Shown: positions 1 through 32,443 of the stretch, one piece after another
Numbering within the stretch: position 1 is the stretch's first letter
How the letters are laid out: the number at the start of each line of letters is the position of its first letter
Assembly: GCA_001818655.1 (NCBI GenBank)
Contig: MHLC01000022.1
Location: 2,319 to 34,761 of the forward strand
From: Candidatus Liptonbacteria bacterium RIFCSPLOWO2_01_FULL_56_20
Lineage (GTDB): Bacteria > Patescibacteriota > Minisyncoccia > UBA6257 > 2-01-FULL-56-20
Reading direction: 5' to 3'
Length of the DNA stretch: 32,443 nucleotides
Notes under the pieces: generated by a model
What the model was told of the DNA's origin: nothing
Seen by the model: only the letters and a program-made list of their open reading frames with translations
The model's database searches: none
Made by a program: the position numbers and the translations under genes

Positions 1-1024
1 AAAGGTGTTGCTGGGGCGGCGTTTTGCGCGGCCCGCGGATCACCAGTTTTCCTTGGATGTAGTAGTTTGCGGACGGTATCGCGTAGGTACACGTGCGTTG
101 TACCGGACACCGGCCGCAGGAGCGTTCGTAGGTCCGTACTTGCGCGGGGCTCCAGACGAGCGGCACGGCGTCAATTCTAGTTTTCCGCCCCTTCTTTTTC
201 TTGTCGGTGGTGCTCAAGTTCCCCGGGTATTGGGCGCAGAGCGCGTACGACAAGAGCCAAACGGCGTCGCAGAGCCGTACCGGGTTAACTCGATGTCTCC
301 GGCAGTAGCGGTAGACCAGCCGCCGCACGCTCGCGAGAACCGCTTCGATATAGAGCCCGTTGCCGTTCAGTTCGCTCGGCGCGTGGCCCGTCGTGATGAG
401 CCGGTTCGCGAACACCACCCTGAGGACGTGGAAGTCCACGGGAATAGGGAAGTGGAAGCGGTCCACGAATCCGGCGTCCATCAGGAAATAGATGAGCATG
501 GAGACCATCTTTCCCTGGAAGCCGTAGAACCCGCGGTGCCGCGCTTTTTTCTTGCCGTTGTTTTTGATGCGCGCGCATGCCGCTTTGTAGCTCTTGACTC
601 CTCGCAAGAGTTCTGTGGGGTCTGACCACCACTCGTCGCGCAGCCGCCTGAAATTCAAGACCCAATTGCGGCTGATCTCGCTTGCCTGGAACCCAAGGCC
701 GACGCTGCGCAGGATGTCGCTGATCTTTTCTTTCTGCCAGTCGTCTATCCGTTCCGGCAGGAAAAGCATGGGATACCGCTCGTAGATTTCTGCGAGAGCG
801 CGTATCGCGACGTAGCTCTCGATACCTCCGCGCATGTAGTAGCACGCGCAGAACAAGAAGAGCGCGTGTTCTCGCGTGCCGAGCTTCAAACTCGGCGGCA
901 GGTTCTCGCGCGCCTGCGGCGGCGTGACCCACGGCAGGTTGTACGGGTATTCCTTGTCTTGGAGCGCCTGGAGCAGGCGCCCAAAGACCGCTTCCGCCCT
1001 CTTGCGGTGTGTGCGTATCTTCAC
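1..1024 (-). CDS. HhH-GPD superfamily (endonuclease III/Nth-like) DNA glycosylase-like protein, 3'-truncated by the window edge; not in the ORF track
   Basis: Manual translation from GTG at 1024 (GGAGG upstream) is open to the edge for 341 codons, starting MKIRTHRKRAEAVFGRLL. It contains an HhH-like GFYGFQGKMVSML, PIPVDFHVLRV (cf. Nth VDTH) and C-terminal LC...CGRCPVQRTC. Confidence 0.75.
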   Translation of the reverse strand, partial: MKIRTHRKRAEAVFGRLLQALQDKEYPYNLPWVTPPQARENLPPSLKLGTREHALFLFCACYYMRGGIESYVAIRALAEIYERYPMLFLPERIDDWQKEKISDILRSVGLGFQASEISRNWVLNFRRLRDEWWSDPTELLRGVKSYKAACARIKNNGKKKARHRGFYGFQGKMVSMLIYFLMDAGFVDRFHFPIPVDFHVLRVVFANRLITTGHAPSELNGNGLYIEAVLASVRRLVYRYCRRHRVNPVRLCDAVWLLSYALCAQYPGNLSTTDKKKKGRKTRIDAVPLVWSPAQVRTYERSCGRCPVQRTCTYAIPSANYYIQGKLVIRGPRKTPPQQHL

Positions 1025-1132
1025 GGGCGCCCTCCAGAAAGAGAAATTGTGAAAGGATGCTCTTGCGTGAGTTTAGCTCGTGGGTGGCTTTGCGGTCAAC
1101 CTATGCCTCTGGCATAAAATAACATGAGCGAT

Positions 1133-1164
1133 CTATTCGCTTATTCGCGCGAATGAGCGAATAG
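1133..1164. repeat. 32-bp near-perfect palindrome CTATTCGCTTATTCGCGCGAATGAGCGAATAG
   Basis: One T/G mismatch. The core ATTCGCGCGAAT recurs at 3291-3302. Confidence 0.8.
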
Positions 1165-1184
1165 TTGAGTTATAAAATACGTGC

Positions 1185-1216
1185 GGCCCGGGCAGTTAGA
1201 CAAACTGCACCGGGCC
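1185..1216 (-). terminator. GC-rich hairpin after the DksA-like gene, possible terminator
   Basis: GGCCCGGGCAGTT...AACTGCACCGGGCC; T-rich tract follows at a short distance on the minus strand. Confidence 0.4.
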
Positions 1217-1230
1217 GATGTGGTCAGGCC

Positions 1231-1662
1231 TCAAATCTCAAAGAGGCCGTGGCTGGCGTTCTGAGCGCGCCGATAAGCCAGTATGCGCTCGTGCTGGAGC
1301 GCAAGCTCGCGGGCTTCTTCACAGTCCTTGCAGCGGACCGCGAACGGCAGTGCCCGCAGGCGGCGCTCGAAGATCTCCTTGCCGCACTCGAAGCAGTAGC
1401 CGTAGGAGCCCTGCTCGAGACGCGCGAGCGCTTCGCGGATCTTCGTGAGCACCTCGGCCTTCATCCGGACGAGCTCGCGTTCGATGTCCTCCTGGATGCT
1501 CATTTCCGCCAGTTCGGCAAGATCTGCGCCGCTAGCCAGCGGCTCTTGCTGTCCGGCATCGCGAAGCATGCCGTGTACGTCCGCCAGGATTTCTCGCCGC
1601 CGCCCCTCGAGGATCTCCTTCAAAGCGGCGCGTCGTTCTTCGGTCATCGGCGTTTTCCCCAC
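1231..1662 (-). CDS. dksA: TraR/DksA C4-type zinc-finger transcription factor
   Basis: Coiled coil with DLAELA tip; GSYGYCFECGKEIFERRLRALPFAVRCKDC zinc finger; SD AGGAGGT upstream. Confidence 0.85.
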   Translation of the reverse strand: MGKTPMTEERRAALKEILEGRRREILADVHGMLRDAGQQEPLASGADLAELAEMSIQEDIERELVRMKAEVLTKIREALARLEQGSYGYCFECGKEIFERRLRALPFAVRCKDCEEARELALQHERILAYRRAQNASHGLFEI

Positions 1663-1732
1663 GGCTCACCTCCTACGTCAAGATTGCACCGTAGTCAATA
1701 ATAGCACGTTTATTATGTTTAGTCAAATCTGC

Positions 1733-1761
1733 TTGCCATCCGTGAGGGGAGGTGCTATGCT
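1733..1761 (+). promoter_or_regulatory. sigma70 promoter for rplJL
   Basis: TTGCCA-17 bp-TATGCT with a TG extension, just before the L10 leader. Confidence 0.6.
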
Positions 1762-1770
1762 ACTTCCACG

Positions 1771-1819
1771 TTCCGAAGACCGCGGGGGCTAGAAACGGCT
1801 TAATCATCCCGCTGAGGAA
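1771..1819 (+). ncRNA. Ribosomal protein L10 leader (autoregulatory RNA)
   Basis: TTCC-GAAGAC-CGCGGG..GGCTTAA..CCCGC-TGA-GGAA matches the remembered L10 leader core (GAAGAC..CUUAA..GAGG) and lies upstream of rplJ. Confidence 0.75.
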
Positions 1820-2025
1820 GCAAGCTTTTATGCATGCTTTTGTCGCCCGGAGCGGGCGATTTGTCGTTTAGGGGCGTCCATCGCCGTTGGCGGTGTGCTC
1901 GATTTTGCGAAACCTTACGGTTGGCAAAATCAGCAAAGGTCGAAGATAGATAAATGAAGTCCCGATGCAGAGATCGGGACATGAGAGTTCCTAAGCTCAT
2001 TAGGAATTCGCTAAGGCAACTCTAC

Positions 2026-2547
2026 ATGAAAACCAAAGCGCAAAAACAGGAAGAGCTGGACAAGGGACGCACACTGCTCGGCAAGAGCCAGGCAGTGCTT
2101 TTGGTTGACTTCAGCAAGGTCAAGACATCGGCTTTGCGCAGTCTGCGCCAGGAGCTCAAAAACAACCAGAGCCCGATGCTGGTCATCAAGAAGCGGCTTT
2201 TGAGCATCCTTCTCAAAGAGAAAGGATTGCCCTTCGACGAGCTCAGGGCGAGCGGCGGCATGAAGGCGCCGCTCGGCACGATTTTCGCTTCCAATCTGGA
2301 GCAGGCCGCAGGTTTCGTGTACCGCTTTTTCGCCGCACTGGAGAAAGAGAAAAAAGTGGACTCGGCCAAGGTAAAATTGCTTGGCGGTTATGACCTCTCG
2401 AAAAACGAATTCATTCCGGCGGAGCGCGCCGTATTCATCGGTCAACTGCCGCCGCGGGAAGTGCTGTTGGCGCAGCTGCTCTATATGCTCGCCGCCCCGA
2501 TCCGTTCGTTCCTGTATGTGCTTGACCAGAGGGCCAAGAAGATCTAA
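2026..2547 (+). CDS. rplJ: 50S ribosomal protein L10
   Basis: MKTKAQK...LRSLRQEL...LPPREVLLAQLLYMLAAP; precedes rplL. Start moved to ATG 2026. Confidence 0.9.
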   Translation: MKTKAQKQEELDKGRTLLGKSQAVLLVDFSKVKTSALRSLRQELKNNQSPMLVIKKRLLSILLKEKGLPFDELRASGGMKAPLGTIFASNLEQAAGFVYRFFAALEKEKKVDSAKVKLLGGYDLSKNEFIPAERAVFIGQLPPREVLLAQLLYMLAAPIRSFLYVLDQRAKKI

Positions 2548-2623
2548 CTGGTCGAGTGATGAACTCGTCGAAGCATTAAGCGAAAAGTCAAAACAAACAA
2601 CCTAAGGTCGAAATCAAAAAAAC

Positions 2624-2992
2624 ATGAGCGAAAAATTCGATAAACTTATCTCCGAAATTGAAAAATTGTCCGCGCTGGAGCTCGCGGAACTGGTGAAAGC
2701 GCTGGAAGAGAAATTCGGCATTTCGGCTGCCGCGCCGATTGCGGCAGGCGCAGGCGGAGCCGCCCCTGCTGAAGAAGAAAAAACGAGCTTCAACGTGCTC
2801 CTTAAATCCTCTGGTGAGCAGAAGATAAACGTGATCAAAGTGGTCCGCGAAGCGACCGGCCTGGGGCTCAAGGAATCCAAGGATATGGTGGACGGCGCGC
2901 CAAAGACGGTCAAGGAGGGGCTGAAGAAGGAAGAGGCAGAAGAGTTAAAGAAAAAGCTGGAAGCGGCCGGAGCAACAGCGGAGATACAATAG
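2624..2992 (+). CDS. rplL: 50S ribosomal protein L7/L12
   Basis: [19 protein letters not shown]...[27 protein letters not shown]. Confidence 0.98.
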
Positions 2993-2993
2993 A

Positions 2994-3045
2994 TAGAGAG
3001 TAGGAGATATCCGAAGATAGCGAGTAGGGAGTAGGAAGTAGGGGT
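2994..3045 (+). repeat. Degenerate TAGNNAG heptamer array
   Basis: TAGAGAG TAGGAGA ... TAGCGAG TAGGGAG TAGGAAG TAGGGGT immediately after rplL. Confidence 0.75.
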
Positions 3046-3051
3046 ATCCGA

Positions 3052-3086
3052 AAGAGCGCTCTTCACAAAGGGCGCTTTTTTGTTTT
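3052..3086 (+). terminator. Rho-independent terminator of rplJL
   Basis: AAGAGCGCTCTT-CACA-AAGGGCGCTTTT followed by a T tract. Confidence 0.75.
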
Positions 3087-3101
3087 ATGATGGCCTAGAA
3101 T

Positions 3102-3283
3102 GCGCCCATAGCTCAGTGGTAGAGCGTCCCGTTCACATCCGCCTGCCAAAGCGCGCGTTTAGCTCAGTGGTAGAGCGCTTCGTTCACATCGAAGAGGTCG
3201 CTGGTTCGATCCCAGCAACGCGCACCATAAAAGCGGCGGGCAGGTCGGGAAGGCCTGAAGCTCGATCTTTCATGGGCGCACCA
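3102..3283 (+). tRNA. Outer split tRNA-Val(CAC)-like gene: 5' part 3102-3137, 3' part 3245-3283, with a 107-nt intervening sequence containing another tRNA-Val
   Basis: Acceptor GCGCCCA/TGGGCGC+ACCA; D arm GCTC/GAGC; anticodon stem TCCCG/CGGGA; loop TT-CAC-A|T; T stem TGAAG/TTTCA with non-canonical loop CTCGATC. Confidence 0.75.
3153..3227 (+). tRNA. tRNA-Val(CAC), intact, nested inside the outer tRNA-Val
   Basis: GCGCGTT/AACGCGC acceptor; CTTCG/CGAAG anticodon stem; CAC at 3185-3187; GCTGG-TTCGATC-CCAGC; encoded CCA. Confidence 0.96.
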
Positions 3284-3331
3284 TTCTCTCATTCGCGCGA
3301 ATGGTAGAATGAGGAGAATGATCAGGCGACC

Positions 3332-3871
3332 ATGAAACGCGCGCTTATTTTCGGTACAATAGTGGTGGCGGGCATCCTTGTGTACGCCGCCGCGTTGCAG
3401 AAACCGGCTGCGCCATCGCAACAACAAACCATGCTGCTCACAAGTTCCGCGTTCGAACAGAACGCATACATCCCCAAGAAATTCAGCTGCGAGGGATGGA
3501 ACATTAACCCTGAGCTTTTGATCCAGGGCGTGCCTCAAGAGGCAAAGAGCTTGACATTGATCATGGATGACCCGGACGCGCCACGGGGCACGTTCACGCA
3601 CTGGCTCGTGTGGAACATTGATCCCACGACGACTGTGATAAAAGAAGAGAGTGTGCCTCCGGGCAGTATCGAGGGCGCAAACGACGCGGGCAAGATTGGC
3701 TACATTGGCCCATGTCCGCCTCCGGGCGCGCCGCACCGCTATTTTTTCAAACTGTACGCACTTGATGTTTTACTTGACCTTAAATCAGGCGCAAGCAAAA
3801 CCGAACTTGAAGCCGCGCTCCGCAGCCACAGTGAGGCGCAGACAGAGCTTGTCGGCCTTTACGCGCGATAA
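3332..3871 (+). CDS. YbhB/YbcL family (PEBP/Raf kinase inhibitor-like) protein with N-terminal signal/anchor
   Basis: DPDAP..FTHWLVWNI...GYIGPCPPPG..HRYFFKLYALD. Confidence 0.92.
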   Translation: MKRALIFGTIVVAGILVYAAALQKPAAPSQQQTMLLTSSAFEQNAYIPKKFSCEGWNINPELLIQGVPQEAKSLTLIMDDPDAPRGTFTHWLVWNIDPTTTVIKEESVPPGSIEGANDAGKIGYIGPCPPPGAPHRYFFKLYALDVLLDLKSGASKTELEAALRSHSEAQTELVGLYAR

Positions 3872-3881
3872 CGAGCGCGCG

Positions 3882-5561
3882 TCAAGGCGTTAACGCGCCT
3901 TCGTAAACGGTGTTGATCCGTTGCACGACTACGATCTCAAAGCCCTTGGAAGTGTTTTCTGCGCCTGACGTGAGCGTCACGGTGATGGGATACGTGCCCG
4001 GGGTCGTGGGGAAGCCCGAGATGGTCGCGGGCGCGCGGCACGGCGCCATAATGCAGACCGCTGGCGTGAGGGTGAGCCCCGGCGGGAGATTGCCCGCGGT
4101 GATGCTCCAGACATAGGTGCCTGCGCCGCCCTGGGCAACGAGCGCCGCCTCATATTTTTCGCCTTGGACGACCTGCGGGAGGGATTCCGTGTTGATCATA
4201 AAGAACTGGAGCGGCATAACCTGGAAGTTCGCCGTATTGCTCGTCCCGTTCTTGTTCGTGACCGTGATGGGATAGCTTCCCGGCGCAAGCACGACTTGAG
4301 CGCAGGACGCGAATGGCGCGCAGGGCGTTGCGGGGATCGCGAACGTAAGCGTTTTCCCGTCCGGAGACGAGAGGTCCTGGACCGCGCGCGTGACGCCGGC
4401 GAAGCTTATATGATTCTGCGTCGGCGTGAATCCGAATCCGCCAAGGGTCACTTGCGTGCCTACGCTTCCCGAGCCGGGCGTGATCGTGGTGATGATGGGG
4501 ATCGCCTCCACCTCGTTTTTGTCGCGTATGCGGATGCTTCCGACATCGGTGATCATGTTATTTATCTCGTCCAGTACGCCTTCTATGGTCACGAAAATGT
4601 CCGTTTTGAGGGTGCTTGTGACGGTGACGAGCTTTGCGTCGCGCGTCCGGATCACAAAACTGCCGTCTCCGGCGTTGATCTGCGTGATAATGCCGTCAAT
4701 GGACTGCTTTTCCCTGGCGATTTTCGGCTGGGAAAGGTCGCGGATCACTTCGGCCTCAACGACTTGGGCGTTCGCATCCAATGCCGATCCGTAAATATTC
4801 AGCTTGTCGCCGATCGCGATGCTGTTGAACGCGATATTCCCCCGGTTGCGGTCAAGGATGATGGTCTTTGACGTGACCCGCACCTCGTATTTTCGTACAA
4901 AATCGAGCTGTGGCCGCACGAGCGGGGGAACCGCGATGCTCCGTCCCGCGGCGCTCTCGTCGAGCGAGCGGACGCCCAAGGGGCAGGGCGCCTCTGTTTT
5001 CGCGCCGTTCCAGAAGCCGTAGCACGGATACTCCGGCCGCTGGATCACAATGAGCGTCTGCGGGCTTCCGGCTGCGACGCCGATCACTTCGGTGTTATCG
5101 AGCTGGATAAAGGTTCGCTCAGGCGGCTTTGAAAGATTGCGCACGATGAGCCCGCGGATCGAACCATCGGTGTTATAGAAGCCGTAGACGTTGATGAGAT
5201 CGCCTACCGAAAAATCCGAAAACGCCGCGGCTTGACGTTGTTTCAAGAGAAGGATGGTTTCTGCAGTGATCTGGATGCGGTAGCCAACTTCCCGGGGCGA
5301 GGGGCATATGGCAGATTCGCCTCGCACCGCGCTTTCGCTCGGGAACCGCAGACAGCTTACCGAAGCTGCGAGCGTGGCCGCGGCAAAGATTTCCGCAGGC
5401 AGTCCGCCCGAAGAGATCTGCGTGATCCGCATCGACGGAAACTGAAGAATATCTCCTTCGTCAATAATTGCAGGCGCAGCATATGCGTTATTCCCTGCGG
5501 AATAAGGGATAATGACAAGCGCTGCCGCAGCCGCGATGATGAGTAATAAGTTCTTCGCCAT
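3882..5561 (-). CDS. Secreted/surface protein with repeated beta-rich (DUF5666-like) units, an IPT/TIG-like domain and a C-terminal putative Ig domain
   Basis: Signal peptide MAKNLLLIIAAAAAL. Two repeats of IxxxTxxL..FsdxxVGDxINVYG. PIITTITPGSGSVGTQVTLGGFGF (IPT). WSITAGNLPPGLTL..ISGFPTTPGTYPITV (Ig). Start moved to ATG 5561. Confidence 0.75.
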   Translation of the reverse strand: MAKNLLLIIAAAAALVIIPYSAGNNAYAAPAIIDEGDILQFPSMRITQISSGGLPAEIFAAATLAASVSCLRFPSESAVRGESAICPSPREVGYRIQITAETILLLKQRQAAAFSDFSVGDLINVYGFYNTDGSIRGLIVRNLSKPPERTFIQLDNTEVIGVAAGSPQTLIVIQRPEYPCYGFWNGAKTEAPCPLGVRSLDESAAGRSIAVPPLVRPQLDFVRKYEVRVTSKTIILDRNRGNIAFNSIAIGDKLNIYGSALDANAQVVEAEVIRDLSQPKIAREKQSIDGIITQINAGDGSFVIRTRDAKLVTVTSTLKTDIFVTIEGVLDEINNMITDVGSIRIRDKNEVEAIPIITTITPGSGSVGTQVTLGGFGFTPTQNHISFAGVTRAVQDLSSPDGKTLTFAIPATPCAPFASCAQVVLAPGSYPITVTNKNGTSNTANFQVMPLQFFMINTESLPQVVQGEKYEAALVAQGGAGTYVWSITAGNLPPGLTLTPAVCIMAPCRAPATISGFPTTPGTYPITVTLTSGAENTSKGFEIVVVQRINTVYEGALTP

Positions 5562-5827
5562 GGTCACAGTGCATATTATACTACGAATCTCTGCACGAGG
5601 CGTTACATAGTCGCACTGCGCTATCCACAGGGTATCTTGACGCAGGTCTGGATCAACGCTATTGTTAGCCAATTCCCATGCAGGCGTTTAACTTCGCAAC
5701 CAAGGATTTTGCAGCCGCACTTCGCACGTGCTGGCTGCTTTTCGGCATTTACTTTATTGGCCGACCAACGGATCAGGAGGCGACTACCGCAATGTTCTAG
5801 AGAAAAGTATTAACAAGAACGAACTTG

Positions 5828-5855
5828 CAAGAGCCCCTGATCCGAGGGGCTCTTG
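5828..5855. repeat. 11-bp-stem hairpin in the divergent intergenic region
   Basis: CAAGAGCCCCT-GATCCG-AGGGGCTCTTG. Confidence 0.65.
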
Positions 5856-5951
5856 TGTTATGCGGCCTGAAAATCGTCCGGCTGCGCAGGTGCAGATGAA
5901 CGATTTTCAGATCGCATGGTGCGGTCTGAAGCACATTAGTGAGGGGGCGTT

Positions 5952-6518
5952 ATGCAGCAGGGCAGGACAACTCCGGGAGAGCCGGCGATTGAGCGCATCT
6001 TTGCGTTCAAGGGAACAGTAGGGGAGCGAATTCTTGAAGAGATTGCTCATCCTACGGCGCAGCCGATGCGCCACAAGCGGGTTTTCGGAACGATGTGGGT
6101 CCGAAAGTGGGGAGCAGACGGTCATGAGGCTTGCAGAGGCATCGTGGTCGTAGGCACCACACGTATCCCGCTCATGCTTGAGAAAGGCATGGCGGTTGCG
6201 GACGAGCCGAGGACGCTCGTTATCCAGCAGGTGCCGGGATGCAGGCATTCGCTCAAGCCCGCGGTAAACGGCAGCCGGGCAACTATTCTTGAGGTCGGAA
6301 GCGAACTGAACGAGAATCGGCTTAAGGGATTTGCCTGTCAAGTTGTTGCGGCCTTCGTGATCCACGGCTTTTGCTGGAAAGATCGCAACGGCAAGGAGCT
6401 GCAAGAGCCCTATGGCGACAGGGTTGACCCTGTTGCGAAAGCAAGGCGAAAGGCAAAGAAAAAGGCGAAGCAGCCACAAAAGCCTGACAGCTACGACCGC
6501 TACCTCGGCATTTGGTAG
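5952..6518 (+). CDS. Hypothetical protein (188 aa, basic C-terminus)
   Basis: GAGGGGG SD-like sequence before the ATG; fills the gap; no recognised motif. Confidence 0.6.
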   Translation: MQQGRTTPGEPAIERIFAFKGTVGERILEEIAHPTAQPMRHKRVFGTMWVRKWGADGHEACRGIVVVGTTRIPLMLEKGMAVADEPRTLVIQQVPGCRHSLKPAVNGSRATILEVGSELNENRLKGFACQVVAAFVIHGFCWKDRNGKELQEPYGDRVDPVAKARRKAKKKAKQPQKPDSYDRYLGIW

Positions 6519-6749
6519 GCCTTTGGTAGCGCTGTCCTTTCTGCTCTTGCCGCCCAAGTTTACGGGGAATCTGCTGCTCTGGCCCAAGCCGGAGAATTGC
6601 CGGTTCCCCGCTTCTTTTTTCAAAACATTTGGGTTAGATTGGTAAAGATGAAAATCCTGCGCACGAGGTTTAAAAAAGACCGGGTTCGTCCGTTGTAATA
6701 AAACCGGCCGAGTACCGCAGGATAAACAGGTTTTTCGGAACGTGAAGCT

Positions 6750-7745
6750 ATGAAACTATCTATCGGTATTGTGGGGCTGCCGAATGTGGGCAAGTCAACT
6801 CTGTTCAACCTCTTGACCAAGCAGAGCGTTTTGGCGGCCAATTACCCGTTCGCGACCATTGACCCGAACGTGGGCGTGGTCGCCGTGCCGGACGAGCGGG
6901 TGGATACGCTCGCAGAGATGAGCAAGTCCAAAAAGAAAATCCCCGCGGTCGTGGAGTTCTATGACATCGCAGGACTGGTGAAGGGCGCTTACAAGGGCGA
7001 GGGGCTTGGCAACCAGTTCCTCGCGCACATCCGTGAAGCGCAGGCGATCGTGGTCGTACTGCGCGTATTCAATGACCCGGGCGTGGTTCATGTGGAGAGT
7101 ACCATAGATCCTCTGCGGGACATGGGAACCATAAATACGGAATTGGCGCTCAAAGACCTGGAAACCGTGAACAAGCGTTTGGATAAAGCAGAGGGCGAGG
7201 CGCGAACCGGCGATAAAAAGGCGATAAAAAATATGGAGGTGCTTAAAACGGTCAAAGCAGAACTGGAAAAAGGGAATTTGATCCATCAATTCGGCGAAGA
7301 GGAAATCGTGCGGGAGATGCAGCTTTTGACCTCAAAAAAACAGCTGTATCTCCTGAACGGCGATGAGGCCGACGTGAGCGCAAGATTGGAAGCGGAGATA
7401 AAAAAACTGGGCGCGGATTATTTGGTCGCGAATTTGGCAGCGATTAAGGATCTGGGCGAGCTCATAAAAAAAGCGTATGCGATCCTGGATCTTATAAGCT
7501 TTTTAACTACCGGCGAAGACGAAACCAGGGCGTGGACTATCAAGCGCGGCACCAGGGCCCCGGAAGCGGCCGGCGTGATCCATACTGATTTTGAGAAGAA
7601 TTTCATCCGCGCCGAGGTCGTGAATTGGAAAAAGCTGCTTGAGTCAGGCGGATGGAGTCAGGCCAAGCAAAAAGGGCTGATACGGCTCGAAGGTAAGGAG
7701 TATGTGGTGCAGGACGGGGACGTGATGGTGGTGAGGCACGGGTAG
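6750..7745 (+). CDS. ychF: Ribosome-binding ATPase YchF
   Basis: GIVGLPNVGKSTLFN, ANYPFATIDPN, DIAGLV, GEGLGNQFL; TGS domain GVIHTDFEKNFIRAEV. Confidence 0.97.
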   Translation: MKLSIGIVGLPNVGKSTLFNLLTKQSVLAANYPFATIDPNVGVVAVPDERVDTLAEMSKSKKKIPAVVEFYDIAGLVKGAYKGEGLGNQFLAHIREAQAIVVVLRVFNDPGVVHVESTIDPLRDMGTINTELALKDLETVNKRLDKAEGEARTGDKKAIKNMEVLKTVKAELEKGNLIHQFGEEEIVREMQLLTSKKQLYLLNGDEADVSARLEAEIKKLGADYLVANLAAIKDLGELIKKAYAILDLISFLTTGEDETRAWTIKRGTRAPEAAGVIHTDFEKNFIRAEVVNWKKLLESGGWSQAKQKGLIRLEGKEYVVQDGDVMVVRHG

Positions 7746-7760
7746 TTGACGTGCGCCGAG

Positions 7761-8369
7761 CTAAGACCGCCGTTCCAGCGCACTACCCAGCGTTTCGTCG
7801 TCCGCAAATTCTATCTCGCCGCCCGTGGGCAATCCTCGCCCCAGGCGGCTTACTGTTTTCGCGAGCGGCGCAAGTTCTTTCATAAGGAGCGAGGCGTTGA
7901 AATCTCCCGCAGAAGTAGGGTTGAACGCGAGGATTACCTCTTTTGCCTGCCCGCCCAATTCTTTTTCAATGAAGCGCTTGAGATTCTGCAGGCGCAGTTT
8001 TTGCCATTCTTCCAAAATGCCCGTCTTCGGAATTATCCCGAGGATGCAGTAGCGGCCGGTGTATTTTCCCGTGTTCTCAAGCGAGAGGAGGTCAGTCTCT
8101 TTTTCCACGATCATGATCACGCCAGGGTCGCGGCTCGGGCTCTCGCAGATATGGCAGAGACGGCCGGGATTTTGATGGACGAAAAAGCAGCGCTCGCAGA
8201 TCTTCACCCGGCCGAGCTCGTCAAGGTCGCGCGCAAGGCCGTGGATGGCATCGCCGCCCTGCGCGACAAGATAAAACGCCAAGCGGGTCGCCTGGCGGGG
8301 GCCGATCGAGGGAAGCTCGGCCAAGCGCTCAATAAGTCTTTTCGCCGACTCCGGCAGGTTCGCTTTCAT
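7761..8369 (-). CDS. recR: Recombination protein RecR
   Basis: LPSIGPRQATRLAFYL HhH; CERC..CHIC zinc finger; Toprim; RLGRGLPTGGEIEFAD. Confidence 0.95.
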   Translation of the reverse strand: MKANLPESAKRLIERLAELPSIGPRQATRLAFYLVAQGGDAIHGLARDLDELGRVKICERCFFVHQNPGRLCHICESPSRDPGVIMIVEKETDLLSLENTGKYTGRYCILGIIPKTGILEEWQKLRLQNLKRFIEKELGGQAKEVILAFNPTSAGDFNASLLMKELAPLAKTVSRLGRGLPTGGEIEFADDETLGSALERRS

Positions 8370-9723
8370 ATTCTGAATACTTTTTGTCTATGCTGCGGAA
8401 GGTAACGCGTTCTGGATCGAACATAAGGTTCACGCTTCCCAGGGGGCCGTTGCGGTGTTTCCCGATGTTGATCTGCGCTACGTTCTGCTCTTCAAGCGGC
8501 ACGTCTTGCTTGTCGCGGTCTTTGCGGTAGATGAAGAGCACCACGTCCGCATCCTGTTCAATGGCGCCGGATTCCCGGAGGTCGGAGAGTTTGGGTATTT
8601 TGCTGTCCCGTTGGTCAACGGCGCGCGAGAGCTGGGATACGGCGAGCACCGGCACTTGGAGTTCGCGCGAGAGCGCTTTTAGGCCCCGCGAGATCTCGGT
8701 TACCTGCTGGACCATATTGTCCGAGTTGCGGCGCGGGAGGATGAGTTGGAGGTAGTCCACGACGATGAGGCCAAGTCCGTGCTCTATCTGGAGCCGGCGC
8801 GCCATTGAGCGCATCTGCATGATATTCGGGGATGGCGTGTCGTCGATGAATATGGGCGCCTGCGAGAGGCGGTCGAGCGTGTGCTGGATCATTTCGAACT
8901 CCGCGTCGTTCGTGATGCGGCCGGTGCGGAGCCGCCACAGGGGCACGCCTGACTCTGCCGCGATCAGGCGGTCGATGACCTGCTCGCGCGACATTTCGAT
9001 CGAGAAGATGCCGACCGGCACATGGGCCTTGAGGGCGGCGTTCCGCGCGATGTCTAAGGCGAGCGTGGTCTTGCCGAGTGATGGCCGCGCTCCGATGACG
9101 ATAAGGTCCGATTTCTGGAGGCCCGAGAGGAGGCTGTCTAAACCGTCGAAACCGGTTGGCACGCCGCGGAGCGCACCCTTGTGCGCGTGGAGCTTTTCTA
9201 TCCGCTCGTAGGCGTTCCGCAGCTCCTCTCGGAGCGGGACGAAGTTTTGCGGGATGGATTTTTGCGAGATAGAAAGTATCTTCTGCTCCATCTCGTCCAT
9301 CAGGTCGTCGAACTCCTTGGCCGGCTCAAAAGCGTTCTCCGTGATCTCCGCGGACGCGCGGATGAGGTCGCGGAGCACTTTTTTCTCTTTCACGATCTTC
9401 GCGAAGTGGTCGACGTGCGATGACGTGGCGACGCGGTTCGTGAGATCGGCGAGGTAGCCAGAGCCGCCGACGTCGGCGAGGACACCCTTTTCCGTGAGCC
9501 GGTTCGTGAGGGTGAGGAGGTCAACGGGCTGGCGCTTCTCGTAGAGATCGAGGATGCTCTCGTAGATCTTTTCGTGCGCCGGGGTGTAAAAATCTTCGGG
9601 CGCAAGCAGGTCCGCGACTTTGATGACCGCGTCTTTGTCTATCAAAAGCGAACCCAGGACCGATTGTTCGGCCTCGATGTTCTGCGGGGGGAGCCTAAGC
9701 GTGTCTTTTTTCTTTGGCGGCAT
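8329..9723 (-). CDS. dnaB: Replicative DNA helicase
   Basis: PPQNIEAEQSVLG; ARPSLGKT Walker A; VDYLQL; DLRESGAIEQDAD; KHRNGP. Confidence 0.98.
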   Translation of the reverse strand: MPPKKKDTLRLPPQNIEAEQSVLGSLLIDKDAVIKVADLLAPEDFYTPAHEKIYESILDLYEKRQPVDLLTLTNRLTEKGVLADVGGSGYLADLTNRVATSSHVDHFAKIVKEKKVLRDLIRASAEITENAFEPAKEFDDLMDEMEQKILSISQKSIPQNFVPLREELRNAYERIEKLHAHKGALRGVPTGFDGLDSLLSGLQKSDLIVIGARPSLGKTTLALDIARNAALKAHVPVGIFSIEMSREQVIDRLIAAESGVPLWRLRTGRITNDAEFEMIQHTLDRLSQAPIFIDDTPSPNIMQMRSMARRLQIEHGLGLIVVDYLQLILPRRNSDNMVQQVTEISRGLKALSRELQVPVLAVSQLSRAVDQRDSKIPKLSDLRESGAIEQDADVVLFIYRKDRDKQDVPLEEQNVAQINIGKHRNGPLGSVNLMFDPERVTFRSIDKKYSEYESEPAGVGEKTY

Positions 9724-11082
9724 GGTTCTTTGGGTGTGTCCTGGGTCCCTTTGGGGTGTCTTCGACTATGTATCCTAACCCTTCTATTTCTTTTCTCAAG
9801 AGGTCTGCCTGCGTAAACTGTTTATTTTTTCTGGATCTCTCGCGTTTTCGGACAAGTTCTCTGATTTTGGCCGGGATGGGAGGGCTTTTAATGGCTTTTT
9901 TCAGGCCAAGCAGGTCCAGTAGAGGCCCGATATTCATGCGGGAATCGCGCACCTTGGAGACGACCGACAGGGCCTTGGCGGTGTTGAGGTTGTTGTAGAG
10001 CGCCGCACGGAATGCCGATTCTACTCTTTTGGAAGCAAGGGTCTTGTTCTCGGAGGCCGCAGCATTCAGGCGGGAGATCGCGCGGAGGTCGTTCCCCATA
10101 TCAGCAGAGAAGTTCATCTGCGTTCCGTAATTGGTTTGGAGCGCGACATATCTGAATGCCAGACCGGCATGCGGCGTTATCCGCCTGAAGTGATCCAGCG
10201 CGTAAAAATTGTTTTCCCGTTTTGCCATCTTGCGGCCGTTGACCAGGAGGTGCTCGCCGTGCACCCAGTACCTGACGAATGGCTTGTAGATCGGCTGGCT
10301 CTGCGCGATCTCGTTCGTGTGGTGGGGGAATATGAGGTCCACGCCGCCGGTGTGGATGTCGGTCGGCTCCCCGCCGAATGCTTCGTAGTTCATAACCGAG
10401 CACTCGATGTGCCAGCCCGGCCGGCCGTCGCCCAGTTCCGCGTCGCGCCAGAAAATTTTTCCGTCGGATCTATCGCGGCCTTTCCAGAGCGCAAAGTCGC
10501 TCAAGTTTTCTTTTTCGTAATCGTCCACCCTGACGCGCGCGCCTGTTTTTTTGCCCCGTAAGAAATCTTTGCCGACTAACGCGCCGTAGTCCCCGAATTT
10601 TTTCTGGTAGTTCTGGATGCTGAAATACACGCCATCCGTGGATTTATACGCGTAGCCGAGCTTGATGAGCTTTTTGATGAAGCCCCTGATGGCGTTGATC
10701 TTGTCCGAAACGCGGATGAACGTGATGTGTTTCGGGTCTGTCGGCACGTTTACTTCCCGAAGGTCGTTCTTGAATTTTGCGATAAAGCGGCCGGTGTACG
10801 CGCGCAATTCTTTAGGCGTGGCGCGGCTGCCGAATTCGTCCACTGTGCGTTTGATGGTCTTGTCGTCCACGTCAGTGATGTTCATTGCCCAGCGGACCTT
10901 GCAGCCGTTGTATTCCAAAGTGCGGCGCAGGATGTCTGCGAAAATATAGCTCCGCAGGTTTCCGATGTGCGCTTCGTCATACACCGTGGGCCCGCAGGTA
11001 TATAAGTTACCGTTTTGCCTTTGAGCGGCTTGAATACTTCGAGCTTGCGCGTGAGGGTGTTGTAGAGTTTTAAAGCGGCCAC
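9695..11082 (-). CDS. cysS: Cysteine-tRNA ligase with an apparent 1-nt frameshift near 11004-11006
   Basis: N-terminus LKLYNTLTRKLEVFKP is in one frame; LYTCGPTVYDEAHIGN, GRPGWHIECS, DIHTGGVDLIFPHHTNEIAQS and KMAKR are in another. Confidence 0.9.
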
Positions 11083-11122
11083 GGCTGTATTTTACTCCTT
11101 TTTTACTGCCCTAAAAAGCGTT

Positions 11123-11146
11123 CCGGCCAGGAATAGTCCTGGCCGG
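11123..11146 (-). terminator. Hairpin, probable terminator of the 11154-11498 gene
   Basis: CCGGCCAGGA-ATAG-TCCTGGCCGG; T run nearby on the minus strand. Confidence 0.55.
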
Positions 11147-11153
11147 GTTGACC

Positions 11154-11498
11154 TCATGGTATGTTTGCCGAGCGGACGAAGTCCACAACATGCTCCGCGT
11201 CAGAGAGCCGTGAGCGGACGCGGGGGTCATCATGACGGCAGAAGACGACCACCGGACCCCAGCGCTTCGAGTTCGTGATCCTCTCTTCGGCGTCTGAGTC
11301 GTGCCGCACGCCGAGGACGAGATAGGTATCGAGGGCGGGGAGGTCGCCTTTTTCGCAGATCAGTGCGTTGCCCAGGAATGCAGGCGCGTTTCCCGTGATA
11401 CCTTCCTGCACACAGACGAGACCGCTCTCCGAGACTGATACCTGAAGCAGGGTGCCGTCATAGAGTTCTGCCAGCCAGCTCGCAATCGGTTTAGGCAT
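11154..11498 (-). CDS. Hypothetical protein (114 aa)
   Basis: GGAGG SD upstream and a hairpin downstream; no recognised family. Confidence 0.6.
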   Translation of the reverse strand: MPKPIASWLAELYDGTLLQVSVSESGLVCVQEGITGNAPAFLGNALICEKGDLPALDTYLVLGVRHDSDAEERITNSKRWGPVVVFCRHDDPRVRSRLSDAEHVVDFVRSANIP

Positions 11499-11575
11499 AT
11501 GTCATCCCTCCAGCTGGTTATGTTGTAGCAGTAAAATCGCTGGGAGGCAATAGAGTTTGCGTAATTCTGCAGGTA

Positions 11576-11598
11576 TGGTATAATGTAGAAAGGAGGTG
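11576..11598 (+). promoter_or_regulatory. Extended -10 promoter and strong SD
   Basis: TGGTATAAT followed by AAAGGAGGTG before ATG 11603. Confidence 0.65.
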
Positions 11599-11602
11599 CG
11601 GA

Positions 11603-11941
11603 ATGAAATTGACAGCAGTAAGACGGTGGTTCCTGATTGGGCTCGGCTTGTCGCTCGTTCTGGGCGTCGGTGCCATCTATTCGGAATCCGAGGGGTACAT
11701 GCGGTTGCCGATGCTCCTGTATCTGATGACCACGGTTGCAGCCAGTTTTTTCGCGTTCATCGCCAGTCGGACCGGACAGGGCCTCGCTGATTTCTTCGAC
11801 GGGGTTCATCGTCCGATGGGGCGGGGCCGCAACGCGGATCGCGACTCTTTTCCGCGTTCAAGCAGGTTCTGCCTGGGCTACGCTCTTCCGCTGGGGGCAT
11901 TCATCGGCGGGAAGATCGTCCTGGCCTATATCTACCCATAG
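11603..11941 (+). CDS. Small membrane protein (about 3 TM segments)
   Basis: Hydrophobic segments; promoter, SD and terminator all present. Confidence 0.7.
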   Translation: MKLTAVRRWFLIGLGLSLVLGVGAIYSESEGYMRLPMLLYLMTTVAASFFAFIASRTGQGLADFFDGVHRPMGRGRNADRDSFPRSSRFCLGYALPLGAFIGGKIVLAYIYP

Positions 11942-11965
11942 GCCACAGATGTCATGGGCAAAGAG

Positions 11966-12003
11966 AGCCCGTCCTTGCAAGTTAAGACGGGCTTTTCTGT
12001 TTT
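11966..12003 (+). terminator. Rho-independent terminator
   Basis: AGCCCGTC..GACGGGCT followed by TTTCTGTTTT. Confidence 0.65.
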
Positions 12004-12016
12004 ATTCTATACCCGC

Positions 12017-12060
12017 GTCTTCTTAACAAATCCCGCGGCCGCGGGATTTGTTAAGAAGAC
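12017..12060. repeat. Perfect 44-bp palindrome, copy 1
   Basis: GTCTTCTTAACAAATCCCGCGG|CCGCGGGATTTGTTAAGAAGAC. Confidence 0.95.
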
Positions 12061-12241
12061 AGGATCTATAGTTATCAAGAATTTTGACGTAGAATTAATA
12101 ATCTATGGCTTGCGGCCGCTCTTTGCATATTAAAGCATGTTGATTAGCATTCTTGACCTATCCGACAGGCCCCTCGGCCGCGGGCTCGGGACCGAACGGC
12201 TCAAGGTCTGCGACCGCCCTGATTTTCACTAAGACCATTGA

Positions 12242-12280
12242 TTAGCGGTCTTGACACTCGACTGCTAATCGCCCTATACT
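12242..12280 (+). promoter_or_regulatory. CIRCE operator overlapping a sigma70 promoter of the hrcA operon
   Basis: TTAGCGGTC-N9-GACTGCTAA at 12242-12268 (consensus TTAGCACTC-N9-GAGTGCTAA). TTGACA at 12251-12256 lies in the spacer; TATACT at 12275-12280. Confidence 0.85.
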
Positions 12281-12289
12281 TGACCCATT

Positions 12290-12967
12290 ATGGAGCCGCG
12301 CACCACGGGCATCCTCAAGGCCGTTATCAGCGAATTCATAGAGAGCGGAGAGCCGGTGAGTTCGGAATGGCTCTACGAGCACCATGATTTTGGCATCAAG
12401 CCCGCCATGATCCGGTTGGAATTGGGCGGCCTCACGGATAAGGGCTACCTGGTGCAGCCGCATACTGCGGCAGGGCGGGTCCCGTCCGACAAAGGGCTCG
12501 CATTTTTCGCGAAAAGCGCGATAGAAGAGGATGCGCCCGCATGCGGCGAAGAGCTTCTTGGCCTTTTCCGCGAGCAGGCGTGGCCGGAATTCCTTTCGGA
12601 ATTCTCTTCGGAGCTTGATATCTTGGGTGCGGCGTCGGTGTTCCCGGAGCGCGCGGCGTATAAAAGCATGCTCACTAACCTGGTTGACCATTTTGACTGG
12701 CCGCCTTCGGAGATCAGGGACCTGGTCCGTGATTTTGAGAATCTGGATGAGCGGCTTGGGAAGATGGGAGGCGCGTTTCAGAGCGACATCCAGGCGTTTA
12801 TCGGCCGTAAGAGTCCGGTCACGAAGAGCGAACACCTCGCGGTCATCGCCGGGAGCTATGGCGTGGACGGACACAGGGTGTTCGTGTGCGCGATCGGGCC
12901 GAAGAGGATGGATTATAAGAAAACCGCAAAGGTCATGAAGGGATTAAAAATAGCGAGTAGAAAGTAG
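12290..12967 (+). CDS. hrcA: Heat-inducible transcription repressor HrcA (short form)
   Basis: ILKAVISEFIESGEPVSS..PAMIRLEL..GYLVQPHTAAGRVPSDKG..IGPKRMDY; CIRCE upstream. Confidence 0.9.
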   Translation: MEPRTTGILKAVISEFIESGEPVSSEWLYEHHDFGIKPAMIRLELGGLTDKGYLVQPHTAAGRVPSDKGLAFFAKSAIEEDAPACGEELLGLFREQAWPEFLSEFSSELDILGAASVFPERAAYKSMLTNLVDHFDWPPSEIRDLVRDFENLDERLGKMGGAFQSDIQAFIGRKSPVTKSEHLAVIAGSYGVDGHRVFVCAIGPKRMDYKKTAKVMKGLKIASRK

Positions 12968-12985
12968 CGAGTAGGCAGGAAGCAG
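12951..12985 (+). repeat. TAGNNAG heptamer array that supplies the hrcA stop codon
   Basis: TAGCGAG TAGAAAG TAGCGAG TAGGCAG GAAGCAG. Confidence 0.75.
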
Positions 12986-12992
12986 GAAAAAC

Positions 12993-13508
12993 ATGAACGA
13001 AGAACAAAAACAAAATAGCAATAAAGAAGAAGCGGCAAAACCAGAGATGAGCGAACTTCAGAAGTGCGAAGCGCAGAAAAATGAGTATCTCGCGGGCTGG
13101 CAGCGCGCGAAAGCCGACCTCATCAACTATAAAAAAGAGGAGTTGCAGCGGCTTGAGGAGTTTGCCAAGTACCACGGCGCTGAATTCATGCGGGAGCTCA
13201 TTGCCGTGCTTGACGCATTTGATCTGGGGCTCGCAGCGCTTGAGAAGCAGGGATCCGTAGAGAAAGGGATCTATATGATCCGGGCGCAGATCGAGGACAT
13301 ATTGAAGAGCCACGGGCTTACGAAAATTCCCATAAGGGTCGGCGATCCGTTCGACCCCGCGGTCGCGGAAGCGATCGCCGAGGCAGAGTCAGGAGAACCG
13401 CCGGGAACCGTTCTCGAGGAGATCGAACCCGGGTACCGGCTCCACGATAAGATCCTTAGGCCAGCGCGAGTAAAAATATCAAAAGGTCAACCAGCAAGTC
13501 ATCAATAA
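12993..13508 (+). CDS. grpE: Nucleotide exchange factor GrpE
   Basis: WQRAKADLINYKK..FDPAVAEA..GYRLHDKILRPARV. Confidence 0.96.
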   Translation: MNEEQKQNSNKEEAAKPEMSELQKCEAQKNEYLAGWQRAKADLINYKKEELQRLEEFAKYHGAEFMRELIAVLDAFDLGLAALEKQGSVEKGIYMIRAQIEDILKSHGLTKIPIRVGDPFDPAVAEAIAEAESGEPPGTVLEEIEPGYRLHDKILRPARVKISKGQPASHQ

Positions 13509-13517
13509 CACAACACC

Positions 13518-15452
13518 ATGCCAAAAATTTTAGGGATAGATCTGGGAACTACGAATTCTGCGGTCGCGGTCACGGACAGCGGCGAGCCGCGCATTTTAGA
13601 GACCGTTGAAGGCAATCGCACCATGCCTTCTATCGTCGCGGTGAGCAAGGCAGGGGAACGCCTCGTGGGGCTTTTGGCCAAGCGGCAAGCCATCACCAAT
13701 CCCAAGAACACGATCTTTTCCGTGAAGCGCCTGATCGGCCGCAAGTGGAGCGACCCAGAGGTTCAGCGGGACAAGGGGTGGCTACCCTATGACATAGTGG
13801 AAGGTCCGAACAGCAGCGTGCGGGTGAAAATGTCCGTCGGAGGCGGATCCGCCTCTGGCGGAGGCGACTATTCCTCGGAAGAGATCTCCGCGTTCATCCT
13901 GGGCAAGCTCAAGGCGGATGCGGAGGCGAAACTCGGCGAAAAAGTGGAAGAAGCGGTCATTACCGTGCCCGCGTATTTCGACGATTCACAGCGGCAGGCG
14001 ACCAAGAATGCCGGGGAGATCGCTGGATTCAAAGTGAGGAGGATCTTGAACGAGCCGACCGCGGCAGCGCTCGCCTACGGGTTTGGGACAGGGAAACAAC
14101 TCCGACGCTCGCAAGGCGAGGCCGGAGCCCCAGGCGAAGCGTCGGGAAAGAACGAAAAGATCGTGGTGTACGACTTTGGCGGCGGCACGTTCGACATCTC
14201 GGTTTTGGAGGTTGGCGACGACACGGTGGAGGTCAAGGCGACCGGTGGCGACACGCATTTGGGCGGCGACGATTTCGACAAGCGTGTGATCGAGTATCTT
14301 GTTGCCGAATACAAAAAACAGGAGGGCATTGACATCTCAAAGGATCCGCTCGCGCTGCAGCGCCTCAAAGAGGCGGCCGAGCGCGCGAAACACGAGCTCT
14401 CGACCGCGGTCGAAACAGAGATCAATCTTCCGTATGTGAGCTCGGACGCGTCCGGCCCCAAGCATTTTCTGATGAAGCTTACGCGGGCTAAGCTTGAATC
14501 CCTGGTGAAGGACTACATTGACCGTTCGATCGAGCTCACGCGCGCGACCGTTACCTTGCCCCAGCCAAAAGGCGCGGGGTTCAAACTTCCGGAGATCAAT
14601 GAAGTGATCCTCGTCGGCGGCCAGACGCGCATGCCGGCGATGGTGGAGGCGGTCAAGAACCTTTTCGGCAAGGAGCCGCACAAGGGCATCAACCCGGACG
14701 AAGTGGTGGCGATCGGAGCCGCGGTCCAGGCAGGGATACTGCAGGGCGACGTGAAAGACATCCTGCTCTTGGACGTCACGCCTCTTGCCTTGAGCATCGA
14801 GACCTTGGGCGGCGTGGCTACGCCAATGATACAGAAGAATACTACGGTCCCTACGGCGAAGACCCAGATCTTCTCGACCGCGGGCGACAGTCAGACGTCG
14901 GTCGAGGTGCACGTGCTGCAGGGCGAACGCCCCATGGCGCAGGACAACAAGACGCTTGCGCGGTTCATGCTGGACGGCATTCCGCCATCGCCGCGCGGCG
15001 TGCCGCAGATCGAGGTGACATTTGACATCGACGCGAACGGCATCCTGAACGTGTCTGCGAAAGACAAGGCCACGGGTAAATCGCAGTCCGTGCGCATCGA
15101 GGCATCCACCGCGCTTTCAAAGGAAGAAGTCGAGCGCCTGCGGCGCGAAGCCGCGGAGCATGCGTCCGAGGATACAGCAAAACGCGAGACCGCAGAGTTG
15201 CGTAACCAGGCAGAAAGCCTGATCTATGTGGCGGAAAAAGCGCTTCGCGAAGCAGGAGACAAGGTAAGCGAAGACGTGAAAAAATCAATAAACGAGAAGA
15301 TCGAACAGCTGAAACAAGTAAAAGACGGCGGCGCAAAAGAAGCGATACAGGGCGCGATCGCAGGGTTGAACGCCGAAATTCAAAAAATAGGCCAGGCGTT
15401 CTATAATAAGGATCAAGATGGCGGGGCTAATTCAGCACCAGAGTCTCATTGA
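13518..15452 (+). CDS. dnaK: Chaperone DnaK carrying two in-frame palindromic insertions
   Basis: [48 protein letters not shown]. Confidence 0.98.
13833..13862. repeat. 30-bp palindromic element in frame in dnaK ([10 protein letters not shown])
   Basis: TCCGTCGGAGGCGGA|TCCGCCTCTGGCGGA; related copies at 16767-16796 and 18114-18143. Confidence 0.85.
14097..14147. repeat. About 51-bp palindromic element in frame in dnaK ([17 protein letters not shown])
   Basis: TCCGACGCT/AGCGTCGGG termini with inner hairpin CTCGC-AAG-GCGAG; similar termini at 28683-28764. Confidence 0.75.
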
Positions 15453-16479
15453 GCAGGCCGCGCGTCGCGAGGTCGTCCGGCCGAAGAAGTTTTACGCGCC
15501 GCTTGTTCTTGACGCGCTCGTCGTCGTCTCTGCGTTCGGCCTCGCGGGCGCGTATAAGGGTTACCTTGCGGGCGGGGCGCCGCTCGGCGCGTTGCTTGCC
15601 GCGCTCGCGCTATTTGCCGTTCTCTCGGTGCTCGCGATGCTTCTTACCAAGGCGTTTCGCCGGAGGCTCGTCGTGCTCGCGATCGAAGTCGTCGCGCTAT
15701 TCCTGCCGTTCTACGACACCCCGGTCGCTTACCCGTTCCAATTTTTGACGCTCACTGCGCTTGCCGCATTCATCGTCCTCGTGTTCGGGGAATACATGGG
15801 CGCGCGGGCGCTCGACAATACGATCAAGATCCAGTTCTTTCGGGTCATCCAGCCGCAGCTTTCACGTCTTATTACGGCGATGGTGCTCTGCGGGGTGATC
15901 CTGTATCTGCCGTACTGGGGCGCGCAGGGAAGCTTCCTTTCTCTGGAGAATTTTAACCGCATGTTTGATTTCGGGATCGGCCCGGTCAAGCAGTTCTATC
16001 CCGAGATAACCTTCACTGGTTCTTTCGGAGATTTTGCGGATGCCATGACGCGTTTACAGCTGAAGAACGACGCGAGGTTCCGCCTGCTCTCGCCAGCAGA
16101 ACAGGAGCGTACGATCCGAGATACCGCAGAACAGCTCCGCGTGAGCCTCTCCGCGAGCCTCAAGTCGGACATTTCGGCAGACAAGCCACTGGTCGTCGTG
16201 TTCTACGATTTTCTGGTGAGCATGCTCGCGCAGTGGCGCGAGACGTTCGGGAACCAATTTCTCTTCGCGTGGGCGGCGATGCTGTTTTTGATCGCGAGAA
16301 GTCTCGGCGTGGTGTTCTACTGGGCAAGCGCGGTCATCGCGTTCTTCGTATATCAGGCGCTCATTGCGGCTAATTTCATCCGCGTGACTGGCGAGACGGG
16401 CGTGCACGAAGTGCTTGACTATTATGCGCCTTACCACAACAATAACGGGCGGATAGACGAAGGGCGGCGGGAGCCATAA
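15418..16479 (+). CDS. Multi-pass membrane protein between dnaK and dnaJ (start uncertain)
   Basis: About 5 N-terminal and 2 C-terminal hydrophobic helices with a soluble loop between; fills the operon gap. Confidence 0.75.
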
Positions 16480-16499
16480 CGGCTTAGGCCGGTTGTTTT

Positions 16500-17621
16500 A
16501 TGCCAAAAGATTACTACAAAATTCTAGGGGTGGAGCGCGGCGCATCCGAGGAAGAGATAAAAAGAGCTTACCGGAAGCTCGCGCACAAGCACCATCCCGA
16601 CAAAACTGGCGGCGACGGGAAAAAATTCAAGGAACTGAACGAGGCGTACCAAGTGCTCTCGGACAAGCAGAAGCGGGCGCAGTATGACCGATTCGGCACC
16701 GCAGAGCCGTTCATGGGGTTCGGCGGCGGCGGCACCGGGCCGTTCTCCGGATTTGATTTCGGGTTCTCCGCAGGAGGCGGGCCCTCTTCGGGCTGGGAAG
16801 GGTTTGACGGCCAGGGATTCCCCGATATGGGCGGTTTGGGTGAGATCTTTGATTCGTTCTTTGAGGGATTGGGAGTGCGCCCGCGCAGGCCCGTATACCG
16901 GCGCGGGTCAGATATCGAGGTGACGCTCGAGATATCGCTTGAAGAAGCGTTCCGCGGCGCGACCAAACCGCTTGCGGTAACGACGCTCACACGCTGCGAG
17001 CGCTGCAAGGGGCAGGGAGGCGACCCTGCCGCGGGGTCAAAAGCGTGCGCGGCGTGCAACGGCCGCGGCGAGGTGCGGGAGGAGCGGCAGACGTTTTTCG
17101 GCAGTTTCGCGCAGGTAAGAACCTGTAGCGCGTGCCGCGGCGCGGGTCAAATCCCGGTGAAGGTCTGCAGCGCGTGCGAGGGGAGCGGCAGGATCTCCGG
17201 CGCGCGCAGCGTGCAGATAGACATCGTGCCGGGCATTGAAGACGGCCAGATCGTAAAGCTAAGCGGTATGGGGGAGGCCGGCGAGCGGGGGACTGGCGCA
17301 GGCGGCCTCTACGTACGCGTGAAGATCCACCCGCACCCGGTGTTCGTGCGCAAAGGAAGCGACCTTATCGTTACCAAGGAACTTAAAGTGGTGGGTCTTT
17401 TGCTCGGTCGGAAAATAGAGGTGCCGACCATAAGCGGCGGGAAAGCGTACGTAGAAATTCCCGCGCATTTCAACCTTAAAGAGAACCTTCGTATCCCCGG
17501 AGAAGGCATGCCGCGGTTCGGCAGTTTTGGCAGGGGAGATCTTTTTGTGAGTTTTATCATTAAGGCGCCCAAGAAAGTGGACGCAAAAATCGCAAAACTG
17601 CTGGAGGAAATGGAGGGATAA
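16500..17621 (+). CDS. dnaJ: Chaperone DnaJ
   Basis: J domain with HPD, G/F region and four CxxCxGxG motifs. Confidence 0.98.
16767..16796. repeat. Degenerate 30-bp element in frame in the dnaJ G/F region ([10 protein letters not shown])
   Basis: TCCGCAGGAGGCGGGCCCTCTTCGGGCTGG resembles the dnaK element in its left half and in length. Confidence 0.5.
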
Positions 17622-17644
17622 GGGCAGACGCGCCATCTTTTTGT

Positions 17645-17682
17645 TTCTTAACAAATTCCGCGGCCGCGGAATTTGTTAAGAA
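17645..17682. repeat. Perfect 38-bp palindrome, copy 2
   Basis: TTCTTAACAAATTCCGCGG|CCGCGGAATTTGTTAAGAA. Confidence 0.95.
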
Positions 17683-17795
17683 GGTGAATCGGTTTGAACC
17701 TGACGGCGAAGAACCGAGGGCCGCCGCGAGCAAAAGCAGCGGCCCCTTAAAATTTGAAAATTCGTTTATAAGCATATAAAATACGCGTGGAATAT

Positions 17796-18047
17796 GCCCC
17801 GGTAGCTCAGTCTGGTAGAGCAGCTCCCTTTAGGCTTACGCCTCACGGGTTCGCTCATCGAAAATACAAACAGTCTTAATTGTCCGCTTGGTGCCCCCTT
17901 AGCTCAGTCTGGTAGAGCAGCTCCCTTTTAAGGAGACGGTCGTAGGTTCAAATCCTACAGGGGGCACCAAGCGGGGGATATGTTTGTATTCTTTCTTCGC
18001 TGCCCGTGATAAGGAGATGGTCCTAGGTTCGAATCCTAGCCGGGGCA
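17796..18047 (+). tRNA. Outer split tRNA-Lys(TTT)-like gene: 5' part 17796-17831, 3' part 18010-18047, with a 178-nt intervening hairpin containing another tRNA-Lys
   Basis: Acceptor GCCCCGG/CCGGGGC+A; D arm GCTC-AGTCTGGTA-GAGC; GCTCC-CTTT|TAA-GGAGA; CTAGG-TTCGAAT-CCTAG; no encoded CCA. Confidence 0.85.
17893..17969 (+). tRNA. tRNA-Lys(TTT), intact, nested inside the outer tRNA-Lys
   Basis: GCCCCCT/AGGGGGC acceptor; loop CTTTTAA (TTT at 17927-17929); GTAGG-TTCAAAT-CCTAC; encoded CCA. Confidence 0.96.
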
Positions 18048-18091
18048 CAAAGGCGAAGTTTGCTTATTCGTTTTCGTCTCACTGCCATTAC

Positions 18092-18160
18092 TAAGCAGAT
18101 GGTCCCAGGTTCTCGTGCCGGAGGCAGATCCGCCTCCGGCGGAAAATCCTGGCCGGGGGA
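18092..18160 (+). pseudogene. Extra tRNA-Lys 3' half with a palindromic element inserted in the T loop
   Basis: TAA-GCAGA-TGGTC-CCAGG-TTC[insert]AAAT-CCTGG-CCGGGGG-A, compared with the outer 3' part TAA-GGAGA-TGGTC-CTAGG-TTCGAAT-CCTAG-CCGGGGC-A. Confidence 0.8.
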
Positions 18161-18209
18161 CAAAAGTGTTCTTGCCAAAATCCTCAAAAATCTGTTAGGA
18201 TAAGTCGCG

Positions 18210-19451
18210 ATGCGGAATCAGCAAGCTTTGTTTCTCGCGCTCATTGCGCTCACCGCGGTTGCCGCCGCGTTTTTCGTGTATCCAGGGTCGCCTTTCGGCA
18301 AATGGCAGCCGTGGCGGCTGGGACTTGACCTTGTGGGCGGGAGCCACCTCGTGTACGGCGTGGATCTTTCGAAAGTCGCGTCTGGAGACCAGGATTCTGT
18401 CTTAAACGGCCTTCGCGACGTGATCGAGCGCCGCGTGAACCTTTTCGGCGTTTCCGAGCCGCAGGTCTATGTCGCGAAATCTGCGGGCGAGTCCCAGCTT
18501 GTCGTAGAGCTCGCGGGCGTCTCTAACATTAGAGACGCCATCCGGCAGATCGGCGAGACCCCGCTCTTGGATTTCCGGGAAGTGGAGCAGGTCGGCTCGA
18601 GCACTATTTTCAACCCCACGAATCTCACGGGCCGCTATATCACAAAAGCAGAACTCACGTTCAATGAGACCACGCAGGCCCCGCAGGTCGCGATCTCTTT
18701 CAATACCGAAGGCGCCGGCATTTTTGAGCGGATGACCGAGGCGAACGTGGGCAAGCCGCTCGCCATATTCCTGGATAATGTGCCGATCGAGATCCCGGTC
18801 GTGCAGGAGAAGATATCGGGCGGCCAGGCAGTCATCAGCGGCAAGTTCACGTTTGACGAGGCGAAACAGCTCGTGGAGCGCTTCAACGCCGGAGCCCTGC
18901 CCGCCCCTATCACGCTTATTGACCAGCTCACTGTTGACCCGAGCTTGGGCGCGGACTCGCTTCGGAAAGCGATACTCGCTGGCGCAATCGGTACGCTTCT
19001 CGTCGTGATATTTATGATCGGCTACTACGGGACATTCGGCGTGTTCGCGTCGCTCGCGCTCGCGATCTATATTTTTCTCACGCTCGGCGTGTTCAAGATC
19101 ATCCCGATCACCTTGAGCTTGGCCGGGCTCGCGGGATTCATCCTCACGATCGGCATGGCGGTTGACGCGAATATCCTTATTTTCGAACGCGTGAAAGAAG
19201 AAACTAAAAAAGGCCTCTCTAAGGTCGCGGCGATACAGGAAGGGTTCCGCAGGGCGTGGCCGTCCATCCGCGATTCGAACACTTCAACCATTATCACCGC
19301 GGTCATCCTGTATTTTTTCACATCGAGCTTTGTCAAAGGGTTTGCGCTCACGCTCTTGGTCGGCGTCCTCGTGAGCATGTTTTCCGCGATCACCACCACG
19401 CGGCTTTTCCTCCGCGTATTTGTCCGCGACCCCACTCGTCCCAACCCCTAA
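18210..19451 (+). CDS. secD: Protein translocase subunit SecD
   Basis: LGLDLVGG; RRVNLFGVSEP; IGMAVDANILIFERVKEE; SIRDSN; VKGFALTL. Confidence 0.96.
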   Translation: MRNQQALFLALIALTAVAAAFFVYPGSPFGKWQPWRLGLDLVGGSHLVYGVDLSKVASGDQDSVLNGLRDVIERRVNLFGVSEPQVYVAKSAGESQLVVELAGVSNIRDAIRQIGETPLLDFREVEQVGSSTIFNPTNLTGRYITKAELTFNETTQAPQVAISFNTEGAGIFERMTEANVGKPLAIFLDNVPIEIPVVQEKISGGQAVISGKFTFDEAKQLVERFNAGALPAPITLIDQLTVDPSLGADSLRKAILAGAIGTLLVVIFMIGYYGTFGVFASLALAIYIFLTLGVFKIIPITLSLAGLAGFILTIGMAVDANILIFERVKEETKKGLSKVAAIQEGFRRAWPSIRDSNTSTIITAVILYFFTSSFVKGFALTLLVGVLVSMFSAITTTRLFLRVFVRDPTRPNP

Positions 19452-19485
19452 TTCCTAACTACTAACTCCTAACTCCTATCTCCTA
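19444..19485 (-). repeat. TAG heptamer array (minus orientation) between secD and secF
   Basis: Plus strand reads ACCCCTA ATTCCTA ACTACTA ACTCCTA ACTCCTA TCTCCTA. Confidence 0.8.
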
Positions 19486-19490
19486 TCCTT

Positions 19491-20396
19491 ATGAACATCG
19501 TCGGACATAAAAAAATATTCCTTACGATCTCTGTAGCGCTTATCGCGGCCGCGGTCATCGTGATAGTCGCGTTCGGGTTCCGCGCCGGCATTGATTTTAA
19601 CGGCGGAACGCTGTGGAGATTCGCTATTTCCGGAAGCGAGCCAAGCATGCAGGACCTTGAAGCGACGTTCACCAGCGACCTCGGGGTCTCTGAAGTGCGC
19701 GTGAACTACGATTCCGGCCGCGGCAACTTTCTTGCTCGGCTTCCCGCGATAACCGAGCAGGACCACCAGAAGTTTCTGGATCTCCTGACGGGCAAGTACC
19801 CCGCGTTTTCCGAATTGAGCTTTCAGTCCATCGGCCCTTCGGTCGGCGCGGAGCTCAAGCGTCGGTCGCTCATCGCGATAGGCCTTGTGCTCGTCGGGAT
19901 CTCGCTCTACATCGCGTTCGCGTTCCGGAAAGTGTACCGGCCGGTGAGTTCGTGGAAATACGGATGGGTGACGCTCGCATCGCTCCTTCACGACGTGCTG
20001 ATCCCGGCCGGGCTCCTCGCGATTCTCGGCCGCTTCGCGCGCGTGGAGATTGACACGAACTTCGTGGTAGCCCTCCTGGTCATTGCGGGTTTTTCCGTGC
20101 ACGACACGATCGTGGTGTTCGATCGCATCCGCGAAAATCTCTTTCTGGATCGCGGGAAGACCGGGTTCGGCGAGATAGTGAATCAGAGCATCAACCAGAC
20201 GCTCGCGCGGTCCATAAACACCTCGCTCACGCTCATCCTCGTGCTTCTCGCGCTCTATTTCACCGGCCCGGCCAACCTCCATTACTTCGTGCTCACCCTG
20301 CTTGTGGGCGTGACGACAGGGATCTACTCGTCCATTTTTATGGCGAGCCCGCTTCTCTTGGTATGGCAGCAGTGGAGCGCGCGGCGGGGGAAGTAA
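19491..20396 (+). CDS. secF: Protein translocase subunit SecF
   Basis: GIDFNGG; SIGPSVGAEL; LLHDV; GFSVHDTIVVFDRIRENL; TLARSINTS. Confidence 0.96.
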   Translation: MNIVGHKKIFLTISVALIAAAVIVIVAFGFRAGIDFNGGTLWRFAISGSEPSMQDLEATFTSDLGVSEVRVNYDSGRGNFLARLPAITEQDHQKFLDLLTGKYPAFSELSFQSIGPSVGAELKRRSLIAIGLVLVGISLYIAFAFRKVYRPVSSWKYGWVTLASLLHDVLIPAGLLAILGRFARVEIDTNFVVALLVIAGFSVHDTIVVFDRIRENLFLDRGKTGFGEIVNQSINQTLARSINTSLTLILVLLALYFTGPANLHYFVLTLLVGVTTGIYSSIFMASPLLLVWQQWSARRGK

Positions 20397-20403
20397 TCCA
20401 CAC

Positions 20404-20432
20404 TTGACTGATTCCGGGGCATACTTTATAAT
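20404..20432 (+). promoter_or_regulatory. sigma70 promoter
   Basis: TTGACT-17 bp-TATAAT, 12 nt before ATG 20445. Confidence 0.7.
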
Positions 20433-20444
20433 TACCATACCAGC

Positions 20445-21476
20445 ATGATTGCCGTAACCAAGATATTCAATGCGTTTTGGGATGGCCTGGGAGACCGCGA
20501 AAAAGAGATCATCGTGGCGCGTTTTGGTCTCGATAAATCAGGGCGCATGCAGACCCTGGCGGCGCTCGGCGACCGATACGGCATTACCCGGGAGCGGGTG
20601 CGTCAGATAGAGGCCGCGGCTTTGAGCGCGCTTCGCGGGAAGATCTCGGAAAGCGCCGCGTGCACCGAGATATTGGAGAAAAGCAAGCGCTTCCTTAAAG
20701 AGAGCGGCGGCGCGGCAAAGAAAGAGAACCTCTTCCAGCACCATCGGACGTTCGCCGAAGGACTCGGAGAGAATCAGCTCGCGGTGCTGCTTGAGGCGTC
20801 CGGCGCGTTCTCGCTGTATCCGGAGGACAAGGATTTTTGGCCGTTCTATTATACGGACAAAGCAAGCCTGCGGAACGCAACGGCATTCCTCGGCCAGTGG
20901 GCGTCGTTCCTCGGGAGCAAGAGAGACCATGTGCTCTCCGGCCGCTACGGGGAATATTTGGAAAGTTTCCTCAAGCGGAAGGGGACGTCCAGGGCGCACG
21001 CCGCGAACTACTTGAGCATTTCAAAAAAGATCCATAAGAATCCGTACGGCGACATCGGACTCACCGATTGGGCGGAGATCCGTCCGCGGACCATCCGCGA
21101 CCGCATCTATCTCGTTTTGAAGAAGCAGCGCGACCCGCTCCATTTCCGCGCCATCGCGCGCACCATCAACGACGTGGGGTTCGGCGGCCGGAAAGCGTCG
21201 CCGCCCACCGTGCACAACGAGCTCATCAAGGATGAGCGGTTCGTGCTGGTCGGCCGAGGCATCTATGCGCTCCGCGAGCACGGCTATGAGCCGGGGACCG
21301 CAAAAGAGGTGATCAAGCGCGTCCTCACGCGTGAGGGGCCTCTGAAGCCGCGCGACGTGATCCTCGCGGTGCAGAAGGAGCGGTTTTTCAAACCCAATAC
21401 CGTGCTCGTGAACCTTCAGAACAAAGCGTATTTCCAGCGGCTTCAGAACGGCACTTATCACGTGAGGGAAACGTAA
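20445..21476 (+). CDS. Sigma-70 region-4 HTH protein with C-terminal winged-helix (RNAP delta/HARE-HTH-like) domains
   Basis: REKEIIVARFGL..TLAALGDRYGITRERVRQIE; PLHFRAIA..TVHNELIKDERFVLVGRGIYAL. Confidence 0.8.
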   Translation: MIAVTKIFNAFWDGLGDREKEIIVARFGLDKSGRMQTLAALGDRYGITRERVRQIEAAALSALRGKISESAACTEILEKSKRFLKESGGAAKKENLFQHHRTFAEGLGENQLAVLLEASGAFSLYPEDKDFWPFYYTDKASLRNATAFLGQWASFLGSKRDHVLSGRYGEYLESFLKRKGTSRAHAANYLSISKKIHKNPYGDIGLTDWAEIRPRTIRDRIYLVLKKQRDPLHFRAIARTINDVGFGGRKASPPTVHNELIKDERFVLVGRGIYALREHGYEPGTAKEVIKRVLTREGPLKPRDVILAVQKERFFKPNTVLVNLQNKAYFQRLQNGTYHVRET

Positions 21477-21493
21477 CTACTGCGTGCAGGCCC

Positions 21494-22858
21494 ATGAATC
21501 TCGAGGTCGCGGCAGCCATTTCACCCTTTCTCCGTTTTCTCGCGCTGACCTGGTGGTTGTGGGCGTTTTTCATTTTATTTCCCATCGCGCGTTCGGCGTG
21601 GCTTGCCTGGCGCCAGTTTGATTACAAGCATTCAGGGGAGTTCAAGGGTTTGGTTCTTGAGCTGCGGATACCCCGCGAGATCCGGAAGAGCCCGCGGGCG
21701 ATGGAGCAGGTGCTTATGGCGCTTCACTCTCTCCGGAATGCGCCTGGCGACCTGCGGGAGCGGTGGTGGGACGGCGAAGTGACGAAATGGTTCTCGCTCG
21801 AGTTAGTGAGTATCGGCGGCGAGATACATTTTTATATCCGCCTTCCCTACCATAAGCAGCGGAACCTCGTGGAGGCCGCGTTTTTTTCGTACTACCCCGA
21901 CGTGGAGATCGAAGAAGTGGACGACTACGTTGACCGTTTTCCAGAGAACGTGAACGCGATGTATGCCAAGGGGTACGACATGTGGGGGACGGAGATGGTG
22001 CTCACGCGCGAGGCGGCGTTCCCCATAAAGACGTTCTACGCGTTCGAGTCGCCCGACGAAGAAAAGCAATACGACCCGATCTCGGCATTTTTGGAAGTTC
22101 TGGGGAAAGTGAGGACGGAAGAGGTCGTAGGCATCCAGATGCTCATCGCTCCATCGAACTTCGACTGGTACAAAAAGTGGTTTCCCTTCGTTGAGAAGCT
22201 GAAGCAAACGAAAGGCGCCGAAGAAGCGAGGAAATTGAAGCATGCGTGGGAATTCCCAGAAGGGCCTCTGCCGGTCATCAACCCAGTGAAGCCAGGGAAA
22301 GATGAGTTCGGGGCATTTAAATCGCTTATGCGCACGCCAGGAGAAACGGATATTTTGAAAGCGGTCGAGGGCAACCTCTCAAAGCCGGCGTTCGATACCT
22401 TGATCCGGTTCATCTATGTCTCGCCGAAGAAGATCTACTACGACAGCTTCGCGCGGAGAGGGCTCGTCGGCGCGTTCAAGCAGTATTCGGCGCTCAACCT
22501 GAACGACTTCCTTCAGAACTTCGCGATGAGCACAAGGACGAGGATCTGGAATTGGCCTCACGTCGCTCCCAAGACGCGGAACGAGTACCGGAAAGAGCGC
22601 CTGCTGCTGAATTACCGCACGCGCGAGGTGCCGGAAGAAACGTTCATGGGGAAACTGCTCACGTCGCATTTTTTCAACTGGAATTTCTCATCGCGCCGCT
22701 TCGAGATGAACGTAGAGTGCCTCGCCACGCTCTTTCATCCGCCGACCTTTATCGTCCTTACCGCGCCGCACATAAAGCGCGTGGAGAGCAGAAAGGCGGG
22801 TCCGCCGGCCGGACTCGCGATCTTCGGCGAAGAACGGGAAATAGAGAAATATCAATAA
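21494..22858 (+). CDS. Membrane-anchored hypothetical protein of a type associated with CPR secretion/HerA-like ATPases
   Basis: N-terminal TM; LELRIPRE..PRAMEQV..FSLELVS..IHFYIR; LATLFHPP; co-transcribed with the ATPase. Confidence 0.75.
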   Translation: MNLEVAAAISPFLRFLALTWWLWAFFILFPIARSAWLAWRQFDYKHSGEFKGLVLELRIPREIRKSPRAMEQVLMALHSLRNAPGDLRERWWDGEVTKWFSLELVSIGGEIHFYIRLPYHKQRNLVEAAFFSYYPDVEIEEVDDYVDRFPENVNAMYAKGYDMWGTEMVLTREAAFPIKTFYAFESPDEEKQYDPISAFLEVLGKVRTEEVVGIQMLIAPSNFDWYKKWFPFVEKLKQTKGAEEARKLKHAWEFPEGPLPVINPVKPGKDEFGAFKSLMRTPGETDILKAVEGNLSKPAFDTLIRFIYVSPKKIYYDSFARRGLVGAFKQYSALNLNDFLQNFAMSTRTRIWNWPHVAPKTRNEYRKERLLLNYRTREVPEETFMGKLLTSHFFNWNFSSRRFEMNVECLATLFHPPTFIVLTAPHIKRVESRKAGPPAGLAIFGEEREIEKYQ

Positions 22859-23359
22859 ATGTCCGCCCCATTCGACATCGGCCCCCTGCGCTCCCTGTTC
22901 GATATCGCGCGATTCATTTTCACCGCGGTGGATGTCGCGCTCATTGCGGTCTTCTTTTACGCGGTGTTCAGGGCCTTGCATTTCCGGCCGAAATTTTTAG
23001 CGGGAGGAAGGCCTTCAAAAAAAGTATTTACCCTTGGGGCAAAGCTCTATGAAGAGCGATGGGGGGCGATCATGCAGAAGTACGCTCAAGGGACGCCCGA
23101 GGGAATGCGCGTCGCGATCATTGAGGCCGACGCCCTGGTGGACGAGGCGTTGAAGCAGATGGGGCTGACCGGAGAACATATGGCAGACCGCCTCGCGCGG
23201 ATTCAGCCAGATGAGGTGACCACCCTCGAACGGCTCTGGAGGGCGCATCGGCTCCGGAACGACCTCGTGCATACCGCCGGGTTCCGCATCTCGCCGCAGG
23301 ACGCGAAGAACACGCTTGAGGATTACGAGGCCTTCCTCAAGGAAATAGAAGCGTTCTGA
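22859..23359 (+). CDS. Membrane-anchored hypothetical protein
   Basis: TM segment followed by AIIEADALVDEAL..GEHMADRL..WRAHRLRNDLVH, an RxxxxH HEPN-like motif. Confidence 0.75.
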   Translation: MSAPFDIGPLRSLFDIARFIFTAVDVALIAVFFYAVFRALHFRPKFLAGGRPSKKVFTLGAKLYEERWGAIMQKYAQGTPEGMRVAIIEADALVDEALKQMGLTGEHMADRLARIQPDEVTTLERLWRAHRLRNDLVHTAGFRISPQDAKNTLEDYEAFLKEIEAF

Positions 23360-23367
23360 CACACGCC

Positions 23368-24810
23368 ATGCCCAAAGCAGGGAAGATACAGATAATCAAA
23401 TACGCGCCGCCGCCGCCGGAACTCCCGGTCTACGGGCAGGTGAATCCGAGCCAGGCGTCGTTTTTCGGCCGCACGAATTACGTGGCCTCGCTCGAGGAGA
23501 AAAAATTCATTTTCGGCATCAAGCGGGCCGACCGCCGCCGCCATCTCTATATGGTGGGGAAGAGCGGCGTCGGCAAATCAAAACTTCTCGAGCTCCTGAT
23601 TCGGCAGGATATCGCGTACGGATACGGGCTCTGCCTCATTGACCCTCACGGAGACGTGATAGAGGCGATACTGGATTTCGTGCCAGAGAACCGCATCGGG
23701 GACGTCGTCGTCATTGATCCGAGCGACCGCGAATACCCCGCTTTGTTCAACCCGCTCGCGAACGTTGACCCGGGTTTCAAGCACCAGCTCGCCCAGGGGC
23801 TGATCGAGGTGATGGAGAAGCAGTTCGGCGCGAACTGGACGCCCCGCCTGGAGCACGTATTCCGCTTCACCGTGCTCGCTCTCCTGGATTACCCGCACGC
23901 CACCATGCGCGGCATGATCTCCATGCTCACCGACCGCAATTACCGGCAAAAAGTGGTGGAGTATATAGAGGACGACATGGTGAAGCGCTTTTGGGCGATC
24001 GAATTCGCGGACTGGTCGGAGAAGTTTGATACCGACGCCATCATCCCGCTCGTGAACAAGCTCGGCCAGTTCCTCTCGGACCCGCTCCTCCGGAACATTT
24101 TCGGGCAGAAAGAGAACAAAATAGACCTTGATAAGCTGATGAGCGAGAAAAAGATCATCTTCATCAACCTCTGCAAGGGCCGATTAGGCGAGGAAAACTC
24201 GAGCTTTTTGGGTTCTATGTTCATCACGAAGATCAAGCAAGCTGGGATGGCGCGCGCCGCGCTCCCGGAATCAGAGCGCCGCGATTTCTATCTCTACGTT
24301 GACGAGTTCCACAACCTCGTGACCGAGACGTTCGAGAATATCCTCTCCGAGGCGCGGAAGTACGGATTGTGCCTCACGATCGCGCACCAGTATATGGGTC
24401 AGCTCATCCCGCGCGTGCAGGCGGCGGTCTTGGGGAACGTGGGGAGCATCATTATTTTCCGGGTCGGCGGGGAGGACGCGGTGAAGCTGAAGCCGGAAAT
24501 GGCTCCCATATTCGACACGAAAGACATGATCAACCTCGGGATGCAGGAGTTCTATATCAAGATGACCATTGACGGAGAGACCTATGACCCGTTTTCCGCA
24601 GAGACCCTTAAGGTATTGCCCTCGCCCAACCGTTCTCTGAAGAAAGAGATCGTGAAGCAGTCGCGGGATAGATACACCATCCCCGCGGATGCGGCCAAGA
24701 AGCTCATCGCCGGAGAAGAGGCAACGATCTTTCGGAGCGCGCAGGAAAAAGCGATCATTGAAGGGAAGAAAGGCGAGGCAAAAGAAGAAAATATCGAGCC
24801 GCTCATATGA
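23368..24810 (+). CDS. HerA/VirB4/TraD-like P-loop ATPase (type IV coupling protein-like)
   Basis: DRRRHLYMVGKSGVGKS Walker A; IDPHGD; LYVDEFHN Walker B; SEARKYGL..AHQY. Confidence 0.88.
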   Translation: MPKAGKIQIIKYAPPPPELPVYGQVNPSQASFFGRTNYVASLEEKKFIFGIKRADRRRHLYMVGKSGVGKSKLLELLIRQDIAYGYGLCLIDPHGDVIEAILDFVPENRIGDVVVIDPSDREYPALFNPLANVDPGFKHQLAQGLIEVMEKQFGANWTPRLEHVFRFTVLALLDYPHATMRGMISMLTDRNYRQKVVEYIEDDMVKRFWAIEFADWSEKFDTDAIIPLVNKLGQFLSDPLLRNIFGQKENKIDLDKLMSEKKIIFINLCKGRLGEENSSFLGSMFITKIKQAGMARAALPESERRDFYLYVDEFHNLVTETFENILSEARKYGLCLTIAHQYMGQLIPRVQAAVLGNVGSIIIFRVGGEDAVKLKPEMAPIFDTKDMINLGMQEFYIKMTIDGETYDPFSAETLKVLPSPNRSLKKEIVKQSRDRYTIPADAAKKLIAGEEATIFRSAQEKAIIEGKKGEAKEENIEPLI

Positions 24811-24881
24811 TAGTGAGTAGCGAGTAGGAAGTAGCGAGTAGAGTGAATCGAGAGCGCAGGTAGGCAGTAGAGAGTAGGGGG
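24811..24881 (+). repeat. TAGNNAG heptamer array
   Basis: TAGTGAG TAGCGAG TAGGAAG TAGCGAG TAGAGTG ... TAGGCAG TAGAGAG TAGGGGG, directly after the ATPase stop. Confidence 0.8.
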
Positions 24882-24977
24882 CAGGAGCGAGATCACGGGA
24901 GCGGAGACAGAGACGTAAGATGACAGAGGCGGCCCAAGGCGCTATACTGCCGGTAAAGGTCGGATTTTCCTATTATT

Positions 24978-25283
24978 ATGGTATTCCTTTATATTACGTG
25001 CCCCACGCTTGAGGAGGCGAAAAAGATCAGCCACGAGCTCATCCGCCAGAAAGTGGCAGGATGCGTGAACATCGCTCCCATCCAATCCATTTACCGGGAC
25101 AACGAGGGAGCGAAAGAAGTGAGCGAATTTTCGCTGTTCGTGAAGACAATCGACTCGAAAGTCCAGGAAGTTGAAGACGTGGCGCGCGGCATCCACAGCT
25201 ACAAGGTGCCTTGCATCGCTACGTTTTCGCTCCACCGCCTGAATCGCGAGTACAAAGAATGGCTCGCGACCGCGATGGCGTGA
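24978..25283 (+). CDS. cutA: Divalent-cation tolerance protein CutA
   Basis: YITCPTLEEAKKI..AGCVNIAPIQSIY..HSYKVPCI. Confidence 0.9.
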   Translation: MVFLYITCPTLEEAKKISHELIRQKVAGCVNIAPIQSIYRDNEGAKEVSEFSLFVKTIDSKVQEVEDVARGIHSYKVPCIATFSLHRLNREYKEWLATAMA

Positions 25284-25310
25284 GATGAAGAAAGGGGACG
25301 AGGGAGTAGG

Positions 25311-25793
25311 TTAGAGCAGGTCGCGGCTGGAGTGAGCGGGCGAAGCGAAGTGAGCGAGTATGCCCACCGTGGTCCCCAGGATCAAGGAGAGAAGGATTTC
25401 GTTATAGGTGCGGATGAAAAGGTAGTGGAGCAGCGCGTAGAACGTGATGAACGTAACGATCATGGCGATCCAGCCGCTTAATTTCGAGGAGGTAACGTTT
25501 TTTACTCCGGCCAGAACAGAGAATCCGATCACTGCTCCGGCGAGCGCGAGCCCGAGGCTGAATCCCTGGAATATCTTGTTATGCGGGAACCCGACCTGGA
25601 GAAATACGCTCACCTGATAGATCAGCACGACCACAAAGAGCATGAACCCAGCCCAAAACCCCGCGCTTTTCACGTCGCCCTTCTTTTTCGCGAGGGATTT
25701 TGTGAAACCGAGCACAAACAGCAAAATGAGCGGGACAAGTATCCAGATCACGAAATCAAATGCCGACTTCAAGAGATTTTCCGCTTCGTTCAT
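25311..25793 (-). CDS. Membrane protein (about 5 TM segments)
   Basis: Repeated hydrophobic segments. Confidence 0.75.
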   Translation of the reverse strand: MNEAENLLKSAFDFVIWILVPLILLFVLGFTKSLAKKKGDVKSAGFWAGFMLFVVVLIYQVSVFLQVGFPHNKIFQGFSLGLALAGAVIGFSVLAGVKNVTSSKLSGWIAMIVTFITFYALLHYLFIRTYNEILLSLILGTTVGILAHFASPAHSSRDLL

Positions 25794-25858
25794 AGCGCTA
25801 ATGAGTATCGTTATTCTATCATAATAACCGCAAAACGCCCACTGTTGAACTTACCGCC

Positions 25859-26167
25859 ATGATTATCCGGGGAAAGAGCTCGTTGCCGCGCGATATGCCA
25901 CTGGTCAAGGTGGTCGTTGATATCAAAAAGAACATTCTTGCCATGGGCTGCGACTTACATATTGACTGCGCTGATGAGCTTCTTGCCGATGGATCGGAAC
26001 GTAAAAACCTTTGGGGCGCGAACGTGTTTCCTGAAGAAAAGCGCATTGACTGTGTTTCGCTCATCAATATCCGCCCCGCCGACAACAACCGTTCGATGGA
26101 AATCACGATCCCCGAAATTCGCAAGCAGGTCGAAGAGGTAATTGCAGCCCTTCTTTTTAGAGCATGA
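25859..26167 (+). CDS. DUF5674-like protein
   Basis: VKVVVDI..G.DLHIDC..LL.DGS...NLWGAN..SLINIRP..NRSMEI (family recalled from memory). Confidence 0.7.
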   Translation: MIIRGKSSLPRDMPLVKVVVDIKKNILAMGCDLHIDCADELLADGSERKNLWGANVFPEEKRIDCVSLINIRPADNNRSMEITIPEIRKQVEEVIAALLFRA

Positions 26168-26436
26168 CAGGGGATCGGTGGCGCGGGTTTGATAAACGCT
26201 TTCAGCTTCTCGCAATCGGCTCGGAGTTTGAACGCGCTCGCGTAGCCGAAGAGCGCGGACTGCAGGAAGATGTTCGCATGATGCTTGACCGCGCCCTGGA
26301 ATTGATAGATCTTTCACTGGGTGATCCAAAGTGGCGCGACGATGCGCCCATGCTTCTTGGCTTGCGCGACGAGGTGGTCGGGTTCCGGAACGGCGAGCGG
26401 ACGGGCAGCGTTGCCGTACTTTTTCAGGCGCTCTAG
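26164..26436 (+). CDS. Small helical hypothetical protein coupled to the DUF5674 gene
   Basis: ATGA overlap; QLLAIGSEFERA..RALELIDL. Confidence 0.75.
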   Translation: MTGDRWRGFDKRFQLLAIGSEFERARVAEERGLQEDVRMMLDRALELIDLSLGDPKWRDDAPMLLGLRDEVVGFRNGERTGSVAVLFQAL

Positions 26437-26439
26437 GAT

Positions 26440-28197
26440 ATGAACATCGAAACTAAGATTTGCCAGAACTGTGAACAGAGCTTCGTCATCGAACCGGAGG
26501 ACTTTACGTTCTACGAAAAGATCAAAGTTCCGCCGCCCACGTGGTGCCCGGAGTGCAGGGCAATCCGACGGATGGTGTTCTGGAACCAGTCGAATCTTTA
26601 TCGAAAAAAAGACTCACGAACGGGCGAGGAGATATTCTCGACTTACCCCGCGCGCGCGGATGTCAAAATTTATGACCATGACTATTGGTGGTCGGACGCG
26701 TGGGATCCAATGGAATTCGGCATGGCAATCGATTTTTCACGCCCATTCCTTGAACAGCTTAAAGAGCTGAATGCTAAAGTGCCCTTGCCGAGCAGGTCGG
26801 TCCGGGGCATGGTGAACAGCGACTACTCTAACCAGGCCTCTTACCTGAAGGATTGCTATCCTTGCTTCAACGGCGGGAACGCGGAGAATTGTTTGTACTG
26901 CGTGGCGTTTCAGCGGATCAAGGACACTATGGACGCGTACGCCGTGCTTGACCTTGAGCTGGGCTATGAACTTTATCAGGCAGGCAGCAGTTCCCGGTGC
27001 TTTTTCTCCTCTGATGTAGAAAATTGCAGGGACGTCTGGTTTTCGCGGGACTGCGTAGATTGCAGCGACTGTTTCGGCTGCGTGAACCTGCGGCATAAAC
27101 GATATTGTATTTTTAATGAGCAGTGCACAAAGGAAGATTATGAGAAGAACGTAAAGGCGCTTGATCGTGGTTCGCATGCCGCCGTGCAGGATATAAAGAA
27201 AAAACTGCGAGAATTATATCTTCGGTTGCCGCATAAATTCCTGCACGGCTTGCACAATGTGAACGTGTCGGGCGATTACGTCTACAATTCAAAAAACGCG
27301 CACGACGTGTTTGAGGCGGGAGAGTTGGAGGATGTGCGTTATTCAGAGAATCTCGCTACCGGCGTTAAGGACGCCTACGACTACACGAATTGGGGCGAAC
27401 ACTCGGAGTTGATCTATGAGGCGTCCTCTTGCGGAGATAATTGCAGGAACATTAAGTTCTGCTTTGATTGTTGGCCGGCGATGCGCGACAGCGAATACTG
27501 CTTGAGTTGTCATTCTTCCGGCAACCTGTTTGGCTGCGTCGGTCTGCGTAACAAGCAGTATTGCATTTTGAACAAACAGTATACCAGAGAAGAATACGAG
27601 GAATTATTACCGCGCATCATTGATCATATGACGGCGATGCCTTATACAAATCAGAATGGGAGGACATATCGCTACGGAGAATTTTTCCCGCCCGAGTTTT
27701 CTCCTCTCGCATATAACGAGACGATTGCCATTAATTACTATCCTAAGGCAAAGGACGCAGTCATGGCGTCCGGCTACCTCTGGCGCGATCCTGACGAGAA
27801 AGAGTACGAGGCGACCATGGGGGCGTCTGATCTGCCCGACCATATAAGCGACGCGAAAGACAGTATTATCGAACAGGTCATTCGGTGCGATTCATGTAAA
27901 AGGGCCCATAGGATACTTGACCGCGAGCTGGCGTTTTATCGGCGTTTTGTTATACCTCTCCCGCGGCTGTGTCATCGATGCCGATATACTGCGCGCTTGT
28001 CGATCCGCAATCCCCGGAAATCATATCGTCGTCGCTGTGAGTGCGCGGGGAAGAGTTCAGAAAACGGCATCTATCAAAACACCATCGCGCATTTCCACAA
28101 AAGCGATCCCTGCCCCAACGAATTCGAAACCTCTTATGCCCCTGGCCGGTCAGAGATCGTGTATTGCGAACAGTGTTACAATGCGGAAGTTGTATAG
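26440..28197 (+). CDS. Large Cys-rich protein, paralog 1
   Basis: N-terminal CQNC..CPEC; internal CxxCxxCFGC repeats; YRYGEFFP; C-terminal CEQCYNAEVV. Confidence 0.9.
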   Translation: MNIETKICQNCEQSFVIEPEDFTFYEKIKVPPPTWCPECRAIRRMVFWNQSNLYRKKDSRTGEEIFSTYPARADVKIYDHDYWWSDAWDPMEFGMAIDFSRPFLEQLKELNAKVPLPSRSVRGMVNSDYSNQASYLKDCYPCFNGGNAENCLYCVAFQRIKDTMDAYAVLDLELGYELYQAGSSSRCFFSSDVENCRDVWFSRDCVDCSDCFGCVNLRHKRYCIFNEQCTKEDYEKNVKALDRGSHAAVQDIKKKLRELYLRLPHKFLHGLHNVNVSGDYVYNSKNAHDVFEAGELEDVRYSENLATGVKDAYDYTNWGEHSELIYEASSCGDNCRNIKFCFDCWPAMRDSEYCLSCHSSGNLFGCVGLRNKQYCILNKQYTREEYEELLPRIIDHMTAMPYTNQNGRTYRYGEFFPPEFSPLAYNETIAINYYPKAKDAVMASGYLWRDPDEKEYEATMGASDLPDHISDAKDSIIEQVIRCDSCKRAHRILDRELAFYRRFVIPLPRLCHRCRYTARLSIRNPRKSYRRRCECAGKSSENGIYQNTIAHFHKSDPCPNEFETSYAPGRSEIVYCEQCYNAEVV

Positions 28198-28218
28198 CCA
28201 AGGTGGGTGTGTTATGCT
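28190..28218 (+). promoter_or_regulatory. Probable leaderless hicBA promoter
   Basis: TTGTAT-17 bp-TATGCT with a TG extension, 6 nt before ATG 28225. Confidence 0.5.
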
Positions 28219-28224
28219 GGGGTT

Positions 28225-28446
28225 ATGGCAAAAAGGCAATTTACTGCGGTTTATAAAAAATCCGGCAAGTGGTATCTCGGCTGGGTTGAAGAAATCCCCG
28301 GAGTGAATACGCAGGGTAGAACTCTTAGAGAGGCAAAAGCAAATCTGAAAGAGGCACTGCAGCTCGTCATTCAAACAAGCCGTTTAATGAGCCGTATTGG
28401 CACAGAAAAAGGGATTATCCGGGAACCACTGGCGGTGTCGGTCTGA
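28225..28446 (+). CDS. hicB: HicB family antitoxin (short form)
   Basis: WYLGWVEEIPGVNTQGRTLREAKANLKEAL. Start moved to ATG 28225. Confidence 0.88.
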   Translation: MAKRQFTAVYKKSGKWYLGWVEEIPGVNTQGRTLREAKANLKEALQLVIQTSRLMSRIGTEKGIIREPLAVSV

Positions 28447-28462
28447 TTTTTTGAATTTCGCC

Positions 28463-28657
28463 ATGAAACGGCGTGACTTCATCCGGCATCTTTCTATGCA
28501 CGGCTGTATTTTCGTCCGCGAGGGTGCCAAACATAGCGTTTATTTCAATCCTGACACCAGGCGCATTTCCACTGTCCCGCGACATGCGGAAATCAACAAC
28601 TTCCTTGCCAAGAAAATCTGTCACGATTTGGGCGTTCCGGAAACTAAGCGGAAATGA
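28463..28657 (+). CDS. hicA: HicA family toxin (mRNA interferase)
   Basis: MKRRDFIRHL..GCIFVREGAKHSVY..STVPRHAEI..AKKICHDL. Confidence 0.9.
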   Translation: MKRRDFIRHLSMHGCIFVREGAKHSVYFNPDTRRISTVPRHAEINNFLAKKICHDLGVPETKRK

Positions 28658-28776
28658 CCGTGCAAACCAAAACCTGCCAAAACCCCGACGTTTCAGTCGA
28701 GGCCCCGAAGCCGACGCATCTGGTCGGCTCTCCGACAGAATCGTCGGCAGCCGGAGCGTCGGGGCTGCTACAATAA
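28654..28776 (+). pseudogene. Stub of a Cys-rich paralog (MTVQTKTCQN) fused to a palindromic element
   Basis: ATGA overlap with the hicA stop; N-terminus matches MNIETKICQNC/MPSETKRCQNC; element at 28683-28764. Confidence 0.7.
28683..28764. repeat. Composite palindromic element
   Basis: CCCCGACGTTTC/GGAGCGTCGGGG termini; inner hairpins AGCCGAC/GTCGGCT and CCGAC/GTCGG. Confidence 0.8.
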
Positions 28777-28780
28777 AAGC

Positions 28781-30487
28781 ATGCCGAGCGAGACAAAGCG
28801 GTGTCAAAATTGCCAACGCGACTTCGTAATCGAGCCGGACGACTTCAATTTCTACGAGAAAATAAAAGTCCCGCCGCCGACGTTTTGCCCGGAGTGCCGG
28901 TTTCAGAGGCGTTTATTATTTTGGAATCCGATGTATCTCTATCGCCGGACATGCGATTTGTGCAAGAAGTTTAATATCTCGGTCTATCCACCGGATGCGC
29001 CGTATACGGTTTATTGTCCGGCGTGCTGGTGGAGCGATAAGTGGGATCCATTTGCCTACGGGCGCGAGTATGACTTCAGCCGGCCGTTTTTTGAGCAGCT
29101 GAACGAATTGTGGCATGAGGCGCCTCTTCTTGGGTTATCTATGGACCTGATGACTGCCGACACCTCGCCTTTCAATCATGACGCCGGCCATTTGAAAAAC
29201 TGCTATCTGCTGTTTCATGCGGACTTTGACGAAGATTGCGCCTATGGATATTACATAGGGCACAGCCAGACGATGTTTGACTGTGCCGCAGTGGAGCAAT
29301 GCCAGATGGGTTACGATTCTATGCATTCCTACCGCACGAATCACTGCATCGGTTCGCGCCACCAGCTTTCCGATTCTTTGGACTGCCTGTTCTGTCGGGA
29401 TTGCCAGAACTGCCAAAATTGTTTCGCCTCCGCGAATTTGAAGAATAAAAAGTATTACGCCTGGAACGAACCGCTTTCCCGGGAAGAGTACTTTGCGGAG
29501 ATCGCCAAATATGACCTCGGTTCTTATGCGACGTACCGTGCGGTTCAAGACAGAGCGGAGCAGCACTGGCGAACCCAAATACCCAAGTCGGAGTACAACG
29601 AGTTTGTGGAAAATTGCACCGGCCCGAATATATTTTTCTCCAAGAACACCAAGGACAGCATTGAGGTATTTAATACAGAGGATTCCCGCTATCTTTTCCG
29701 GCTATGGGGGCCGTCTAATAAGAACTGCTACGACATTTCCATGTGGGGGAATAATATTTCTTTTTGCTACGAGTGCTGCGCGGTGGGCGAAAACGCGGAC
29801 CTTATTTTCTTTTCGGATGAGCTGGGGATGAACCTTTCGGACGCGCAGTACTGCAAAGCATCAACTGGCGGCGCGCATCATTTCGGGTGCGTGTCAATGA
29901 AAAAAGGCACGTACTGTATTCTGAATAAACAGTATTCAAAAGAGGAGTACGCCGAGATGGTTGCGAAGATAAAGGACCATATGGACAAGATGCCTTTTAC
30001 GGATGCGAAAGGCAATGTATATCGTTATGGCGAATTTTTGCCTCCGGAAATGTCGCCGTTCGCCTATAACACCACGCTCGCCCAAAACTTTTTCCCTTTA
30101 ACTAAGACCGGAGCGCTGGAGAAAAAATACTCCTGGCGCGAAGCCGAACCAGAGGACTATGAAATGACGATGAAGGCCGCGGATTTGCCGGACCACATCA
30201 AAGACGTTCCGGACACGGTCTTGGATAAAAAAGTTGCCTGCGCGACGTGCGGCCGGGCGTACCGGATAATAAAAATGGAACTCGATTTTCACCGGAAGAT
30301 GAACGTATCCTTGCCGCGGGAGTGCCACTATTGCCGCATCAACACCAAGTTAAATTTATGGGTGAAAAACAACAGGCGCATCAAACGCGTCTGTACGGGC
30401 TGCGGAAAGGAGATGGAATCTCCCTATTCGGCGGCCGAGGCCGAAAGGGTTCTCTGCAAACAGTGCTACCAAGCAGAAATAGTATGA
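28781..30487 (+). CDS. Large Cys-rich protein, paralog 2
   Basis: Same architecture as paralog 1; ends CKQCYQAEIV. Confidence 0.9.
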   Translation: MPSETKRCQNCQRDFVIEPDDFNFYEKIKVPPPTFCPECRFQRRLLFWNPMYLYRRTCDLCKKFNISVYPPDAPYTVYCPACWWSDKWDPFAYGREYDFSRPFFEQLNELWHEAPLLGLSMDLMTADTSPFNHDAGHLKNCYLLFHADFDEDCAYGYYIGHSQTMFDCAAVEQCQMGYDSMHSYRTNHCIGSRHQLSDSLDCLFCRDCQNCQNCFASANLKNKKYYAWNEPLSREEYFAEIAKYDLGSYATYRAVQDRAEQHWRTQIPKSEYNEFVENCTGPNIFFSKNTKDSIEVFNTEDSRYLFRLWGPSNKNCYDISMWGNNISFCYECCAVGENADLIFFSDELGMNLSDAQYCKASTGGAHHFGCVSMKKGTYCILNKQYSKEEYAEMVAKIKDHMDKMPFTDAKGNVYRYGEFLPPEMSPFAYNTTLAQNFFPLTKTGALEKKYSWREAEPEDYEMTMKAADLPDHIKDVPDTVLDKKVACATCGRAYRIIKMELDFHRKMNVSLPRECHYCRINTKLNLWVKNNRRIKRVCTGCGKEMESPYSAAEAERVLCKQCYQAEIV

Positions 30488-32301
30488 CAGAAACCCGCAA
30501 TTGCCAGAATTGTAAGCAGCCGTTCGTTATTGAACCGGATGACTTCGCGTTCTACGAAAAGATAAAAGTCCCGCCGCCCTCGTGGTGCCCGGAGTGCAGG
30601 ATGGTGAGAAGAATGGATTGGCGGAATGAACGCACCTTATATAAGCGGGGATGCAACGCTCCGGGGCACAACGAAGAGGTCATTTCCGTCTTCTCTCCGG
30701 ACAAACCATTCACGGTTTATGACCAAAAATATTGGTGGTCCGATCAGTGGGATACGCTAGCCACGGGGAAGAATTACGATTTCTCAAAACCCTTCTTCTC
30801 GCAGCTCAAAGGGCTCTTTGAGTCCACCCCGCTCCTCACGGTGTTCAATGGGAACGCGGTGAACTCCGACTACGCGAACCATACACGCGATAGCAAGAAT
30901 TCTTACCTCATTTCGGCGGGGATACAAAATGAAAATGTCCTCTATGCGAACCGAACGGCACAAAATAAGGATTCAGTGGATTTGTACCTAACCGATAAGA
31001 TGGAGGGCTGCTACGAAGATGTAAATTGCGGAACTTCGTATCGGCTTTTCTTCAGCTTCGGATGCGAGGATTGCCGGGACTCTTGGTTTTTATACGATTG
31101 CCGAAACTGCTCCAATTGCTTTGGGTGCGTTGGTTTACGGAATAAATCTTATTACATTTTCAATCAGCCCCATACAAAAGAGGGGTATAAAGAAGCTCTG
31201 CGGGGTTTTGACTTGGGGAGTCATCGCAGCATCGAAGATATTCGTAAAAGGCACCGGGACCTTGTAAGAATGTTCCCCAAGAAATTTATGTATTCTTTCA
31301 AGGTGGTCGGCGTGGTAGGCGACATTGTGGGGGAAACAAAAAATTGCCGTTACTGTTTCGATCTTTTGAGAGCCGAAGATTCTAAATTCATTGTTTGGGG
31401 TGGATTTAATCTGAAAGACGCGTTTGACGGATACGGCATGGGCGGCAATGCCGAGCTTCTCTACGAAGTTGTCGACGTTGGTCTCCAGGGCTCGAATGCT
31501 AAGTTTTCTGTAGTGGCATGGGGGTGTCATGATGTCCAATACTCATATAACTGTCACGGCTCCTTCAATCTCTTCGCCTGCGTCGGCCTCCGCAACAAGC
31601 AATACTGCATCCTGAACAAGCAGTACACCAAGGAAGAGTATGAAAAGTTGGTGCCCAAGATAATAGAGCATATGAACACCATGCCCTACGTGGACAAGCA
31701 GGGCAGGGTATACAAATACGGCGAATTCTTCCCACCCGAACTCTCGCCGTTTGCATACAACGAAACCATTGCCCAAGAATACTTCCCGCTGACCAAGGAA
31801 CAAGCGCTTGCCAAGGGGTATTGCTGGAAAGACCCGGAGACCAAGCAATATACGATAACCAAGAAACCAGAAGATCTGCCTGATCACATCAAGGACGTAG
31901 ACGATAGCATTCTCAAGGAAACCATTGGCTGCGCGCATGCAGTAAGTAGCCCTTCGGCAGGCTCAGGGCAAATTGGCAAGCCAATTTGCAACCATCAATG
32001 CACGACTGCGTTCAAGCTCATCCCCCAGGAATTGCAGTTCTACCGCAGAATGAACCTGCCCTTGCCCAGATTATGCCCTAACTGTAGGCACTACGAGCGC
32101 CTCAAACAGCGAAATCCATTAAAGCTCTGGCATCGAAAATGCACCTGCGCCGGAGCGAAGTCAGAGAACGGCGTCTATCAAAACACCATCGCGCATTTCC
32201 ACAAAAGCGATCCCTGCCCCAACAAATTTGAGACGTCTTATGCTCCGAATCGGCCTGAGGTCGTGTATTGCGAGCAGTGTTACAATGCGGAAGTTGTATG
32301 A
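30484..32301 (+). CDS. Large Cys-rich protein, paralog 3
   Basis: Likely start ATG 30484 (MTETRNCQNC; ATGA overlap with paralog 2); ends CEQCYNAEVV. Confidence 0.9.
   Translation: MTETRNCQNCKQPFVIEPDDFAFYEKIKVPPPSWCPECRMVRRMDWRNERTLYKRGCNAPGHNEEVISVFSPDKPFTVYDQKYWWSDQWDTLATGKNYDFSKPFFSQLKGLFESTPLLTVFNGNAVNSDYANHTRDSKNSYLISAGIQNENVLYANRTAQNKDSVDLYLTDKMEGCYEDVNCGTSYRLFFSFGCEDCRDSWFLYDCRNCSNCFGCVGLRNKSYYIFNQPHTKEGYKEALRGFDLGSHRSIEDIRKRHRDLVRMFPKKFMYSFKVVGVVGDIVGETKNCRYCFDLLRAEDSKFIVWGGFNLKDAFDGYGMGGNAELLYEVVDVGLQGSNAKFSVVAWGCHDVQYSYNCHGSFNLFACVGLRNKQYCILNKQYTKEEYEKLVPKIIEHMNTMPYVDKQGRVYKYGEFFPPELSPFAYNETIAQEYFPLTKEQALAKGYCWKDPETKQYTITKKPEDLPDHIKDVDDSILKETIGCAHAVSSPSAGSGQIGKPICNHQCTTAFKLIPQELQFYRRMNLPLPRLCPNCRHYERLKQRNPLKLWHRKCTCAGAKSENGVYQNTIAHFHKSDPCPNKFETSYAPNRPEVVYCEQCYNAEVV
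31949..31969. repeat. Short hairpin element in frame in paralog 3 (SPSAGSG)
   Basis: GCCCT-TCGGCAGGCTC-AGGGC within a segment absent from the other two paralogs. Confidence 0.55.
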
Positions 32302-32375
32302 CAAAAACAGGCCGAAGTCCCGCCGTAGCTTCAGCGGAAGCGGACGAAAGCTGCTACAATAGCGAGGTTGTATAA
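32298..32375 (+). pseudogene. 25-codon collapsed Cys-rich paralog stub MTKTGRSPAVASAEADESCYNSEVV
   Basis: ATGA overlap with the paralog 3 stop; ends CYNSEVV like CYNAEVV; the middle is a hairpin element at 32317-32345. Confidence 0.7.
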
Positions 32376-32443
32376 TTGAGCGGCAGCAGCCGCTCGCGGA
32401 GCGCGCGGTTTTGTGGTAGAATTTTTCTGTCAAGAGCGCCTAT

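What the first reader, a model, noticed from the sequence alone, without database searches (positions are those of the whole stretch)
3102..18160. Recurrent 'matryoshka' tRNAs: an intact tRNA nested in the anticodon loop of a split tRNA of the same type, at two independent loci
Seen: both tRNA loci in this window (Val at 3102-3283, Lys at 17796-18047) have the layout 5' half - paired arm - complete same-type tRNA with CCA - paired arm - 3' half. Outer and inner copies differ by compensatory stem changes, so they are not a simple duplication or a collapsed repeat. The two inserts are unrelated in sequence but alike in architecture. Established: characterised bacterial tRNA introns are mainly self-splicing group I (e.g. 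cyanobacterial tRNA-Leu UAA), and archaeal ones use bulge-helix-bulge motifs. Neither is evident here. Inference: this may be an undescribed tRNA-in-tRNA intron/processing system (RNase P and 3' trimming release the inner tRNA; outer halves are ligated or stay paired), a tRNA-carrying mini mobile element that targets cognate tRNA genes and complements the gene it breaks, or a decoy against anticodon nucleases or tRNA-targeting integrases.
Basis: partly seen in the sequence, partly recalled or inferred. Interest (0 to 1): 0.95.

Follow-up and report, generated by a model that had tools for sequence, protein, structure and literature searches.

The report
tRNA genes nested inside broken tRNA genes
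Two tRNA genes in this small bacterial genome each sit, whole, inside the anticodon loop of a second, interrupted gene for the same tRNA, most likely because a small mobile insert breaks a tRNA gene while bringing its own working copy.

Summary
Val(CAC) 3153-3227 and Lys(UUU) 17893-17969 each lie between the two halves of a second same-type tRNA gene. Deleting 107 nt (3139-3245) or 178 nt (17832-18009) in silico restores a canonical 75-nt tRNA.

- **Own genome:** about 9 of 41 tRNA loci (648 kb, CPR-like) have same-type pieces on both sides, and 6 more on one side.
- **Relatives:** nested Lys occurs in 6 of the 17 related genomes whose Lys locus I read. It also occurs in metagenome contigs, one of them three layers deep.
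- **Arms:** the arms flanking the inner tRNA covary (91% of cells paired, 22 of 31 pairs with double changes).
- **Transcription:** the only promoter-like sites lie upstream of the outer 5' halves.
- **Splicing enzymes:** no RtcB or splicing endonuclease was found.
- **State of the outer copies:** 13 of 22 are further broken.
- **Linked genes:** elsewhere, the same layout often holds a minimal GIY-YIG nuclease gene.

Best reading (about 0.5): a mobile, self-complementing insert that carries a replacement tRNA. The outer halves are the disrupted older gene, and the inner tRNA is released from a nested precursor. Mobility and processing are inferred, not shown. No RNA data were available. Seven literature searches found no description of this layout.

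The parts
3062..3091 (+). promoter-like site (TTCACA-18-TATGAT) 11 nt upstream of the outer Val gene
   Evidence: 10 of 12 consensus matches. No such site inside the insert. A consensus match only.
3102..3138 (+). outer tRNA-Val(CAC) 5' half: acceptor 5' strand, D arm, anticodon stem 5' strand and the whole anticodon loop TTCACAT
3139..3152 (+). left arm of the Val insert (ccgcctgcc aaagc); pairs with the right arm
   Evidence: Same arms in G021 (L147).
3153..3227 (+). inner, intact tRNA-Val(CAC) with encoded CCA
   Evidence: 72.2 bits. 99% identical to the un-nested Val gene of G019.
3228..3245 (+). right arm of the Val insert (taaaagc ggcgggcagg t)
3246..3283 (+). outer tRNA-Val 3' half: anticodon stem 3' strand, variable region, T arm (TGAAG CTCGATC TTTCA), acceptor 3' strand, ACCA
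   Evidence: The T loop has C in place of the usual T54 (position name recalled).
17754..17782 (+). promoter-like site (TTGAAA-17-TAAAAT) 14 nt upstream of the outer Lys gene
   Evidence: 10 of 12 consensus matches. None inside the insert.
17796..17831 (+). outer tRNA-Lys(UUU) 5' half, ending inside the anticodon (CTTT|)
17832..17843 (+). small junction hairpin (aggc ttac gcct) at the left edge of the Lys insert
   Evidence: A hairpin of variable sequence stands at this place in all 15 aligned loci.
17844..17892 (+). left arm of the Lys insert: helix strand P1 (cacggg), conserved loop TTCGCTC, helix strands P2 and P3
17893..17969 (+). inner, intact tRNA-Lys(UUU) with encoded CCA
   Evidence: 70.3 bits
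17970..18009 (+). right arm of the Lys insert: P3 and P2 complements, conserved loop TCGCTG, P1 complement (cccgtg)
18010..18047 (+). outer tRNA-Lys 3' half (TAA of the anticodon loop, anticodon stem 3' strand, T arm CTAGG/CCTAG, acceptor CCGGGGC, A); no encoded CCA
18075..18161 (+). remnant of an older, outermost layer. Right-arm-like motif (cgtctcactgccattac, 18075-18091), then a third Lys 3' half (18092-18112 and 18144-18161, T stem CCAGG/CCTGG) split in its T loop by a GC hairpin (18113-18143)
   Evidence: (the hairpin recurs near other tRNA genes)

Best explanation
Each locus is an older tRNA gene (the outer halves) interrupted in or next to its anticodon loop by a short insert. The insert consists of two mutually complementary arms around a complete, working tRNA gene of the same type.

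The insert is most likely a mobile, self-complementing cassette. It can settle in an essential single-copy tRNA gene because it carries the replacement. It probably spreads by break-and-repair (homing-like) copying, with the conserved tRNA halves serving as homology arms. The small GIY-YIG nucleases found in sister cassettes are the likely source of the break. The Val and Lys inserts of this window would then be forms without their own nuclease gene. Repeated insertion, or unequal recombination between the half copies, stacks layers.

Transcription starts at the old promoter upstream of the outer 5' half. The precursor folds as a nested cloverleaf, and the paired arms keep the inner halves together. 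RNase P, RNase III and 3' trimming with CCA repair then release the inner tRNA. The outer halves are by-products that decay over evolutionary time.

Shown: the anatomy, the recurrence, the arm covariation, the promoter position, the lack of known splicing enzymes, the decay of outer copies, and the link of GIY-YIG genes with tRNA genes. Inferred: mobility, the nuclease's role, and every RNA processing step.
For: **Anatomy**
- One exact deletion restores the outer gene at both loci.
- There is no target duplication at the Lys junctions and at most 1 nt of ambiguity at Val.

**Recurrence in the own genome**
- By my reading, 9 of 41 tRNA loci have same-type pieces on both sides: Val CAC, Lys UUU, Pro UGG, Ala UGC, Asp, Glu CUC, Gln CUG, Tyr, Ser GGA.
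- Six more have a piece on one side.
- In 8 of 39 testable tRNAs the leader/trailer duplex is stronger than 99% of mismatched controls.

**Recurrence elsewhere**
- Nested Lys occurs in 6 of the 17 related genomes whose Lys locus I read.
- Nested Val(CAC) occurs in 2 of 6.
- All 5 CPR-labelled hits among 80 stored loci of a motif scan are nested tRNAs, two of them Ile(GAU).
- All 9 metagenome hits are nested Lys.

**Gain and loss at one syntenic place**
- The dnaJ-tRNA-Lys(-secD) neighbourhood is shared by nested and un-nested genomes.
- G019 keeps the arms but only a decayed outer remnant.

**Layers**
- L192 has two [5' half + arm] units and three [arm + 3' half] units.
- This window has a third Lys 3' half. 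Its three layers carry three different paired T stems, each seen as a natural variant in relatives.

**Inner against outer stems**
- In the six loci that one search placed correctly (G000 Lys, Pro, Ala and Asp; G021 and G018 Val) I count 24 compensatory pair differences, 1 one-sided and 3 broken.
- Val of this window, read by hand, adds 7 compensatory and 1 one-sided.
- That is the pattern of two separately functional tRNA lineages, not of a decaying duplicate.

**Outer copies are not kept as tRNA genes**
- 13 of 22 cannot be restored by one deletion because of extra hairpin inserts or decay.

**Nuclease link**
- The genome has 8 GIY-YIG ORFs. Three lie between an outer piece and an intact tRNA (Gln, Tyr, Arg CCG).
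- In relatives, 20 of 30 fetched GIY-YIG loci have a tRNA within 135 nt. In 13 the ORF lies 4-56 nt upstream on the same strand, often with a partial same-type copy beyond it.
- Precedent: phage SegB, a GIY-YIG homing endonuclease, is widely linked with tRNA genes and drives local duplication of a tRNA segment (PMC13096335, passages read; PMC2330249, abstract in the listing).

**Processing**
- Promoter-like sites lie only upstream of the outer halves.
- An RNase III gene and a CCA-adding-type enzyme gene are present, and there is an RNase P RNA-like hit.
Against: - No nuclease gene, transposase or integrase lies in or next to the Val and Lys inserts. The conserved Lys/Ile arm motif was not seen beside any GIY-YIG ORF in the 30 loci searched.
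- The GIY-YIG proteins are bare catalytic domains of about 80 aa with no evident DNA-recognition domain. Site-specific cleavage by them is unproven.
- No empty and filled alleles were seen within one population (one search was uninformative).
- At the syntenic Val locus the un-nested genes of relatives resemble this genome's inner copy (99% to G019, 97% to G012), not the outer one. If the outer copy were simply the vertically inherited resident, the reverse would be expected.
- All stems of the outer Val and Lys genes still pair. This needs either a recent insertion or selection on the outer halves.
- Several loci have identical inner and outer copies (G004 Lys-CUU, L097, L191, L192, L198). 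This fits local duplication or gene conversion as well as it fits homing.
- Non-Watson-Crick cells in the arms are 13 G.U against 23 A.C. The pairing carries no signature of selection on the sense RNA.
- Why the arms must be complementary, and what the conserved internal loop (TTCGCTC / TCGCTG) does, is not explained by mobility alone.
Confidence: 0.5

Rival explanations
1. Local, non-mobile origin. Breaks or slippage inside a tRNA gene, perhaps made by the GIY-YIG nucleases as with phage SegB, are repaired with misaligned copies. This makes nested or tandem partial duplicates in place, and no cassette moves between genomes.
For: Inner and outer copies are identical or nearly so at G004 Lys-CUU, L097, L191, L192 and L198. 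L192's layers are near-identical repeats. SegB-driven tandem amplification of a tRNA segment is a shown precedent (PMC13096335).
Against: Tandem duplication gives A-B-A-B, not A-[A-B]-B with complementary arms. One arm family with a conserved 18-nt motif stands in Lys(UUU), Lys(CUU) and Ile(GAU) genes of differently labelled CPR lineages. At 7 loci inner and outer differ by 31 compensatory pair changes (24 counted, 7 by hand for Val). A young local duplicate would not show this.
Confidence: 0.15
2. The outer halves and arms are a selected RNA scaffold. They pair with each other so that they cannot mispair with the inner tRNA's halves, or they guide its processing. Their stems have drifted by compensatory change away from the inner copy for that reason.
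For: The whole unit is probably one transcript. The arms covary: 91.1% of cells paired against 71.3% in shuffles, with 0 of 500 shuffles as high, and 22 of 31 pairs with double changes. Outer stems stay paired while their sequence departs from the family-typical inner copy. The Val arms are shared by G000 and G021, while the flanks show no similarity.
Against: 13 of 22 outer copies carry further inserts or broken stems. The outer 3' half is gone in L072 and G019. There are more A.C than G.U mismatches in the arms. Many tRNAs of the same genome do without any such scaffold (31 of 39).
Confidence: 0.15
3. A true tRNA intron that holds a tRNA. The outer gene is also expressed: the insert is cut out and the halves are ligated, or work while held together, by a pathway not yet known in bacteria.
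For: Exact excision restores a canonical anticodon loop at both window loci and at 9 of 22 loci overall. The outer stems are intact, and outer Ala keeps G3:U70 (the identity rule is recalled). The insert has a conserved two-fold-like internal loop that a dimeric RNA enzyme could read.
Against: RtcB and splicing endonuclease gave 0 hits in the own genome, which is 97.5% complete. No Rfam intron or ribozyme matched. Insert positions differ: inside the anticodon in Lys, after position 38 in Val, and in the D or T loop at Tyr and Gln. The Ile 3' junction is not exact (TAAAAGACAG). 13 of 22 outer genes would need several further excisions. The product would only duplicate the inner tRNA.
Confidence: 0.1
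4. Scars of integrase-type elements that target tRNA genes, or an assembly artefact.
For: Some loci have only a downstream 3' remnant, as att sites do (Arg UCG and Leu CAG in this genome; G027, G032). Short-read contigs break at these loci.
Against: An upstream 5' half whose acceptor strand pairs with the downstream 3' half, and not with the intact gene, cannot arise from 3'-end integration. The genome has one Xer-like recombinase and no Y1 transposase. The layout recurs in many independent assemblies, including a record titled as a complete 888-kb chromosome.
Confidence: 0.05

Closest known systems
Integrative elements (prophages, islands) that insert in tRNA genes and carry a copy of the displaced 3' part
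   Same: The target is a tRNA gene, often its anticodon loop. The element brings the sequence needed to keep the tRNA functional, and a displaced remnant of the old gene stays beside it.
   Different: Here the whole tRNA is carried, not just the 3' part. Both halves of the old gene remain and match each other. The insert is only 107-178 bp with no integrase, and its flanks are inverted repeats.
Free-standing GIY-YIG homing endonucleases of T4-like phages (SegB) in tRNA gene clusters
   Same: A GIY-YIG nuclease gene lies next to tRNA genes, and local duplication of tRNA segments follows (PMC13096335, PMC2330249).
   Different: SegB has a DNA-binding part and makes tandem repeats. The proteins here are bare 80-aa catalytic domains, the product is nested, and the two window loci hold no nuclease gene.
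Group I introns in bacterial tRNA anticodon loops, with or without a homing endonuclease gene
   Same: An insertion in the anticodon loop of a tRNA gene that stays harmless. A homing logic uses the conserved exons as homology arms.
   Different: There is no ribozyme core (no Rfam hit). Harmlessness would come from a spare gene copy, not from splicing.
Archaeal disrupted tRNA genes (bulge-helix-bulge introns, split and permuted tRNAs)
   Same: tRNA halves are separated by sequence whose flanks pair into a helix. Inserts occur at several positions (D loop, anticodon loop, T loop).
   Different: This is a bacterium with no splicing endonuclease or RtcB found. The exon-insert junction is a three-way junction, not a bulge-helix-bulge (by eye). 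No archaeal intron is known to me to hold a tRNA (recalled, and searches).
Intervening sequences of bacterial 23S rRNA, and the non-intron insertions in CPR rRNA genes
   Same: Helical inserts in loops of an essential structured RNA gene in reduced genomes, cut out by RNase III without ligation. GIY-YIG ORFs occur in non-intron rRNA inserts of CPR (PMC11270868, passages read).
   Different: A fragmented rRNA still works. A tRNA cut at its anticodon loop would not, and here a full spare gene sits in the insert. That paper does not mention tRNA (0 occurrences).

Membership tests
Group I intron in a tRNA gene | conserved ribozyme core detectable by the Rfam group I model | tested here: not met
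   Rfam gathering scan of the window and permissive scan of 17700-18250: only the inner tRNA matched. The Val locus was scanned at gathering threshold only.
Group I intron in a tRNA gene | enough non-tRNA sequence to build the core (recalled: about 200 nt or more) | tested here: not met
   The inserts are 107 and 178 nt, of which 75 and 77 nt are the inner tRNA.
Bulge-helix-bulge (archaeal-type) tRNA intron | splicing endonuclease gene in the genome | tested here: not met
   PF01974: 0 hits in the own genome, 97.5% complete. The control rings in 4 archaea.
Bulge-helix-bulge (archaeal-type) tRNA intron | RtcB-type ligase gene in the genome | tested here: not met
   PF01139: 0 hits. The control rings in 10 of 14 genomes. 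Other ligase families were not searched.
Bulge-helix-bulge (archaeal-type) tRNA intron | two 3-nt bulges separated by a 4-bp helix at the exon-intron borders | tested here: inconclusive
   By eye and in the folds the Lys border is a three-way junction with a small hairpin. No dedicated motif search was run.
Integrase-borne element at a tRNA gene | tyrosine or serine recombinase gene beside the tRNA | tested here: not met
   One Phage_integrase hit in the genome, on another contig (C20, 297 aa). Serine recombinases were not searched.
Integrase-borne element at a tRNA gene | only the 3' part of the tRNA is repeated, and the intact gene is a host/element hybrid | tested here: not met
   A 5' half is present too, and its acceptor strand pairs with the displaced 3' half, not with the intact gene.
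Free-standing GIY-YIG homing endonuclease cassette | GIY-YIG ORF inside or beside the insert | tested here: not met
   No ORF in the Val and Lys inserts of the window. It is met at the sister loci Gln CUG, Tyr and Arg CCG of the genome.
Free-standing GIY-YIG homing endonuclease cassette | the nuclease cuts the insert-free allele and the insert is copied into it | not testable with these tools
   Needs protein and DNA at the bench, or population long reads.
IS200/IS605-type or MITE-like element | Y1 (HUH) transposase in the genome | tested here: not met
   PF01797: 0 hits.
IS200/IS605-type or MITE-like element | terminal or subterminal inverted repeats or hairpins; target duplication for DDE-type MITEs | tested here: inconclusive
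   Complementary arms and a small left-end hairpin are present. There is no target duplication. The arms covary rather than keeping one sequence.
RNase III-excised intervening sequence (as in 23S rRNA) | long helix inserted in a loop, plus an RNase III gene | tested here: met
   The Lys arms form about 30 pairs. There is an RNase III gene on C21. Cleavage itself was not tested.

The most novel reading that the evidence does not exclude
The nested unit is one gene that yields two tRNAs. After the inner tRNA is cut out, the outer halves are rejoined, or work as a paired two-piece tRNA, by a bacterial pathway that uses neither RtcB nor the archaeal endonuclease. The pathway would be guided by the conserved two-fold-like internal loop of the arms. 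That would be the first protein-dependent tRNA splicing system in bacteria and the first intron that encodes a tRNA.
Probability: 0.08. Interest if true: 0.95.

Novelty: new variant of a known kind. Interest (0 to 1): 0.8.

Why it matters
Mobile DNA that lands in essential RNA genes is known to stay harmless in two ways. It can splice itself out (group I introns), or it can restore the displaced 3' end (integrative elements). Carrying a whole spare gene inside the broken one would be a third solution. Here it is found at up to a third of the tRNA loci of one reduced genome.

It would explain several things:
- why tRNA callers see only the inner genes;
- why assemblies of these organisms break at tRNA loci;
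- how tRNA genes can be replaced horizontally in bacteria with single-copy tRNA sets.

It also gives testable substrates for the widespread 80-aa GIY-YIG proteins of unknown function, and for RNase P and RNase III acting on nested precursors. If the outer genes turn out to be expressed, it would open the question of tRNA splicing in bacteria.

Tried and rejected
- **ARAGORN with introns allowed.** It called the outer genes of Lys, Pro, Ala and a Gln hybrid, with wrong anticodons because it assumes a fixed intron position. It missed outer Val. I replaced it with the explicit deletion test.
- **First half-copy scan.** It missed diverged outer copies (Asp, Ser GGA). The counts for the genome therefore rest partly on reading by eye.
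- **Automated restorability test.** It mislocated the diverged 3' half of Val and gave a false 'no', which I corrected.
- **Stem comparison.** It mislocated halves at loci with extra inserts (G000 Val, G016, G017, G004 Lys-UUU, L048), and 4 loci were skipped by its own filter. I use only the rows that I could check against the printed sequences. The raw total of that call (134 same, 24 compensatory, 8 one-sided, 38 broken) is inflated in 'broken' by these misplacements.
- **Genome-collection scan with the 18-nt arm motif.** Only the 5 CPR-labelled loci among the 80 I scanned were informative.
- **The same motif over 401 genomes spread evenly over the phylum.** 0 hits. In this exact form the Lys/Ile arm family is not widespread. 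It was found in 4 of the 24 same-family relatives and in a few other lineages.
- **Sequencing runs.** 20 DNA holders from 14 studies, and no RNA holder listed.
- **Laying four runs.** Logan contigs stop inside both tRNA loci. In X2 the pieces end at 3139 and 17826 and start at 3188 and 18016. No listed piece bridges an insert, and no joint 3138>3246 or 17831>18010 was among the 15 joints shown (55 were not shown). This tells nothing about empty alleles or about expression.
- **Ideas considered and dropped.** The arm motif as an inner promoter: no promoter-like site was found inside the arms. The arms as transposon terminal repeats bound by a transposase: the arms covary instead of keeping one sequence, and no transposase was found. 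Fold-back duplication of the 3' flank, as in G017: better read as a truncated further layer.
- **Papers.** Seven searches found no paper describing a tRNA gene nested in a tRNA gene, or disrupted tRNA genes in CPR bacteria. The library lacks most subscription journals, and supplements were closed.

Full report
**What is there**

ARAGORN and Rfam find two tRNA genes in the window: Val(CAC) 3153-3227 and Lys(UUU) 17893-17969.

- **Val:** outer 5' half 3102-3138 (it holds the whole anticodon loop TTCACAT), left arm 3139-3152, inner gene, right arm 3228-3245, outer 3' half 3246-3283 ending in ACCA.
- **Lys:** outer 5' half 17796-17831 (it ends inside the anticodon, CTTT), a 12-nt hairpin, left arm to 17892, inner gene, right arm 17970-18009, outer 3' half 18010-18047.

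Deleting 3139-3245 (107 nt) or 17832-18009 (178 nt) inside a script gives sequences that ARAGORN calls as 75-nt Val(CAC) and Lys(UUU). The nested cloverleaf is the minimum-energy fold. For Lys, z = -5.65 with 0 of 200 shuffles as good. For Val, z = -2.49 with 2 of 200.

A third Lys 3' half follows at 18092-18161. It is preceded by a degenerate copy of the right-arm motif and split in its T loop by a 31-nt GC hairpin. The three Lys layers have three different paired T stems: GTAGG/CCTAC, CTAGG/CCTAG and CCAGG/CCTGG.

**The organism**

The window is part of a 648-kb, 30-contig genome that is 97.5% complete. It carries bacterial DnaK, DnaJ and SecD. One relative's public record is labelled Saccharibacteria. 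The genome is therefore CPR-like.

**How common the layout is**

*In the own genome.* ARAGORN finds 41 tRNAs. Rfam adds only one more hit above threshold, an outer Gln copy.

- From I read same-type pieces on both sides of 9 tRNAs: Val CAC, Lys UUU, Pro UGG, Ala UGC, Asp, Glu CUC, Gln CUG, Tyr, Ser GGA.
- I read a piece on one side of 6 more: Arg UCG, Ile GAU, Arg CCG, Leu CAG, Ala CGC, Val UAC. These counts rest partly on reading by eye.
- An objective proxy: 8 of 39 testable tRNAs have a leader/trailer duplex stronger than 99% of mismatched leader/trailer controls.

*In 40 relatives of the same family or order.*

- I read the Lys locus in 17 genomes. Both outer halves are recognisable in 6 (G016, G017, G021, G034, G011, and G004 at two loci).
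- One more is ambiguous because of masked bases (G006).
- Two have a 3' remnant only (G027, G032).
- One has arms plus a decayed 5' remnant (G019).
- Seven have nothing.
- Val(CAC) is nested in 2 of 6 genomes read. G021 has the same arms as here, and G018 has other arms. It is un-nested in G019, G012, G009 and G014.

**One insert family**

The Lys inserts share a fixed architecture:

1. exon ending in CTTT;
2. a small hairpin of variable sequence;
3. helix P1;
4. a conserved internal loop (TTCGCTC on the left strand, TCGCTG on the right);
5. helix P2;
6. helix P3, which continues the inner acceptor stem through the discriminator;
7. the inner tRNA.

An 18-nt form of the left motif found the following.

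- Among the 80 stored loci of a whole-collection scan that was otherwise chance hits, 5 were CPR-labelled loci, and all 5 are nested tRNAs. Two of them are Ile(GAU) genes in records labelled Nomurabacteria.
- With the Lys exon end added to the pattern, there were 9 metagenome loci, all nested Lys.
- An even sample of 401 genomes of the phylum gave 0 exact hits. This family is therefore patchy.

On an alignment of 15 loci, the three helices behave as follows.

| Measure | Observed | Control |
|---|---|---|
| Cells paired | 91.1% | 71.3% in shuffles (0 of 500 as high); 40-48% when partners are slid |
| Pairs changed on both sides | 22 of 31 | - |

The mismatches are 13 G.U against 23 A.C. The pairing is clearly maintained, but it carries no mark of selection on the sense RNA in particular.

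The Val, Pro, Ala and Asp inserts have other arm sequences but the same plan.

**Layers, and inner against outer**

- L192 has two [5' half + left arm] units and three [right arm + 3' half] units around one intact gene.
- In L194 and L197 the inner and outer acceptor stems are quite different.
- In six loci that I could check against the printed sequences (G000 Lys, Pro, Ala, Asp; G021 and G018 Val), one search gives 24 compensatory pair differences, 1 one-sided and 3 broken. Val of this window, by hand, adds 7 compensatory and 1 one-sided.
- At five other loci the inner and outer copies are identical in these stems.

Some nests therefore hold two diverged, once-functional tRNA lineages, and others hold twins.

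**State of the outer copies**

Of 22 nested loci, 9 can be restored to an ARAGORN-valid tRNA of the same anticodon by one deletion (8, plus Val). The other 13 cannot, for these reasons:

- palindromic GC hairpins in the D stem, T loop or variable region;
- larger inserts in the D loop;
- lost anticodons;
- decayed 3' halves.

The Ile 3' junction has two extra A. The GC hairpin type found in the third Lys layer lies within 300 nt of a tRNA in 15 of its 48 genome copies, although such neighbourhoods make up about 4% of the genome.

**Machinery**

- RtcB and the archaeal-type splicing endonuclease gave 0 hits in the own genome.
- The Y1 transposase gave 0 hits, and there is one Xer-like tyrosine recombinase on another contig.
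- Present: an RNase III gene, a CCA-adding-type enzyme gene, and an RNase P RNA-like hit at 40.7 bits, which is below Rfam's threshold.
- RNase Z was not found above its cut-off.
- Promoter-like sites (10 of 12 consensus matches each) end 11 and 14 nt upstream of the outer 5' halves, and none lies inside the inserts. These are consensus matches only.

**The nuclease link**

- The genome has 8 ORFs of about 80-87 aa with a GIY-YIG catalytic domain and nothing else.
- Three lie between an outer tRNA piece and an intact tRNA (Gln CUG, Tyr, Arg CCG). At Gln and Tyr the insertion point is in the T loop and the D loop.
- One lies 11 nt upstream of tRNA-Cys.
- One lies in a 16-bp hairpin at the 5' edge of the RNase P RNA-like hit.
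- Homologues occur in 33 of 41 genomes searched.
- Of 30 fetched loci, 20 have a tRNA within 135 nt. In 13 the ORF is 4-56 nt upstream on the same strand, several with a partial same-type copy beyond the ORF.
- None of the 30 loci holds the Lys/Ile arm motif. G021, which has nested Lys and Val, gave no hit with this query.

**Reading**

The best account is a self-complementing mobile insert: a tRNA gene between complementary arms that enters a cognate tRNA gene and replaces its function. It spreads by break-and-repair, with the tRNA halves serving as homology. Nuclease-bearing and nuclease-free forms both exist.

This account explains:

- the recurrence across loci and genomes;
- the shared family across tRNA isotypes and lineages;
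- the precise junctions without target duplication;
- the stacked layers;
- the diverged inner and outer pairs;
- the decay of outer copies.

It leaves open:

- why the arms must pair;
- what the conserved internal loop does;
- who cuts the DNA at the window's loci;
- why the inner copy, not the outer one, resembles the un-nested genes of relatives at the syntenic Val locus.

Three rivals remain alive: local duplication without transfer, a selected RNA scaffold, and true splicing. The last is the weakest on present evidence but cannot be excluded without RNA data.

**Literature**

Seven full-text searches found nothing on tRNA genes nested in tRNA genes or on disrupted tRNA genes in CPR bacteria.

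- The CPR rRNA-insertion paper (PMC11270868, passages read) reports GIY-YIG ORFs in non-intron rRNA inserts and never mentions tRNA.
- The SegB papers give the nearest mechanistic precedent (PMC13096335, passages read; PMC2330249, abstract seen in the listing).
- Supplements were closed and could hold relevant tables.

Noticed in passing
own genome contigs C13 603-845 and 104-310, C21 32910-33158, C12 11617-11877, C15 6631-6855, C22 206-439 (upstream of the window), C26 32235-32456, C11 8282-8527: Eight ORFs of about 80-87 aa that are bare GIY-YIG catalytic domains, nearest solved relatives UPF0213 proteins. At least five lie within about 140 nt of a tRNA gene (Gln CUG on both sides, Tyr, Arg CCG, Cys and Thr). 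Homologues were found in 33 of 41 related genomes.
   Followed up: partly
own genome C11 7786-8545 (locus L200): One GIY-YIG ORF sits in the loop of a perfect 16-bp hairpin whose 3' arm runs straight into GAGGAAAGTCCGG, the start of an RNase P RNA-like hit (RF00010, 40.7 bits, below threshold). These ORFs therefore also sit at other structured-RNA genes.
   Followed up: partly
window 18113-18143; own genome C9 511-544, C13 near 467 and 866, C15 3699-3735 and 4255-4293, C26 20218-20265, C28 20254-20294: A roughly 30-nt GC hairpin (CCGGAGGC..GCCTCCGGCGG type) recurs almost only beside tRNA genes, often between GTTC and RAATCC of a T-loop remnant. Of 48 CCGCC-N2-5-GGCGG sites, 15 lie within 300 nt of a tRNA, against about 4% of the genome. 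A second palindrome (CCTGCCTGCCGGCAGGCAGG type) also splits outer copies.
   Followed up: partly
own genome C12 (upstream of Arg CCG), C10 (upstream of Val GAC), C25 (upstream of Glu CUC), C24 (Ala UGC); L009 (G034): A third kind of insert, 60-90 nt, starting CCCCGAC or GTCCCGA and forming its own hairpins. It sits in the D loop of outer 5' halves.
   Followed up: no
loci L009, L012, L002 against the window 16500-19451; L153 against L149: At the syntenic dnaJ-tRNA-Lys-secD and Val loci the tRNA gene points the opposite way in some relatives while the neighbours keep their order. Inverted-repeat arms could flip the gene.
   Followed up: no
L191 (metagenome contig), inner tRNA-Lys: The inner gene reads CGTTTAA in its anticodon loop, with G in place of the near-universal U33 (position name recalled), while the outer 5' half keeps CTTT. 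This is either a sequencing error or a case where the inner copy is damaged.
   Followed up: no
own genome C29 93-165 (minus strand): ARAGORN calls a tRNA-Ile with anticodon UAU, which is uncommon in bacteria (recalled). Only one CAU tRNA was found in the assembly.
   Followed up: no
window 17645-17682 and 12019-12057; own genome C21 39599-39635: A palindromic element of about 38 nt after dnaJ recurs at 95% identity at two other places. It looks like a terminator hairpin.
   Followed up: no
window 23368-24810: An ORF with TrwB/VirD4-type coupling-protein domains, among large ORFs without Pfam matches (21494-22858, 26440-28197). This may be part of a type IV secretion or conjugation-like cluster.
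   Followed up: no

Follow-up and report, generated by a model that had tools for sequence, protein, structure and literature searches.

A tRNA-Val(CAC) gene nested in a second tRNA-Val(CAC) gene apparently replaces it as the cargo of an inverted-repeat-bounded insert

RESULTS

A complete tRNA-Val(CAC) gene splits a second one

The stretch of DNA that was analyzed (32,443 nucleotides; here called the window) carries a nested tRNA locus at positions 3102 to 3283, where a complete tRNA-Val(CAC) gene lies within a 107-nt insert that splits a second tRNA-Val(CAC) gene. The insert apparently replaces the resident gene, and recurrence of this arrangement in other genomes suggests that tRNA genes can be overwritten in a manner not described so far. 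We propose, with a probability of about 0.65, that the resident gene was entered by a promoter-less cassette with inverted repeats at its ends and a replacement tRNA as its cargo, and that the outer halves are the young relic of that gene, now serving as leader and trailer. The source genome (G000) comprises 648 kb in 30 contigs and is 97.5% complete; the DNA sequencing runs containing the stretch are labelled as groundwater and soil metagenomes, and a look-up of RNA runs for positions 2950 to 3450 listed none.

The features of the locus are collected in Table 1. The inner gene scored 72.2 bits against the Rfam tRNA model (E value of 9.9e-16; gathering score of 29 bits) and forms a complete cloverleaf. 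It is the sole Val(CAC) gene found by ARAGORN in G000 and is presumed to be the working copy. A first-pass annotation, made from the letters of the window, had described the insert as a GC clamp, A-rich linkers and a 75-nt inner tRNA, and the sequence reads as claimed.

Table 1. Features of the nested tRNA-Val(CAC) locus and of the region upstream (window positions)
Feature	Position	Strand	Remarks
rplL ORF	2624-2992		Upstream of the nest
rplL terminator-like hairpin and T run	3049..3082	+	15 pairs, T tail; end of the upstream operon
Sigma-70-like promoter match, TTCACA-18-nt spacer-TATGAT	3062..3091	+	10/12 matches; expected start a few bases before the outer 5' half
Outer 5' half	3102..3138	+	Acceptor GCGCCCA, D arm, anticodon stem TCCCG, loop TTCACAT
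Left inverted repeat/clamp 5' arm, CCGCCTGCC	3139..3147	+	9-mer bounding elements in 22/401 genomes of the order
A-rich linker AAAGC	3148..3152	+	The family's non-tRNA elements also read AAAGC after the repeat
Inner tRNA-Val(CAC), CCA encoded	3153..3227	+	ARAGORN; Rfam tRNA match
A-rich linker TAAAAGC	3228..3234	+	Sequence reading
Right inverted repeat/clamp 3' arm, GGCGGGCAGG	3235..3244	+	Sequence reading, fold
Outer 3' half	3245..3283	+	T, CGGGA, variable AGGCC, T arm TGAAG-CTCGATC-TTTCA, acceptor TGGGCGC, ACCA

Scoring of the spliced outer sequence had been suggested in the same annotation. Deletion of the insert in silico resulted in a 75-nt product, which ARAGORN called as tRNA-Val(CAC). 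The perfect pairing that had been read for the outer acceptor and anticodon stems was recovered in this joined product (7/7 and 5/5 pairs, respectively), which ends in ACCA. Inner and outer copies differ in every stem, in agreement with the earlier reading of the acceptor and anticodon stems, and have a 17-nt stretch of the D arm in common. The deviant outer T arm was confirmed as well: the stem is closed by a G-T pair (53-61), and the loop, CTCGATC, has a C at position 54. The T arm of a functional tRNA contains the invariant T54 and G53-C61. The outer copy lacks these positions and, being split by 107 nt, also lacks contiguity.

Removal of 3138-3244, 3139-3245 or 3140-3246 gave the identical product. 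Because TC is present on both sides of the insert, the junction is ambiguous among 37/38, 38/39 and 39/40. The insertion point 37/38 named in the first-pass annotation is thus among the possible registers but is not fixed, since the other two fit equally well.

The outer halves pair across the insert, and a route for splicing is not apparent

RNAfold folded the locus at -75.1 kcal/mol (z score of -2.49), and 2 of 200 shuffled sequences folded equally well. In the predicted structure, the outer acceptor and anticodon stems pair across the insert, the inner cloverleaf is placed at the tip and the outer anticodon CAC is presented in a bulge. The clamp pairs AUC (3137-3139) with GGU (3243-3245) and GCCUGCC (3141-3147) with GGCGGGC (3235-3241). 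A C.A mismatch separates these two helices, and UUCAC forms a 5-nt bulge on the 5' strand only. The clamp register that had been written down earlier did not survive this calculation, in which the arms pair otherwise, with the mismatch and the bulge. At the DNA level, GCCTGCC (3141-3147) and the reverse complement of GGCGGGC (3235-3241) constitute terminal inverted repeats with one mismatch.

If the insert were an intron whose transcript is cut and religated, the locus would produce two tRNA-Val(CAC) molecules. The position in the anticodon loop near 37/38 and the tRNA call for the spliced product would suit an intron; however, the fold contains no bulge-helix-bulge, as the 3' strand lacks a 3-nt bulge and the clamp helix is continuous. 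The known splicing enzymes are absent: the EndA family PF01974 had 0 matches at an E value of ≤1 in G000 (97.5% complete), and the best match to the RtcB family PF01139 reached 10.9 bits compared to a cut-off of 27 bits. An Rfam scan of positions 2800 to 3600 at an E value of ≤10 returned the tRNA and weak unrelated matches and no intron family. The insert, of which 75 of 107 nt are tRNA, is far under the size of a group I intron, and the outer T arm deviates at positions 54 and 61. Because no EndA, no RtcB over the cut-off, no bulge-helix-bulge and no intron family were found, we see no route to a religated outer tRNA, and we regard an intron as highly improbable. The parallel to the archaeal and eukaryal intron site at 37/38, drawn in the first-pass annotation, therefore holds with respect to the anticodon loop but is otherwise weak, given the ambiguous junction, the missing splicing signals and enzymes, and the location of most other nests with this clamp at 35/36.

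The nest is recovered by independent contigs and is not expected by chance

As a control for chance, each tRNA together with 0 to 55 nt on either side was deleted, and the sequence was rescanned for a tRNA spanning the deletion (40 testable loci in G000). A spanning tRNA appeared at three loci, namely, this Val locus, Pro(TGG) on contig C9 and Lys(TTT) at window positions 17893-17969; none was obtained at the other 37 tRNA loci in the same test.

An assembly artefact that joined reads from two Val genes was also considered. G000 is a metagenome bin, and the 17-nt D-arm stretch common to both Val copies could have favored such a join. Yet both junctions were bridged with 0 differences by Logan contigs from four runs of four studies, which may include the source sample or share one campaign. 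The left junction was covered by contigs spanning 3109-3182 (X2), 3110-3182 (X4) and 2950-3184 (X6), and the right junction was covered by contigs spanning 3196-3450 in X2, X4 and X5. Moreover, the layout recurs in independent assemblies from other genera, which leaves an artefact with a negligible probability. A single X6 contig (side of 26, 90% likeness), in which 3127 is joined to 3250 by 15 other letters, was inspected as a candidate for the empty site. These letters spell a GAC anticodon arm, and the contig was assigned to another Val gene.

Position and acceptor stems mark the outer copy as the probable resident

Counted from the T run of the rplL terminator, the outer copy starts about 19 nt downstream, and this place is also occupied by the single genes of G010 and G035 and by the outer copy of G001. 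A promoter-like site was not found between 3102 and 3153; the only one near the locus precedes the outer half. G010 is the nearest relative by DnaK, with 85% identity compared to 74 to 84% for the others, some of these matches being partial. Its single, un-nested Val gene has the acceptor GCGCCCT/AGGGCGC followed by ACCA, which differs from the acceptor of the outer copy at one of seven pairs and from that of the inner copy at two. The inner copy, on the other hand, shares 72 and 71 identical bases (99% and 97%) with the singletons of G019 and G032, compared to 53 and 54 bases for the outer copy. From the position and the acceptor stems we infer the direction of replacement, with the inner gene as the newcomer. 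Over its whole length, the G010 gene is equally near to the outer (62/77) and the inner (63/77) copy, which weighs against our explanation.

The Pro(TGG) nest of G000 independently repeats this answer: the acceptor of the single Pro gene in G010 matches the outer copy at 7/7 pairs and the inner copy at 5/7. For the Lys nest of G000, no match was found in G010. The outer Val acceptor and ACCA are identical to those of the Val(GAC) gene of G000 itself. This identity was not retained as a general rule; it does not hold in G021 and G018, and in G001 the two acceptors agree to within one base.

Decay of the outer copy is slight, which also weighs against our explanation. All 21 stem pairs are kept, and the changes amount to one G-T pair at 53-61 and the C at position 54; live Val genes of relatives also carry unusual T loops (TCCGATC), so that the outer copy may still function. 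These T-arm changes may represent the first relaxed constraint. As one of two alternatives, the first-pass annotation had suggested an older copy that gave way to the inner gene. This agrees with the ancestral position after the rplL terminator, the acceptor stem of G010 and this putative onset of relaxation.

Related genomes contain nests, single genes and wrecks

Relatives were surveyed by a DNA search of 60 genomes and subsequent reading of the loci. Val nests were present in at least four other genera. A nested tRNA-Val(CAC) with the clamp and site of G000 was found in G021, one with a different clamp and an extra hairpin was found in G018, and one with a 13-bp clamp (CCCCGCACCAAAT/ATTTGGTGCGGGG) and a hairpin within the outer T arm was found in G001. 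G037 has a nested Val(GAC), and G055 has a nested Ile(TAT) with the same clamp as G000. A comparison of the locus across relatives had been proposed as well, and both nested and uninterrupted rplL-linked Val(CAC) loci exist: among the 16 that were readable, 3 are nested (G000, G021 and G001). In G030 and G036, the rplL-linked loci are followed downstream by wrecked Val pieces that contain hairpin insertions; the remaining loci are plain single genes. Wrecks of older tRNA halves adjoin live genes in G030, G036 and G000, forming a decay series, and the comparable loci in relatives cover every stage down to wrecks. A search for an orthologous nest in a congener yielded ordinary Val genes only (G390 and G371). 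In G390, the match falls at a Val(GAC)-Ile locus, where a GIY-YIG gene is also present.

The outer halves might instead be maintained as a two-piece tRNA-like RNA that acts as a processing scaffold, as a decoy for tRNA-targeting nucleases or as a non-translational aminoacyl donor. After excision of the inner tRNA, the pieces would stay joined by the acceptor stem, the anticodon stem and the clamp. Consistent with such a role, all outer stems pair, ACCA is kept, CAC is exposed in the bulge, and the outer acceptor stems of G000, G021, G018 and G001 vary by changes on both strands. Separate insertions into residents of already divergent sequence, however, would account for this variation equally well. 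Three different clamp families are used at this locus (in G000/G021, in G001 and in G018), and the stem positions concerned also vary among the single genes of relatives. In addition, outer halves elsewhere are interrupted by hairpins or reduced to fragments, and the T-arm invariants are broken in both G000 and G021. We therefore consider a retained two-piece RNA improbable. The other alternative of the first-pass annotation, a tRNA-like structure with a non-translational role, thus found no support.

The clamp belongs to a repeat family with varied cargo

The pattern CCGCCTGCC-N75-105-GCGGGCAGG was present in 22 of 401 sampled genomes of the order, while the reversed-pattern control gave 0. 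The scan of the order listed 36 places, and 30 of these were examined as loci. A tRNA, in either orientation, is enclosed at 17 of the 30 (Val, Ile, Arg, Thr, Gly, Pro, Cys or Leu), and removal of the element left a spanning outer tRNA at 15 of these 17. The other 13 loci contain either AT-rich cargo of about 100 nt with extended matching ends (CCGCCTGCCAAAGCC.. / ..GGCAATGGCGGGCAGG) or tandem bare hairpins. Five copies were counted in G375, four in G055, and three each in G405 and G074. Because the CCGCCTGCC family occurs once in G000, the case for its mobility is drawn from these other genomes.

A scan of all species extended the pattern beyond the order. Among the 120 matches listed, 5 contain a tRNA, in records titled Saccharibacteria (4) and Uhrbacteria (1), and these five tRNAs again lie between tRNA-like halves. 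The 115 tRNA-less matches among those listed fall mostly in GC-rich genomes (Streptomyces and sphingomonads) and were read as chance. In Patescibacteria, the clamp thus brackets at least 22 tRNAs of 8 amino-acid types, mostly between cognate tRNA halves. For 12 of 22 nests, the flanks resembled the enclosed cargo best, and in 16 of 22 this cargo ranked first or second, each time against about 20 non-cognate controls. On the strength of these ranks, the agreement between cargo and target is far above chance. A test by anticodon after a sliding splice was positive for 15 of 22 nests; this test also produced non-cognate anticodons, and it was abandoned as too lenient in favor of flank similarity.

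A second clamp type in G000, CCCGCAC../..GTGCGGG, brackets other tRNAs, and two clamp families were distinguished (CCGCCTGCC.. and CCCCGCACC..). Perfect bracketing repeats of at least 8 bp were found at 7 of 39 tRNAs in G000 compared to 18 of 993 random sites. Most of the other nests with the G000 clamp are located at 35/36, as judged by eye, compared to 37/38 to 39/40 in G000, and this weighs against our explanation. The TC flanking the G000 insert was considered as a target-site duplication. Its C may belong to the repeat, and the other nests, which by eye show no common duplication, do not support this candidate.

These data also bear on an origin of the nest in place, by local duplication or by replication slippage at a hairpin, without mobile or horizontal input. 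Identical inner and outer copies, as observed in G017, would favor such an origin, but its record is masked with N and could reflect an assembly loop. For the same reason, the identical 5'-half-clamp units of G017 were not accepted as a multi-layer nest. In G000, the two copies differ in every stem and the inner copy matches genes of other genera at up to 72 bases, while the repeat family spans classes and has other cargo. A purely local origin is therefore very improbable. Because the insert belongs to a widespread inverted-repeat-bounded family that includes many tRNAs, the event resembles a cassette insertion and not a simple duplication.

Small GIY-YIG genes adjoin tRNA genes

The same product could also have arisen by homing, in which a nuclease would cut an intact resident tRNA gene and the break would be repaired from a cassette-bearing donor allele, with the tRNA halves as homology arms. 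Homing would directly explain why cargo and target are cognate. Candidate nucleases are small GIY-YIG proteins adjoining tRNA genes. Eight small GIY-YIG frames were found in G000, and five of these lie on the same strand as a tRNA (Tyr, Gln, Cys or Arg-CCG) or an RNase P RNA candidate and terminate no more than about 60 nt upstream of it. Contig C13 carries a GIY-YIG gene and a clamped tRNA-Gln inside an older tRNA-Gln copy. G032 contains a perfect 20-nt 5' tRNA-Val fragment, followed by a GIY-YIG gene and then the full gene, and G036 shows a similar layout with a 13-nt fragment. A precedent is SegB, a GIY-YIG homing nuclease reported from the tRNA gene cluster of phage T4 (PMC2330249). On the other hand, the 107-nt insert contains no nuclease gene, and homing via tRNA arms leaves the same repeats at non-tRNA cargo and sites, as well as the bare hairpins, unexplained. 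As an account of the whole locus homing is unlikely, while homing-type repair is a serious rival for the mechanism.

DISCUSSION

A proposed promoter-less cassette that would compensate for its own damage

We favor the insertion of a cassette. The 107-nt insert would be a small non-autonomous DNA element consisting of imperfect inverted repeats, A-rich linkers and a complete tRNA-Val(CAC), which, moving as DNA, would have entered the anticodon loop of the resident tRNA-Val(CAC) downstream of rplL. Because the cassette has no promoter of its own, the inner gene would be transcribed from the resident promoter, with the outer 5' half as its leader and the outer 3' half as its trailer. Pairing of the repeats in the transcript would lengthen the outer anticodon stem and isolate the inner cloverleaf, and the clamp helix would prevent mispairing between the near-identical halves of the two genes. 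The stem differences between the inner and outer copies would probably also limit misfolding. RNase P and 3' processing would then free the inner tRNA, and the outer pieces would be discarded. A full-length RNase P RNA candidate was found (40.7 bits, which is below the Rfam cut-off; E value of 7e-12). The split outer gene would yield no decoding tRNA and would thus be a young pseudogene. The insertion would survive because its cargo supplies the very isoacceptor that it destroys.

Two candidate movers can be named. One would be a transposase that acts in trans and recognizes the repeats, and the other would be homing-type repair by the small GIY-YIG nucleases whose genes crowd around tRNA genes in G000. 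For the Y1 transposase family, PF01797 had 0 matches in G000, and DUF559 was absent from this genome. A search for an autonomous partner in 12 stretches sampled from G375, G405 and G390 showed repeat pairs 30 to 130 nt apart, none of them around an ORF. These negative results weigh against our explanation.

tRNA genes are usually treated as stable, vertically inherited core genes and as passive targets of integrases. In the nest, the tRNA gene would be the passenger: an element of about 100 nt would destroy and substitute the resident copy in one step, using the promoter of its victim. We put forward, as a tentative generalization at slightly worse than even odds, that tRNA genes of Patescibacteria are the cargo of phylum-wide, promoter-less and self-compensating cassettes that land in cognate anticodon loops and overwrite the tRNA set layer by layer. 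This would amount to horizontal allele replacement, in core translation genes, by an undescribed selfish element. If it were general in Patescibacteria, tRNA gene trees would not be species trees, and split copies would be missed or misassigned by tRNA finders. Part of the odd structure of tRNA and rRNA genes in this group may then be the footprint of small hairpin elements. The cassette would also represent a natural minimal design for the promoter-less insertion of an expressed RNA gene and a testable case of neutral insertion into an essential single-copy gene.

Comparison with known systems

A search of the openly available full-text literature revealed no description of a bacterial tRNA-in-tRNA gene or of a miniature element that carries a tRNA. 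Several known systems have features in common with the nest. Classical phages, integrative and conjugative elements and islands use a tRNA gene as the landing site, restore the 3' part of the tRNA and leave displaced fragments behind. They require an integrase, and the 3' segment is duplicated as the direct repeats attL and attR. The nest resembles them in that a tRNA gene is targeted and the carried tRNA sequence preserves function. It differs in that the old halves flank a complete new gene, direct repeats are absent and the insert has no ORF.

Miniature inverted-repeat elements (MITEs) and mobile insertion cassettes (MICs) are short elements with inverted repeats at their ends. They encode no transposase, are present several times in a genome and in some cases transport a passenger. 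The nest differs from these elements in having a tRNA as its passenger and the anticodon loop of the cognate gene as its target; a clear target duplication or a partner transposase was not found in our searches. REP and REPIN sequences, which are associated with RAYT transposases, are GC-rich palindromic hairpins with bare and tandem copies. The clamp family likewise includes bare and tandem hairpins, for example, on contig C26 of G018. We know of no REPIN that carries a tRNA gene, and the nest is further set apart from the REP/REPIN-RAYT system by the Y1 transposase, which was not found in G000.

Archaeal and eukaryal introns, as well as split and permuted tRNAs, are similar in that the interruption is located at the anticodon loop and a GC-rich helix joins the halves. 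The nest, in contrast, is bacterial, has no bulge-helix-bulge, EndA or RtcB, and its insert is a complete tRNA of the same identity. As with T4 SegB, GIY-YIG genes among tRNA genes could drive the inheritance of neighboring tRNA alleles (PMC2330249). The insert differs from the SegB arrangement by containing no nuclease gene, and the GIY-YIG link is circumstantial, coming from other loci of G000.

The logic that a replacement compensates for the damage was shown experimentally for tRNA-dependent lysogeny of actinobacteriophages, where the host tRNA gene is not rebuilt upon integration (Guerrero-Bustamante and Hatfull 2024, PMC10865867). There, a whole prophage is integrated by a tyrosine integrase at an att core of about 10 bp, whereas the nest comprises 107 nt with a tRNA as its sole gene. 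The nest is also bounded by inverted repeats, located in the anticodon loop and dependent on the promoter of its target. Hence, the nest is akin both to inverted-repeat mini-elements and to self-compensating integration into tRNA genes, yet it is a member of neither group.

Additional nested tRNA genes and probable tRNA relics

Besides the nested tRNA-Val(CAC), the window contains a second tRNA inside a tRNA gene, a tRNA-Lys(TTT) nest that spans 17796-18047. A 178-nt insert, which includes a long imperfect rod and holds the inner tRNA-Lys(TTT), separates the 5′ and 3′ halves of the outer copy at anticodon position 35/36. In-silico removal of window positions 17832-18009 resulted in an ARAGORN call of tRNA-Lys(TTT). 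The 3′ half of a third, older Lys copy follows downstream of this nest; its T loop harbors a 33-nt double hairpin (18113-18145).

A third nest of the source genome was observed outside the window, on contig C9 (362-580). Here, an older Pro gene encloses a tRNA-Pro(TGG) bracketed by inverted repeats (the clamp), and its 3′ part also displays a double-hairpin insertion. The single Pro gene of the nearest relative by DnaK (G010) has an acceptor stem identical to that of the outer Pro copy.

Coordinates of features in the window and on other contigs of the source genome
Feature	Location	Remarks
Lys 5′ half, outer copy	window 17796-17831	
Inner tRNA-Lys(TTT)	window 17893-17969	
Lys 3′ half, outer copy	window 18010-18047	
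Older Lys 3′ half	window 18092-18162	
480-aa ORF	window 23368-24810	matches to TrwB/VirD4-type coupling-protein DNA-binding domain and HerA-type helicase domain
Inner tRNA-Pro(TGG)	C9:415-487	clamp CCCGCACCTTT/AAAGGTGCGGG
RNase P RNA candidate	C11:7786-8269	bacterial type A model

The live tRNA-Val(GAC) of contig C10 is immediately preceded by the decayed 5′ half of a tRNA (C10:1365-1464, minus strand), whose D loop contains a hairpin insertion; an earlier replacement probably left this remnant behind. In relatives, TCCGATC forms the T loop of many tRNA-Val(CAC) genes that appear to be live (loci L004, L005, L006, L009, L010, L014, L016, L017, L026, L032, and L214), with C in place of the expected U55; a deviating T loop by itself is therefore an unreliable indicator of decay within this group.

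GIY-YIG genes adjacent to tRNA genes

The source genome contains eight small GIY-YIG frames (82-123 aa; contigs C11, C12, C13, C15, C21, C22, and C26), five of which end about 60 nt or less upstream of a tRNA (Tyr, Gln, Cys, or Arg-CCG) or the RNase P RNA candidate on the same strand. This candidate matched its model end to end, though with just 40.7 bits against a cut-off of 100, and its length of 484 nt, compared to 367 model positions, suggests that it has insertions. On contig C13 (440-960, minus strand), an older tRNA-Gln copy encloses both a GIY-YIG gene and a clamped tRNA-Gln(CTG); this cassette has the same T-loop piece, including a double hairpin (CTCGCCGGAGGCGAG plus TCCGCCTCTGGCGGA), on either side as a direct repeat. 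Among relatives, a GIY-YIG gene precedes tRNA-Val(CAC) in G032 and G036 and lies upstream of Val(GAC) in G390.

A possible DNA-transfer ORF and elements sharing the Val cassette repeats

The 480-aa ORF of the window possibly belongs to a DNA-transfer apparatus. The inverted repeats of the Val cassette are also borne by AT-rich elements of about 100 nt in G375, G405, G074, and other genomes (loci L047, L052, L054, L065, L067, L068, and L070). Frequently, ..ATTCGC stands to their left and TA.. to their right, and the similarity of this pattern to the TTCG^TAA context of Thr(CGT) anticodon-loop insertions hints at a target preference.

What the first reader, a model, noticed from the sequence alone, without database searches (positions are those of the whole stretch)
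17796..18047. tRNA-Lys(TTT) inside a 178-nt long-hairpin intervening sequence at anticodon position 35/36 of a second tRNA-Lys
Seen: the insert 17832-18009 folds as a long interrupted rod. TCACGGG (17843-49) pairs with CCCGTGA (18003-09), AATACAAACA (17863-72) with TGTTTGTATT (17981-90), and TCCGCTTGGT (17883-92) with ACCAAGCGGG (17966-75); a small GGC-TTAC-GCC hairpin sits at the 5' junction. The innermost helix stacks on the inner acceptor stem and sequesters its CCA. The outer tRNA is canonical (GGTTCGAATCC; acceptor GCCCCGG/CCGGGGC vs inner GCCCCCT/AGGGGGC; T stem CTAGG/CCTAG vs GTAGG/CCTAC). Joining CTTT|TAA recreates the inner loop exactly. Other 7-nt joins would give GAT, TAT or TTA anticodons, so the junction is inferred. 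Established: tRNA-Lys(UUU) is the target of the anticodon nuclease PrrC. Inference: the rod brings the two exon ends together as an intron would.
Basis: partly seen in the sequence, partly recalled or inferred. Interest (0 to 1): 0.9.

Follow-up and report, generated by a model that had tools for sequence, protein, structure and literature searches.

The report
tRNA-carrying hairpin element nested in tRNA-Lys
A working lysine tRNA gene, wrapped in the two arms of a repeated hairpin-shaped DNA element, sits inside the anticodon loop of an older lysine tRNA gene, which looks like a selfish cassette that breaks a tRNA gene and brings its own replacement.

Summary
A complete tRNA-Lys(UUU) (17893-17969), flanked by pairing arms, interrupts a second tRNA-Lys between nt 35 and 36 (halves 17796-17831 and 18010-18047). 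Contigs from four independent metagenome runs cover the junctions.

The 178-nt insert is not a one-off intron. It belongs to a repeated, ORF-less hairpin element family, which I call E. E consists of a small hairpin, helix P1, a conserved TTCGCTC, helix P2, an apical part, YTCGCTG, and the P1 return strand.

The 5' motif occurs in 53 of 125 genomes of the family. Of 59 well-defined copies, 34 are compact (short apical loop) and 25 carry a tRNA (Lys-UUU, Lys-CUU, Ile-GAU or Ile-UAU). All 23 carrier copies that I aligned sit in remains of a gene of the same tRNA type. The helices covary strongly.

The outer tRNA is intact here but broken in 17 of 23 relatives. Relatives show serial "Russian-doll" layers, and the window holds a third, older 3' layer (18048-18160). 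G·U and A·C mismatches are equally common. No RtcB or splicing endonuclease was found.

Best reading: a mobile hairpin cassette that replaces the tRNA gene it disrupts. The outer halves are relics, not exons. How it moves is unknown, and no RNA data were available.

The parts
17754..17782 (+). Sigma-70-like promoter TTGAAA-17-TAAAAT, 13 nt upstream of the outer tRNA 5' end. No promoter-like site was found between the outer 5' part and the inner tRNA.
   Evidence: 10 of 12 matches; 2 sites found against 0.5 expected in shuffles. A consensus match only.
17796..17831 (+). Outer tRNA-Lys 5' part: acceptor GCCCCGG, D arm, anticodon stem GCUCC, loop CUUU up to nt 35.
17832..17842 (+). Small 5' hairpin of element E (GGC-UUAC-GCC). 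In the family it is conserved as a structure with variable sequence.
17843..17849 (+). P1 5' strand, TCACGGG.
17850..17856 (+). Conserved 5' core TTCGCTC.
   Evidence: each position conserved in at least 53 of 59 copies
17857..17882 (+). P2 5' strand (ATCGAAAAT ACAAACAG...) and spacer.
17883..17892 (+). P3 5' strand, TCCGCTTGGT. It extends the inner acceptor stem.
17893..17969 (+). Inner, intact tRNA-Lys(UUU) with encoded CCA. This is the working gene (cargo).
17966..17975 (+). P3 3' strand, ACCAAGCGGG. It overlaps the discriminator and CCA.
17976..17995 (+). Spacer and P2 3' strand (...TGTTTGTATTCTTTC).
17996..18002 (+). Conserved 3' core TTCGCTG.
18003..18009 (+). P1 3' strand, CCCGTGA.
18010..18047 (+). 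Outer tRNA-Lys 3' part: UAA, GGAGA, variable loop, T arm CTAGG/CCTAG, acceptor CCGGGGC, A73. No CCA is encoded.
18048..18091 (+). 3' arm of an older layer: core CTCACTG at 18078-18084 and P1 3' strand CCATTAC at 18085-18091. Its 5' partner is missing.
18092..18160 (+). Oldest relic tRNA-Lys 3' part (TAAGCAGA...CCGGGGGA). Its T loop is split by a 30-nt GC-rich palindrome (18113-18142) that recurs elsewhere in the genome.

Best explanation
The insert 17832-18009 is a copy of a non-coding, structured hairpin element family (E) found in this lineage of very small bacteria. I infer that the lineage is CPR/Patescibacteria-like. This copy carries a complete tRNA-Lys(UUU) in its apical region and lies between nt 35 and 36 of a pre-existing tRNA-Lys(UUU) gene.

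Shown: the architecture, the family, the covariation, the restriction of tRNA-carrying copies to remains of the same tRNA type, and the serial layers.

Inferred: E is or was mobile DNA with a preference for T-rich|TA(AG) sites, such as the Lys (CTTT|TAAGG) and Ile (CTGA|TAAGA) anticodon loops. A copy that lands in an essential tRNA gene survives only because it brings a replacement. Because the cargo recreates the target, it can be invaded again, which gives the layers. The window shows this as a third, older 3' arm plus 3' part.

Inferred for expression: one promoter upstream of the outer 5' part drives a transcript that folds into the rod. The inner tRNA is released by RNase P and 3' processing, possibly after RNase III cuts the rod. 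The outer parts are by-products and relics, and are not ligated into a second tRNA.

Whether E moves by transposition through an unknown trans-acting enzyme or by homology-dependent conversion is not resolved.
For: Family: the 18-nt 5' motif (up to 1 mismatch) is in 53 of 125 genomes of the family, with up to 8 copies per genome, against 2 hits for the reversed control. Of 96 distinct motif hits read, 59 have a 3' core within 200 nt with at least 6 of 7 P1 pairs: 34 compact and 25 with a tRNA (16 Lys-UUU, 5 Lys-CUU, 3 Ile-GAU, 1 Ile-UAU).

Covariation in the 34 compact copies: 95.5% of cells are paired against 81.4% shuffled; 16 of 20 pairs have double changes; the score is 0.381 against 0.130 (0 of 500 shuffles reach it) and at most 0.10 for the slid controls. 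P2 was not used to select the copies, and 9 of its 10 pairs show double changes. P3 runs a mean of 7.0 contiguous pairs against 2.6 with swapped partners.

Context: in all 23 cargo copies processed, the flanks align to the two halves of the cargo tRNA. About 16 of the 34 compact copies have AT-rich flanks with no tRNA half visible (read by eye). One compact copy lies inside a 16S rRNA gene.

Relic state: the joined outer parts are called a tRNA in 5 of 23, are ambiguous in 1, and are not called in 17, where they are interrupted by extra inserts of 4-63 nt or truncated.

Layers: L046 has three successive 5' part + arm units with different hairpin and P1 sequences. L011 and L038 have extra 3' layers. 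The window has 18048-18160.

Same locus with and without the element: dnaJ-tRNA-Lys-secD is nested in 15 fetched loci and plain in 14. On a DnaJ tree the states are intermixed: 4 changes are needed, at least 2 are forced by supported branches, and nested G086 is sister to plain G018 at 97/94.

Mismatches: G·U 33 against A·C 38 over P1, P2 and P3. This is expected for DNA-level inverted repeats or for recent copies, not for an RNA helix under long selection.

Enzymes: no RtcB or EndA; RNase III is present. Promoter.
Against: No enzyme that could move E was found. Y1 transposase is in 1 of 5 genomes tested, including the four with the most copies that I tested, and the TnpB zinc-ribbon domain is in 0 of 5. 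No copy with an ORF between the arms was seen in my loci or in 80 metagenome loci. There is no target-site duplication and there are no strictly terminal inverted repeats.

Sequence conservation is concentrated in unpaired core nucleotides while the helices covary, a pattern typical of functional RNAs. The two cores themselves pair through a central GC/GC that covaries (TTCGTTC with CTCACTG).

None of the 25 tRNA-carrying copies lies at a neutral intergenic site, which is odd for a free transposon.

The outer tRNA in the window is a perfect cloverleaf whose acceptor stem differs from the inner one by compensatory pairs. Outer parts in relatives stay nearly identical to the inner copy where they align. 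This fits recent insertion, but it also fits selection or gene conversion.

G000 itself has no compact copy. The selection of copies by P1 pairing inflates the P1 statistics. No RNA data exist for any step of expression.
Confidence: 0.6

Rival explanations
1. True intervening sequence of a new bacterial kind. The transcript is processed so that the inner tRNA is released and the outer halves, held together by the rod, are cut at 35|36 and ligated, giving two tRNA-Lys from one gene. Compact copies in rRNA and elsewhere would be removed in the same way.
For: The junction restores CUUUUAA exactly, and ARAGORN accepts the joined outer parts. The outer acceptor and T stems are perfectly paired with pairs different from the inner copy. 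The hairpin, P1 and anticodon stem form a conserved three-way junction. The helices covary while unpaired cores are conserved. The insertion point is the same in Lys and Ile tRNAs. One compact copy lies inside a 16S rRNA gene, where an unremoved insert might be harmful. CPR rRNA genes are reported to hold many uncharacterised short ORF-less insertions (PMC11270868, passages read).
Against: The outer parts are broken in 17 of 23 relatives, so they are dispensable. There is no G·U excess (33 against 38 A·C). No RtcB, no splicing endonuclease, no Rfam intron or ribozyme match at E up to 10, no bulge-helix-bulge motif at the junctions, and no conserved 3'-terminal G. Compact copies lie at intergenic sites and antisense in tRNA relics, where splicing has no role. 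A cargo tRNA is unnecessary if the intron is harmlessly spliced.
Confidence: 0.12
2. Host-serving processing or regulatory scaffold. The rod is a vertically inherited leader-trailer stem, like rRNA processing stems, that controls maturation or folding of the inner tRNA-Lys. The outer halves are an old duplication kept similar by gene conversion.
For: The dnaJ-tRNA-Lys-secD locus is shared by many genera, nested or plain. P3 pairs leader with trailer, including the CCA. RNase III is present. A single upstream promoter-like site was found. The duplicated 5' part in the transcript could mispair with the inner 3' part, so a clamp would be useful (inference).
Against: The same arms occur as up to 8 compact copies per genome with no tRNA. 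Layers with different arm variants at one locus (L046) point to repeated arrivals. The nested and plain states are intermixed on the DnaJ tree. Plain tRNA-Lys genes at the same locus do without it.
Confidence: 0.12
3. Leftover attachment sites from integrase-mediated integration and excision of genomic islands or phages at tRNA-Lys.
For: Repeated 3' parts downstream of tRNA genes (window 18010-18160; other tRNAs in G000) resemble the 3' duplications left by integrative elements (recalled knowledge).
Against: A 5' part is duplicated too. The whole insert is 178 nt with no integrase or island. The arms are inverted repeats of a defined repeat family. A search for 'empty' P1-core-P1 hairpins gave 42 places against 13 for the reversed control, and the 3 inspected were not hairpin elements.
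Confidence: 0.03
4. Assembly chimera of two tRNA-Lys alleles.
For: The genome is a 30-contig assembly containing Ns, and repeated 31-mers break contigs at the tRNA halves.
Against: Contigs from 4 runs of 4 studies bridge both arm junctions with 0 differences. The same architecture occurs in many other genomes.
Confidence: 0.01

Closest known systems
Group I introns in bacterial tRNA anticodon loops (for example cyanobacterial tRNA-Leu(UAA), Azoarcus tRNA-Ile; recalled, and the title and abstract of PMC13168695 in the listing)
   Same: An intervening sequence in the anticodon loop of a bacterial tRNA gene, with sporadic distribution among relatives.
   Different: No Rfam group I match. The size is 178 nt, of which 77 are a tRNA, or about 85-100 nt in compact form. 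No conserved terminal G. A rod-shaped fold with two 7-nt cores. Copies also lie at non-genic sites. It carries a tRNA.
Archaeal bulge-helix-bulge tRNA introns, including mobile introns of Thermoproteales and split or tri-split tRNAs (Fujishima et al. 2009 and 2010 as summarised in PMC10714607, passages read; review PMC4390854, listing only)
   Same: Insertions in tRNA loops at non-canonical positions, related inserts shared among tRNAs, and complementary leader/trailer helices that bring halves together.
   Different: The organism is a bacterium (sigma-70, DnaK/DnaJ/GrpE, SecD). No splicing endonuclease or RtcB was found. No BHB motif. The insert contains a whole tRNA.
Non-autonomous palindromic mobile elements of bacteria (MITEs, REP/REPIN, IS200/IS605-derived PATEs; recalled)
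   Same: Short, non-coding, multi-copy, hairpin-forming, with arms that stay complementary, site preference, and dependence on a trans-acting enzyme.
   Different: No target-site duplication and no strictly terminal inverted repeats. An extra 5' hairpin. Conserved non-complementary cores in an internal loop. No partner transposase was identified. Some copies carry a full tRNA and sit in the same type of tRNA gene.
Intervening sequences (IVS) of bacterial 23S rRNA cut out by RNase III without ligation, and the uncharacterised short ORF-less insertions in CPR rRNA genes (PMC11270868, passages read)
   Same: Extended hairpins inserted in stable-RNA genes, patchy distribution, RNase III available, and one compact copy inside a 16S rRNA gene.
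   Different: Here the host gene is a tRNA whose anticodon loop cannot tolerate fragmentation. The element supplies a replacement tRNA. That paper does not mention tRNA (0 occurrences).
Integrative elements that target tRNA genes and carry a copy of the displaced 3' part (recalled)
   Same: The logic of disrupting a tRNA gene while restoring its function from element-borne sequence, and the relic tRNA fragments left behind.
   Different: The whole tRNA is supplied, not just the 3' part. There is no integrase or island. The insertion is nested with inverted-repeat arms.

Membership tests
tRNA (inner gene) | Cloverleaf and conserved nucleotides scored by a covariance model and by ARAGORN | tested here: met
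   Rfam RF00005 at 70.3 bits (gathering 29), 17893-17966. ARAGORN calls tRNA-Lys(ttt) at 17893-17969.
tRNA (outer gene, insert removed in silico) | The joined halves form a recognisable tRNA | tested here: met
   ARAGORN calls tRNA-Lys(ttt) on the joined halves of the window copy. The same holds in only 5 of 23 family copies. This is an in-silico result and says nothing about real joining.
Group I intron | Match to the group I covariance model (P3-P9 core) | tested here: not met
   No intron family at E up to 10 in 17000-19000 or in a compact copy.
Group I intron | Conserved G as the last intron nucleotide | tested here: not met
   The last nucleotide of the P1 3' strand varies (A, G, C, T) among the 59 copies.
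Archaeal/eukaryal-type protein-spliced tRNA intron | tRNA-splicing endonuclease encoded in the genome | tested here: not met
   PF01974 gives 0 matches in G000 (97.5% complete). The control search rings in 4 archaeal genomes.
Archaeal/eukaryal-type protein-spliced tRNA intron | RtcB-type ligase encoded | tested here: not met
   PF01139 gives 0 matches in G000. The control search rings in 10 of 14 genomes.
Archaeal/eukaryal-type protein-spliced tRNA intron | Bulge-helix-bulge motif at the two junctions | tested here: not met
   In the predicted fold, CUUUA is followed by a variable hairpin on the 5' side, and UAA lies between P1 and the anticodon stem on the 3' side. There is no 3-4-3 motif, and hairpin length varies from 3 to about 11 bp among copies.
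MITE | Short, non-coding, multi-copy | tested here: met
   About 85-100 nt compact. Up to 8 copies per genome. Found in 53 of 125 genomes.
MITE | Terminal inverted repeats and a target-site duplication | tested here: not met
   The left end is a variable hairpin and P1 is subterminal. There is no consistent duplication. The 5' flank is mostly T-rich, and the 3' flank is TA in 36 of 59 (TAAG in 23 of 59).
MITE / PATE | Related autonomous element or partner transposase in the same genomes | tested here: not met
   Y1_Tnp in 1 of 5 and the TnpB zinc ribbon in 0 of 5 genomes tested. No ORF between the arms in the loci examined. Other transposase families were not tested.
RNase III-processed IVS | Extended hairpin in a stable-RNA gene, and RNase III present | tested here: met
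   Rod fold. RNase III domain at 138.6 bits in G000.
RNase III-processed IVS | Excision from the transcript without religation | not testable with these tools
   No RNA run holds the stretch.
Integrase attachment-site duplication at a tRNA gene | Only the 3' part is duplicated, with an integrase-bearing element between the repeats | tested here: not met
   The 5' part is also duplicated. 178 nt lie between the halves, with no ORF.

The most novel reading that the evidence does not exclude
E is a new class of bacterial intervening sequence that acts at the RNA level. Its conserved two-fold internal loop (UUCGCUC / YUCGCUG with a central covarying GC/GC) would be the recognition or catalytic centre for excision and exon ligation. 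Nested transcripts would then yield two or more tRNAs, and inserts in rRNA would be removed. Mobility would be by reverse insertion into exposed loops of stable RNAs.
Probability: 0.1. Interest if true: 0.95.

Novelty: new variant of a known kind. Interest (0 to 1): 0.72.

Why it matters
If this reading is right, these very small bacteria host a selfish element with an unusual strategy. It targets the anticodon loop of an essential tRNA gene, destroys that gene, and ensures its own retention by carrying the replacement. Repeated rounds leave stratified tRNA fossils.

This would explain why 8 of 41 tRNA genes in this genome are flanked by pieces of themselves. It warns annotators that tRNA halves in such genomes are relics rather than split genes. 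It gives a datable record of tRNA gene turnover.

The element family also gives a concrete, searchable structure for part of the "uncharacterised short insertions" reported in CPR rRNA genes.

If the minority reading holds instead (RNA-level removal), it would be the first non-group-I tRNA intron system in bacteria.

My six full-text searches found no description of a tRNA nested in a tRNA or of this element. Subscription journals are not covered, and supplementary files were not opened.

Tried and rejected
1. RNA evidence. The look-up of sequencing runs listed no RNA holder, so expression, processing and splicing could not be tested. In read laying, no contig joined 17831 to 18010, so no empty-site or spliced form was seen. 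Contigs drop rare variants, so this shows nothing. One joint, 17823->17898 (side 22, depth about 3.5, 2 runs), does not match homologous positions, and I took it for other organisms' tRNA sequence.

2. Cassette (attB/attP-like) model. In this model P1-core-P1 hairpins would be empty sites and the P2-bounded part the insert. The pattern search gave 42 places in 36 of 125 genomes against 13 for the reversed control. Only 1 place was exact. The 3 places I read were long GC-rich stretches without the hairpin. I rejected the model, but I inspected only 3 of 42.

3. Partner enzymes. Y1_Tnp was in 1 of 5 genomes and the TnpB zinc ribbon in 0 of 5. A crude motif scan for GIY-YIG-like ORFs in all loci held at the time gave 5 hits, of which 2 are plausible (L053 inside a broken cargo tRNA, L083 nearby), so there is no general link. 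Other transposase, integrase and LAGLIDADG families were not tested.

4. Autonomous copies. In 80 metagenome loci, 25 had a partner core at compact distance (46-64 nt; 16 loci) or cargo distance (136-164 nt; 9 loci). The 13 longer-range partners looked like chance, and the 3 I read had no hairpin. On viral contigs, all 5 hits lay in sequence without arms.

5. Model R1 on G000 found only the window copy, and only as a weak partial match (E 0.6), because the cargo splits the model.

6. TA target-site duplication. It is suggested by some compact copies but absent in many tRNA copies (for example CTTT|GGCGG in L010), so I rejected it.

7. ARAGORN with the intron option does not find the outer gene.

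9. Distribution outside the family. The motif occurs in 23 of 359 genomes of other families of the order, against about 10 reversed-control hits. I did not read these, so I make no claim.

10. The 16S copy (L067) lies within a larger divergent or inserted region whose borders I could not define.

11. Two of the 25 cargo copies (L110, L124) were not processed, because the script stopped at L110. L110 appears to lie antisense next to a relic of the same tRNA type, but this is unresolved.

12. Supplementary files of papers were not opened. Those of PMC11270868 may list insertion sequences that overlap E.
Full report
WHAT IS IN THE SEQUENCE. The window is G000:C22:2319-34761 of a 648,384-base, 30-contig genome rated 97.5% complete. 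The locus lies between grpE-dnaK-(unknown ORF)-dnaJ (12993-17621) and secD (18210-19451). These genes, a sigma-70 domain protein, the genome size and the groundwater/soil metagenome sources make a CPR/Patescibacteria-like bacterium likely. That is an inference, because names are hidden.

- ARAGORN finds one tRNA-Lys(ttt) at 17893-17969, and Rfam scores it at 70.3 bits.
- Upstream lies a 36-nt tRNA-Lys 5' part (17796-17831) that ends with CTTT.
- Downstream lies a 38-nt 3' part (18010-18047) that starts with TAAGGAGA.
- The two parts have matching acceptor strands (GCCCCGG/CCGGGGC) that differ from the inner ones (GCCCCCT/AGGGGGC).
- RNAfold gives the described rod, the small 5' hairpin and the outer acceptor stem at -111.8 kcal/mol, z -6.4, with 0 of 200 shuffles as stable.
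- Contigs from four runs of four studies cross both arm junctions without a difference, so this is not an assembly artefact.

THE ARRANGEMENT RECURS. A DNA search of 60 relatives found matches extending into the arms in 11 genomes of the same family. Reading them showed the same order: 5' part, small hairpin, arm, full tRNA-Lys, arm, 3' part, with the junction after CTTT and before TAAG. P1 differs in sequence but stays complementary (TCACGGG/CCCGTGA, TCGCGGG/CCCGCGA, CCGCCGG/CCGGCGG, CTGTCGG/CCGACAG). Two 7-nt blocks just inside P1 are conserved: TTCGCTC on the 5' side and YTCGCTG on the 3' side.

THE INSERT IS A MEMBER OF A REPEAT FAMILY.
- The motif GGTTCGYTCRTYRAAAAT (up to 1 mismatch) occurs in 53 of 125 genomes of the family, up to 8 times per genome, against 2 hits for the reversed control.
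- I fetched or already held all the places and found 96 distinct motif hits. Of these, 59 have a 3' core within 200 nt and at least 6 of 7 P1 pairs. By my estimate, chance would give such a partner in about 3% of cases.
- Thirty-four copies are compact: the two P2 strands are joined by a short loop, and the whole element is about 85-100 nt.
- Twenty-five hold a tRNA: 16 Lys-UUU (one called 'Stop tta' by ARAGORN but with the same anticodon arm), 5 Lys-CUU, 3 Ile-GAU and 1 Ile-UAU.
- A remnant of an Ile-GAU case (3' arm with CTCGCTG, then TAAGACAG... 3' part) lies in G000 itself on C10.
- No Rfam family matches the arms or a compact copy. The best hit is E 0.81 at 15 bits.

STRUCTURE AND COVARIATION.
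- On an alignment of the 34 compact copies, RNAalifold predicts P1 plus a U·G pair, a central GC/GC pair between the two cores, and P2.
- Counting pairs gives 95.5% paired cells against 81.4% after shuffling, 16 of 20 pairs with double changes, and a covariation score of 0.381 against 0.130 (0 of 500 shuffles reach it). The slid controls score at most 0.10.
- P1 was used to pick the copies, so its figures (392 of 413 Watson-Crick against 257 with swapped partners) are inflated. P2 was not used, and 9 of its 10 pairs show double changes.
- The central core pairs covary: TTCGTTC goes with CTCACTG in several copies.
- In the cargo copies, a third helix P3 pairs the leader with nt 73 and the trailer. 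It has a mean of 7.0 contiguous pairs against 2.6 with swapped partners.

WHY I DO NOT READ IT AS AN INTRON.
(a) Context. About 16 of the 34 compact copies lie in AT-rich sequence with no tRNA half in view. Thirteen lie in T-loop-like sequence of tRNA relics in antisense orientation. One lies antisense in a relic tRNA-Lys(CUU) loop, and one lies inside a 16S rRNA gene (contexts read by eye). The 3' flank is TA in 36 of 59 copies and TAAG in 23 of 59. The 5' flank is mostly T-rich. This looks like a site preference that the Lys and Ile anticodon loops happen to satisfy.
(b) The outer gene is dispensable. In 23 cargo copies, the outer parts still align to the inner tRNA, often almost identically. 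However, they are called a tRNA after in-silico joining in only 5, are ambiguous in 1, and fail in 17. The failures are interrupted by extra inserts of 4-63 nt (mostly GC-rich palindromes in the D or T loop) or are truncated.
(c) Layers. L046 has three successive '5' part-hairpin-arm' units with different hairpin and P1 sequences ahead of one intact tRNA. L011 and L038 have extra 3' arms and 3' parts. The window has a third 3' arm (core CTCACTG 18078-84, P1 strand 18085-91) followed by a third 3' part whose T loop holds a 30-nt palindrome. Each layer looks like a former cargo tRNA that was invaded in turn.
(d) Mismatch spectrum. G·U and A·C mismatches are equally common: P1 9:7, compact P2 6:11, cargo P2 5:10, P3 13:10, for a total of 33:38. 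An RNA helix under selection should tolerate G·U but not A·C. Equal numbers fit DNA-level inverted repeats, or young copies decaying at random.
(e) Machinery. No RtcB, no tRNA-splicing endonuclease, no group I or ribozyme match, no bulge-helix-bulge motif.

SAME LOCUS, TWO STATES. dnaJ and/or secD flank the tRNA-Lys locus in many of the fetched loci. Fifteen of these are nested (the window, L009, L010, L012, L016, L018, L022, L038, L039, L049, L050, L053, L057, L062, L065) and 14 are plain. On a DnaJ tree of 15 full-length sequences the states are intermixed. Four changes are needed, at least 2 are forced by well-supported branches, and nested G086 is sister to plain G018 with support 97/94. 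Most of the tree is unresolved. Gain by insertion and loss by recombination between the repeated halves are both plausible, and the tree does not tell them apart.

HOW IT PROBABLY WORKS. The only promoter-like site is TTGAAA-17-TAAAAT at 17754-17782, 13 nt before the outer 5' end. No such site lies in the 5' arm. The inner tRNA is therefore probably transcribed through the outer 5' part. The rod would keep the duplicated halves from mispairing and present the inner tRNA for RNase P and 3' trimming. RNase III is encoded and could open the rod. These steps are inferred. How the element moves is open.
- No target-site duplication and no terminal inverted repeats were seen.
- No ORF-bearing copy was found.
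- Y1 transposase is in 1 of 5 genomes and TnpB in 0 of 5, including the four with the most copies that I tested.
- Viral contigs gave only chance hits.
- An alternative 'cassette in a hairpin site' model found no empty sites.
- That none of the 25 cargo copies lies outside a tRNA gene of its own type, while about half of the compact copies do, suggests the cargo forms spread by homology with the tRNA halves rather than by free transposition, or that they arise in another way I have not seen.

WIDER PATTERN IN THIS GENOME. Eight of 41 tRNA genes have a partial copy of themselves within 400 nt. tRNA-Val(CAC) in this same window (3102-3283) and tRNA-Pro(UGG) on C9 are nested too, with pairing arms that lack the E cores. 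Six of eight small GIY-YIG nuclease ORFs lie next to tRNA genes. tRNA gene invasion and replacement therefore seems to be a general process here, with E as one well-defined agent.

LITERATURE. Six full-text searches found no report of a tRNA nested in a tRNA, of tRNA introns in CPR bacteria, or of this element. PMC11270868 (passages read) reports many uncharacterised short ORF-less insertions in CPR rRNA genes and does not mention tRNA. PMC10714607 (passages read) summarises the archaeal split and intron-bearing tRNAs. Other comparisons (MITE, REPIN, PATE, integrase sites) rest on my own knowledge.

VERDICT. The intron interpretation is partly supported (structure, covariation) but is not the best fit. 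Best reading (0.6): a tRNA-carrying member of a new hairpin element family that has replaced the resident tRNA-Lys, leaving its halves as relics. A true RNA-level intervening sequence remains possible (about 0.1) and would be the more remarkable result.

Noticed in passing
window 3102-3283: tRNA-Val(CAC) (3153-3227) is itself nested. A relic 5' part with the full anticodon loop lies at 3102-3138, a 14-nt arm at 3139-3152, an 18-nt arm at 3228-3245, and a relic 3' part with matching acceptor strand at 3246-3283. The junction is after nt 38, and the arms lack the E cores.
   Followed up: partly
G000 genome-wide (for example C9:415-487 tRNA-Pro; C13:514-585 tRNA-Gln; C10:1106-1179 tRNA-Ile): Eight of 41 tRNA genes have a partial copy of themselves within 400 nt. 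tRNA-Pro(UGG) is nested between its own 5' and 3' relics, with 11-12 bp pairing arms.
   Followed up: partly
G000: C21:32940-33152, C13:92-310 and 645-842, C15:6628-6840, C22:206-406, C12:11665-11871: Six of eight small GIY-YIG nuclease ORFs (82-123 aa) lie within about 500 nt of tRNA genes. One lies between a broken and an intact tRNA-Gln. A similar ORF sits inside a broken tRNA-Lys in L053.
   Followed up: partly
window 18113-18142; G000 C15:3699-3735, C15:4255-4293, C9:511-544, C28:20254-20294, C26:20218-20265: A roughly 30-nt GC-rich double-hairpin palindrome (CCGCC..GGCGGATCCGCC..GGCGG type) recurs, mostly inside T-loop-like sequence of tRNA relics. Two other palindrome types (CCTGCCTGCCGGCAGGCAGG; AGCCTGTCCC...) interrupt D and T loops of relic halves in many relatives.
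   Followed up: no
L067 (G092) about 1475-1600; G000 C21 about 51000-53100: A compact E copy lies inside a 16S rRNA gene that spans 2054 nt. The window genome's own 16S gene also has a gap of about 730 nt relative to it, that is, large insertions in the rRNA genes.
   Followed up: partly
L126 (G140) 434-700: Between dnaJ and secD, the tRNA-Lys genes lie on the opposite strand. A compact E sits antisense in the anticodon loop of a relic tRNA-Lys(CUU), next to an intact copy that is nested by different arms inserted in the D loop.
   Followed up: partly
window 15418-16479: A 353-aa ORF between dnaK and dnaJ has no Pfam match.
   Followed up: no
G000 tRNA set: ARAGORN finds 41 tRNA genes. There is no tRNA-Thr(UGU), only one CAU-anticodon tRNA, and a tRNA-Ile(UAU). 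The missing ones may lie in gaps or be interrupted.
   Followed up: no
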